Below are positions 1 to 64,000 of a DNA stretch of 64,000 bases, piece after piece. The stretch spans positions 41,850,001 to 41,914,000 of the forward strand of contig NC_047017.1 of the NCBI RefSeq assembly GCF_902652985.1, read 5' to 3'. The first letter of the stretch is position 1. Every line of letters begins with the position of its first letter. Below the pieces are notes generated by a model that saw only the letters and a list, made by a program, of their open reading frames with translations, did not search any database and was not told the DNA's origin. The position numbers were made by a program, and so were the translations under genes. This stretch comes from Pecten maximus. Taxonomy: Eukaryota.

Positions 1-337
1 ACATCTTTCTGCCATATCAACTATAACAACATTAAAACCACTGTTCATTGCTTAAAGAGAAGATATCTTTAACAGGATACAGATTTACTCACATGCCGAT
101 TCTGGTTTAGGATAAACATTTCATATAATTATGTGCGCATCATTAGAGGAAAATACGTAGGCATAATATATATATCAGAAAGACATGTACGAAAAGGTTG
201 ACATGTGATGTGTATAAAATGTGTAATACACCTGCTACTGGCAGAGACTAGTATGGACTGTGGCTGTATATCGGATGGATATATATATAGGTAAATAACA
301 AATACATATTGTTTGACGTACGGGCATTATAGTATAC

Positions 338-3300
338 CTTGACCAGTTGCATTAACGTATTCCAGAGCCTTTTGGACGTCATCGTCTTTAGTGACATCAA
401 GCTTGATCACATGAAGCCGGTCCGACTGACGTGCCTGTAACACTTTGGCCCCCGGACTCTCCAGGCTGAGGACCCCGGCATATACTCTATACCCTAAGTC
501 GTATAGTCGCTTGGCGAGTAAGTGACCAAATCCTAATTAACCAATATTGAGTGAAAAAAATATAATTAGACATGAATGACAATGCAAACTCACAATAACA
601 AATTAAAGACTATGCAAATAAAGAACTACACAAAATATACTGTCATTATCAATTATGTTTGTTTCATCACTTGAACTAATAATTTGCTTTTCTAATTGGT
701 CAGATCATTTTTTATCATACAATAAAGAACGCCATAAGATATGTACATATATGTTTACGTTTGATGCCATGCGACATGTTCAATATGTTTACGTCATTGA
801 TTCCAGTTCCACACGTCGTTCACCATAAAAGTTTAGAACACCTTGCAGAAAAACCTTACCCTCTAGATAAAACTGACATAACTACACTATATATTTCATT
901 GACTCCAACTCTGTCACCCGAGTTATGAAGTGAGAAATGAAGCCGTTAAATACAAGACCTCAAGTAGATATAATCATAAAATCATGTCACTCAATATAAA
1001 CAGGTATATAACGCACTACATAGGAAGCCGAATATGTAATATGTAGGAAACGATGTCATGTATTACATACATTTTAATGAAAGCCTGGCAGTAAAATCAT
1101 ATCATTCATATTCACGCTTAACATTCTACGAGGTAGATAACAATATTGGACCATGTTTGTTAATAGGACGCTAAACAAAATAAACCAAACCAAATAGATA
1201 AATTACGCCAACATACACCCTTTGTAGATATCACCGCCCTTACACACTTGATTTGTATACTACCCTATTACTACGTCACACCTGATCTGTATCCTATCCT
1301 ATTACTACGTCAGACTTGATCTGTATCTTACCCTATTACTACGTCACACTTGATCTGTATCTTACCCTATTACTACGTCACACCTGATCTGTATCCTACC
1401 CTATTACTACGTCACACTTGATCTGTATCCTACCCTATTACTACGTCACACTTGATCTGTATTCTACCCTATTACTACGTCACACTTGATCTGTATCCTA
1501 CCCTATTAAAACGTCGCACCTGATCTGTATCTTACCCTATTACTACGTGAAACTCGATCTGTATCTTACCCTATTACTACATCACACTTGACCTGTATTC
1601 TACCCTATTACTACGTCACACTTGATCTGTATCCTACCCTATTACTACGTCACACTTGATCTGTATTCTACCCTATTACTACGTCACACTAGATCTGTAT
1701 CCTACCCTATTACTACGTCACACCTTATCTGTATTTTACCCTATTACTACGTCACATTTGATCTGTATCCTACCCTATTACTACGTCACACTTGATCTGT
1801 ATCCTACCTAATAACCACCTCACACTTGATATGTATCCTACCCTATTACTACGTCACACCTGATCTGTATCCTACCCTATTACTACGTCACACTTGATCT
1901 GTGTCTTACCCTATTACTACGTCACACTTGATATGTATCTTACCCTATTACTACGTCACATTTGATCTGTATCCTACCCTATTACTACGTCACACTTGAT
2001 CTGTATTCTACCCTATTACTACGTCACACCTGATCTGTATCCTACCATATTACTACGTCACACTTGATCTGTATCCTACCCTATTACTACGTCACACCTG
2101 ATCTGTATCCTACCCTATTACTACGTCAGACTTGATCTGTATCCTACCCTATTACTACGTCACACTTGATCCTATCCTATTACTACGTCACACTAGATCT
2201 GTATCCTACCCTATTACTACGTCACACTTGATCTGTATCCTACCCAATTACTACGTCACACGTGATCTGTATCCTACCCTATTACTACGTTACACTTGAT
2301 CTGTATCCTACCCTATTACTACGTCACACTTGATCTTATCCTACCCTATTACTACGTCACACTTGATCCCTATCCTATTACTACGTTCACACTTAGATCT
2401 GTATCCTACCCTATTACTACGTCACACTTGATCGGTATTCCTTCCCTAATTACTACGTCCACCCTTGATCTGTATCCTACCCTCTTACTACGATTCACAC
2501 CTTGATCTGTATCACTACCCTATTACTACGTTCACATCCTGATCTGTATCTCTTACCCTATTGACTACGTCACACTTGAATCTGATCCTACCCTACTTAC
2601 TCCGTCACACCTGATCTGTATCCTACCCTATTACTACGTCACACCTTTGATCTGGTATCCTTACCCTATTACTACGTCACACCTTGATCTGCTATCCTAC
2701 CCTAATTACTACGTCACACTTGATCCTGTATCCTACCATTTACTACGTACACTTAGATTCTGTATCCTACCCTATTACTTCGTCACACCTGATCTGTATC
2801 CTACCCTATTACTACGTCACACTTGATCCTATCCTATTACTACGTCACACTAGATCTGAATCCTACCCTATTACTGCGTCACACCTGATCTGTATCTTAC
2901 CCTATTACTACGTCACACTTGATCTGTATCCTACCCAATTACTACGTCACACTTGATCTGTATCCTACCCTATTACTTCGTCACACCTGATCTGTATCTT
3001 ACCCTATTACTACGTCACACTTGATCTGTATCCTACCCAATTACTACGTCACACTTGATCTGTATCCTACCCTATAACTACGTCACACCTGATCTGTATC
3101 TTACCCTATTACTACGTCACACTTGATCTTATCTTACCCTATTACTACGTCACACTTGATCTGTATCCTACCCTATTACTACGTCACACTTGATCTGTTT
3201 CCTATCCTATACTACGTCACACTTGATCTGTATTCTAGCCTACTACTACGTCACACTTGATCCTATCCTATTACTACGTCATACCTGATCTGTATCCTAC

Positions 3301-4333
3301 CCTTTTACTGCGTCACACCTGATCTGTATCATACCATATTACTACGTCACACTAGATCTGTATCCTCCCCTATTACTACGTCACACCTGATCTGTATCCT
3401 ACCCTATTTCTACGTCACACTTGATATGTATCCTACCCTATTACTACGTCACACTTGTTCTGTATCCTACCCTATTACTACGTCACAACTGATATGTATC
3501 CTACCCTATTACTACGTCACACTTGATCTGTATCTTACCATATTACTACGTCACACTTGATCCTATCCTATTACTACGTCACACTTGATCTGTATCCTAC
3601 CCTATTACTACGTCACACCTGATCTGTATCCTACCCTATTACTACGTCACACTTGTTCTGTATCCTACCCTATTACTACGTCACACCTGATCTGTATCCT
3701 ACCCAATTACTACGTCACACTTGATCTGTATCCTACCCTATTACTACGTCACACTTGATCTGTATCCTACCATATTACTACGTCACACTTGATCTGTATC
3801 CTACCCTATTACTACGTCACACCTGATCTGTATCCTACCCAATTACTACGTCACACTTGATATGTATCCTACCCTATTACTACGTCACACCTGATCTGTA
3901 TCCTACCATATTACTACGTCACACCTGATCTGTATCCTACCCTATTACTACGTCACATTTGATCTGTATCCTACCCTATTACTACGTCATCACATATCTG
4001 TAGATTACGAGTAATGAAAAAAAACTTGTTTTTTGTATCGATGACTATATAACAAACAGATGAAAACTGAAAACATTAACACTTCTAAGACGAGAAGCAA
4101 ACTTCTCTACTATTCTGTGTTATTCGGATCCTGTGTACTGCCTTACCTGTATCACAACCTGTGATGACCACGCCTTTTCGGCCGATGTCCAACTTCTGCC
4201 GAAAATTGTTTCTGGTTAGTCTCAATAAAATGTAGACCAGTGAAATGGCCAGCAAATATTTCCAGTAAATAAACAGAAAATATACATTCAATAAAAGTAA
4301 ATATAAAACGCATGTGTTCTCTAACGACAACAT
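338..4333 (-). CDS. SDR paralog A (BDH1/BDH1L-like, SDR9C), partial: exons 1-2 only, rest off the left edge
   Basis: Exon 1 4333-4147 (MLSLENTCVLYLLLL...GVVITGCDTG, 187 nt) and exon 2 532-338 (FGHLLAKRLYDLGYRVYAGVL...YVNATGQ, 195 nt). GT-AG sites in phase 1, with the TGxxxGxG Rossmann motif split by the intron. Exon lengths match the other paralogs. Confidence 0.88.
1243..3990. repeat. 34-bp minisatellite (CACACTTGATCTGTATCCTACCCTATTACTACGT), about 80 copies, in intron 1 of SDR A
   Basis: Direct tandem periodicity; indel-rich stretch around 2290-2760. Confidence 0.97.
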
Positions 4334-7052
4334 AATGGAGTATGGGGCGCTGATAAGAAGGTCTGAAACAAAAGATAGGAACTTGTTTAGAGCACGATAT
4401 GTAACAAAACACACACACACTACTAAAATCTACACCGACATGTTATCTGTTATCAGTGTATATTAATGCGAGTACATGATCGCACGTTTACCTACACTTA
4501 AACAAAATTAGGCTGACAGGGTCAAAGTCAATATTTCCAGCAATGCCAATCCCATATTTATTGTTAGAAATCTAGTAACTACTTTTCTAAACGGACCCTG
4601 GATCAAACATTACGAAAATGTTAAGCATGGATACACCGCAAACACGTGCTGTTTTTGGGTATCCAGGTTCATGTTTACTATTGATAGATAGTTCAATTCT
4701 AAATTATCAGGGCCAAGTTCAATGCCATATTAATTCTTCCTTGAATTTCATATTTTCGTGCTTGGCAGCATACCAGCACCAAAACCGAACAAAAAAAACC
4801 CCCATAAATGACCAAGTATCGAAATATCATGTGCTTCCGGCTACTAGTTAATGCCATCGTTACTATATAGAGGAAGAATATTGCATACTTCTACTTTCTT
4901 CATTAAGGCTGTCCTCGGCAAGGCCACTAATACTGCAATAAACCATGTAATAACTAGGTTGTGGAGAAAAAGGGGGCGGTTTAGATATTCCAAACAGTCA
5001 TTTCGGATTTGAACAGTTTTGGTCATTAACATCATTGTAGAATCCGTGAAAGACCAAATATCTGTAAAAAAAATAAATAGCACAAATCAGTCCTACCTGT
5101 TGGCTTGTAAGGAACAATGCGCGTGTGTATTGCGCGCTTGTGCATGGATATCTCCTGTGGCGCACCGTTTTAAATTATTCCGTGTGACCAGTGAACTACT
5201 TCATTACTGTTCTACCTGTGGAACAGGGGAGTACTCTGTCTAGGATGTCTAACGATTATAGTTCTCATCACTAAGGAATTAAGGTTTTCTACAAAGAAAA
5301 GGCGCCACAAAGACTTATATTTACAATTGTCTGGCATTGTCACTATATAGTCTGTTTGAGAGCTCTGGCATTGGTTACGTTTAAATGCCATCCACCACGC
5401 GCTACACTTATCAGCGTATTAATACAACACAAACCGGAACTACAATATCCAGGATAATTAAGTTTAACGACTAATATTTTTGTCTACATTATTTGTTATA
5501 AAAACTATGCCATTTGCGCATTACGTTGATAATAAAGTGATTAACAAAATTGAGTTTAAGAAAAAAAACTTTTCCATGTACTATTTTGTTTGCCAAAAAG
5601 CACGCGACCATGTTCCGGCTGTTTCAACGACTGACAAAAAAAATCTGCTGACTGTCTGTAAGGCGGGAATAATGAATTTTAAACATGAATTATAGCACTT
5701 GAAAAATATAAAAAAAAAAAAAAAAGGAATGTAAATATAAGCGTTGAACCGTTCAAATAATAATGTGCGTTAGATTATGTTGTTTGCTTGCAAAGCTCTG
5801 GCATTCAAATAGATCATAAATACCATACAAAAACAGTTCAATGCTTAAGTATTTAGCTATTCAAAGAACTGATCACTGATTCATTAGTATGATGAGTCTA
5901 AAATCATTAAAAATATTTGTAAAAATTGCTTCGTTAAGGTAAGGAGTAGATATGGAAAAGATTGTCTAGAAAACTTATACAATGTCAAGGAGACGACGAT
6001 GGACAAGTCAAGGAGGCAAAGACTGATAACGTCACCAGTCTCTGCGAATGGTGTCATTAAAGAGACCCTGGACATACATGCAGTATTTTGTCGAAGGAAT
6101 AAGCACACACGTGGATTTGGTTGATGTAGGTAATTACAATTGTAGCAATCTTGCCAAGAAAGAATCAAGGGCGAGGTTGTAGAATGAAATGTTCACAAGC
6201 AAATATGTTGGAAAAATATACCATACGAGTGGTGTTTGCGCTGACTTTCTGTAATTACATCAGCACTGTAACAAACGAGTACACTATTTAAATGGAGGTA
6301 ATACATAACCTTTGAATAATTGAAGAAACGAAATTCCCTTTTATTATACCTGGTTTCCTTAGTTATCTTTATACCAGAACTTTAAAAGGAAATGTTAAGA
6401 AAATACCATTCTCCTTTACCATACAATAAGATTAAACAATGTTAACGTATTGAGTTAAGTACTTGATTTTCAGCTGGACGAAAGGGATCTGCATTCAATT
6501 CACGGCACTAAAGGACCCACTTTGTCCATGCATGCTCCTAATGTTTAAGATTAATGTATTCCAGGAAGTCAAGAGAACTTTGGCAGCATGTTTTTGGGAA
6601 ATTCTTAAACCCGAAGAGCTGACTTAATGCAGCATAGGCGATTATGTTCCATTTCCGTTGCAGGAGATGGGTCTGTCAGCTTTGTGACTGTACAATAAAG
6701 CCGTGATGCCCCAGAAACCTCATTAGATTAGAAATTAAACATTTTGTTACCAGGGAAATCAGGTCTGGGTTGGCCAATATGAGTAAGAATTGACCGATCT
6801 GACTCAACATCAACCATTTGGCATTCTTTATCATATGACCAGGACGCTTAATGGTTTCATTATCCAACCGTGATTCAAACAAGTCAATATTAAGAATGGG
6901 GTAACTGGGAGTAGTATCTGTCAAAAATATCTTGTTTCAATTCCATTCTGTAGCATCATGACCATCAGTCATTGTTGTAAATAATGTACATTTTACTTGA
7001 CCATATGTAAGACGAGCCATTGACTCATTATGTAATCAAGAATAAACAAAGC

Positions 7053-7077
7053 CTATTATTATTATTATTATTATTAT
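7053..7077. repeat. (TAT)n microsatellite
   Basis: Direct reading. Confidence 0.9.
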
Positions 7078-7422
7078 AGCAGGAAAAAACGCATTAACGC
7101 CAAATTCCACGAAGATCTTTCTAAATTATCGATCTCATCAGAACACGTTCCGCCAATAGCATTCACATAGATTACTGCAATCGTGTTATCTGATTAAAAA
7201 CACAACTGAAGATAGGTGAGAGAAAGAAGAGACTGAAGAGTCAGGTAGACAGCTTTGAGTTCTAGTTCAAAACGTTGATTTGATGGTGGGATTTCGATTC
7301 CGACCATCTTCCGCCTATCTGTAGTTTTATCAGCATATAAAGCCAGCATGGGGGAATGACATCTATCCCTTGCCAAATGGCCAGATGAATTCCCTCAAAT
7401 CCTGAACGGGGTTCAGTAACTG

Positions 7423-8680
7423 AAACCTGAGATACCTACGGTGATCACGTAAACCTGAGATACCTACGGTGATCACGTAAACCTGAGATACCTACGGTGA
7501 TCACGTAAACCTGAGATACTCATGGTGATCACGTAAACCTGAGATACCTACGGTGATCACGTAAACCTGAGATACTCATGGTGAACACATAAACCTGAGA
7601 TACCCTACGGTGATCACGTAAACCTGAGATACCTACGGTGATCACGTAAACCTGAGATACTCATGGTGAACACATAAACCTGAGATACCTACGGTGATCA
7701 CGTAAACCTGAGATACCTACGGTGATCACGTAAACCTGAGATACTCATGGTGATCACGTAAACCTGAGATACTCATGGTGATCACGTAAACCTGAGATAC
7801 CTACGGTGATCACGTAAACCTGAGATACTCATGGTGATCACGTAAACCTGAGATACTCATGGTGATCACGTAAACCTGAGATACTCATGGTGATCACGTA
7901 AACCTGAGATACCTACGGTGATCACGTAAACCTGAGATACCTACGGTGATCACGTAAACCTGAGATACCTACGGTGATCACGTAAACCTGAGATACCTAC
8001 GGTGATCACGTAAACCTGAGATACCTACGGTGATCACGTAAACCTGAGATACTCATGGTGATCACGTAAACCTGAGATACTCATGGTGATCACGTAAACC
8101 TGAGATACTCATGGTGATCACGTAAACCTGAGATACCTACGGTGATCACGTAAACCTGAGATACTCATGGTGATCACGTAAACCTGAGATACTCATGGTG
8201 ATCACGTAAACCTGAGATACTCATGGTGATCACGTAAACCTGAGATACCTACGGTGATCACGTAAACCTGAGATATTTCCTGTGATCACACAAACCTGAG
8301 ATATTTATTTGATCACATAAACCTGAGATACTCATGGTGATCACGTAAACCTGAGATACTTACGGTGATCACATAACCCTGAGTTATTTATTGTGATCAC
8401 ATAAACCTGAGTTATTTATTGTGATCGCATAAACCTGAGATATTTACTGTGATAACATAAACCCGAGATATTTACGGTGATCAAATAAACCTGAGATACT
8501 CATGGTGATGACTTAAACTTGAGATACTTACCAGGATCACAGAAACCTGAGATACTCATGGTGAACACATAAACCTGAGATACTCATGGTGAACACATAA
8601 ACCTGAGATATTTACTGTGATCACACAAACCTGAGATATTTACTGTGATCACATAAACCTGAGATATTTACGATGATCGT
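7423..8680. repeat. 28-bp minisatellite (AAACCTGAGATAC[CTAC/TCAT]GGTGATCACGT), about 45 copies
   Basis: Period 28, two interspersed variants, palindromic GTGATCAC core, more diverged toward 8680. Confidence 0.97.
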
Positions 8681-9262
8681 AATGTATAGGGATACTAAGA
8701 TAGTCATCAGTCAGATCAATGGATAATAGGTAATCACCTTTCTGGATAAGATCAAGAACCACATGATAATAAAGAGATAACTTTCAATATGATACATTTA
8801 AATGTTTAAAGGTTATTGGAAAAAATGTACTCATTTGACCTGTGGCTTTGATGTCAGTGTCACAATAACCTAATGGCGATGCATTGCACTTTGGTGTTAG
8901 GTCATGAAATGTACAGCAATTTTGATTAAGATATTTTGCTTTAGAATATATGGCCCTGCCAAGAAATTATTAGAAGAACCGGTACTAATATGATAAGTTT
9001 CCCTTTGTTTAAATGGGAGACAAAATGACTGAGAATGATTGCTGTATTGCTAAGAATACGTGAGGGTCGCCTTGAATTGTTCAAACAACTGTGCAACTTT
9101 CAAGACCACACAGTTAAGCTTCTATCTGTTCTTTATTATATAATTAACTTGCCAAATTTTGATGTTTCCATATTTTTGATCAACACGGTTGCATTTTTAT
9201 TTAGTGAACGATCTTGTTTTCTTGATTACAAGTATCTTCTCATCACCAGTTCCAGAAGACCA

Positions 9263-9470
9263 TATCTGTTTGAGTATGGTTAATTTTGTTTAACGTAATA
9301 TCAACAGCCAGGGTCATTACAGGACGTGCCTGGTTTTGGAGGTGGAGGAAAGCCGGGGTATCCGGAGAGATATCATCGACCTTCGATCAGTACCAAGCAA
9401 CTGCCCCACACAGGTTTCAATCTCACTGGAGGGCAAATGATACAGTGTCGGACCGCCGCGGCCCCTCTCA
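9263..9470 (-). mobile_element. tRNA-derived SINE with V-SINE-like core
   Basis: GGTGGAGGAAAGCCGGGGTATCCGGAGAGATATCATCGACC resembles the reverse complement of the V-domain core (ggaggaaaccggagtacccggagaaaacc). Recognised from memory. Confidence 0.55.
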
Positions 9471-9608
9471 CTGTGAGGCCAATGTTGTATGGAAGTATAA
9501 ATTGAATCTTTCCTAATTACTTTCAACCGAATAGAATATATATTTGAGTATGAATCCACTTGTGAAATCAGTTCACTTATTAACATTGTCAGAAATACTC
9601 CTGGGACG

Positions 9609-12097
9609 TCAACGGGTAAACGATCCACATCCGGTCATCTTCTCAACGATCCAATCCGAAATAAATTCGGGGAGAATTTTATAAACTTTTGCAAGAATCT
9701 GTAAAGATAATGCAATGTGGATTAGGAACCTCTTACAAACAAAGTGTAGTTTTCTGTAAATAATACAACATTGCAATAAACAGCCTGTGATTTCAGGACG
9801 ACGTATAACTTTTATGGTGTATTTCTATTCTGTTTATGAGAAATTGTATGGAATTGACCTACGATTTAAACATGTTATATTGACTGGTAATTTGGAAAGT
9901 CATTGATGGCGTTAATATCTCACCGCTAGCTTATCCAGGGCAGAGAAGGAGCCACCGATCATATAGCGGGCCATTGGTGTTACGTTAATAAGGGAGTCCT
10001 CTATAGCGTTAATTACTGGATCTGCTGACATGGTCCCTATCATACTTGTATCGTTCTTCTTCATCATTTGGTAGATATCGTCAAAGTATGGACGTCCGTA
10101 GGTCTGCCTGACGTCATCAGATGCCTGTTCCCACATGTAGTCTATCTCCTTCTTTAATCGTTTCCGCTGTTCAATATTGGAATATCATATTCGTTATGTT
10201 TCTACTGATGTATGTCTTGGCAATATGCAACAACGGACAATTCATCACCGTTAATGAGATTTATGTCACATTGATTAATTAAAAAGTGTTTCATACTTTA
10301 ATGAGGGATTTATTTGATTGCATTACTAAACTGCAAGGAGCGGAAACGCTTGTTTTCAATATAGTCCTGTTATTAAGATGAATCAAACCCAGCTATATAT
10401 ATAATACTTGACGAGCGAGGTCACCTGTTCCGGACCAAATACTGATGTGGCTGCACTGAATTGTCCAGGTTCAATAATTGAGACGTTGACACCAAACTTC
10501 TTCATTTCAAGTCTGAGGGAGTCACTCAGGGTCTCTATACCATATTTGGTAACACTATACACGGACGCACCGGGCCAGGAAAACCGACCCCTTACGCTAG
10601 ACATGTTAACAATCCGGCCTGTAAAAAAACCCAGCAACACACAAATGTTTATGTTTGTGAAAGGACGTTATTGACATTGCGACATGTTTCAGACGCTCAT
10701 ATATGGTGGGACCAAATTACATTTCTGTGAAATCACTTTTTATGTATTGCTCAATGTTTATCCTAACAAACATAGCCTTGATGCATTGAATAATCCTCGC
10801 TAGACTAAAATTGTGCAACTTAACAGTCTGTTTGAGCGAGACTGTACTCGAAACCTGGATTAATAATAATAAGTTGTCTATGATGAGATAATACATTTGA
10901 TGGAACTGTTTCCGAATGTAAATGTTTCAAGTGCTCAGTATAGGGAGACAAATTGACACATATTCTTAATGAAACCTTAATGCGATCTGATAAAACAATC
11001 ATACGGTAATGTTTGATCTGATTTAATTTAAGGACTGTAACTGATATACAAAGTGATATATTTAGTATACAACTGTAACCGGATGCATTTAATATTTATA
11101 TTTTTAGAAAACAAAGTAAAATGAAATTGAAAAATTCTTAGCACCTAAGTCCTTGGGCCTCCTTCTGACACACATACAATGTTTTGGTTTCTACTTGTCA
11201 TTAGAATGGATATATGTGAAGCAAAGTATCTAAATACAACAATTAACTTCAGATGTCCGTCAATAAGTTAGAACTTCTGATTGTATATCTCCTTTTGAAT
11301 TTGATTATTGCATTCTATTTTACATTTTAGACTAAATATGTCGATTTATCTTGTTCATAATTTATCTTTACCACTCATGAGCAATAGAAACCTGCCGTCT
11401 ATTAACACAGTGTTCATGACAATATGTACACTTCAAATATTTCGCTATCACAATCTCTATATCCATATTGTCCTGGAAATATTTACCTTTAGACTTCCTG
11501 ATAAGGGGGAGGAATGTTTTGATGACTCGGATCATGCCGTATAGATTAACCTCGGCACATTTCTTGTATTGATCCACAGTCGCTAACTCGACGTCACCAG
11601 GAAAATTCATTCCAGCATTGTTGACGATGGCCCATAATCCTGATTGAAAAAAAGCAGTTAAACGAATCAGTGTTTGTTCCACCTTTATACTATTAACGAT
11701 AATTGCATAAAAAAAAATTCTACCAGGAAACAGATAATGTTTTTAAAGTGTTCAGATATAGGTTGTTCCTTAACATTACCTCATTTACTTATTTACAATT
11801 CAAAACACTCTAGACACTACCAGTGCCCAATCCATGATCACATACATTGCATCCACACACATACAATTCAAGGGTAATAAGCACATGCACATACGCTCAC
11901 ATATATTTGCATTCACAGCACAGACGTACTTATACTTACAATAACAAAACAAAATCACCTTCATACACACTCATACTAATACAAAAAACTACCATACATA
12001 TACTCACGCACATTTGTATAGACATATTCTCATACTAAAGGCAGTAAATTTCAAAATGTAAGTACAAAAAGACATCAAAGGAAAAGAAAAGCGTACA

Positions 12098-12132
<35 letters not shown>

Positions 12133-14005
12133 GAATCAACACGCCACTACTACAACACATACACATGCACCTTTGATAGTATTCACACTTCCTTGTATGC
12201 AAACACTTTAATTTTCCCGTCTTTACCTATAAACCATTTCAGTACATTTTTGAGGTAAGATAAGAGCCTCAAAGATTATGATCATTGTTCTTTTTCTAAT
12301 AATTCTTTGAATCATTCTTATTCGTTTTTGACATTATCATTTATATAAACACTATAGCTTTTATAGCAATACCGTTTTAATTAATTAATCCATTTACTTA
12401 TACGTTCATTTAATTACATATGCATTCATTTCATATATCATGTTTCATAATTTTATCTAGCTACTATATATTCAAAATAATATGATCATGATCTACTTAT
12501 ACTGTTTTCTTTTTCGTTATTTTGTCCACATTGCTTAATTACTTACTAATAGTATTTTAACTTTTGCGTGTATGAGAAACTTTTATCGTATTTCATATAA
12601 TTTCGACATTTCCAAATATACCATTTACAAGAGAGTAGAGCAGCAAAGAGAAGAACGGACAAATTAGCATTTCCTTTATATCCCCGAAACACAGTTTCTA
12701 ATACGTTAACATAAGAATTCCTTACGTAGCAGACATACATATAGGGAAAGGCTGACATGTGATTATTTTTGAGGGAATTAAAAATAAAACTAGCAAGTAA
12801 ATATAGAGCCACTGGACTGATAAATGATACACGTTAACAGCTGATAAACAAGTGCATATATAGGGGATTGAAGGCAATAATATTCGTGAACACATATTGA
12901 TTTTTAAATTTTAACATTTTGCTGCACTAAGGTTCTCTAAAGCGTGATGACGCACGGACATTATAATATACATTAGCCGATCCCACTGATGTACTCTTGA
13001 GAACGTTTTACTTACGAACATTATAGCATACCTTGTCCATTCGCATTAACATACTCCAGAGCCTTTTTGACGTCGTCATCTTTAGTGACATCAAGCTTGA
13101 TCACATGAAGCCGGTCCGACTGACGTGCCTGTAAAACTTTGGCCCCCGGACTCTCCTTACTGAGGACCCCGGCATACACTGTATACCCTCTGTCATCTAG
13201 TCGCTTCGCAAGAATGTGACCAAATCCTAACAGCACATTAACCAACATTGAGTACAAAAAATGAATTAACAACTTAATTATTAAACAATGACAAAATCAC
13301 AATAACACATTTATGACTCTGACAATAGAAACATACACATACATTATACTGCCATTTTCAATTATAGATTAGTTATATATTGTCAACATTTGAAGAAATG
13401 TTTTTTTGTCAAATCGATGTTCATCATACAATAGATCAGATTTAAACATTTATGATTGCTTTTGGTAGATGTTCAATATATTTCACGTCCTTTATTCATG
13501 TGTAGAACACAATGCAAGAAAAACCTTAACCTCCAAATAAAACTGACAGAGCTACCCTATATAGTTCAATTCATTGATTCTTTATCTGTCACCCGAGTAA
13601 TGAAATAATAAAGGAAGCCATTAAATGCAAGGCGCAAAGTAGTTACCACGTCATCACGTTTATAAAAATTAAGATAAATTCAAAAAAAAAAAAAAAAAAA
13701 ATCAGTGGGTTTCAGTATCAGTGAATACGTCACAAATGGATGTAAATCGCACTTACCCTGACAAGTGAGAAGTAAAATCTGTTATTCTGTGTTATTCGGA
13801 TTCTGTGTACTGCCTTACCTGTATCACAACCCGTGATGACCACGCCTTTTCTGCCGATGTCCAACTTCTGCCGCAAATTGTTTCTGGCCAGTCTTAATAC
13901 AAAGACGACCAATGAGATGACCAGCAAATATCTCAAATTAGTATACACAAAATATATATTTAGTAGAATAAGACATAAGGCAGATATGTTCTCTAACGAC
14001 ACCAT
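9609..14005 (-). CDS. SDR paralog B, intact, 353 aa, BDH1/BDH1L-like membrane-anchored dehydrogenase
   Basis: Exons 14005-13819, 13226-13032, 11639-11487, 10618-10425, 10166-9924, 9698-9609; all GT-AG and phase-consistent (1062 nt). Motifs TGCDTGFG, NNAG, catalytic S (NMSSV), YSVTK, EPGQF; ends MTGCGSFTR*. Confidence 0.93.
12099..12128. repeat. (TC)n microsatellite
   Basis: Direct reading. Confidence 0.95.
12546..12720 (-). mobile_element. Probable 3' fragment of an L1/Tx1-type non-LTR retrotransposon in intron 2 of SDR B
   Basis: LLSCKWYIWKCRN resembles the K..IW..RN C-terminal motif of L1/Tx1 ORF2; the segment is absent from paralogous introns. Confidence 0.45.
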
Positions 14006-14499
14006 AATGGAGTAAGGGGCGCTGATAAGTATGTCTGAAAGAACAGATAGGGACTTGTTTAGAGCACGATAGGTAGCACATACATACTAGTAAATTCTGA
14101 CACCGATAACCCAATCGAAGTAGATATATATGTTACTGTCCGTTAATGGGTATGGGTTACGTTAGCGAGTGAACGAGTAGATGATCGCGGGTTTGCCTAC
14201 AATTAAGTGAATTGAACCAATTAAATTATCAGGTTGACAGCGTCAAATAAATATTTCCAGCAATGTCCATCGTACATTTATCGGCAGAATCTAGTAACTT
14301 CATTTCTAAATTGATCCTTGATCTTATATCACGAAAATGTTAAGAGTTGATATATTGGAAGCACATGCGTTTTTTGGTCATCTAGGGTTCATGTTGACTA
14401 TATGTATAGACATTTCTCTCCCATTGTCAGCATTAATTGACTTTCATTCATTAAGTGCCACTGAGATGCAAAATGGTAACCATAAACAAGTTCAATTTT

Positions 14500-15135
14500 A
14501 AACTAGAAATCGTCATTGACAATTTGACGGACTTTTCGTACCTCTGATGAACTTAAATTAGAAAGGATCTTCATGACCTTGCATGAAGTTCATCCATATC
14601 AACGAAATTGGTTCTTTAGAAGATGCCGTTTAAATGTTTTATCTATTTGACAACTATCACCTTGAATGTAAAACAAGGTAATTCATTTGAACAAGCTTGG
14701 TATTCCTTCATCCTAGCATACTACATGATCAGTATCAATTCCCTGGTATGTTTTAAATTTAAAGCATATTTAACCCCTGTGACCTTGAGTGTAGGTCAGG
14801 GTAATAATTTTGAACCAAATTGGTATCACGGCACCCAAGTATGTTGCAGACAAAGTATCACTTCCCCGGGCCTCTTGATAATTGAAATGTCGTTTAAAAA
14901 GTTCAGCCTATTTGACTCCTATGACCTTGATAGTAGGTCAAGTCATGCATATACGATTGGTAGCCCTTCACCAAAGTATGCTACTGACATAATATCAATT
15001 CCCTAGGTCTCTTTGTTATTGAGATGAAATCGTTTTAATATTTAAGCCTGTTTGACCCCTCTGACCTAAAATGTAGGTCGATGTCATTCAATTGACCAAA
15101 TATAGTAGCCCTTCCCTCAAGCATTCTACATGCCT
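14500..15135. mobile_element. Non-autonomous Helentron/HINE-like element with about four diverged 125-140-bp internal units
   Basis: Units start near 14629, 14752, 14893 and 15033, each with TGACCTTGA..GTAGGTCA-like motifs; element begins AACTAGAAAT. Family assignment is from resemblance only. Confidence 0.5.
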
Positions 15136-15436
15136 TTCTCGAAAACCTCACACAGAAAATTAAAAAAAGAGTCAATTTTCTACTATTTTACCTGCGAATG
15201 ACATTTGAGAAAGGATAGACTATTTGTTGGAAAATGTCGGTTATTCCGCGACGACAACAGTCTTAAAAACAACAAGAGAAAAATAAAGTTTCTTTTAGAA
15301 TATTTAATTCATAATATCTATCTGAAGTTTTGAAACATCTCTTATCACACATAAGTGTTAGCCACGTTTATCTGTATATTAGATATTTATATTGATGTTT
15401 TTAACTTTTAACATTATCAGAGATATTTCGGGGACA

Positions 15437-18400
15437 TCAAAGTGTAAACGATCCACATCCGGTCATCTTCTCAATGATCCAATCCGAAATAAATTCGGGA
15501 AGAATGTTATAGACTTTGGCAAGAATCTGTAAATATAACAAGTAAAATAGTTTTTATTTTTAGAACCTTTTACATAGTGTAGTTTTCTATTAACCCATCA
15601 TATAACTTACAACATAAAGCCTGTTATTCACTTTGCTGCATTACGTTCTGTAAATCACATGACATTGCAATTAACATCATGTAGTTTCAGGAAGACGTAT
15701 AACTTTTATGGTCCATTTCCATTTGGATTAAAAAGAATTGCATGTACAGTTGTGCGGAATAGAAAGTCAGCTGTAATAAGACATTGGATGGTGTTTATCT
15801 CACCACTAGCTTGTCCTATGATAGAGAAGGAGCCTCCTATCATATAGCGGGCCTGTGGTGTTACGTTAATGAGGGAGTCCTCTATAGCGTTAATGACTGG
15901 ATCTGCTGACATGGTCCGGCCTACATTTGTTTCTATTTCCTTCACCATCTCGTAGATAGCATCAAAGTATGGACGTCCGTAGGTCTGTCTGACGTTGTCA
16001 GATGCCTGTTCCCACATGTAGTCTATCTCCTTCTTTAATCGCTTCAGCTGTTCAATATTAGAATATTATATTCGTTATTTTTCTACTCAAGTATACCTTG
16101 ACAATATGTAACTGCAAAATAATACCCATTATTTTTGTGATTTACGTCACATCGATTACTGTGGAAAACATGTTTTAATACTTTATTTCGATATCTATTT
16201 ATTATCAAATTATTACAGTAATAGGAACGGAAACGTTTGTTATCAATAGAGGTAATTTCAATGAGATTAACTAAATCAGCTACAAACATATCCATATAAC
16301 CAAAACAAACGAGGTCACCTGTTCTGGACCACATACAGATGTGGCTGCACTAAATTGTCCAGGTTCAATAATTGAGACGTTGACACCATACTTCTTCATT
16401 TCAAGTCTGAGAGAGTCACTCAGAGTCTCTATACCATATTTGGTAACACTGTACACAGAACAACTTGGCCAGGAAAACCGACCCCTCACGCTGGACATGT
16501 TGACAATCCGACCTGCATAAATAAAACCAAACCTGATATTCATTTTTGTGAAAGGAAATATTGACATCATGACATGGTTCTGGCGCTTATTTATTGCGGG
16601 ACCAAATTACTTAAAATCGCTTTTATCTATTTCTCAATGTGTATTCTAAACTAAAAAATGCTTCATGCATTGAATAATCCTCTCTACACTTAAGTCGTGC
16701 AACTTAACAGTCTGTTTGAGCGAGACTGTAGTTCAAACCTCGAGTTATAGGTACAGGTTGTCTATGATGAGATACTACATTGGATGGAACTGTTTCCGAA
16801 TATTAATGCTTAACTGCTCAGTATAGGGAGACAAATTAACATTTATTCTAAATGAAACCTTAGTGCGACATGATAAAACAATCATACGGTAATGTTTACT
16901 TTGATTTATTTAAGGGACACACTTAAACCGATTTATAAAGTTATATATCTAGTAAACAACTGCTACCGGATGCAATTAATAATTTTTAGTAAATCCACAG
17001 TGAAATAAAATTTGGCAACAAATTGTCAATAATTTTCAGAACACTGGCGTCCATATGTTTTCAATTCTTAACATGTAAACACTTGACTGCCCTTTTTTCT
17101 TAGTACACATACATTTTTTTGGTTTTCTACTTGTCATTAGAATGATTATACATAAAGCAAAATATCTTAATACAACCATTTAATTAAGACGTCCGAAAAT
17201 AAGTTTGAGCTTCAGATTAATAATCTCCTTTTATTATAATTATTGCTTTATCTTTTTCATTCATTTCAAGACTAAATATGTTGATATACCGAGCATATCA
17301 GTTACCTTTACCACTCCTGAACAATAGAAGCCAACCCTTGTTTAACATAATCTTCCTAACAATATGAACCTTCAAAATGTTTGATATTCAAAATATATGT
17401 TTATCATATAAACATTTACCTTTAGACTTCCTGATAAGTGGGAGGAATGCCTTGATGACTCGGATCATGCCGTATAGATTAACCTCGGCACATTTCTTGT
17501 ATTGTTCCACAGTAGCTAACTCGACGTCACCAGAAAAATAGATTCCTGCATTGTTGACAATGGCCCATAATCCTGATAAAACACGAGTTAGATAATTGTT
17601 ACTACCTACATGTATGTACTGCTAGTGTATATAACGTTAGAGAAACCCTCTATACCAGGATAGAGATTTACTCAGTCAAACCTTGTCTGATCTCACTGAT
17701 GTAATTATGTTAGACCTTGTCCGGTCCATTGATGTACTTTAGCGGGCGTTTGGCATACGAATTTTAAGGGGCATCTAAACAGCAAATCCAGCCAAAACAG
17801 TTGATATTTAACAAGGCTATAAATCCCTACTAGAGTGCAATTTAATAGAAGTAACTTGATACAATTTTGATATGTATCGAGTCAAACTGTGGGCCTTGTT
17901 GTTGACATCTAATTTGTTCAGTTGTTTGTAAATTTCAACAAAACATCAGAAAAATGTATGTTTCAGGGGGACATAATTAACTCATTTGTATCGCATTTAT
18001 TGTGCAAAACAGTCATGTCTTTTTGCTCACAAGAGTCTAAAGCACAAAGTAGGAACATTGGTTTGACTAGATTTGGCTTTATGATATGTATTAACACTGA
18101 TTTTATTTTGACCTTGAAATGCAAATGGCGGTTGTGAATAATATCACACAATTATGGCATATAAGAAGGTATTTCAAACGTCAAATATGCTCTTATTAGA
18201 TACTATAAAGAACTCTAGACATGGCAGGAAGACTGTTTTTAGGAAAAATTGTTCCTCCGTTCAGTTTGGGGTAAAAGATATATATTTCTGAAAAAGGCCC
18301 AAAACTCACCAGTTTGACAATTTGTCTTAAAAAGGTCATTCTTACTATAATCAGATGTCTGAAAAGTATGATATAGAAGCATTATTAATGGTTGAAATGC

Positions 18401-21400
18401 CCCCCTTTATGCCATATTTGTGTAATATCATCCACAGCCGCCATTTGCATTTCAAGGTCAAAACAAAAGATGTGTTTATACCTACATAAAGTCAAATCCG
18501 GTCAAGCAAATGCTCCTACCATGTGCTATAGACACTTGTGAGCATGACAGCTGGGCTATTTTTCATTTTTGGTTATATTTGTGACTTAGAATTATTCCAT
18601 GCTACAACGTACCACAAAGTAACTCTATAGAAGAAATTGTTAACATCTGCATCAAATTAGTTGTGATTTTAAGACACTACATGTCATAACAAACATTTTG
18701 GTATATTATATGACTATTTTTGTGCAAATTTTAATATATTTATTCGTGTTTAAAATTCAACATTATTCTGCTATATAGATGACCCTTAAATGATACCTTG
18801 TCCGGTGCCACGGAGTACTCTAGAGTACTCTATTATCGACCTACGGACATTACGTTATACCTCGACTGGTCCCAGTTAAGTACTTAAGAGCATCTTTGTA
18901 GTACGGATGTTATATTATACCTTGTCCAATCGCATTAACATGCTCAAGAGCCTTTTGGACGTCGTCGTCTTTCGTGACATCAAGCTTGATCACATGAAGC
19001 CGGTCCGATTGACGTGCCTGTAACACAACGGCCCCCGGACTCTCCTTACTGAGGACCCCGGCATACACTGTATACCCTCTGTCGTATAGTCGCTTCGCAA
19101 GAATGTGACCAAATCCTAACAACATATTAACCAACACTGAGTAGAGAAATAAATTAATATATAATACAAAAATAAATAAAAAGGGGCCCCGATTTACAAT
19201 GCAAACTCACACTAACACATTTATGACTCTGCAAATAAAGAATTACACATAAAGTATACTGTCATTATGAATTATGGATGAGTTATATTTTCATTAAATT
19301 AGTTTCATAATACAATAAAGAACGTCAATCATAAGACTCATACGAAATATCTTTGTATATGTAAGATTCAACCCGAGTTTCAAAAATGAGTTGCAAAACG
19401 GAGTCTTGAACATTTTGTGATTCCGAAGATAGAATATACGTATCGTTCAAACACACATAAAAGAGTCTTTTTGTCTCATATCACTACAAAACTTCTCGTA
19501 TAAGCTATCTCTTGACCATTTATTTTCTTCATTTTTAAAATTTCTATATTTGGCATTTTATTTGGGCCTTTCTGTGGCCAATCATTGATAAGCCTAATAT
19601 TTCAGCTATTCTAAACAACATGTTTTTCTGGGCTCATATAATTAACGTGGGTCAAAGGTCACAGGGCGTAAAATGCAAGTGCTACCAAGTATCGTCAGAA
19701 TCAGATACATGTTACTTATAAGCTACTGTGGTGCTATCAGTTGCACTCTGTCACTCCATTTGCCTCAGCCTTCAGGCCCTTAAGTCGGGTTTAACTAGAT
19801 TTTTCTACCTTGTTTAATTAGACTTGTGGTTCACGAATGAGGTTGATTAGATCTGAAAATCTACTATGTTCTCCGTCATTAGACAACTAGGATTCCAAAG
19901 GGTCAATCATTTGTTTTGATCCCAATGCGGGGCAGGAATACCCTTGAAAATCTATAACTGGGTGATTTTTTTGAAGTGTCTCGGTCATTTTTCCACCAAA
20001 ACTGACAAGACTTTAAGTGCTGTCATCGAGACCTATTTTTTCCAGTTTCTTTACATTATTGTCAAACTGTGTCTCTAAACCTGACACGCATTTAACAGAA
20101 ACTTCAAAAATATCTATTTTACTCCAATATTGAATTTATATTAGCCCGAAAAATGAAACTTGCATTTGACTTCTTGTGAACTTTGACCGCTTGAGCCAAA
20201 AAAAAAATAAGAAAAATTCTGATGTTTGGAATAACATACCATATGCAGCTGACATTGAAGTATCTTCCTGCATAACATTAGCCTAATCACTGAATGACCG
20301 CAGAAGGCTCCTATTGGCATCCCTCCTTTCATTCCTTCAATTATTAACGAATGTAAAAATTTAACTTGACTTGTCCATGACACATTGTCAACTTCTGAGA
20401 GAAAAAAAACCCAACACTTTGAAACACCAATGAGGAAATACGTTTTCCAATTTTACATACAAAATTTCAGGCCCCTGTGTTGAATTGTACGGAATCATTT
20501 TCACGGTTTTTTTTTTGTTTTTGTTTTTTGTTTGTTTGACATTTGGTTAAAAAACATTTTTTGATGTTTTTAATGTAACGTCGAATCATTGCCCGGTGGT
20601 TGTGTGAGGGTAAGTTAGTCTACTGTATTATTACAGTAGGCCTGTACACTAACAGCGATATTTTGCCCTAAATCTCTTATAGTTTTACCTTATAGTCTTA
20701 TCTTATCGTATCTTTTATTTTAGCCCCAAAGGATCAGGTGTGCTAAACTTGGCATGCTGCCATATATCGACAAGATCTCGGACGAGTTTGAAAATGGGAA
20801 TTTTATTTTTCAAAGATTTGTATAAAATTGTGCAATTTTGTAGAAAATGGACTACTCTTTCAGCCATTTAACTGGTATCAATTTTCTCTGTTTAATTTCA
20901 AAATAATTATTTCCCCTGCTCCATGAACATTTTATAACCTTTTTTAGATGTCACTTTCTTTTTTATAATCTACCAAAATGGCGTCATCAAAAAATTTGCC
21001 CTCCAATTAAATTTTAATTTCTCAAAAACGGAAATTATTTCAATATCATGAGGTGAAAGAGTTAATTTTCGATTTCAGTTGCGAAATAAGATCTCACATT
21101 TCAAAGAAAAAAGTTTTAAATTCAATGAAATACAAAGGAAATAGAACAAAAGTTGCCATGTTAATGGCACGTGGTTGTAAACCGCGTTTGCGACAGGCAG
21201 AATGTGAGTTAACGGGAGACAACTCGTTGAAACAAATTTAGTATTTGTTTAATTTAATAAAGCTTTCGAAAAACGTTGCAGAGTTTGGGGCCTGTATGTT
21301 CGTGTCGATTGTTTCCTTTTTTTCAAATAAACACACAATAAAAAACGGACGTGTCCGAAGCTGCACCAGGCTAGATATAAGTTATGCATCTGAAACAGTT

Positions 21401-22155
21401 CCAAATCTTGATTCGAGATTGTAAAATTCACCTGTGAGGCGCCCGACAGGGTTTTGGACAGCTATATTCGACTCGCGGGAGCACCGATTTAGACATATAA
21501 GAGGTGTTTTAACCAGTTAGCTGGTAGGGAAAAATGGTCGTATAATAATGAAGGATGCTGTTGAAGGTAAATGCCAAGTAGGTCAAATCATAGTATTCAC
21601 CTCCTCAATTGATATAAAGAATATTGCACTCTTCAGAAAGCCGAATGGGAAATAATATCATTCACCCAACAAGGTATGTAACTCACCTTAAAGAATGAAG
21701 AAACATTTCATTCATTACAACTCGTATCATTCATTATAACAAATGTATCACGCATTTTTAAGGAAACCCTCGATGTCAATCATGTTATTGTCACCAAAGA
21801 TCTCATGATGTAGATAAGGCGATATGACGCCAACATGCACTCTCAAGTACATTTGTAACCCCACTCACACCCTATCTCTATCCTACCATTACATGTGGAC
21901 ATCACATATTTGGAAATTAAAACATATCTTCTATTTCGTGCTATTGTGAGTTATGTGTACTGTCTTACCTGTATCACAACCTGTGATGACAACAACTTTA
22001 CGGCCGATGTCAAGCTTCTGCCGGAATGTGTGTCTGGTCAGTCTCAATACAATGAAGATCAGCGGAATGACAATCACATGTAACCAGTAAACATACACAA
22101 AATACACATTCAGTAAGATAAAACATAAAACACACGTGTACTCTACCGACAACAT
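15437..22155 (-). pseudogene. SDR paralog C; six exons, but a +1 frameshift at the end of exon 5 (C-terminally truncated allele, pseudogene or sequencing error)
   Basis: Exons 22155-21969, 19115-18921, 17572-17420, 16512-16319, 16047-15804 (244 nt vs 243 in B/E), 15526-15437. Catalytic motifs intact (TGCDTGFG, NNAG, YSVTK). Confidence 0.75.
17768..18785. mobile_element. Kolobok-like MITE in intron 2 of SDR C
   Basis: TTAA flanks (17764-17767, 18786-18789), TIRs GGGGCATCTAAACAGC / GCTATATAGATGACCC, and a long internal inverted repeat (~18040-18180 vs ~18390-18530). TTAA TSD with RR...YY ends is the Kolobok signature. Confidence 0.75.
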
Positions 22156-22841
22156 AGTGGAGTAAGGGACGCTCACACGCGGGTCTGAGACAACAGACAG
22201 GGACTAGTTTAGGTCACATTATGTGACAAATACACCGATAACCCTATCAGAACATATATCATTATAACTGTATGTGGCAGGATTTGGGTTACGTGCCCAT
22301 GCCTGCGAGAAGATGAACGAAGGTTTGCCCTCACTTACTTTACTTGACAAGTTCTATATTCAGGCAGACAGCAAGTCAACATTTACATATAAAACAATAC
22401 CCGCTTTATCGTCACATATCTAGTAACTTAATTTCTAAACAATTGGACTTGAACACTTTTGGCCCTATCAGCACTCCAGAATCCACGAAGGACGAATCAC
22501 TTGTAGGATGTAACATAATGGCAGAGATATATCCTTAGGAACTCTGGTCAATGGTTTATTATGTCGAATTAATGAACAATTCAACTATTTAAAGAACTAG
22601 TCACTAACTATTAAAGCATCGAAAACATTTGGAAACATGTTTCCGGTGAGATAAAGAGTAGAAATGAAAAGATTGCCTTGACAACATTTAAAATGTCTAG
22701 GGGACAAAGATGGATAACATCACTCTAGTATCACCAGACCCTATCATTGATGCCAATAAAGAAGCTCTGTATATCGCTGTATTTTGTCTGAAGAACAAGA
22801 AAACACTTCGATTTAGTAGATCTACATAAATATACATTTAA

Positions 22842-23525
22842 GGGACATCTAAATAGCAAATCAAGTACGACAGTGATATTTTACAAGCCTATTTTTTGAA
22901 ATCTGAGGCAATTTAACAGAAGTTAACTGAGCAACTTTTAGTATGTATCATGACAAACCTTGGGCCTGGCTGTTGACATGTAGTTTGTTTAGCTGTTGTA
23001 TTTCACAAGTGTCTAAAGGACAAAATTGGATCATTGGTTTGACCAAATTTTACTTTGTAATATGAAAAAAAGTCCCTTTTTTCACCAGTTAACAATTAGT
23101 CATAAAAAGGTCAATCTTACTATGATCAGATAACTTGAAAGTATGATATAGGAACATTTTTATTGAGTGAAATGTCTTTCCTGATCCCATATTTGTGCTA
23201 TAGTGGTCACAGCCGCTATGTGCGTTTCAAGATGAGAACAGAATACGTGTTTATACGTACATGAAGTCAAATCTGGTCAAACAAATGCTCCTATCATGTG
23301 CTATGGACACTCGTAAGCCGACCAGCATGGCTATTTTTCAGGTTTGATTATTTATGTAACTTTATCTTACCATAAATGAATTCTAGAGAAGAAAATGCGA
23401 GTATCTACAGCAAATTATTAGTGATTTCAGGAAACAAAACAGCTGGTATAGTACATAACAACTTTTGGGCAAATTGTAAATATTTATGTGTTTAGAATTC
23501 AACATCATTCTCCTGTAGATGATCC
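22842..23525. mobile_element. Second, internally deleted copy of the same Kolobok-like MITE
   Basis: TTAA-GGGACATCTAAATAGC start and TAGATGATCC-TGAA end; collinear with 17768-18785. Confidence 0.72.
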
Positions 23526-24127
23526 TGAAGAGAAGAAGTTTCGCTACATTTCACATTCACACATTCCATACTGACGTAATGACGTGATAATTTGCAAACT
23601 TGATACTTAATTTGAAATATCGCATTGTATACGCGAATGAGCGCATGCCCTTGTTAGGTTGTGTTCATCATGTAACATTATTTATTGATTTGAACGTAAC
23701 AAGAACTAAACTGTGTTTCAAGTATATGGCCAATTATAAAACTGTGCCAAGGAAGTATCAAGGGCATGTTTGTAGTATTCTTTAGAGGCTGTCCTGAACT
23801 TTCTCAGAAACATCAAAAAGTAAAACTGCAGAAAAGCATTCCCTTCAAAAGGTGTTCATACTCGGTCTCTGTAGTTATATTACTGTATCATTGGATAACA
23901 CTTTAAAAGATAGATGATATATCTTTGAACAAATGAACAAACACAACAAAATCGACAACAGAACCTTATATTTATACTTATGTTATCGTGCTGAATAAAA
24001 CATTACATTAAATGTTTTCATTGAGAGTTGTTAATATAAAAAAAAATAAGAGTCCTCTTTTATAAACATTCAAATTATTGGTAAGCAACGATCAAGAGGC
24101 TGTCACCGGGAAACGGTCGATATTCTG

Positions 24128-26939
24128 TCATCTTTTTAATGACCCACATCCAGTCATCTTCTCAATGATCCAATCCGATATGAATTCGGGAAGAAAGTTA
24201 TAGACTTTAGCAAGAACCTGTAAAAATAATGACCATTGATTAAGGAGCCATTTTCACGTTTTCAACAGATTCAAGGGAATTATGACCCGCAGGTTGCTTC
24301 ACATGATCTGATATTAGCTTAAATATCTTACCGCCAGCTCGTCCACGACAGAGAAGGATCCCCCAATCACATAGCGGGCCTTTGGTGATACGTTAATGAG
24401 GGAGTCCTCTATAGCGTTAATGACTGGATCTGCTGACAACCTTCGATCATTAATTATCTCCAATTCCTGGTAGATAGCATCAAAGTATGGACGTCCATAG
24501 GTCTCTCTGACATCCTCAGATGCCTGTTCCCACATGCAGTCTATCTCCTTCTTATATCGTTTCATCTGGTCAAATTAAACATTTTACGATCAAAATGGCT
24601 CTAGGAAGATACACATTCACATTTGATAATATGTAAGAAATTATTACATAACTACATAACAATATGAATAATACCTGTCATAATGCATACCATTTGATTT
24701 ACTCTTTACAAAAACATACATTTTCGAAATAAATATTGAAGTGAGTTGAAAATAGACTTCTATGTGTTGTAGTATCAGTGATATCGTCACCTGTTCCGGG
24801 CCATTGATTGATGTGGCTTCTGTAAACTGTCCGGGTTCTATAACCGAGACGTTGACCCCAAACTTCTTCATTTCAAGTCTGAGAGAGTCACTCATTGTCT
24901 CCACCCCGTGTTTTGTTACAATGTACACCGAATTACAAGGCCATGAATATCGACCCTTTACACTTGACACGTTCACAATCCTCCCTTGAAGACAGAAAAT
25001 AAATACAAATTTAACATAAATAAAAGCCCATCCTCACTAATGAAATAAATGTGTTCATGGGTTCATAACATACCATGTGTATCATGGTATTTGAAAGAAG
25101 CAGCCTTTGAGCTTTAACCTTGACCGATGATCGGCAAAATCGTACATAATGTCATGCTGTGATGTAATGATGTGGATATGAACTAAGTTTGTCAATGGAT
25201 TCAAGAGATATCTTGTCTCTACTTCTTATTTCGAGCGTGATCAATCTGACATTTGATCCTGACCAATGCCCACCAAAATCTTATAAGTGTAGAGCTGCTA
25301 TAATTTGGTTTGCATATACAAACGTTTTTATTATACTTAAAAAGTATATAATTGTGTCCTAGTAGATGCACAACGTTATCAAAGGACTCAGTGATTACCA
25401 TATCAAATTTGTATTAAGTGCTGAAATAAATATTGTATAGTAGCATTTTCCTGATAAAAATGAAGGTTACATAAATGACCATAATTGAAATGTAAGTTTT
25501 TACTCCAAGCCATTCCTTTATAGCGATCACGGTTAGATGATCACTGACCAAAGTTTAAAGCATCCAGTAATTCTGATCCTTAGAAGATGTACCTTTTGAC
25601 TTCCGGATCATGGGAAGGAACGTCTTGATAACTCGGATCATGCCATACAGATTGACCTCAGCACATTTCCTGTATTGATCCACAGTCGCTAATTCGACTT
25701 CACCTGGGGAATTTATTGCAGCATTGTTCACAATGGCCCATAATCCTAAATGAGATATAAAAGCAAAATGAAGTAATCTCCTATACGCGAAAAAAAGCCA
25801 ACTAATATACAGATGGATTGCCTCTAGGGGAGATAATCGAGTATAAGAGTTTAAGCAGAGCAATTTCTAACAAAACATTTAGGGACCGGTGGCCAGTCTA
25901 AAACACAGAATAAGGTTAGAATAATGGATTATCTAATGTTAATGTCAATCAATGTTTATGTATGCCATACGTAGTGACATTATATTATACCTTGTCCTGT
26001 CGCATTAACGTACTCCAGAGCCTTTTGGACGTCATCGTCTTTAGTGACATCCAGCTTGATCACATGAAGCCGGTCCGACTGACGTGCCTGTAACACTTTG
26101 GCCCCCGGACTCTCCTTACTGAGGACTCCGGCATATACTGTATACCCCAAGTCGTGTAGTCGCTTTGCAAGTAAGTGACCAATTCCTAAACAAAGTTTAT
26201 CAACCGTCATTGTGCATCCATGTTTGAAATAATAGTTATTGTGGTGAAGCAAAGCTATATATACATCAAAATTTGGTGTTGGGCCTGCACAATCTATTTC
26301 TCTCAATGAAGAATTTCATAGTGGATTTTAGCGTAAGTGGAATATCACCGGGATATTTGTTATATCTATCCATTTTATCAAAGGACGTATTCAGTATTTC
26401 TATCTTCTTCTGCGACTTCACTTAAGTATACGATGTTGCCGTTGGCATTATTCATGTAACGATTCATTCGCGATTCCATCCATTAGACATGACTTGTAAG
26501 TCCTAGCATCTACATAGGTATCAATAAAAATACGTGGCGTTTCATCTACGATGTGTTGCATATATACACATATCACTAATCTGTCTCTCCTCTAAACATT
26601 TATTTTACAAAAAGACATGTCATTGTATAAAATCGTAAAATTTGAATTAAAATGAATAAAACCTATATTGGTATGTAGGTGCCAGAAAACAACTTTGTTA
26701 TTTCTGCTATTCGTAGTTGTAATCGAATTTGTTTATTGGTGGCATGCCTTACCTGTATCACAACCTGTGATGACCACGCCTTTTCGGCCGATGTCCAACT
26801 TCTTCCGGAAATTGTTTCTGGTCATTCTTAATGCAAAGTAAAACAGTGAGATGCCAAGCAAATATCTCCAGTGGATGTACATAGAATACACATTCAGTAA
26901 AATAAAACTTAAAACACACGTATTATCTAAGGACACCAT
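24128..26939 (-). CDS. SDR paralog D, intact, 350 aa
   Basis: Exons 26939-26753, 26185-25991, 25745-25593, 24984-24791, 24565-24332, 24217-24128 (1053 nt). Variant motifs TGCDTGIG, NNAA, YIVTK. Confidence 0.92.
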
Positions 26940-28499
26940 AGTGGAGTAAGGGACGCTCACACGTAAGTCTCCGACAACAGGTAACCTTCACAGAGGGTTT
27001 GTTTTTATCTTTTTAAACCTTGATCAATGTCCGACCTTTCATCGTCGTCAGCTATCTAGTTGTTTTCATTTCTGAATTAGTCTAGCTTGTCAATGTCAGG
27101 CTTTATGCATGTATAATCTCCATTTCTTATCTAAAAAAATGTGGATTTTAAATTGGGCATCATGAAAAAACATTGGACAGGTTTGGAAATACTTGTAAAA
27201 CGTTTATTGGTACTTATCAAAGTCAACGTTACATTTTGATAGAAACAGTAATCTTTTTTTGTGTTGTAAAAACTTGATTCGTAATAGATTGGCTTCACTT
27301 TCACATATTTAGTCTTCTCTGTACAAGATACTATGGGAAACTAAAGAACATTTTGTCGCTTCAACTTCATACATGTTGCGTTTGTCACTCACTAAAAAAA
27401 AAAATTAATCAATTGTAACATGAAAACATTTAGATTTAAATGACACAAACAGTAACATGTTGATATTTGCATTGTTGTTAGGCATTTCGCCACGATACAT
27501 GAAGTTTATAAACAATTTATATTCTTTTACTCATTTGAGAAGGTAGCTGTCATGCCACCATCCGGGAAAAGGAAGTCAAAAGTCCGTATGCACGGGCAGC
27601 GCGAGGGGGTTTTACAAGACACGTCAGAGCAGACAGAGGTCACTCGACGCCTCATCTTGATGTCGAGGACAAGGTACAGGATGAGGTCCAGAAGCCTGAG
27701 GCGTCCCAGGGTACCAATGTACAAGTGACTCATTCATTACCAGTCAGCCAGGCAGTCTCAGCTTCAGGTATGCCTTCCCAACTGATAAGTGTTGGGGACA
27801 CGGTGGGGGCCCACGTCCCAGAGGCAACAAGGGACAATATATGGGGGGTCAGCGTTCATAAACTTGGCTTTATTGCTCGAAACCTGTCAAGATTCCCTTA
27901 ATACCCAGATCATTATCCTAGTCGATGGTGCCCTTGTTTTCAAGCCAAAGGGTACAAAGCATCGAATTGACACAATTAAAGCATGGACAGACGCCTTTAT
28001 AATATTAGGTGCAATTTTTACTCTGAAACATGATAGGGGTCAGGAATTGCTAAAATTCATGTCTATTGTCAGGTTGGCAGCTAAATCCTTCAAGGGAATG
28101 GGTTGGAAAACCTGCGACGAGCAATTCCGTGTTCGTCAAGCTCGTCAGCCTGGTAGGTCATGGGCTGTAGTCGACGGGGAATTGTGGTTAACATGTTTGT
28201 CTACAGGCATGTCTAAGGCTCGTCACAAACTAGAAAAACTGTTGCTAGAGGTTGCTGTAATGAGTTCAACTTTAAAGGGTCATGCGAAAGGGCAGGTTGC
28301 AGATATGCTCGGAAATGCTTACAATGCGGAGGGTCGCATTCCAAGATATCTTGCTTTCGGGGGCAAAGCCAGGGTCTACGAGGTCAAGTTGGCTCATATT
28401 ATCATAGAATGCCTTCACCACATAACGGGGTAAAGCAAAGTCAGAACGTCAATTCTGGTCAGACCAATTTTCGTCCCCAAACCGCACCCTTCAGTAGGT

Positions 28500-30050
28500 A
28501 CCATTACAATAAAGATATGGGATCTAGGAAAAACTCCGATCAACAAACCAGTGCTCAATAGCTATTTAGACATATATCCGAACAAAGTTGTGGCTGGGGC
28601 CTTGAAGGAAGGTTTTGATAGTGGTTTCAAGCTTCATTACTATGGTCCAAGATACCCAAGAGAGTAAAAAAATGTGTGTTCAGCTGTACAAAGTCATGAT
28701 TTTCTGGTTACAAAATTACAGCACGAGGTGGAAGCTGGTAGGATGATGGGCCCCTTTAAAAAGCAAACCAATTTAAAATCTTAGGGTTTCACCAGTAGGT
28801 TTAGTTCAAAAGAAAACTGGGTGTTGGAGGCTAATTCAAAACTTGTCATATCCTAATTTGGACACGTAAATGGTTTCATCGATGAGTCCACTACCTCAGT
28901 GCATTACACTTCATTCGATCAGGCAATGATAATGGTTCAAGAGCTCGGTAAAGGGGCCTTGTTAGGAAAAAAAGATATCAAATCAGCGTTTTGTTTGCTC
29001 CAATTTCACCGGGAGATTTTGATTTATTAGGAATAAAAGTAGGTGAAGATTATTATGTTGACAAGTGCTTACCCATGGGCTGTAGTATTTCATGTGCTGA
29101 TTTTGAAAAGTTTTCAACTGTTTTAGAGTGGTTAGTGCGTAGCGAGTGTAACAGCAATTTCATCGAAAGTATTTAGATGATTTTCTATTTGTGGGCAAGT
29201 CAGATGATAGTGCTTTTAAACGAGCCATGCACAGTTTTGATAATATTTGTCACAAATTAGGTGTACCTGTTGCGGATGAGAAACCGAAGGCCCAGTCACT
29301 TGTTTAGTGTTCCTAGGTTTAGAAATAGACACAGTTGAGCAAGTCGTTAGTGTAACAAGAGACAAGGTTCAGGAGTTGTCATTGATATTAAAAGACTTGG
29401 TTCAAAAATCGAAGATCCAATTAAAAGACCTACAAAGTTTGTTAGGAAAATTAGCTTTTTGTGTCAAAGCTATGCTAGACGCGAGAGCATTTTCTAGGAG
29501 ATTGTATGTGCTGCTAGCTGGAGCTTCAAGGCCACACCACTTTATTCGTTTGACAAAAGAAAGCAAAGAGGACATTGGGGTTTGGCTAGAGTTCTTTCAG
29601 ACTTTTAATGGTACATTTCATTTCTTTGATCAGGACTGGATCTCTAGCACCGAATTAGAGTCGTTCACTGATAGTGCAGGTAACATTGAATTAGGTTGTG
29701 GCGCTATTTTTGGAAAGCATTGGTTTGTGTTCAAGTGGCCAAGTACTTGGCATGGTTTGCCAGTCCTCAGAGACATTACATTTTTGGAGTTGATTCGAAT
29801 AGTTATAGCATTCTATACATGACAGAGGGAGTTCTGTAATAAAGAGATCTTGCTGTATAGTGATAATCAGGCATTAGTGGAGATATTCTATAGTTCAACC
29901 TCGCGTTCAGATAATGTTATGTCCCTCATTCGTCCTTTGGCTTTGCATTATATGAAAATTAATATCCAGATCAAAGCTAGACATGTAAGAGGCACAGACA
30001 ACTCAATTGCAAATGCTTTATCATGTTTTCAGTGGTCCAGATTAAGATAA
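28500..30050 (+). pseudogene. Ngaro reverse transcriptase-RNase H, frameshifted
   Basis: Motifs as listed for the element, spread over ORFs 28991-29176, 29307-29822 and 29850-30050 with stops and frameshifts between them. Confidence 0.88.
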
Positions 30051-30114
30051 TTGACTTCAGAGACCGATCAACAGCCTGCAGTTATCCCCCAAGCATTTTT
30101 GAGGAGTTTCGGAG

Positions 30115-30340
30115 CAAGTTTGATGAATTAATCTCTGCATCTATTTCTTAAGATACAGCCCAAGCCTATCAAACAGGATTGAATATATTTAAAGCTTTTG
30201 TAATAGAGTGACCTTTGAAGGATGTGGCCCCCTCCTTTGAGTCAGATTATCAGATTAAACAAGGGATTATCAGAAGGGGAAATTCAGTTGTTGGGGCGTT
30301 GGAGTTCAGACTCGTTTAAACGTTACATTAGAATACCAGA
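30115..30340 (+). pseudogene. Tyrosine recombinase remnant with large internal deletion
   Basis: N-terminal LISASIS*DTAQAYQTGLNIFKAF..WPPP lies directly next to C-terminal GLSEGEIQLLGRWSSDSFKRYIRIP; only about 75 codons remain. Confidence 0.8.
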
Positions 30341-30559
30341 AAAATGTATGTTTGAAATTGAGTTTTAGTCGACCAATATTAGCCTGGAGCACTGGTTTCT
30401 CCTTGCTCCCCATCGCAATGCATGTTCACACTTCAACGTGTTCATTAGATCTTGTCCTTGGGTATTGTTTTCTCCTTGTTCTCATTATTATCAGCTTGTT
30501 ACCATTTACTCCAATACATGGGCTTAACTCATCCTTAAGTTTTCAGGGAATCACAGACG

Positions 30560-31080
30560 CTCCGTATATATAGTTGGCTCGTCTATTATTAGGCTAGGAT
30601 TGCAACGGAGGAATTGTAGCTTATGGCGGCGGGGACAAAGTGGGATGAAATGGGACTCGGTGCTTTCACAAGTGCAGGATATGGTAAATGCAGTGACCCA
30701 GCCATGTTAATTTTACATTGTGGAGCAAATGATCTGATAGAGGTTGGGGCACTCAATTTAAGAGAGCATATCTGTATGGAAATGAGGTATTTGGCAAGGA
30801 TACTTCCTTGTACTATACTGGTGTGGTCGCGGATGCTACCACGTTTAAGTTGGAGAGGTTCGGAGAATGTATCTGCTGCCAATCGTTCCCGCATCAGTGT
30901 TGATAGGGAGGTTGCTAAGCAGGTCCTTGAATGGGGGGCTGGGTGGGTGTGGCTACATTTAATACCCAGATATCCAGGGGAATAGGGTTGGTTTATTCGG
31001 AGAAGACAATGTGCACCTCAGCTCTGTAGGTAATGATATACTTCTTAATTGCATGCAGGGTACGATTGATTGTTTCCTAT
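30560..31080 (+). pseudogene. SGNH/GDSL hydrolase-like domain of the Ngaro element, frameshifted
   Basis: SVYIVGSSII (block I), ILHCGANDL (block III), VWSRMLPR, DNVHLSSVGNDILL (block V DxxH). Confidence 0.78.
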
Positions 31081-32229
31081 TTTGGAGCGACAGGATATTC
31101 CCTCAATAATTACGTTGGAGTCCTGTTTCAGAGTTCTTATGTTGGTTGACCACGGTGTTGTTAACTGCGTTCCCCACTACGTCTCCCTTACTTGTGGTGG
31201 TGGCCCATGTAAATAGTTTATTTCCTTGGGCCATGTCGCAGGACTTCGCTAACATCGGTGCAGTGAATAAGTATATATTATATTTCATTCACATATAAGT
31301 TTAAATAAATTGGCATCATATGGGATGATCATTGGATACTCAATGGTCACCAAACGCCTTTCTTGTGTAGGCCGTTATTGACGCCCTTTCTTGCCTAGGC
31401 CGTTATTGACGCCTCTTGAATTGTGGGCCGTAATTTACGCCCTTTTAAATTGGCAAAGGAATGAACACCGTGGCCATTACTATCAGTATTGTGTTTGTTG
31501 TTTTGTTTAATAATGATCTCGATAGTCAGTTGGACACCTAACATTGAAATATGGTCGAGAAAACAACACAACTGACGGGGATATGATCAAATAATGAATT
31601 AATTTAAAAACATAACGATTTCTGTTTTGTTTATTTATAAATGCAACAATAACCCATATACGTCATCAATAGAATAAAAGGTGACAACATCTCTCCAATG
31701 TCGCCAGACTCTGTCATTTTCGAAATTCAGGAGACTCTGAATATCCCGTACTCGCGGTATTTTGTCGGGGAACTAGTGAACATGTCGATATATAGGTAAA
31801 AAGATGTCAGGAAAATAAATTCGCCTTCATACGACGATTTAGAAGAATATAGAGAATTATAACACTTTACAAAACGAAATATCGTATTATATTCGTGAAT
31901 GAGCAAATGTCCTTGTTAAGGTTATACACATTTTGTAACAAAACTTATTGATATCAATGTCGAAAGAATTGGATCAGATGTATGCCCAATCATAGAACGT
32001 TTGCCTAGACCTAGAAAGTGTCAGAGGTATTCACGCACTGGAAAAAACATATCTTACGGATGATGTTCGCTTAAGTTTCTGTCATTCTGTTTAAAAGGAG
32101 ATGATATAACATTTAACTAAGAGACGAAACAATTCGACATCTTGTCATCATCAGTTACATTATCAAGCTGAGTTATTAAAAGTTAGTCTTTATTGGCCAA
32201 TGAAGGTTTTCAGCAATATTCCTTAGGCA

Positions 32230-34870
32230 TTAGCGGGTAAAAGATCCACATCCAGTCAGCTTCTCAATGATCCAATCCGATATAAATTCGGGAAGAAAGT
32301 TATAGACTTTAGCAAGAACCTGTAAAAGCAGCAACAAGATAATTAGGAGCTATCTTTACGTATCGATTCAAAGAAATCATGATCTTCGCGTTGCTTGACA
32401 TATGATATTGACTTAGATATCTTACCGCCAGCTCGTCCACAACAGAGAAGGATCCTCCGATCACATAGCGGGCCTTTGGTGATACGTTAATGAGGGAGTC
32501 ATCTATAGCGTTAATAACTGGATCTGCTGACATGGTCCGAGCCACTTTCAATCCACTCTTCTCCATTCCCTGGTAGATAGCATCAAAGTATGGACGACCG
32601 TAGGTCTGTCTGACGTCATCAGATGCTTGTTCCCACATGTAGTTTATCTCCTTCTTAAATCGTTTCATCTGGTCAAAAAATAGTTTACGATCAAAATAGC
32701 TCTAGGAAGATTCACATTCACATTTGTTAATGTGTAAAGAATTATTATATAACTATATAACAATATAAATAATAGCTGTTATAATGCAAAAACATACATT
32801 TTCGAATAAATACAGATTATGATATTGACGTGGGTTGAAAATAGACTTCTATACGTTAAAGTATCTGTGATATCGTCACCTGTTCCGGGCCATTGATTGA
32901 TGTGGCTTCTGTAAACTGTCCGGGTTCTATAACCGATACGTTGACCCCAAACTTCTTCATTTCCAGTCTGAGGGAGTCACTCATTGTTTCCATCCCGTGT
33001 TTTGTTACAATGTACACCGAATCACAAGGCCATGAATATCGACCCTTTACACTTGACACGTTCACAATCCTCCCTGGAAGGTAGAAAACAAATACAAATT
33101 TCATATAAATATAAGCACATCCTCACTAATAAAATAAATATATTCAGGGGTTCATAACATACCATGTGTATCATGGTATTTGAAAGAAGCAGCCTTTGAC
33201 CTTCAATCTTGACCGATGATCAGCAAAGTCGTAGTAGGTGTAGAATGTCATGCTGTGATGTAATGATGTGAATATGAACTATGTATTCAAGAGATATCTT
33301 GTCTCTACTTCTTATTTCGAGCGTGATTAATCTGGCATTTAATCCTGACCAATGTCCCCCAAAATCTTATACGTGTAGAGTTGATTACCATATAAACCTT
33401 TTATTAAGTGCTGAGAATAAATATCATATAGTAGCATTTTCCTGATAAAAATGAAGGTTACATAAATGACCATAATTGAAATGTAAGTTTTTACTCTAAG
33501 CCATTCCTTTATAGCGATCACGGTTAGATGATCACTGACCAAAGTTTAAAGCATCCAGTAATTCTGATCCTTGGAAGATGTACCTTTTGACTTCCGGATC
33601 ATGGGAAGGAACGTCTTGATAACTCGGATCATGCCATACAGATTGACCTCAGCACATTTCTTGTATTGATCCACAGTCGCTAACTCGACATCACCAGGAA
33701 AATTGATTCCAGCATTGTTCACAATGGCCCATAATCCTAAATGAAATATAAAAGCAAAATGAAGTAATCACTTATACGCGAAAAAAGACAACTAATATAC
33801 AGATGGGACTTGCCTCTAAGGGGAGATAATCGAGTATTTAGAATTAGAGCAGAGCAATTTCGAACAAAACATTTAGGGACCGTTGGCCAGTCTAAAACAC
33901 AGAATGAGGTTAGAATAATGGATTATCTAATGTTAATGTCAATCAATCTTTATGTATGCCATACGTAGAGACATTATATTATACCTTGTCCTGTCGCATT
34001 AACATACTCCAGAGCCTTTTGAACGTCATCGTCTTTAGTGACATCCAGCTTGATCACATGAAGCCGGTCCGACTGACGTGCCTGTAACACTTTGGCCCCC
34101 GGACTCTCCTTACTGAGGACTCCGGCATATACTGTATACCCCAAGTCGTATAGTCGCTTGGCGAGTAAGTGACCGAAACCTTAACAAAGTTTATCAACCG
34201 TCATTGTGAATCCATGTTTAAAATAATAGCTATTGTGGTGAAGCAAAGCCATATATACATCAAAATTGGTGGTTAGACCTACGTAATCTATTTCTCTAAA
34301 CGAAGAATTTGTCAGTGGATTTCAACATAAGTGGAATATCACCGGGATATTTGTTATATCTATCCATTTTATCAAAGGACGTATTCAGTATTTCTATATT
34401 CTTCTGTGACTTCACTTAAGTATACCATGTTGCCGTTGGCATTATTCCTGTAACGATTCGTTCGCGATTCCATCCATTTGACATGACTTGTAACTCCTAG
34501 CATCTACTTAGGTGTCACTAAAAGTAATTGGCGTTTCATCTACGATGCGTTGTATATATACACATATCACTTATCTGTCTCTTCTCTAAACATTTATTTT
34601 ACAAAAAGACATGTCATTGTATAAAATCGTGTTTGTGCTATTCGTGGTTGTAACGGAATTTGTTTATTGGTGACATGCCTTACCTGCATCACAACCTGTG
34701 ATGACCACGCCTTTTCGGCCGATGTCCAACTTCTTCCGGAAATTGTTTCTGGTTATTCTTAATGCAAAGTAAACCAGTGAGATGCCAAGCAAATATCTCC
34801 AGTGGATGTACACAGAATACACATTCAGTAAAATAAAACTTAAAACACACGTGTTCTCTAACGACACCAT
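32230..34870 (-). CDS. SDR paralog E, intact, 353 aa
   Basis: Exons 34870-34684, 34179-33985, 33736-33584, 33073-32880, 32668-32426, 32319-32230. Motifs TGCDAGFG, NNAG, YIVTK. Confidence 0.92.
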
Positions 34871-35013
34871 AGTGAGGTAAGGTGCGCTGATAAGTAAGTT
34901 TCCGACAACAGGTAACCTTCACAGAGGGTTTGTTGTTATCTGTTTAGACCTAGATCAATGTCCGACCTTTCCTTGTCGTCAGCTATCTAGTTGTTTTCAT
35001 TTCTGAATTAGTC

Positions 35014-35752
35014 TAGCTTGTCAAAATCAAGTTTAAAGGATGTATAATCTCCATTTCTTATCTACAAAATGTGGATTTTGAATTTGGCATCATGAAAAAA
35101 CATTGGACAGGTTTGGAAATACTTGTAAAACGTTTATTGGTACTTATCAAAGTCAACGTTACATTTTGATAGAAACAGTAATCTTTTTTTGTGTTGTAAA
35201 AACTTGATTCGTAATAGATTGGCTTCACTTTCACATATTTAGTCTTCTCTGTACAAGATACTATGGGAAACTAAAGAACATTTTGTCGCTTCAACTTCAT
35301 ACATGTTGCGTTTGTCACTCACTAAAAAAAATTAATCAATTGTAACATGAAAACATTTAGATTTAAATGACACAAACAGTAACATGTTGATATTTGCATT
35401 GTTGTTAGGCATTTCGCCACGATACATGAAGTTTATAAACAATTTATATAGCTTGTCAAAATCAGGTTTAAAGGATGTATAATCTCCATTTCTTATCTAC
35501 AAAATGTGGATTTTGAATTTGGCATCATGAAAAAACATTGGACAGGTTTGGAAATACTTGTAAAAGTTTTATTGTTTATCAAAGTCAACGTTACATTTTG
35601 ATAGAAACACAAATCTTTTTTTAAGTTGTAAAAACTTTATCCGTACTATATTGGCTTTACTTTCACATATTTAGTCTTCTCTGTACGAGATACTACGAGA
35701 AACTAAAACAATATTTTGTCGCTTAAACTGCATATATGTTACGTTTGTCACT
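35014..35752. repeat. Tandem duplication upstream of SDR E (period 435 bp; about 300 bp shared between copies)
   Basis: TAGCTTGTCAAAATCA starts at both 35014 and 35449; the copies are collinear to ...TTTGTCACT. Confidence 0.9.
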
Positions 35753-37022
35753 ATCGGTGATAATCAAAACAATTAGAAATTAACGTGTCATCTTTCCTCA
35801 TATTCCACTTAATTATTTAAGGCCAATTTATATCTTCCATACTTTTCCATTTCTGTACTGGACAACAATCTGTATGGCTAGAGTGTTACGCAAGTTCTAT
35901 CTTGTACACTTTCCTAGATTAGATTGATGACAAGATCAAAGGGAAAGTTATTTTCCTACTGAACTTGTCTTCCAGCCGTTGCTTATCCCTCTAACAGTAG
36001 AATGTTATGATGCCTGCAGTCAAACCTACCACTCTGTCACACAGCTAGCGGGGGATGATGCCTGTTGGGTTAAACGTTCTGACGTTGTAAACTGAGGTAC
36101 GTTGTTTTTGTTACCCTGGCGGCTATGTAATGGCAGCTACAGAGCGCTTGTGTTGATTGTTGAACTTGTAAACGGCATTAAATAAAGGTTCATTCTCATT
36201 TTGTTTCGATGTGTAAGCGCGGAACTATTGTAGATTTTATAGTGTTTCCTCACAAGCACACTGCCGAAGACCAAGCAGGATATCATACCCAGTCACATTA
36301 TGCTGATAACGGAAGAACCAGTCGCCGCTTTCCAGAAATGTTCAGTTTTACAGGCTTTGGTATGTCTCGGTCCAGGAACAGAACATTCTTCCTCACAAGG
36401 GCGAACGCTCCACTATGCGCATCAAACGATCTTTAATGCGGTCAGTTGAGACAAGCAATATTGATGACAATATGGAAAAAATAGACCGTATAAATATAGC
36501 TTATTGGTGAATCTGCAACTTATGGGTCACTGGATCATAGATTTGGGTTAACACACAAGTATGAACGCTGTTCTTTTTTTTTAATTTTTTATTTCTGCTT
36601 CATTCCTGCGTTAGTTTTATCGATTCTAAAATGTACGAACATTTCACTCTGTCTGTCGATTATGATATAACAAGGTCCGCGCGAACATTTGTGGATCGAT
36701 TTTGTTAGATCTATATAGAGTTTCTACAAATTAAATATCCAATATTTTTGCTGTGACAAGTTGACGTATACGATTTCCCCTAGAAAATATATGCCTTTGT
36801 AGACCTAGAAAGTGTCAGAGGTATTCACACACAAGAAAAACATATCTTGCGGATGATGTTCGAGTAATTTGCTGTCATTCTGATTAAAATGAGATGATTT
36901 AACAGTTAAATAAGAGATGAAACAATTCGAAATCTTGTTATGATCAGTTACATTATCAAGCTGAGTTATTACATTTAAGTCTTTATTTGCCAATGAAGGT
37001 TTTCAGCAATATTCCTTAGGCA

Positions 37023-40000
37023 TTAGCTGATAAAACATCCACATCCAGTCAACTTCTCAATAATCCAATCCGATATAAATTCGGGTAGAAAGTTATAGAC
37101 TTTAGCAAGAACCTGTAAAAAAATGACAGGTAAATTAGAGCTATTTTTACGTTTCGATTCGAGGAAATCATGATCATTACGTTGCTTGACATATGATATT
37201 GGCTTAGATATCTTACCGCCAGCTCGTCCACAACAGAGAAGGATCCCCCGATCACATAGCGGGCCTTTGGTGTTACACTAATGAGTGAATCCTCTATAGC
37301 GTTAATGACTGGATCTGCTGACAACCTTCGATCATTAATTGTCTCCATTCCCTTGTAGATAGCATCAAAGTATGGACGTCCATAGGTCTGTCTGACATCC
37401 TCAGATGCTTGTTCCCACATGTAGTCTATCTCTTTCTTAAAACGCTTCATCTGGTTTTAAATATTATATATAAATAAAATAAATATTTTTACAATCAAAA
37501 TAACACAAGAAATGATGCATGTTTCATTTGCCAATGTGCCAGAACGTATAACATAACTATCTCAATTATATAGCTGTTATATATTTATAATGTATAAGAT
37601 TTGATATACTCTGTACAAAACATACCTGCAGCAATTCAGTTTGTTATAAATACATATTATGGTATTGAGTTAAAAACTGCCGTCTATACATTACATCACA
37701 GTATCAGTGATATCGTCACCTGTTCCGGGCCATTAATCGATGTGGCTTCTCCATACTGTCCGGGTTCTATAACGGAGACATTGACCTCAAACTTCTTCAT
37801 TTCAAGTCGGAGGGAGTCACTCATGGTCTCTACCCCGTGCTTGCTAACAATGTACACCGAGTCACCGGGCCAAGAATAGCGACCCTTCACACTTGATACG
37901 TTTACAATCCTACCTCCTGGAAGCCACAAAACAAACGCAAATGGAAGTGTTGTATAGTAGATTTTTTCGATGATCACGGACATTACACGTCCTAGCCATC
38001 AAAAGCCAATAATGTTATATTTGAAGCATCTATCTTTTACTTTATTATTAGACTGAACAGGTGACATATTTGGTTTTGCTTTCTGGCTTTCTGATCCCTG
38101 AAAGGTATACCTTTTGACTTCCGGATCATGGGAAGGAACGTCTTGATAACTCGGATCATGCCATACAGGTTAACCTCAGCACATTTCCTGTATTGGTCCA
38201 CAGTCGCTAACTCGACGTCACCAGGAAAATCTATCCCAGCATTGTTGACAATAGCCCATAATCCTGATTAAAATATGGCAGTAAAATACACATATCCGTA
38301 TATTTTGACCAGTGACCTTCTTGTCTTTTTGGAGGTAGGGGTGGGTTGGGGTGAGGTTGGAATGATGGCATTTTCCCTACAGGTAACACAGGACCATGAC
38401 CATACCAATTAGGTTTGTTTTTAACTACGTAGTGTCAACTCCTTAAAAAGTTACCATCTGGACCTTTCTTTCCTGTTTACCATTGCTTCTAGTTTCGTAC
38501 CAATGCTTTACATTGAATATCCTTATTGTTATGATGTCAACAATGAATTGTTAAAATTATGAATTAAATGAAATATATCAAAAATGGATCTTATCTGTAA
38601 CTGTGAGCTCAAGTCTAAATACAAACCCAAATAGTTGTAGTTCCCACTAAGAGTTGCAAATTCAGCATCACAAGCTTGTGTGTAAAAATAACGTTCAGAG
38701 GTTAACTAACTCTTTCTACCATTGTTATTAATGAGAAAAAATATGCCATGTAAAATGATTCATGTGATAATACATTGAATTTCTATTCCTAATGAAGTTT
38801 AAAACATAGTACTCCATAGTGAAACAAGATTTTATAAACACTGTCTTTGATGCTTAATTGTGTCACGGTGGATAGGTATTTGCCTCGACAAGAGAGAGAA
38901 GAGGGAGAGAATGAATTAACAATTCCGGGAAAATTGCTCAGGCCGATTTTAAGAAAATATAACCGAATATAAGACACATTCCCTAGCAGAGATTAACATT
39001 GTTTTAGTTTCTTGACATAAGCAATCCATAGAGTCAGGGAATGATGAAATATCATTTGTCAGAAATACATGCTAAAGCTCAAGGTAGAAATACCTATTGA
39101 GGGGATATTAATTTACTCATTATACTTTATCGACCCCGTTGTCTAGTGTAACACGTATGTATATTTTAATAATCAATAATTGAATTATATGCATATTATC
39201 TAATTTTCAATAAACGGAATTAAGTAAGACATTAGGATAATTTTTTTGACAATGTTAAATAATCGTCATACATTACATATAGAGACAGTACATCATCCCT
39301 TGTTCAGTCGCATGAACTTACTCTAGACCATGTTTGTGGTAAGGATATTGTATTATACCTTGTCCAGTCGCATTAACGTACTCCAGAGCCTTTTTGACGT
39401 CGTCATCTTGAGTGACATCAAGCTTGATCACATGAAGCCTGCCCGACCGACGTGCCTGTAAAACTTTGGCCCCCGGACTCTCCTTACTGAAGACCCCGGC
39501 ATACACTGTATACCCTCTGTCATCTAGTCGCTTGGCGAGTAAGTGACCGAAACCTTAACAAGGTAAAATATTCATCATTATTGTTAATATACACGAGAAA
39601 TTGTTTTGGTGTGTATCGAAATTATACTTTGTATCGTGATTGGTCGGTAGAACAATATGGTCTTCTACTCCCAATGTCACCCCGACAGATGTGAGGTCTC
39701 TTTTTAGCTAAAATGAGTCTTGAATTAGTTATACAATGTTGACATTGGTAGTGGTCGTGTGCCGTCCATATTAATGGGATTACATCCAACTGGCATGACC
39801 TAATATCTACTATCTATCTGTGTATTCATTTCTTTTGGAGTAATGGATTACTGCATTATGCTGTTAAATGTAAGCTTTCATATTGATTCAATCAGGTAAT
39901 ACACTCCGACGATTAACAATCTTACTCTAACGCAAGTCTAGAAACTTGATCATGCCATCCATCTAACTAAATAAATTACGTAATATTTCGACAACATGAA

Positions 40001-41108
40001 AAATTAAAAATAATGAATAAATAAAAGAACTCCGATATTGTAAATAGAAAAACTATTATGGAAAGGGTAGGATTATCTATTGGAGCAGGCACCTAACTTC
40101 GCTCGCACAATCCCTCTCTCGTCCTTCCTTACTCCAACAATGTTAGAGGTTTTACACGGCGAGATACCTTTGACAGGCGCCGTGTAACCTCTAACTGCCC
40201 ATAGCTGATTTTCCCGATGCTGACGATGAAATTTTCAAAGTTCGTATATTGAAAAAAATATAGCGTGTCAACTTACATTTAAATGATCAACGGGGTCCAA
40301 TATATATTTCTTTCCATAATCCAATGATTAAATGAGAATAATTTCGTAACAAACACAAATTATGAAGTTTTCTTCTTCCGAAGCGGAGCAGAGCTTAAGC
40401 AGACAATACTGCCGGTAGTGATAGTAGAAATACCACGTGATTTGCCGGTTGATACAAAAATGGATTACAACCAATCTCCTACAAGCGGAATACAACAAAG
40501 TCCGTATCATTTCGTTCCGTTTGAAATAATCAAAACTATTTTGTATCAACCTTTAGACAGCCATTTTTTAAAACGACTAGAAAAGTGCTACAACGACATG
40601 GGAATGTATTTTGTGTGTTCTACACGGTATTATACTATATATTTGTGTCTGTGACATACATATGGGATATATATTGCATACATGATACGTAGACATCGTT
40701 GTTATGACCTGTCAACCACTTAAGTGTTTTTTTCAAGCATATTTCGTTGCGCCCAGATTTCGGGCGGAAACTGCATCAAAGAATTAGTGCTTCAGAAATA
40801 AGAGGTCGCAGTCGGCAAAATAATATCCGATAGAAAAAGAACCGCCAGCGGCCTCTTATGTTATAGGAGTAGTCCTTCCTTAGATGATCCGTGCTATTCG
40901 TAGTTCGGTGACATGCCTTACCTGTATCACAACCTGTGATGACAACGCCTTTTCGGCCGATGTCCAACTTCTGCCTGAAATTGTTCCTGGTCAGTCTCAA
41001 TACAATGTAGACCAGCGAGATGACCAGTAAATATCTCAAGTAAATATACAGAAAATACACATTCAGTAAAATTAAACACAAAACACACGTGCACTCTAAC
41101 GACAGCAT
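37023..41108 (-). CDS. SDR paralog F, intact, 350-351 aa
   Basis: Exons 41108-40922, 39553-39359, 38263-38111, 37916 (or 37913)-37720, 37450-37217, 37112-37023. Motifs TGCDTGFG, NNAG, YIVSK. An in-frame upstream ATG at 41156 is also possible. Confidence 0.92.
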
Positions 41109-42106
41109 AGTGGAGTAAGGGACGCTGATAAGGAAGACTGAGACAACTGATAACATTCACTGAGGGCATTTTTTTCACCTTAAACACCTATACCTATGTT
41201 AGTGTGACAGATATGTTCAACAATATAAATCAAAATGATTTGTGAGCAATGTTTTGCGTTTATTTCTGATTTAGGTCAATGCTTAGAGAAATGTCCGACC
41301 CTTCCTTGTCGTCAGTAATCAAACATTGCTGCGGACTTAATTTCTGAATCGTAAGGTTGTTGATGTCAGGTTCTTTGTCTCCGTACCTTTTTATATGAAT
41401 CTCCATTTCTCATTCGAAATTAGCTTTCTGAATACATTGGTTATCGAAACAGATTTCATATTTTGTCTTCCGTAAGACTAGTATCGCTATTAAGACACAT
41501 CACGTACTTGGTGGTAATCTGTGGCAATAACAGCTATTAAACATTAGCGTCTCATCTCTACTTATATACCACAAAACTCGTTTAAGCCGATTTATGGATA
41601 TCCACAAATACGCTGTTTTAATGCAGTTTAAGGTCCATTCTATTTATCGATGTATAAAAAGTATAAAGTCCCTTCCTAGTCTGTACTCTGCCAATATTTT
41701 CTGTTGTGGATATTTCTCCAGTCATTAGACATGTAAAGTTCTTTCTACTGTAATCAAACGCTGTCATCAGACAGACATGTTTCTTTCGTGACCCAGTGAG
41801 ACCTTACGTTATCCTATACATTCCCAGACAGGTCGACACGAGACAAGGTGATAAGGTCATCACACTGCACTTTGTTTCCTGTTTTTTTTCGGTATTCGTT
41901 GTCACCAATATCTTGACGATAGAATGTGGTGATGTGTGAGGTGAAGCCTGGGCTGCAGATCACTCATATTAGATAAGCCGGGTATGGAAACCCATACTAC
42001 CTCACCTAGAACATGGCGAGTCACACAAGTACCGGGAGAGGTTGTCTATTTGGTAAGAGGTTTCCTCAAAGTGTGCACGTTGGTGTTCTGATGAGGGTTA
42101 TCCTCT

Positions 42107-42736
42107 AACACATTATCTACAACACTAGTTCCCTTTGTTACCTAGCGCTGTACACATTATCTACAACACTAGTTCCCTTTGTTACCTAGCGCTGTACACA
42201 TTATCTACAACACTAGTTCCCTTTGTTACCTAGCGCTGTACACATTATCTACAACACTAGTTCCCTTTGTTACCTAGCGCTGTACACATTATCTACAACA
42301 CTAGTTCCCTTTGTTACCTAGCGCTGTACACATTATCTACAACACTAGTTCGCTTTGTTACCTAGCGCTGTACACATTATCTACAACACTAGTTCGCTTT
42401 GTTACCTAGCGCTGTACACATTATCTACAACACTAGTTCGCTTTGTTACCTAGCGCTGTACACATTATCTACAACACTAGTTCCCTTTGTTACCTAGCGC
42501 TGTACACATTATCTACAACACTAGTTCCCTTCTAACACATTATCTACAACACTAGTTCCCTTCTAACACATTATCTACAACACTAGTTCCCTTCTAACAC
42601 ATTATCTACAACACTAGTTCCCTTCTAACACATTATCTACAACACTAGTTCCCTTCTAACACATTATCTACAACACTAGTTCCCTTCTAACACATTATCT
42701 ACAACACTAGTTCGCTTTGTTACTTAGCGCTGTACA
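42107..42736. repeat. Compound minisatellite: 44-bp units (about 9), 31-bp units (about 6), then one 44-bp unit
   Basis: ACACATTATCTACAACACTAGTTCCCTTTGTTACCTAGCGCTGT and ACACATTATCTACAACACTAGTTCCCTTCTA. Confidence 0.95.
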
Positions 42737-43153
42737 ACTTTGTGAACATGAAAACTAAGTTAGATTAAGATTATTTTTCCTTTCTTCTTGAGGACGTGAT
42801 AATCTGTATATTGCTCTTTATCTATGTGCCTTACTCTGCCATTCCTAACATCTGTTCTTATGTAAGTTGTGTACACAATAAAAAAGCACAATTATAATTG
42901 GAAGTCGTATTCAAGTTCATGCATCTAAAAAATTAGAAAAATAATGTTTTTTGAATCTATATTTTATTTTCAAATGCTTGTTTGGGACTGTATACTTCAA
43001 GTTTTGTAGAGTAAATAATATCAGTAGGAGCGAATTAAAACAGCCATATACGGACATAAGGTCTTGCATGCGTTCCACGGGTCAGGTGATACTGGGTATA
43101 ACGGTCATGCTGAAAATATAACATCTATCATATTTTCTTGCGTGAGCAAGATC

Positions 43154-46100
43154 TTATTGTTCCGGAAAGGATGAGTACCCGGTCATCTTGTCAACGACGA
43201 TATCTCCGAGCCAGCTAGGTAGGTAACCATAGACTCGCGCCAGGATCTACAAAAATACAAAAACAATGCAATGAAACATCACCAATTTATTGCAATATTT
43301 TTACAAAGACAAACATATTATCATCATCGTGACATTATTAAATCCTTATTATCATTGTAACCACAATCATCATCACGTTCATTCAGACTTTAACACACCA
43401 ACATATACATATAAGCTGTATACGTTTTCAGGTGCTGTGGAACAGTCACACATAGCTATCAATACCGACTTCACCGAGGACAAATTATGTCCCGTATTTC
43501 TAAGATGAATCCCGATGAGTTCAGGACTCTGGTTGCCGTCTGGTTTGTACAAGGGGAGGTAACTTGTACAAATTGTAGTTGATGCGACATTGGAAAGTCG
43601 CCTACTCTTAGGTTGATGAAAATGGCCCTCACCACTCGAACATTGTTTTTCGTTTCGAATTTTTCCAATTGGCAATTATCTAAAATGAAAGTAGAATATT
43701 GCTGATCGGTTCTGGATTTCCGAGAAAAATGCCTACAGAAATGGCCACTGTGGTTGAAGTTATTATTAGGTAAACCTAGCTTGTCTCCGCAACGGATGAT
43801 TCCGATAGCAATAAAGAGTAAACATCGTTTAATCAGTCGATAGTGGAACGCTTGTACAATTTATATAACATTAACGTGTGATTAAACAAATCACCGGAAC
43901 AGATAAGAATAAGATCATCATCATCACCATCACCATCATCATCATCATCATCATCATCTCTATACCTCCCAGAGCAGATCACAGGTGGTTACGTTTTATT
44001 TACTAATATGTCTTGGCTTACAGCGTAAACGTCAAGGCGATACCCTGGTACCAGGTATCTGATGTTTGGGTGTTCAGTGACGATGGCGTCCTCCAGTGCG
44101 TCAGTAAGTGGGGCCATAGATAACGTCCCTTGGTTTCCGTTTGTTCCTTTCAGATTTCGATAGACGTAGTTTCGTCCATATGTCTTCTTAACACTCTCCG
44201 AGGCGTGTTCCCACATGTAATCCGTCTCCCTCCGGATCCTCTCCATCTAAAACAATGGTGTAAATTGTTTTCTTTATTCAATTTACGTGTTTCATCCGTA
44301 AAGAGAATTGGAACTTTTTTGTTATAAGTTGTTGTTATCAAATATCACAATAGAGATGAAACTGAAAGTATCTATACAAAATATTTATTTTATTATAAAA
44401 CCAAAATCACATCATATGTAACCTACATTTTAATTAATTAAAACGAAGGTAAATGGCCTTTCCTTTCTCCATCTTGACTTTGTTTATACGTGTATCCTAC
44501 ACTTTCTGATTTTGACACCTGTGGTACCTGTAGATATGCTCTCTCGTTGTGTTTGCCACTTGTCAAACACGTATGCATTTTAAAATATTGAAACTACTGC
44601 CAATTGTTCCCCTCCAACATTCTTTAGGTAACCTTTATTGTCATGACATCAACTGCAATACAGTATGTTCCGGGACATTGATTGACCTTCAGCCAAGTTT
44701 AGATACAGTCAAACTTACCGTGTCTTAATAGAATGTATATGTCTTGAACTGAAAACAAAAATCTGTTCAACGATAATATTAATCCATCATTACCATGTCT
44801 GGACTCCAAATCGATGTGGCATCCACAAAGTTTCCTGGTTCGACAATCACCACCTTCACTCCAAACTTCTTCATCTCCATCCTGAGCGAGTCACTCATGG
44901 TCTCTAATCCATGTTTAGTGACATGATACAAAGACTCACTTGGCCAGGAAAAACGCCCTCTGACACTCGAAACGTTTACAATCCTTCCTAATATAAAGAT
45001 ATATTTATATTTGTATGTAAAATCGTATCAAAGATACATTAATGGACCAAGAATGGACAAGACAAAGAAAAACCACAAAGAGAGAGAGAGACAGAGCATA
45101 CATACCATACACCCATTTATAATATACTCGTTCAATAAAGATGCCGAAAGCAAAAACTTACGGCTATTTACTCTAGATCGTAAGATGAATGACAAATGTT
45201 ACGGATGAATGGCAGAAAACTGATCTTCAATAAATGTGGTGAAGAGATCAGACAGTATATGGAATACATGACTTACCTTTAGACGCTATGGACAGTGACA
45301 GTATAGGAATGCATGACTAACTTTTATATACTGTGGGTAGTAAAGGTAGTAAAGGTATATGGAATACATGACTAACCTCTAGACATTGTAGACAGTGACA
45401 GTATATGGAATGCATTACTGGCCTTACGGCACTATGGACAGTGAAAGTATATGGAATACATGACTTACCTTTAGACACTATGGACAGTGACAGTATATGG
45501 AATACATGACTTACCTTTAGACACTATGGACAGTGACAGTATATGGAATACACGACTTACCTTTAGACACTATGGACAGTGAAAGTATATGGTATACATG
45601 ACTTACCTTTAGACACTATGGGCAGTGACAGTATATGGTATACATGACTTACCTTAAGACACTATGGACAGTGACAGTATATGGAATACATGACTTACCT
45701 TTAGACACTATGGACAGTGAAAGTATATGGTATACATGACTTACCTTTAGACACTGTGGACAGTGAAGGTACATGTATATGGAATACACGACTTACCTTT
45801 AGATTCGCGGATGAGCGGCAGGAATGCCCGAATTACCCGTATCGGACCGTACAGGTTGACATCGGCACATTTCTGGTATTGTTCTATTGTCGCTAATTCT
45901 ACATCTCCTGGCATATTGATCCCAGCATTATTTATCACCGCCCACAGATCTGGACAAACATATAACATTTCATTAAATCAAATATTAAAATTGATTTATA
46001 ATTAAATCTGTAAGGTATGTATTGCAAATAGTCAATATCAATTTAAAAGCGAGATATTTCGAGCTTCTTGCATTGAAAATTAAATTTTGTAACTGGTTAG

Positions 46101-47142
46101 CAAAATGTGGTCGAAAGACTATATCCGTTTTGAAAATAATTACTTCTGGTAAGTATTAATAGAAAAAAATGAGTAGGGTCTGATATTTTTTCTTTTAATA
46201 CTAACCAGAAACAGACGCCTGTGGTCTAACCCGATGCTTCTGTGATACCCTTGTGACATGGTATGGTCATTTAGTCGGTATCATTCATAGTACAATGTAT
46301 AGATTTGGGTTTTTTTTTTGCACTGGAAGAACTATCTTTTTAACACGATTGCTAAACATCTAAAAGAGTCGAGTTGTTAAAATTTGATTTGGTGGCAAAT
46401 GTCATGATGTAGAAGACACTGTTAAAATGTGTTGATCTTATATATTGATCCGTTTTGAAGATATTGACAAATATATTCACTGCCTCTATATAACGTACGT
46501 GAATGTCTTACAATTCCAGTACATACAAAAACTAGGTCACGCCGTAGTAGATAGTCTAATCTGTGCCGCGTACCTACACGTTACACATGTGGCGTACCCT
46601 ATGGTATCTTGTATTACCTCCTCTATTCGTCACATACTCCAATGCTGTGTTTACGTCCTCTTCCTTCGTGACATCCAGTTTGATGACATGTAGGTTGTAT
46701 GAATGACGAGAACGTAGGGCCTCGGCTCCGTTGCTGTTTTCATTCAAAACCCCTGCATACACAATAAATCCTTTGTCGTCTAAGCGCTGGGCGATGTGGT
46801 TTCCGAATCCTAGTTAAAGATATATATCTACACGTTCTCAAGAAAAGAAAAAGTGAAGAAAAAATGTAAATAAATGCTATCAGTAACTTGATTGTCTGGT
46901 AGACATCACTTGTCGTGAGTATACGTGTACTTACAGGAAGGATATCGTACTGTACCTGTGTCACAACCCGTTATTAGAATCGCTTTCCCATCGACGGTCA
47001 GTCTGTGTTTCACTTTGGTCAGTCGATAACCTATGTACAGTAAGACTAGCCCTAACGACCACTTCCAATAAACAAGAACGACGTAAATATTTAACAGACA
47101 AACCCCTACAAACAACAGGAATTCTGCATGGTAGATCTCCAT
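43154..47142 (-). CDS. SDR paralog G, divergent, intact, 347 aa
   Basis: Exons 47142-46956, 46809-46618, 45949-45797, 44987-44794, 44246-44022, 43246-43154 (1044 nt). Motifs TGCDTGFG, NNAG, NVSSV, YHVTK, EPGNF; same intron positions as A-F. Confidence 0.92.
43914..43957. repeat. (CAT/CAC)n microsatellite in intron 5 of SDR G
   Basis: Direct reading. Confidence 0.9.
45250..45803. repeat. 46-bp minisatellite made of the exon 3 end plus 5' splice site of SDR G
   Basis: ACTTACCTT recurs at 45271, 45463, 45509, 45555, 45601, 45647, 45693 and 45739, and at the true donor 45791. Confidence 0.93.
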
Positions 47143-49034
47143 CGTAGCCCTAGCTATTACACACATACACGAAGGCACCACCTTACTGAGCTACAAGTAG
47201 TGTGTTGGAGTTAGTGGCACGGTGCAGCACCAGTCCGTTATCGAATTACCCTTCATAGTAATATACATCAGATTTAACTCAAATACATATTTATCGAAAT
47301 GGAAAAGAAACTCTAAAGCATTTCACAGGCAATATAAAATAGCACGTCAAATTAATATTAAGTCTTGTACGAAGAGTGATAACTCCCACAGTAATGCTGC
47401 AATCTGTAATAAATAAAATCCATTTCAGGCCGAAAACATCTATTTAAGTTTTTAGTAGGTAATATGGTCTCATCTATATGGTATGATATTAACTGTCTGA
47501 ATCAAATTTTCGGTCCGGGAACTATAAATCCAGACAGCCAATATGAAGCGATATTATCTGCCTAAAAACCTTAAAAACATAATAGTATATTAATTCATTT
47601 TGAGCCTCAAACTTTTTTTGGAACATTTTGACTGGAGTAATACATTTGTGTACAACCCCTTAAAATATGCCAATACACTGTACACATTGAATCAAATACC
47701 GAAGATAAACTCTAGCTAATGAACAGGTGCTGGTTTCATTTCATAGATAATCTTTGCGGATCGGGACCGATTTTCAAAGAATTATTTTCCCTTCCAAAAG
47801 GAAACGTTTAGGCTTATCATCGTCAGTCCAAAATACTGACACTTTGAATGACCAGAGGTAAAATCACTACAGTAGTTTGTAGTCTGTTTCTTTCATCAAT
47901 ATATTCATGACAGTCTATTAATAAGTGTTTCACGATGTCATCGTATGACAAGAAATCCAAATTTTCGACACATGTTCTGCAGACAAAGGCACAGCATGTA
48001 CAATGTGTACATTGTATGTATATTTCCGAAATGAGTTCGATATAACCGTCTTAACACGCGCCCCTCTTAAGTTCAGAAGTTTTTTTATTTTGAATTAGTC
48101 ACTATATTTCCGGGCGATTTTGGTGGGGAAATATCATTGTTTTATGAAACGGCCAAGAAAATCTTCAAGACTGTTTTTATAAATTGTAGTAATCAGTGTA
48201 TGAAAAATGTTCGTACATTCTGATAATCCGAAAATGAGAAATAGCCCTATTTAATTATCAAATAAATGTTTATCTTTTTTGGCTCTATCGGTCAAACATA
48301 GTCTCCCAAAGAACCAAAATGTTTACTTATTTATGAAATGTGAGAGCCGACATATCCCAAGAGTTTCAATAGTATGCTGTCTGACTGTGAATTTCTATCA
48401 AATCCTTTCAGGATTCGACAGCATCTCCGCTCCGTTACCTCAATTCTAACCATCAAGGTTGACGACTATCTCACTGCTCACCTCGGTTCATATCAATATC
48501 CGATTATCAATATGTTTTTGCATTTGATCCATTTAAAAAAAAATCATTATGTTTGTGTACCTTTTAAAACTGATTTAAACATTTTAATCTACGTTTCACA
48601 GAAGTTTACATTTTATATTGTTTAAATGCATGTACAAGGTACGTAAAATAATATCCCAGCTCGATGCCGACTAAACCTGTTTCTGGTTACATATACGTTA
48701 AACAGGAGTCGTACTAACGATGATAAAACGAAATGAATGAGCGGTCCTAGCGGAGAGATGAATTAAATAACTCAAGTAGATAATCCAGTCAATATATTTC
48801 ATCCGTAAGTAGAAAAAAACAACAACAAAAAAACAAGATACACTTTAACCTTACAAACCATTCTAAAAATTGCCTTTGGTATTTTTTCTCCCAATAACCA
48901 CATTATGCCTTCCTTTTAAAACAAGAAAGTATTTCGTAGCGACACATATCATGTAGTCACAAATAATCTAAGATAAATCATAAGTAATGAATACACTCGT
49001 AGTCGTGACCTTATTCAGGGCAGTGTTGACTGGA

Positions 49035-49118
49035 GCACAAGGACACAACACAGTGCCATCGACGGGTCTCGAACTAGCGATCCTGTATCTCCACCCCAGC
49101 GTCCTTCAACTAGACGTA
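49035..49118 (-). mobile_element. Possible CORE-type SINE head fragment
   Basis: CAAGGACACAAC...GGGTCTCGAAC, the reverse complement of a B-box GTTCGAGACCC plus a CORE-like GTGTTGTGTCCTTG. Confidence 0.45.
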
Positions 49119-49964
49119 TAGACTACCGTAGGGCAGTGTGTCAAGACTGTTATTTTGTGATTGAGAGCGTGTTGAGTGTTTAAACGATAAACGGAAACTT
49201 GACCGGGTCATAAAGTTACCGATATGGCCGAGCTGTAAGGTCAGCGGCCTTGAAAAGTCAGAATGAAATACTCATCGATTGTATGCCAAGTACAGTCTGA
49301 TCACAAGCTACTCGACCATCACCGACAATCATTGACCATCCATGGGTCGGAAGGGCACTAGTCTTCCTTATTTGACCGTACTCGATGTTAACACTGACCA
49401 GTTATACAATTCCTCTGTGGACCTTAGCATTAAGGTGACTGGGGACTAGCTACCAAACTACCATATATATTCCTTAAACGGGTGCGACTCAGTCTTTAAT
49501 ATCCATACAAAACCAAAGACAATGGTTCGTTATATGTTGGATTTAGTCTGTATACATTATGTAAATACATAACAGGCTTAATTACATATGAGTTACGTGG
49601 AGACACAATCAATCTGGTCAGTAGACATCAGAACTAACACTGTTCACGTTTTTTTTAAATGGAAGACAAACTACTTTCAAAACTAATCTGCCACTAAAAC
49701 ACCTCAATTTTTCCGGTGTTATGTGAATTTGAAAGGCGTGTGAGGCTTTCACGAAGCATTGCATGTTAAAAGAATAAATTAGAATGCTAATTGTATGTTT
49801 TTATTCTTCATAATAAGTTGACTGATCTTGCTAGATTGAATATCTTTTACCTGTAGACTTAATAGGCTAATGGTGTAACGGGCTGGACCATATTTGCCAT
49901 CTAAGCATCTAACCTACATGTATGCTCTTTTTTATGCTATTTACAAGATTATATTAAACGAGGT

Positions 49965-50932
49965 ATTCCTTTGTGGAAGGGTGTTCAATGGAAATGGCAA
50001 CCTTTGTGGTAGGGTGTTCAATGGAAATAGCAACCTATGTGGTAGGGTGTTCAATGAAATAGCAACCTGTATGGTAGGGTGTTCCATGGAAATAACTACC
50101 TTTGTGGTAGGGTGTTCAATGGAAATAGCAACCTATGTGGTAGCGTGTTCAATGGAAATAGCAACTTTTGTGGTAGGGTGTTCAATGGAAATAGCTACAT
50201 TGTACCTTTGTGGTAGGATGTTCAATGCAAAAACATACCATTGCGGTAGGGTGTTCAATGGAAAACGCTACCTTTACAGTCGGATGTTGAATTGAAAAGG
50301 AAATATCTGCGGTAGAATGTTGAATGGAGATACTAAACTTTGCGGTCGGATATTGAATGGAAATAACAACTATTTGTGGTAGAAGTATTGAAAGGAAAAA
50401 ACAACCTTTGCGGAAGGGATGTTAAAGGAGAATACCAACAATGGCGATGGGAGGTTAACAACCTTAGAGTTGGGGTGTTGAATGGAAAAACAACCTTTGC
50501 GGTAGGGGTGTTATATGGAAATAATTTAATTTTGTATGAAACACGCATTTTCATTGGCTGAAATAATTTTGTTATACCTCCATAACAAAATTTTTGACGT
50601 TGCGAAATGTAACGTCATTTTTGATTGGCTGATGACATTGCGTAATAATTTATCACAGAAAAGAGTTCGCCAAAGAAAGTGAAATATCTTGGTGTGTATA
50701 AGACGAAATTAAATTATAAGAATTAACATAAATTATTTTTTCTGTTATACAGTCATAACAGAAAAAACTGGAATGTACTCAAAATAAACCGCGAAGCGGT
50801 TTATGAAGAGAGTACACTCCAGTTTTTTATGTAACAGAAAAAATAATTTATGTTAATCCTTAAATAACAACATTTGTGATAGAAAATGTTAACTCTAAAG
50901 AACCTTAGAGTTCGGGTGTTGAATGGAAATAG
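49965..50932. repeat. Degenerate 33-bp minisatellite (CCTTTGTGGTAGGGTGTTCAATGGAAATAGCAA) interrupted by an insertion
   Basis: Periodic from 49965 to 50524 and resumes after 50862. Confidence 0.85.
50519..50867. mobile_element. Non-autonomous hairpin element, Crypton-like
   Basis: Bounded by 6-bp direct repeats AAATAA (50519-50524, 50862-50867), no TIRs, and a ~145-bp subterminal palindrome (50717-50862) with a GCGAAGC apex. Confidence 0.6.
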
Positions 50933-51454
50933 CGATGGAGAACTAAGGCCCTACGTTCTCTTAGTTAACAGAACCTAGTGGTGAAGACTTTATCACACAA
51001 TCGGAATATGTGACATCATACTAGGAACTAAAAACACTGTTATTGGCGAAGATAATGGCATTCTACTTTGGTAGTCTAATACGGATTTGTAACTCCTGTG
51101 GACAATGTTCCAAACGAGATCGTGATGGAAGCGTATATTCTCGAGATATGATATAATGTATCAGTGATAAGAGAACACATCCCGCTATTTGAAACTGTAA
51201 ACACAACAAAGGCTACGCTATCTGATAATGTAAAACCGGCAAAGGTCAATTGAAAGGCATGGCACATGCTTTATTGACATATGTCATCCAATAACTGGGT
51301 CGCTTTATTGGCATGTAACATTCCCAACCCCGGTCGCGGGGTCCATCAAACTGAATACCAAAAGTTCATGTAAATGGTGTTACTTATTTTGTGTAATCTC
51401 TTTATCATCAACTTCTGCAATGTCCGATTAACTAATGTTGATATTAACGCTTAC

Positions 51455-53070
51455 ATTACACTGATACAACGCTAACAGTCCACTACCGTAACACTAACAT
51501 TATACTGAGGTAACACTAACATTACAGTAACGTAATACTAACATTACACTGACGTAACACTAACATTACACTGACGTAACACTAACATTACACTGATGTA
51601 ACACTAACATTACACTGACGTAACACTAACATTACACTGACGTAACACTAACATTACACTGACGTAACACTAACATTACACTGACGTAACACTAACATTA
51701 CACTGACGTAACACTAACATTACACTGACGTAACACTAACATTACACTGATATAACACTGACATTACACTGATGTAACACTAACATTACACTGATGTAAC
51801 ACTAACATTACACTGACGTAACACTAACATTACACTGACGTAACACTAACATTACACTGATATAACACTAACATTACACTGACGTAACACTAACATTACA
51901 CTGCGACTGTAACACTAACATTATACTGAGGTTAACACGAACATTCACTAGACGTAACACTACAATAACTGGACGTAACACACTGATCACTGACGTAACA
52001 CTAACATTACACTGACGTAACACTAACATTACACTACTGTAACACTAACATTCCACTACCGTAACACTAACATTACACTGATACAACGCTAACATTCCAC
52101 TACCGTAACACTAACATTACACTGATACAACGCTAACATTACAGTAACGTAACACTAACATTACACTGACGTAACACTAACATTACAGTAACGTAACACT
52201 AACATTATACTGAGGTAACACTAACATTACCCTGACGTAACAATAACATTACACTGACGTAACACTAACATTACACTGAGGTGGCACTAACATTACACTG
52301 ACGTAACACTAACATTACACTGACATAAAACTAACATTATACTGAGGTAATGCTAACATTAAACTGACGTAACACTAACATTATACTGACGTAATACTAA
52401 CATTACACTGACGTAACACTAACATTACACTGCCGTAACACTAACATTACAGTAACGTAACACTAACATTACACTGACGTAACACTAACATTACAGTAAC
52501 GTAATACTAACATTACAGTAACGTAATACTAACATTACAGTAACGTAATACTAACATTACACTGACGTAACACTAACATTACACTGATGTAACACTAACA
52601 TTACACTGACGTAACACTAACATTACACTGACGTAACACTAACATTACACTGACGTAACACTAACATTACACTGACGTAACACTAACATTACACTGACGT
52701 AACACTAACATTACACTGACGTAACACTAACATTATACTGAGGTAACACTAACATTACAGTAACGTAATACTAACATTACACTGACGTAATACTAACATT
52801 ACACTGACGTAACACTAACATTACACTGACGTAACACTAACATTATACTGACGTAACACTAACATTACACTGACGTAACACTAACATTACACTGACGTAA
52901 AACTAACATTACACTGACGTAACAAACATTACACTGATGTCACAATAGCATTACACTGATGTCAAAATAACATTACACTGATATCACACTAACATTACAC
53001 TGATGTAACACTAACATTACACTGATCTCACACTAACATTACACTGATCTCACACTAACATTACACTGAT
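51455..53070. repeat. 22-bp minisatellite (ACACTAACATT-ACACTGACGTA, a dimer of related 11-mers), about 73 copies
   Basis: Direct periodicity. Confidence 0.97.
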
Positions 53071-53074
53071 AGCC

Positions 53075-54520
53075 GCTTATAGTTTCCAGTAATCACGATT
53101 TATAACCACTTACAGTTTTAAGTAAATATCACGATTGATTGCTACTTACATTTTAAAGTAAACATCACGATTGATGTCTACTTACAGTTTTAAGTAAACA
53201 TCACGATTAATTCCTACTTACAGTTTTAAGTAAACATCATGATTAATTCCTACCTACAGTTTTCAGTAAACATCACGATTGATGTCTACTTACAGTTTTA
53301 AGTAAACATGACGATTGATGTCTACTTACAGTTTTAAGTAAACATCACGATTAATTCCTACTTACAGTTTTAAGTAAACATCACGATTGATTCCTACTTA
53401 CAGTTTTAAGTAAACACCACGATTGATGTCTACTTACAGTTTTAAGTAAACATCACGATTGATTCCTACTTACAGTTTTAAGTAAACATCACCATTGATT
53501 CCTACTTACAGTTATAAGTAAACATCACGATTGATTCCTACTTACAGTTTTAAGTAAACATCACGATTGATGTCGTTTACAGTTTTAAGTAAACATCACG
53601 ATTGATGTCTACTTACAGTTTTAAGTAAACATCACGATTGATTCCTACTTACAGTTTTAAGTAAACATCACGATTGATGTCGTTTACAGTTTTAAGTAAA
53701 CATCACGATTGATGTCTACTTACAGTTTTAAGTAAACATCACCATTGATTCCTACTTACAGTTTTAAGTAAACATCACGATTGATTCCTACTTACAGTTT
53801 TAAGTAAACATCACCATTGATTCCTACTTACAGTTATAAGTAAACATCACGATTGATTCCTACTTACAGTTTTAAGTAACACCACGATTGATGTCTACCT
53901 ACAGTTTTAAGTAAACATCACGATTGATGCCTTTTTACAGTTTTAAGTAAACATCACGATTGATGTCTACTTACAGTTTTAAGTAAACATCACGATTGAT
54001 GCCTACTTACAGTTTTAAGTAAACATCACGAATGATGTCTACTTACAGTTTTAAGTAAACATCACGATTGATGCCTACTTACAGTTTTAAGTAAACATCA
54101 CGATTGATGACTACTTACAGTTTTAAGTAAACATCACGATTAATTCCTACTTACAGTTTTAAGTAAACATCACGATTAATTCCTACTTACAGTTTTAAGT
54201 AAACATCACGATTGATGTCTACTTACAGTTTTAAGTAAACATCACGATTAATTCCTACTTACAGTTTTGAGTAAACATCACGATTGATGCCTACTTACAG
54301 TTTTAAGTAAACATCACGATTGATGCCTAGTGACAGTTTTAAGTAAACATCACGATTAATTCCTACTTACAGTTTTGAGTAAACATCACGATTGATGTCT
54401 ACTTACAGTTTTAAGTAAACATCACGATTGATGTCTACTTACAGTTTTAAGTAAACATCACGATTGATGTCTACTTACAGTTTTAAGTGAACACCAGGAT
54501 TGATACATCACCTATAGTTT
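53075..54520. repeat. 36-bp minisatellite (TACTTACAGTTTTAAGTAAACATCACGATTGATGTC), about 40 copies
   Basis: Direct periodicity; abuts the 22-bp array. Confidence 0.97.
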
Positions 54521-56531
54521 GATGTTTCAGCATTGACGTGATATATTGTTTGCCCAATTGAAAGAAACTTTTGTTATTTCCTCTAGTCGATAATTCAAAC
54601 TTTAGTGTACTGAACATCTTTTTCCTGTGTCTTCTTTCTTTGGAATGTTACCAAGACATTGGCAATATACGTAACAGAAAGAAAAAAACGGAAAGGACCA
54701 GGTTAGGCTTAGCCTGTTGTCTAATGTATTTATTTATTTATCTTTATGTAATTGTACATATATATATTACTTGATAATATACTAGTTTGACGTGAAATGA
54801 AAAAAAGGAAAAAGAAATTATAAAGACCACATTGTGGTCGAATTATAAATAACAAATGTCTCGAATAGCTCCTAATTGTATAGTTTGTTAGTAGAAAGTA
54901 ATGATTTTAGCTGGCTGATATGTTATTTATACATATTACATAATATATATTTATATGTTGTAGACTGTTTACCGCTGATATGCCCTACCATAATGTAAGT
55001 GCGTTTAGCACTCCATGATCATGACAACACTCCCCGGGTATACCCGCCTTCAAGGACAGGTGACCTTATTTGCGACACGACCACTACGTCATACCTGGGA
55101 CTTTGGTAAGCATACTTCTGTCACTGGCTATCTCACGCATTCCCAAAGCCTTGTCAGGCTGTATGTTTCTACAAATCATTTTAAAACAATACATATATGC
55201 ACGCCATTAAAATAACAAAGAAGATGATTCGCTTGTGTTGAATCTTAATTTATTTATTACTGACTTACAGACTTCCATCAGTACTGATAATACGAATATA
55301 TTGATAAATTTATACAGCTTAAATAACACATGTCTTCAGGAATCATCACTATAAAATAAAAAGAACACACCATAGATAGTTATTGTGCCGATATCACTTG
55401 CCATCAGCGCCAGCGGGGAGAAGATCCGGTTTTGTAAGTATGTTGAATTTTGCCCGAACGAAAGGACAAAAAAAAATTCTTTTCTTTAGAATCAAATCAT
55501 ATTTTTATTTTGTATTATGCACGCATATAATTCCCAAATGCAGAGCTGTACGAGAAAACATAAAAAAGTTGATAATATATAAAAATTAAGATAAAACTTA
55601 GAGAGATATTCCGCGACAATTACACAAGAGAACATCTGGTAGAAACTGCATACAATAGCACACCATCGGATGTATCAAGCATTTCGTTATTAACAACATA
55701 GAGCGTACATTTTACATCAGAGTAAATGTGTAACGGGAATAACTTCTATGAGTTGTGTCCCTTTGTTAGAAATATGTGTTACTATTCATGTTTTAGTTGT
55801 TATATTCTGTCATTGAATAAATAAATACCTCATGTCTTCATTGCATGGTGCCTTAAAAGTCCAATAAACCTGGGTTGTAGGTAAAATCTAACCATTACAA
55901 ATGTAACCATCATCGTTATCGACTGACAGTTTAATTTAATTTATTTCATCTAGCTGGAATAATCTATTTAACTTTTGATTTTCCCCTATGGTAATGACAG
56001 ATTGAACACATCACAACACCTATTGTAAGGTACAGAGGACGATGAAACATTCATTAAGCTCATTAAATGTTTGAGTATTCAACTATCGGGGCATTTCATG
56101 TTTAGGCAACTGACTGTTGAAAGGTTCGATTGATATGTAGCATAATGGATATTACTCATCGAGAATGGTTTTCATTTTTCTTAATTAAAAATGTGTATAT
56201 ACCGAAAGAATGTAAGATTTCGATATCTTTGTAACTTACTGATCTTGAGATGTTAAAGTGTAATTCTGTTTATCTTGACTGTACTTCTGTATGCATCACT
56301 AATAATAGTTTTATTATCAAATACATATAAAATGAAAATTAATTTAACTTTCGCTGTAATGAAGGTTCGCGATAATCGCAACGTGTTATTTTGAAATATT
56401 TCTAATGGAAGTTATAGTGTGTTTGTTTATAAAATGACTGAAAAAAGCGTTTCTGGCATGGTCTTTACGATATTGAAGTTATGTTTATATTTACATAAAA
56501 TAGATAAAGTATGTGACAATGTTTAGGTAGA

Positions 56532-59500
56532 ATGGATCCATATTACTACCTGGTGGGCCTAGTGCTGTTGGCCGGTCACACGAGTCGAGGAGAGTATCTG
56601 GGGGGATCCATGAGATATTCTCTGTATGAGGACAACGCTGTCATGGTGAGTAATCTTATTGTCATCTGTTTATATCACTAATAACCCATTATAGGGTGAC
56701 ATGCATTAGTCCCTCTCAAGCAGACAGAAGACATGCTCTTATTATCTATTACGATTTTATCAGTAATAATAAATATCAATTTTTAACTAATACTTTCTTT
56801 GTGTTACATTCAGTGATTTAACACTCAGCATAAATCTTAATACGTATTGTTGTTGACCTACTATATATATTTCCCCCAGTATTAGAACTGAGATATAGAA
56901 GCAAATACAATACATTGTACTATTGCTGTTTGAGATGGTGAATGTAACCATACTGACTGGATGGAAACTTGGAACTGGGCCATGCGGAAACGTATGCAAG
57001 ATAGGACAGTCCACCAGTTCAAGTCTCGGGGAGGATACTTTCGGCCGGTGGGTTACAGAGGAAGTAGGAACAGACTCGTTACACAATAGGGATATCACCC
57101 ATATGGTCGACAACACCTTACACCAAACTGTCATCGACATCAACACACGGGAAAACTGGGAACTGGAACTAGGGACGTTTTCTTTACCCTTACATGGACA
57201 TTCAATGAATATAATGTAAGTACTCAATCTGGTTAATTGTTCGATTTAATTACTTAAAGCTACAGTACCAATAATGTAACCACGATTCTTTATGTTTGTT
57301 TAGATAATTTCATTTCAAGGATTACATGTAGATGGTATTATATTATTATTGCTTTGTCCGATGTTTACACCACAACAATCACTTAGCTGGCTTATATCAA
57401 TGACACATGACTTACCGGAAAGTCCAAATATTTTGATATATACTTACTCATGGGCAAGAAAGTAATGTTTTGTTTTTACCAGGGTATTTTCAACTGTTGT
57501 TGTCTGATCTACAGTCATACAAGACATATGCAGCTCGTTGGGAAATAGAATAATATTTCAAACGTACTGAATTAAAGTATCTACCATTGAATGTACACTG
57601 TATATATACTTATTGCTATAAAATAATCTATGCAGGAAGCAGATATTGAATATATATTGAACTATGTGTGTACAAATAACGAATGCAGCATTTTGGTGGT
57701 GATTGAATATTTTTGGCAGAATGTTAATTTTTCTTTATGCCAAAACGAAAGTGTTCCGTCTATACTGGAAATGTTGTGAGATGTTTTGTATAAAAATGAA
57801 TACATGTACTGTTTTTGTTGCCGTAACATATCTGTGTTTGTATTTGTACTTGGTCTTAGTAGAAAATAAATGTTAGCAGGCCATAATGACATGGCTTAAA
57901 ATATCAGTGTTTGCAGTCTATACTTGTTTGTCATAAATATTGATGTTTGCCATGTACAATTGTTTGTCGTAACTGTTTAGTGTTTCCAGTTTATATAAGG
58001 TTGCCGTAAAACATCATTCCGGACAGAGTTTACTTGTTTGTCCTATCATATTTGTGTGCATAGTTGTCGTAAAAATGATAGTGTGAATTGTATGTGTGAT
58101 TTACCGTTTCTTTCTGTGAAATATTGTAAATCAATGTATTTTGTTATACAAATATTGATTCCAAAATCTTATAATCGTTTATACCCTAACTCCTGCAGAT
58201 ATTTCAAAAACAATATGGCTATGCTAACCGTTCAAACTGGAGTTACTAAGTCATACATGCAGATGAAAATCAACATGCCAGGAAATCGGTCAGATACTGG
58301 GATTCCGAACAGAAGTCCGATTACAGATAGTCGTCCATTTATGAGGTACTTGACAAAGCAGAATGCTGTCATATTATCCTGCTCATTGTAATTATTGATA
58401 AATAAGTGTTTCATGTTGATGATGTACATGCAGGAGGTCCAACAACCGTTCTTTCATTGCATGTATCTATGGCGTGGTACACATACATCCTGTATAAATT
58501 TACGCGATGGGACAGGTCTTATCTGCATTATAACTTAAATTTGTTATTCGTAAAAACAGAGATAAATTTACTCAACAGAATATTTATTAGATAATACTTT
58601 TTTATGACATATTATATAAAGAATTGTGACTTATGGCAAAATGTACAACGCGACACTTGTATACACCATGATTACATGTATATAAGGGATATTGATATGT
58701 TATCTAATATGCAAATTGGAACTACTGTGAATCTTTGGTGCCATTTATTCTGATAGAGTTCAGATGATCTTAGTGTATATTTAGATGGTAAGCTATGTAC
58801 TGGTCGTTATAGACTAGCCCTGGGACGCCACTATCACCTACGAATACCCACAGTCGACCCTGATCAGGACTTCGTGTCGTGCAGACTGCCACGTTACGTG
58901 GAGTTCCTGGACCTGTTCAGATCACCTGCTCCAAACGTCACAGTTAATGGGGTAAGGAGTCGCTATGTACATTGTAATGATATAGCAAGAAATATAAACA
59001 GTTTTTAAATAGAACTCAGAAATCAGAAATCAGTCTGGTTATGCAACTAACAAAATATTAAGATATACATATGAGCTGTATACATATGTTGCATACAGAA
59101 TATAAAGACGGTATTTGAGGGACTAATGCAATCAACTGTCGTCGTCATCTGCCATATCACAACTATGGAATGGGACAAGACTTTTCCTATGGCAATAATA
59201 TGGCGATATAAATGGTTACATGCATTTGTTTTGAACTAGGAAGAAGCATTTGTTGAGAATATTGTTCTAGATCATCCGGTACTGTAAAGCTTATATTTGG
59301 TGTTTGTGTGTGGTACGAACAATGGCCTGTGTTTCTCTGTTTTTCAAATGAGACGCAAGTACTACGGTAAAACATGAAGTTCCGAGACACTTCTTCATGT
59401 TGTGGCGGCATAAGAAGGCATGTTTTGATGATATACAGATTTCGTGAACATCATGCCTAATACAGGTGTGACAGTTTTTTGTGTGCCGTATTGGCATGTC

Positions 59501-62500
59501 TCACTATTTTTGTGCGTCACAAAATTAACATACTATAATGTTTGATGTATTGACTGTTTCAGAACTGTACAATTGACGTCTACACGGACCCCTCTGTCTA
59601 TAGTATTGGGGACACAACACTTGTCGGTGTAGTAGTGGAGGACTTTCCTAGAACACAAATACATATCCGAAACACATCTTCCTACCTGAATGGTTATTCC
59701 CAGAGTCTAAGTCAGACACCTGTTCAGGTAGAGCTGTTCAGCGCATGGTATTGCAAAACGTGATATTAGACAAAATATGATTTCGAATCAAAATACACAC
59801 TTATGAAATGGATTACTAAAGACGAAATTAATAAAAACCCTTTTATTGATTAAATGTTTTCAAACGCAGTACATGTTAATTCTAGTCGCCTGCAAATATT
59901 TACTTATATCGAATTGCTCTGATAAAAGGTAAAGGAAGTTATTTCGAAGACTGCCGTAATGAAGTTTTTGAAGCCTTAAAGAATTTTCTTGTTAAAACAC
60001 TTACTTATGATGGGGAACAAAAAAGTACATAATTCATAGAGAATCCACACCTTTTCATACTTGTGATGGAGAAACTCCGTTTCATCAGTTTTACTTTGAG
60101 GTCACTGACGGAGATGACGGTCCTGTGTTCATTCATCCACCGACACCCCCGAACGGCCAGGTGTTTACCTTATATAACGGAACAAAATTTACCATAGAGG
60201 TGTTTGCTAAACCAAGTGCCGAAAACAGGTATGTTGTTGTTCTAATGATTTGAAGAAAATGTCACGTATCTATACACGTTACTTTGAATTTGCGTATTGC
60301 ATGTTTTATCCCATCGATAGTAAACGTGTACCTACAAATTGTCTATTGGTTCCAACTCCTAAGTACTTCTAAAAGTTAACAATGCTTAAGACACCATCAT
60401 ATACTTATAATATGTAACGTAAGTTAAATTTTTTACAGAACAATTACAAATTTTCGCTTCGTAAGTGATGGTATGGCGAAATACTTGATGCGTTCACAGA
60501 TTCATGATCGTCATGACATTGGCCCGTTAGTCAGAAGTCAGCACGTGGTCTGGATACCGAGCACCGACATGTCGGGCTTCTACAGCCTGTGTATAATTGC
60601 CGAGGACAGCGAAGGGTAGTTAATCTTTTGATTTGTTTAAAGCTTTGATTTACATTGTTTTTGGTGTTGACACTATCATTAGACATTGTAAAATGAAAAC
60701 GTCCACATAACGTGTGTAATTGTGGCAATTAGATGTTACCTATAAAGCATTGTAATGGTTACTGGTGTATGGGAAATGAAGTTCAGCCTATTTTGCACTC
60801 CTGTAATTCACAGTAAAATTTGCGATAAATGAAAGAAAATTAACTTGGAAAAAAATACAAACATTTATAGAAAGATTACAATATACTTTAGTGATTGGCA
60901 TACATTGGACATTTAAATTTTCCCCTATACAGTTATAGTAGCTTGACATGCATGAAATTGATGTCGCTTCTTTTCTTTACAGTTTCTATTCCGTGCCCAA
61001 CTATTGTTTTACTATAGAAGTGAAAGGTATGTATAAACACAAAATAAGTATCTTATTAATTGATATTCCTGACATTATCGTCATTATTAGTTCATCGGAT
61101 ATCACCGACACTATTGGTCATCTGATACACAGGTCATATCCATTAAAGGAAATATATATAAAATATGAGACAGGAGAGAAATATCACAGACTTTCCGTTG
61201 AAAGACATTTTGTTTCAACCGTCTGGCACCCTCTGGAAACTGGTCCGAAATAATATAATAGTTAAAATGACATCATATTTATTTGAATTGAATTATTGAA
61301 TAATTCATAATGCTCTTTATGAAATCTGGATATAATTATGCACAGTCCACACTGATAGTTAAAGCACAGATTTGTTTCGCTTGAAATGATATTTTTTCTT
61401 TTGATGATTTTGAGTAAGGATTGCGTTTTCATTTAATTTCGTTTGTTATGGAATGCCGTTATAACATACTGATACAATCTAATCACATGTTGTGAATTAA
61501 TTAAACGGTATATTTTCTTTCCGTTCTAGATTATCCCAATGCAAAAGGAGATCTAACACTTCGACCGGTAAATATGAAACAATATTCACCCGACAACATA
61601 TTTCGACACATTAAGTCTATATGGTACGAAAATTTAATCCGTGAATTCGATAAATAAAACGGTCTGTCGATACATATGCGGCAGACATGAATGGCTTGGC
61701 TAAAAAGTGACACTACTATTTGTTGTAGGGCACCCCACAATATGTAAATTTTCCACAGCCGGACGAACTGAATTTCCCAGTGAATTCCGTAGGTTTGTTT
61801 CCTATTTATGCTGGCTATACTGCCAATGAGTAAGTATTATAGTAGCAGTACTTAGAATAGAATGTTTTAGAATCAGCAGTAGGCAAAGACTTGTATTCAA
61901 TAAAATTGATATTCTCCGTCTTAATTCTGTTTTTTTTCGTATATAAAGTTAAATCGTTTAACGATTGCATGACAGTAGAAAAGTTCTTGGAATGCTATTT
62001 AAAACGGTTACATATTAAAACCTACAACTGAAAAGCAGTATACAAACAGAGATACACGGTATATACAGTTTGTAGGTATTGTTCAATTGGTATCGAAAAA
62101 GCTGACATTGCATTATACATCTCTCTCAGTGGCAGTTTACTTATCCGGCTGACAAACAAAAGCTCCCAGGGTATGATGATGACATCAATCGACAACACGT
62201 CTACACTGTCAACATTTACAGTACAAACCCACAGTTCCCTAAACGGCAAACGAGATGTGTGTTTCCAAATAGGGAATGAGTAAGTTTTAGTCCAATTATC
62301 TTTTCTTTTTGATTATATTTGACAGTTCAGATTATAATATTTCCTGAAATACAGAATTTATATAAAAAGTTAGACGAAATTGCTATTTAGTCAATTGAAA
62401 CTATATATGTTTTTATTTATTCGTTTGTTTGATATACCATTTGATATTCTGTTAAAGTCCTTATTCAGTTCAGTTCACTCCTTTATTACGTTAAACCTTT

Positions 62501-64000
62501 TGGTTCATAAGTACACTGCAAATATGTATAGGCTTAACAAGCAAATCACTCAAAACGATAATGTACATAGCATAACTAGTTTTATGTCAATCTTCATTTT
62601 GTAGCTCATCGCTTCTTGAACGTTGCACAAATGTCCATTTCCTTGCAGCTGGTAATTATTATCTATTCAGACTGTGTTTATCTCAGTATATTTATATTGA
62701 GGTTATTTGATATTTCATATTATTTTTTCACTGAAAATTACAAACATATTCTGGCAGCTTCCTTCGCTCAACTGCCCACGCATATTTTTTTAAAACTATT
62801 TAGGCGTTTGGAAATATGTGACAAAATAGCACCAAATTCCTCTTCATCTTGGGTTGAATTTAGAATTTGAAACCTGCGCTATGCCACATAGAGAAAGAGA
62901 AGAACGGTTGTTTTTGTTAGATCATCGGATAACGTGCTGTCACTTTTATTTAAAATTAGTTATTTAATATAAAAACAATGACTAATAAGGCTGTGGTGAT
63001 GGAGCATCTATATTACGGACTTATATTCATGTATTCTACTTGTTCGCCTGAAGAAAATAAAGTATTGTTTTTTTTCTTCAAATTTTAACATGAATTGTAC
63101 GAATGCGCGTTATGCGCGTGTAAACATAATGAAAGTGCGAAATAACTACCATGATTTGAAAACTTCATCACATTCGGTTACTGAAAGTAGTTCTTTATCA
63201 GTATCAAATGATTTCCCTTGCGAATATACATGCATTATGTGAATATTATGCTAAACACATATAAATAATTAGTATTGTGATGCGGCTGGTTTGTAGTTTC
63301 GTAAATATCTATCTGACAGCTATTTTGGCCGTACGATTTAATTCACGTTAATTCTTCTGTTTGCAGATCCATGTGAACGGATGCCTTGTAGAAACCGTGG
63401 ATTATGTGTCCGTAGTAACACAGGAGATGCATTTACATGTCATTGTGTCGGCGGATACACGGGTGTTGCGTGTGAAATAGGTGATACAAAATTTGATATG
63501 CATGACAGAAAACAAATGTCATATCAGTGTCTAACAAATCATAACTTACCAAAGAACATAATGCAGTGTAGACTATAAGACAGAGATACATTTCGGGGAA
63601 TAATGATGGCCAAATATTCCTTCAATCTCATCACTTTAGCCATCATTCCTTCTACCACATTAATATACAGTACGTGATTTAGAGTTAAATAAAGCATTTA
63701 TATATGTACATTACCTACATTTTAGCTGTTCTACGTGTAATATTTAGGAAACTGTTTAGAAATGCTTGTAATTTCTATATCGACGACAATGTTTCGTAAT
63801 TGTCTATATCGACGACATGATTTAAAATTATTATATAACAACACTGTTTTATAATTTCTATATTGACAACGATGCTTTGTTATTTCTACAATGCGAACAC
63901 TGTGTTGTAGCCCCGGATCCGTGTGCATCACAGCCATGTAAAAACGGCGGGACATGCTTCTTACTGTACCGATTCCAATACAGGTGTGCTTGTCCGTTAG
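56532..64000 (+). CDS. Secreted/cell-surface protein with Sib/'integrin beta-like' N-terminal region, beta-rich modules and EGF repeats; 3' end off the window
   Basis: Phase-consistent exons: 56532-56645 (MDPYYYLVGLVLLAG signal peptide, EYLGGSMRY), 56935-57215, 58199-58345 (RSDTGIPNRSP), 58813-58951 (IPTVDPDQDFVSCR), 59563-59727 (VEDFP..LSQTPVQ), 60089-60228, 60439-60615, 60983-61026, 61530-61567, 61729-61829, 62130 (or 62076)-62279, 62605-62651, 63367-63480 (EGF, 6 Cys), 63911-64000 (EGF, partial). The exon 2 acceptor is an uncommon GAG. Confidence 0.85.

Follow-up and report, generated by a model that had tools for sequence, protein, structure and literature searches.

What nine neighbouring SDR genes of a scallop act on, and how copies with a common core came to differ around the predicted substrate pocket, are the questions raised by this locus of Pecten maximus. 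The window (i.e. the whole 64,000-nucleotide stretch analysed, from contig NC_047017.1) had been given a preliminary description as holding a seven-gene array at 338..47142. The span was exact, with the ATG of G1 at 47142 and G7 exon 2 ending at 338, and the window does contain six complete six-exon genes (G1-G6, all on the minus strand) plus exons 1-2 of G7, but the array is larger than this. Left of the window the array continues with the remainder of G7, followed by G8, an orphan exon 5-6 fragment with a frameshift, and G9, giving a total of nine SDR genes and one broken fragment. GT-AG borders were present in all 45 modelled introns. Predicted exons of G2, G3, G4 and G5 were joined by spliced RNA contigs, while the G1 and G6 models were backed by RNA loose ends with the neighbouring exon; the contigs carry no tissue labels or expression ranking and uncovered parts were not counted as absence. 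Several database models of array genes lack exon 1. Existing annotation does cover the genes, but the name it gives them, that of a mitochondrial ketone-body enzyme, is misleading. Among the matches listed by a search of literature outside subscription journals, none dealt with the array or with BDH1-like enzymes of bivalves.

The divergent head gene, G1 (43154..47142, minus strand; exons 47142-46956, 46809-46618, 45949-45797, 44987-44794, 44246-44022 and 43246-43154), has orthologs in further scallop species, and a loose end in RNA run X8 covers its exon 5-6 junction. Genes G2-G9 fall into two pocket types, K (G2-G4) and R (G5-G9), which were named from an exon-4 motif and are both found in Argopecten also. 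The K-type genes, all on the minus strand, are G2 (37023..41108; exons 41108-40922, 39553-39359, 38263-38111, 37916-37720, 37450-37217 and 37112-37023), with a short exon-5 loop and spliced joints in X8 and X22; G3 (32230..34870; exons 34870-34684, 34179-33985, 33736-33584, 33073-32880, 32668-32426 and 32319-32230), which is database protein P0121 and has spliced joints in X8, X14 and X22; and G4 (24128..26939; exons 26939-26753, 26185-25991, 25745-25593, 24984-24791, 24565-24332 and 24217-24128), with a short exon-5 loop, NNAA replacing NNAG and a single exon 2-3 joint in X22. The R-type genes reaching into the window, on the same strand, are G5 (15437..22155; exons 22155-21969, 19115-18921, 17572-17420, 16512-16319, 16047-15804 and 15526-15437), G6 (9609..14005; exons 14005-13819, 13226-13032, 11639-11487, 10618-10425, 10166-9924 and 9698-9609) and G7 (338..4333; exons 1 and 2 at 4333-4147 and 532-338, exons 3-6 left of the window), which has Met188 and Arg193 and, at its C-terminus, ends 7 residues earlier than G6. 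One extra base in G5 exon 5 of the assembly (about 15815) was missing from DNA run X4 and from RNA runs X7 and X12, and so probably reflects a rare allele or an error in the assembly; a pseudogene was ruled out on this absence together with the spliced joints. For G9 and the orphan fragment, a real duplication is favoured over a haplotype mis-join, given 91-97% identity between the duplicated blocks and a frameshifting deletion private to the fragment.

All motifs quoted in the preliminary description were present and matched the six window genes. The cofactor Gly motif with its Asp and the catalytic Asn159, Ser186, Tyr199 and Lys203 (G3 numbering) are intact throughout the array, and each of the nine genes has the marks of a classical SDR (i.e. 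TGxxxGxG, NNAG or, in G4, NNAA, the Asn-Ser-Tyr-Lys tetrad and a Rossmann fold). Pfam adh_short was matched at E 1e-40 to 1e-43 by all three proteins scanned. For a G3 structure model (mean pLDDT 94.5), the closest solved structure was DHRS9 (9B2F; Foldseek E 4e-26, target TM 0.86), which was also the top sequence match among solved structures by about 30 orders of magnitude; named database matches of the array proteins were BDH1-like or RDH. Membership of the SDR9C family was thereby upheld, the nearest relatives by sequence and fold being RDH-cluster and BDH1 enzymes, with HSD11B2/17B2 outside the trees. An Asp in the GCD motif is presumably a mark of NAD preference, which for the array genes is a prediction. 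This residue, Asp61, occurs in all nine genes and aligns to Asp38 of DHRS9, part of the NADH site according to an excerpt of PMC12538056.

The N-terminus had been called hydrophobic and non-mitochondrial, and hydropathy and charge agree. The best 19-residue Kyte-Doolittle mean was 1.84-2.51 in seven of nine N-termini, and net charge -1 to +1, as compared to 0.09-1.16 and +2 to +6 in five mitochondrial-type vertebrate BDH1. The anchors of G3 (1.42) and G4 (1.29) are merely moderately hydrophobic. On the N-terminal side, the structure model has a long helix predicted at 2-43. The array proteins are predicted to be ER-anchored NAD-dependent enzymes. Automatic protein names ('mitochondrial-like') point instead to ketone-body (3-hydroxybutyrate) dehydrogenases, a function that is very improbable: the N-termini are not the basic, non-hydrophobic presequences of mitochondrial BDH1, the array lies outside the core BDH1 clade, and it has not retained the pocket residues that hardly vary (pairwise difference 0.02) among mitochondrial BDH1 proteins.

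Placement was examined in a main tree of 69 rows, with the RDH cluster as root and built without bacterial outgroups, HSD11B2/17B2 or avian BDH1L; an earlier tree with three bacterial outgroups gave a long-branch warning and an implausible root, and only its shallow clades were used. The array genes were placed on the BDH1 side of SDR9C, as had been proposed, within a 35-row mollusc/brachiopod clade (99/96), and no mollusc sequence fell inside the core BDH1 clade in this 69-row sample. The same genome has further molluscan-clade members at C3 (35.6 Mb) and C1 (8.5 Mb); genes of the RDH cluster occur separately, on C11, C13 and C18. The label 'BDH1L-like' proved too loose. The anchored and mitochondrial forms of vertebrates group in one clade of their own (98/100), which leaves no room for a specific BDH1L ortholog among mollusc genes; a clade of the array with the anchored vertebrate rows was rejected (p-AU about 1e-92). 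An Arg before Ser-x-Tyr, a signature derived from our own alignment and not from the literature, was found in 7/7 mitochondrial and 9/10 anchored vertebrate rows but in 0/9 array genes. The molluscan group and core BDH1 formed no supported clade; when constrained, this grouping was not rejected (p-AU 0.71) and lay 14.6 log units above the free quick tree. At most, the array genes may be co-orthologs of BDH1 and BDH1L, not BDH1L proper.

These results bear on whether at least one member is a scallop carotenoid 4-hydroxy dehydrogenase that would act after a P450 in a BDH1L-like manner (i.e. pectenol to pectenolone, 4-hydroxy- to 4-ketoalloxanthin), with the pocket types serving different algal xanthophylls. 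Hydroxy and keto forms both occur in scallops (PMC3093257, in excerpt) and ER-located BDH1L performs this step, as stated in portions of PMC12421482 and PMC12010460; the unrejected grouping with core BDH1 and the lack of molluscs inside that clade also agree. Against this specific version of the explanation favoured below, which is rather unlikely, the vertebrate Arg-Ser-x-Tyr and RYxP signatures are missing from the array, the C3 and C1 genes are equally good candidates, the trees contained no avian BDH1L sequence, and no P450 family match was found among 17 scanned non-SDR window ORFs (flank ORFs were judged by eye only). The Pfam scan of these ORFs returned one EGF-like match at threshold and nothing else.

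How the two pocket types persisted was examined exon by exon. Most of the mapped cavity residues, together with the catalytic Ser-Tyr-Lys segment, are encoded by exons 3-4 (32880..33736 in G3, minus strand), which exhibit high K/R divergence at both synonymous and amino-acid level. Four-fold-site differences between K and R were 0.20, 0.19, 0.49, 0.60, 0.21 and 0.34 for exons 1-6, as compared to 0.16-0.24 within types. The G1-versus-rest profile at four-fold sites was flat (0.64 vs 0.58), indicating that the exon 3-4 peak is not a local mutation-rate effect. In all five introns, divergence between K and R (0.51-0.60) was similar to that versus G1 (0.50-0.57), and hence intron barriers do not single out these exons. 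Exon 2 sequences grouped by species, with the three Argopecten proteins as one clade (99/98), and an R clade was rejected for exons 1-2 (p-AU 0.0003). For exons 3-4, an Argopecten-only clade was rejected (p-AU 0.021) and a Pecten-only clade borderline rejected (p=0.049), with weak support for an R clade (66/58); exon 5-6 trees were unresolved. Argopecten-shared residues lay mostly at positions 74-132 (11/13) and type-shared residues mostly in exon 4 (5/7). All eight K/R diagnostic sites are in pocket loops, a partly circular count with the broad pocket set having been defined after the alignment was viewed, and only two of the eight are in the published cavity set. G9 is mosaic, its 5' half resembling G7 and its 3' half G8.

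The exon pattern agrees with gene conversion from which the pocket region is protected. In the half that binds the cofactor the copies apparently overwrite one another, yet they seem to retain two old versions of the predicted pocket, which would likely enable them to act on different fat-soluble molecules. Where conversion operates, a local peak of divergence has been described as a mark of selection (PMC3924837, in part). With six exons in total, two may have escaped conversion by chance, and the small size of exon 3 (153 nt) may by itself make conversion less frequent there. A codon permutation gave p=5e-5, treating linked sites as independent. Dimer-interface selection was rejected as the source of the peak, as the G3 positions that correspond to the DHRS9 interface (149-168) were, by eye, almost unchanged between K and R.

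Variation had also been described as concentrated in the substrate pocket. An enrichment was confirmed, with 10/13 DHRS9-cavity sites varying versus 84/290 others (Fisher p=0.0007; circular-shift control 0.013), six of the 13 positions mapped from the DHRS9 crystal cavity being alignment-ambiguous alternatives, but most variable sites lie outside the pocket, with 36 of the 127 in the broad pocket loops and 33 in the N-terminal anchor. Omega was 0.59 for the published cavity set versus 0.21 for the rest (p=4e-4) and 0.66 versus 0.12 in exons 3-4 alone, and the excess held without G9 or G7. Pocket-lining sites did outpace the core among paralogs (pocket/core ratio 3.6-3.8), an excess lacking in two scallop ortholog groups (0.8-1.4). 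The anchor had an omega of 0.48, near the pocket value, indicating that relaxed constraint can yield a pocket-like omega. Within types, pocket omega was about 0.35-0.9, and change there fits relaxed constraint or occasional fine-tuning, not recurrent positive selection. The contrast of conserved core and variable pocket is real, but much of it stems from two old gene types with homogenised core exons.

Recurrent positive selection on pocket residues, as in an arms race with dietary toxins, was assessed with the M7 versus M8 comparison called for in the preliminary description, using our own implementation of the site models and eight sequences. A single tree gave a positive result (2dlnL 10.6, p=0.005), above the value of every one of 14 null simulations that included exon-level mosaicism (maximum 8.8; 2/14 significant), and two exon-5 loop sites, 283 and 285, were among those flagged. 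The highest-ranked site, 75, lies outside the pocket, however, and has just two states, Arg and Leu, and the signal was gone on exon-specific trees, which gave no site class of omega >1 (M8 vs M7 p=0.92, M2a vs M1a p=1). No pocket set had an omega significantly above 1. Because the exon trees conflict, the single-tree signal was set aside as evidence of selection; such a test can mislead on arrays like this one, and an arms race is decidedly improbable.

The missing omega >1 class, in a design that detected 9/9 simulated sets in which 5% of sites had omega 3, agrees with birth-and-death under relaxed constraint, in which largely redundant copies (dosage or expression splitting) would have drifting pocket loops and exons 3-4 would have escaped conversion by chance. 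The exon-5 loop, with an omega of 0.9-1.3 indistinguishable from 1 and variation among orthologs too (0.33-0.44), behaves in this manner, and the degraded fragment and truncated G7 C-terminus demonstrate turnover. This reading is nevertheless fairly unlikely: a pattern of exon 2 converted and exon 4 retained occurs in both genera, the pocket is still constrained as broad-set omega is well under 1 (p=6e-6), and similar pocket variants (Met188, Tyr139, short loop) recur in Argopecten and Pecten.

The explanation favoured here, with reasonable though incomplete confidence, is a nine-gene tandem SDR9C array on the BDH1 side, of predicted ER-anchored NAD-dependent enzymes that would likely turn hydroxy into keto groups, and the reverse, on fat-soluble molecules of dietary or endogenous origin, with two old pocket types probably shielded from conversion by selection. 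A lipophilic alcohol or ketone of any kind is probably the substrate of at least one member; xanthophyll carotenoids are a possible but doubtful case. An early duplication would have given G1 and a second gene, from which, as the trees suggest, K and R arose before the Pecten/Argopecten split. Each type may then have multiplied via unequal crossing-over (cf. mosaic G9). Exons 1, 2 and most of 5 are homogenised per species, putatively by exon-sized conversion, and exons 3-4 stayed distinct between types, where selection likely shields the pocket. A bolder proposal, and quite an unlikely one, is that the array encodes the molluscan carotenoid 4-dehydrogenases, with K and R as an opsin-like specificity pair (e.g. 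for different algal xanthophylls) held apart by selection across scallop genera despite conversion and a handful of exon-4 residues as the switch. What is added here is two pocket types common to two scallop genera and about eight residues separating them; enzymes acting on carotenoids would close the gap at the keto-forming step that underlies pectenolone and the colour of scallop tissue.

Among known systems, vertebrate BDH1L and fish Bdh1a, which are ER ketocarotenoid dehydrogenases (primary BDH1L paper, Toomey 2022), resemble the array as SDR9C members of the BDH1 side with a hydrophobic N-terminus and the cofactor-motif Asp (39-47% identity of array proteins to vertebrate BDH1-group proteins; anchored vertebrate rows taken as BDH1L/Bdh1a from names and N-termini). 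They differ in that the array is in a separate mollusc/brachiopod clade with other pocket and C-terminal motifs, and any P450 partner of the array would be putative. DHRS9 (SDR9C4, PDB 9B2F) is an oxylipin/retinol/sterol dehydrogenase to which the array proteins are alike at 33% identity and rmsd 2.5, with catalytic tetrad and cofactor residues aligned. It is ER-resident, and its hydrophobic cavity is large (PMC12538056, partial text), but it belongs to the RDH cluster (PMC3184775, partial text), unlike the array. The amphioxus Bdh1 expansion of 14 genes in tandem groups (PMC3184775) is likewise a lineage-specific set of tandem BDH1-side SDR9C genes in a filter feeder, mostly outside the core BDH1 clade, and is independent of the scallop expansion. 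The primate red/green opsin pair, which undergoes gene conversion (PMC3924837, in excerpt), shares a divergence peak in functional exons that is common to species, with other parts homogenised within species; the opsins are two genes, whereas the scallop has eight, with diverged introns, apparently exon-limited conversion and K and R types recognised from sequence alone.

The array genes are a real, already annotated set within a known enzyme family. The window spans C3:41,850,001-41,914,000, and database proteins identical to its exons are assigned to Pecten maximus. A six-frame scan and exon modelling identified six complete minus-strand SDR genes in the window, along with two exons of another, G7; stretches to its left supplied G8, G9, the remaining exons of G7 and a frameshifted fragment of exons 5-6. 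GT-AG borders were present in 45/45 introns of the modelled genes, which contain every motif quoted in the preliminary description. Spliced joints were observed in RNA contigs for G2, G3, G4 and G5, and G1 and G6 were supported by loose contig ends bearing the adjoining exon. An apparent frameshift in G5 was missing from one DNA run and two RNA runs. The 5' part of G9 matches G7 (90-93%) and the 3' part matches G8 (91-97%), a mosaic of the pattern that unequal crossing-over would produce. The fragment, an orphan copy of the G6 exon 5-6 region (C3:41826068-41826197), starts mid-exon directly after a ~60-base tandem repeat and carries a frameshifting deletion. Some RNA contigs joined different genes (i.e. 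G4 exon 4 to G3 exon 5 in run X8, window 24791/32668; G2 exon 1 to G3 exon 2 in runs X8 and X22, window 34177/40920), and are either assembly chimeras via shared words or chimeric alleles of other animals.

Several introns contain repeats. A ~1 kb element in G5 intron 2 (window 17763-18790) has TTAA at each end, short inverted repeats at its termini and inverted arms in its interior. With a summed contig depth of tens of thousands as compared to ~40 nearby, and absence from one X5 contig, it resembles a non-autonomous DNA transposon that is polymorphic and present in very many copies, with ends that we take to be Kolobok-like; a further copy lies ~88 kb left of the window. A second repeated element (40130-40870, G2 intron 1) showed deep coverage in runs of RNA type, along with numerous loose ends. 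Tandem repeats of ~34 bases occur in G7 intron 1 (about 1250-3300) and likewise in G9 intron 1, and repeats of ~44 bases in G1 intron 3 (45270-45790) reiterate the splice-donor sequence. On the plus strand, exon-like ORFs belonging to an adjacent gene are dispersed over 56899-63575, and one of them (63342-63575) has an EGF-like domain.

A Pfam adh_short domain, an intact catalytic tetrad and a confident structure model with DHRS9 as best match among solved structures place the array genes in SDR9C. Phylogeny was examined using 69 rows rooted on the RDH cluster, with seven scallop rows partial and avian BDH1L and HSD-type-2 sequences absent. The array was nested inside a 35-row mollusc/brachiopod clade (99/96) and outside the core BDH1 clade (16 rows, 95/99; vertebrates, arthropods, echinoderms and amphioxus), within which vertebrate anchored and mitochondrial forms together made one clade (98/100). 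A topology test rejected a grouping of the array and only the anchored vertebrate rows, whereas a constrained tree uniting core BDH1 with the entire mollusc clade was not rejected and scored above the free quick tree. These results argue against 'BDH1L-like', the preliminary label, as a specific relationship; co-orthology with BDH1 and BDH1L is the closest relationship that the genes can have. Database annotations list fewer G2-G9-kind copies in other scallops (Argopecten, 3; Mizuhopecten, 2; Ylistrum, 1), and amphioxus is known to have tandem expansions in this family (excerpts of PMC3184775). A third divergent gene type (P0137/P0229), on the scaffold of the Mizuhopecten array, has no close match in the present genome, from which it is either lost or missing. 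RDH-cluster-type SDR9C tandem arrays of other exon layout were observed at C18:8.00-8.05 Mb (L023-L027, at least four genes) and C11:12.41-12.43 Mb (L028-L030, at least three genes).

Pocket variation was assessed with DHRS9 cavity residues (PMC12538056, in excerpt) transferred via a scallop-DHRS9 alignment. Among G2-G9, 10/13 mapped cavity positions varied as compared to 84/290 other non-anchor positions (P = 0.0007), with omega of 0.59 and 0.21, respectively (P = 4e-4); 6/7 unambiguously mapped positions varied. Enrichment persisted when only exons 3-4 were considered and after removal of G9 or of G7 (P = 0.02 for G7); for a broad pocket set, it also held once the exon-5 loop was left out (P = 0.002). 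Pocket-to-core differences were 3.6-3.8 among array paralogs, a ratio inflated because the core is homogenised; four orthologs of G1 gave 0.9-1.15, and five of a dispersed relative gave 0.8-1.4. The proposed concentration of variation in the pocket holds as an enrichment at mapped cavity positions, but the hydrophobic N-terminal anchor contains 33/127 variable sites (omega 0.48) and none of the pocket sets had an omega significantly >1.

The M7/M8 comparison proposed in the preliminary description was run with our own implementation of the codon models rather than codeml (M0 branch proportions, F3x4, 8 beta classes). Exon-specific trees, whose fits may be conservative, yielded no site class with omega >1 (P = 0.92). 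Only a single whole-gene tree favoured M8 (P = 0.005), led by site 75, outside the pocket, and then 283, 285 and 353. Simulated sets in which 5% of sites evolved at omega 3 were all detected (9/9). Null simulations with exon-level mosaicism, analysed on a single tree, gave 2/14 false positives; their largest 2dlnL, 8.8, did not reach the 10.6 of the real data, indicating that exon-level mosaicism explains part of the single-tree signal.

Two pocket types, K (G2-G4) and R (G5-G9), differ at positions 188, 191, 200, 233, 234, 238 and 239 and in loop length at 281; both are present in Argopecten. With type labels drawn from exon 4, K-R four-fold-site differences for exons 1-6 were 0.20, 0.19, 0.49, 0.60, 0.21 and 0.34 as compared to 0.16-0.24 within types, and comparisons with the divergent head gene, G1, were flat across exons. 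The three Argopecten proteins clustered together in exon 2 (99/98), and the R grouping was rejected for exons 1-2 (P = 0.0003). For exons 3-4, an Argopecten-only grouping was rejected (P = 0.021) and the R clade had weak support (66/58); exons 5-6 gave a tree without resolved grouping. Exons 4 and 2 are equal in length. As K-R divergence at intron ends was about equal throughout, conversion appears confined to exons and the peak is not explained by intron barriers. Divergence peaks under conversion are a described sign of selection (PMC3924837, in excerpt); the exon 3-4 peak, in a comparison resting on six exons and two genera, may instead have arisen by chance. No earlier account of a conversion-protected pocket dimorphism was found among the literature matches listed.

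The array enzymes are intact, transcribed SDRs of two pocket types with hydrophobic N-termini. They are predicted to be ER-anchored and to prefer NAD. Lipophilic alcohols or ketones would be their substrates by analogy, since characterised anchored SDR9C enzymes use retinoids, steroids, oxylipins or carotenoids (excerpts of PMC3184775, PMC12538056, PMC12421482 and PMC12010460). Carotenoids are a fair candidate, not singled out by the present evidence, because scallops contain pectenol and pectenolone (PMC3093257, in excerpt), hydroxy and keto partners like those of BDH1L. Unlike vertebrate BDH1/BDH1L-type proteins, the array is without the vertebrate pocket signature.

Follow-up and report, generated by a model that had tools for sequence, protein, structure and literature searches.

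The window (the whole stretch of DNA analysed, 64,000 nt of a 918-Mb genome) holds a minisatellite with units of about 28 nt that lies, together with the relic of a DIRS1-like retrotransposon, in the spacer separating tandem short-chain dehydrogenase genes; of the five exon frames tested, three are recognised as adh_short. In total, 13% of the window is taken up by seven large arrays. Positions 4085-41200 and the 64 kb upstream form a tandem cluster with many short-chain dehydrogenase copies and nested segmental duplications, and the upstream duplicate contains a ~6-kb insertion (same contig, about 41813300-41819540; L007/L003) bounded by 1,133-nt direct repeats that are 100% identical; it may be an LTR element of very recent date. 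In the left flank, 40 nt at window 8940-8980 belong to a dispersed repeat of high copy number. The coordinates of the array and the relic are collected in the table, in which units carry the prefix W in the window array; P is used for units of its paralog.

Table. Features of the minisatellite and of its host relic, in window coordinates.
Feature	Position	Strand	Description
Minisatellite	7423..8678	-	44 units of ~28 nt and a terminal one of 24 nt; unit sequence is RT DNA encoding D-H-R-K-Y-L-R-F-M
Unit 1	8651..8678	-	In the RT frame; the relatives' homology stops directly after its ATG-TG (M-W)
Old heterogeneous block, W1-W15	8260..8678	-	Carries 10/10 private substitutions of the array
Young homogeneous block, W16-W44	7447..8259	-	Variant A x13, variant B x12 and two units each of two recombinant types; the paralog has no such block
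Units W4-W5	8539..8594	-	Also W37 at 7671 and W40 at 7586; candidate memory of the seeding deletion junction
RT island beyond the array	7386..7422	-	K-L-L-K-P-V homolog at 7422-7405 (14/18), then E-G-I at 7396-7387 (8/10)
DIRS1-like RT fragment	8679..8763	-	Amino acids 66-93 of L040 pol; the element's 5' part is missing upstream
Decayed RNase H and methyltransferase region	6640..7385	-	DNA identity 64-80% to L053/L041/L040/L054
Decayed start of tyrosine recombinase ORF	6454..6742	-	Overlaps the pol end; rest of the element missing; from tblastn and blastn

The relic keeps, on the minus strand, the order reverse transcriptase (RT), RNase H (RH), methyltransferase (MT) and tyrosine recombinase (YR), all co-oriented and all decayed. 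This is the order of DIRS1-like elements, in which RT-RH-MT is followed by a co-oriented YR and which carry ITR and internal complementary region (ICR) repeats that separate DIRS1 from PAT (available text of PMC3266345). Relatives in this genome have such ITR/ICR repeats, whereas the truncated relic is without them and lacks gag, both termini, most of RT, most of YR and ~90 nt of MT. DNA identity of the RT fragment to L040/L041/L054 is 74-79%, and tblastn matches the relic to the pol of L040 (E 3e-13) and L042 (E 3e-10) and its YR start to the YR of L041 (E 1e-7) and L042 (E 2e-5). The 43-aa translation VVLDLIQKGDYLLSIDLTDDYLSIPIHY-DHRKYLRFM* has at least 39 places in the genome among the best 150 of 219 candidates scored, with best non-self matches in the same set of 79% (L012/L041) and 76% (L013/L040). 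A Pfam search with this fragment alone gave no match; its relatives reach RVT_1 above the cut-off, L040 pol with E 4.6e-15, and the assignment of 8680-8757 to DIRS RT made in the earlier note is upheld. In a PDB search HIV-2 RT was the only match (E 0.8-1.1) and was set aside. An (AAT)n microsatellite at window 7052-7078 lies within the RNase H/MT region of the relic.

The relatives differ in completeness. L042 has full-length gag, RT-RH-MT and YR frames, although its Pfam matches for MT (Dam, E 0.0035) and YR (E 1.9e-4) are both below Pfam cut-offs, and a full set of ITR and ICR repeats is present in L042 and L044. Together with L043 and L045 these form a young, near-identical DIRS1-like family, and ITR/ICR complementarity in L042/L044 is 95-100%. 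In L053, an 89-nt inverted pair, 202 nt apart, resembles the right ICR/ITR pair of L042/L044; an inverted repeat pair sought in L040 and L054 was not found. The copies nearest to the relic, L040 and L041, are 99% alike. DNA searches for a closer parent family with pieces of the relic or its relatives gave nothing above ~79% except the paralog among the best candidates scored, and the sole extra match of a 17-nt island pattern, L089, is without pol homology.

Tandem Repeats Finder (TRF) calls the array at 7423-8678 with period 28, 44.9 copies and 90% matches. The minus-strand RT frame crosses unbroken into unit 1, reads DHRKYLRFM and then meets a stop, and this continuity, first described in the earlier note, is confirmed. 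As the period cannot be divided by 3 and a stop follows unit 1, the array is likely neutral and without function. Its length of 45 units, right junction and distal homogeneity are those of one assembly. Hairpin-driven expansion was considered as well and rejected: three-unit folds of five unit types, on both strands, are no stabler than those of shuffled units (fractions 0.10-0.72).

The origin of the unit can be read from the flank. When 84 nt of flank alone are used as an anchor, the next 28 nt of L012 and of L013 each match unit 1 at 21/28, a score at the predicted position that none of 200,000 shuffles reached; the next-best place for the unit in L040 pol gives 17/28. The flank itself is 63/84 identical to L012 and 62/84 to L013 (74-75%), on a par with the unit match, so that the unit is as similar to the nearest family copy (75%, in register; natural copies were compared, not a consensus) as its surroundings are. 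Because the unit matches at the predicted position and homology stops after ATG-TG, it is RT DNA of this very copy. The previously proposed derivation of the monomer from RT is borne out, and the array is real and has almost certainly arisen in place, from 28 nt of DIRS pol, an origin that is strongly supported.

It had also been suggested that units near the RT fragment keep RT-like bases. This applies to TTTATG, an RT-like state concentrated proximally (12 of W1-W14 vs 2 of W16-W44), but not to AAA, which is no more RT-like than the AAG carried by the nearest relatives, and there is no overall gradient of RT-likeness along the array (Spearman 0.02, p 0.89). Unit 1 and distal variant A both match RT at 21/28, and W12, W36 and W39 reach 22/28.

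Beyond the array, RNase H does not resume directly as had been thought, since 7422-7386 is further RT. The KLLKPV block of this island is in frame, with three of its four mismatches at third codon positions; the chance of the match is 0.004 for the first block alone, and 30 of 200,000 random stretches do as well for both blocks. Local alignment of the island gives p 0.001-0.007 for L012/L013, is weaker for L014/L019 and fails (p > 0.1, both copies) for L039, L020, L024 and L031, four of the eight relatives tested. Two other assignments were tried and rejected: as sequence directly upstream of RNase H the island matches none of four relatives (p 0.54-0.98), and as a degenerate array unit its best p among eight tests is 0.02, weaker than the RT match. 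Because the 37 nt after the array match further RT, the array stands in for only about 61-67 nt of RT. A separate deletion of ~490 nt, removing about amino acids 141-304 of L040 pol, starts ~36 nt past the array, after E-G-I. The motif named earlier as missing at the array site, YLDD, is YIDD in the nearest copies (at amino acid 145 of L040 pol), and its loss belongs to this second deletion, set apart from the array by the island. The proposed coupling of amplification to deletion thus stands for a deletion of 61-67 nt, but not for the large one that removed YIDD.

A segmental duplication ~36 kb upstream, with flank divergence of 3.3-3.5%, provides a second copy of the array. The paralog has ~16 units (15.5-16.2), with both junctions and the island the same as in the window copy, and its units P4-P8 are colinear with W6-W10 (8538-8399), with 0-2 differences each as flank divergence predicts. 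Because junctions, island and colinear core are shared, the seed, a core that had already diversified, and the large deletion are all older than the duplication. The unit strings are xccBB?BxcddyBd?ABBBABBBAAAAABBBABBAABAABABAAA in the window and x?c?Bxcddcddcdc? in the paralog, and after the duplication different variants expanded distally in the two arrays. The terminal unit, W45 in the window, has 24 of 28 nt and is common to both.

The two blocks of the window array differ in age. The 15 units W1-W15 are all distinct, with a mean pairwise difference of 4.7, whereas W16-W44 comprise four types with a mean pairwise difference of 1.8, and two variants account for 25 of these 29 units, in agreement with the homogenisation of distal monomers into two variants reported before. 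No private substitution occurs in the 812 nt of W16-W44 against about 14 expected if this block were as old as the duplication, a zero count that assembly polishing could exaggerate. The proximal units are old and mutated and the distal 29 are a young block. The four-gamete test fails for 14 of 78 column pairs and multi-unit blocks recur, as would result from units exchanging sequence or from recurrent change; the unit tree, built on 28 columns with recombination and with P16 and W45 left out, is used descriptively only. Unit 1 ends ATGT in the window and AAGT in the paralog, so the first junction itself has turned over. Growth is distal-biased in both arrays, and the polar amplification suggested earlier holds to that extent, with young blocks distal and the old core proximal, but the pattern comes from two arrays only, the window array also has ~2 extra units proximally, and both arrays end in the same terminal unit.

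The array is a single-locus array that expanded in place. A 22-nt junction pattern occurs 32 times in the genome, every time within one of the two paralogous arrays (control 0), and in 28 related RT loci single-copy sequence continues past the unit homolog. Six of 18 public runs listed hold part of the stretch, and the paralog-type first junction is spanned by contigs from X1 and X5, runs of two different studies, either of which may be the assembly source. Among the contigs listed from public runs none has the window-type first junction, and among the loose ends listed none continues from the left junction as intact RT. In run X5, window 8654-9058 is covered by one contig of depth 58 (approximately the sum of two downstream contigs, 36 + 25) with only the paralog-type first junction. 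Either the window-type array start is perhaps confined to some haplotypes, or the duplication is perhaps a polymorphism.

How the first copies were made is suggested by the nearest relative. In L012/L041, the unit homolog ends with TGTG, and a further TGTG lies 61 nt on, just ahead of the F-T-K codons preceding K-L-L-K-P-V. The most RT-like unit, P6, has a self-junction that matches 9/10 to RT just upstream of KLLKPV, the only such match in ~610 nt of L012 (background multiplied by 11 positions, 6e-4), and the B-type junction (W3/4, W4/5 type) matches the R-V-F-T-K segment of L041 at up to 12/13 (0.007 on the same correction, all 401 array 13-mers allowed); both tests were devised after the match was seen. 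From these comparisons we favour, with moderate confidence, the reading that a small deletion seeded the array by setting two near-identical short words 28 nt apart. The starting point, which is observed, is a DIRS copy, old and by then in decay, with a short-chain dehydrogenase gene on either side. A 61-nt deletion between the two TGTG words, at M-W and at R-V-F, would have brought the F-T-K codons to a point exactly 28 nt downstream of the unit start, where a 6/7-identical word stands, and slippage or unequal exchange at this 6/7 repeat would then have given the first copies, with the downstream word retained in B-type units. The paralog shows that both junctions, the large YIDD deletion and a core numbering at least about 8 units existed before the segmental duplication. 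Later blocks were added near the distal end of each copy from different templates, probably with exchange between units.

Several observations count against the proposed seed. The double TGTG occurs only in L012/L041 and L013/L040, two of the eight loci tested, which at 99% identity are one lineage, and L086 has a different base there. The 9/10 junction match is confined to L012, L013 giving 8/10. The relatives used are ~25% diverged from the relic, and the true parent family is not among them. The terminal unit of today is without the predicted junction, so that a further loss of ~10 nt must be assumed, and no 5-10 bp direct repeat is present at the array ends now. B units mismatch the downstream word at column 9. 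T at column 2 may be a new mutation rather than a memory of the seed, because it is rare (4 of 45 units in the window, none of 16 in the paralog) and the unit tree makes it a derived state.

Other histories account for part of the same evidence. Slippage in continuous RT could have come before any loss, a later deletion from within the last unit taking the next 67 nt and the junction likeness being due to chance. Minisatellites fill 13% of the window, the relic has several other deletions, and the paralog gives no order of events because both junctions are common to both copies; this order is nevertheless unlikely, as it requires a coincidence of 6e-4 to 7e-3 and leaves the first duplication with only 1 nt of visible native microhomology. 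Unlikely too is a one-step repair scar, in which a break after M-W underwent polymerase theta-type end joining, with loss of ~67 nt and insertion of copies templated from the adjacent 28 nt, which slippage later expanded. An insert templated from the immediate flank exactly at the deletion junction, one base (G) of priming homology and an incomplete last unit are hallmarks known from C. elegans (available text of PMC5068794), the comparison being of sequence hallmarks alone. Inserts in that work are mostly under 25 nt, however, 28 nt being at the long end; an expansion to 45 units needs another process, and the unit junctions resembling RT just upstream of KLLKPV (9/10, 12/13) are left unexplained. 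The hairpin that suggested snap-back filler synthesis at the right junction is a weak 6-bp stem of a kind found in 4.5% of background windows, lies in RT-homologous sequence and is superseded by that homology.

The form in which the idea was first put, with the array filling one large deletion of the remaining RT including YxDD and RT-likeness decaying distally, is already largely refuted and is now very improbable. In its favour, disregarding the 37-nt island leaves ~608 nt of L040 pol without explanation, and the island is short and aligns poorly to four of eight relatives; it is nonetheless a colinear RT match in frame, all four relatives compared show no match to it just upstream of RNase H, and the expected gradient is absent. 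No supporting point was found for a dispersed minisatellite that travelled with the DIRS family or was inserted from another place, and with every match of the exact 22-nt pattern in this assembly inside the two paralogous arrays and the 28 related loci single-copy past the unit homolog, such an origin has next to no probability.

TE-derived minisatellites are already well known, and the present array is a clean case rather than a new system. In human, 23% of mini/satellites are TE-derived, 601 of them from L1 (Ahmed & Liang 2012, PMC3389668), and further cases are reviewed in PMC6947457. As in the available text of PMC3389668, where the similarity of unit to host TE is 70% or more and the overlap between them no shorter than one period, the unit here resembles and overlaps its host and has expanded in place, and the longer array of one lineage is only partly common to its counterpart. 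The host, in contrast, is DIRS1-like, the unit is demonstrably RT-coding, there are 45 units against a typical 2-3, and TE sequence downstream has been replaced by the array, not just added to. In the Haber-Louis seed, as summarised in PMC3389668 and PMC6947457, 5-10 bp direct repeats flank the unit; the first duplication proposed here would similarly use a 7-nt near-perfect direct repeat one unit apart, but one probably made by deletion and since gone from the array end. The incomplete terminal unit (24/28 nt) recalls slipped-strand mispairing at non-contiguous repeats (PMC3389668, its ref. 14), although here the truncation coincides with the deletion junction and is not diagnostic.

The birth of this array is unusually traceable, as the first two copies of a minisatellite are generally hard to observe. 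Conserved coding sequence supplies the ancestral state and the segmental duplication a dated intermediate, which makes seed, early core and late expansion separable. A broader proposal, which we regard as possible but doubtful, is that microhomology-mediated deletions in decaying transposons make the direct repeats that seed minisatellites, with turnover erasing the seed at the array end and internal variants recording it. If so, the 28-nt array would be a worked example of deletion-made seeds, and the route could cover part of the 94% of TE-derived tandem repeats left unexplained by existing models, the two seed models accounting for 6% according to the available text of PMC3389668. Among the titles and abstract openings covered, no DIRS-derived minisatellite and no deletion-made seed was found. 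The proposal predicts that arrays in TE coding regions sit on small microhomology-flanked deletions more often than chance.

Two neighbouring or related arrays were also observed. L040 5988-8990 shows a second DIRS copy adjoining a tandem array: there the nearest DIRS relative breaks off within MT, and a 147-nt tandem repeat with higher-order spacing comes next. The neighbouring 34-nt minisatellite (window 1243-4002 vs L007 5865-6558) has 81 copies in the window and 20 in the paralog, parallel to the 28-nt array (45 vs 16), and both are longer in the window's duplicate.
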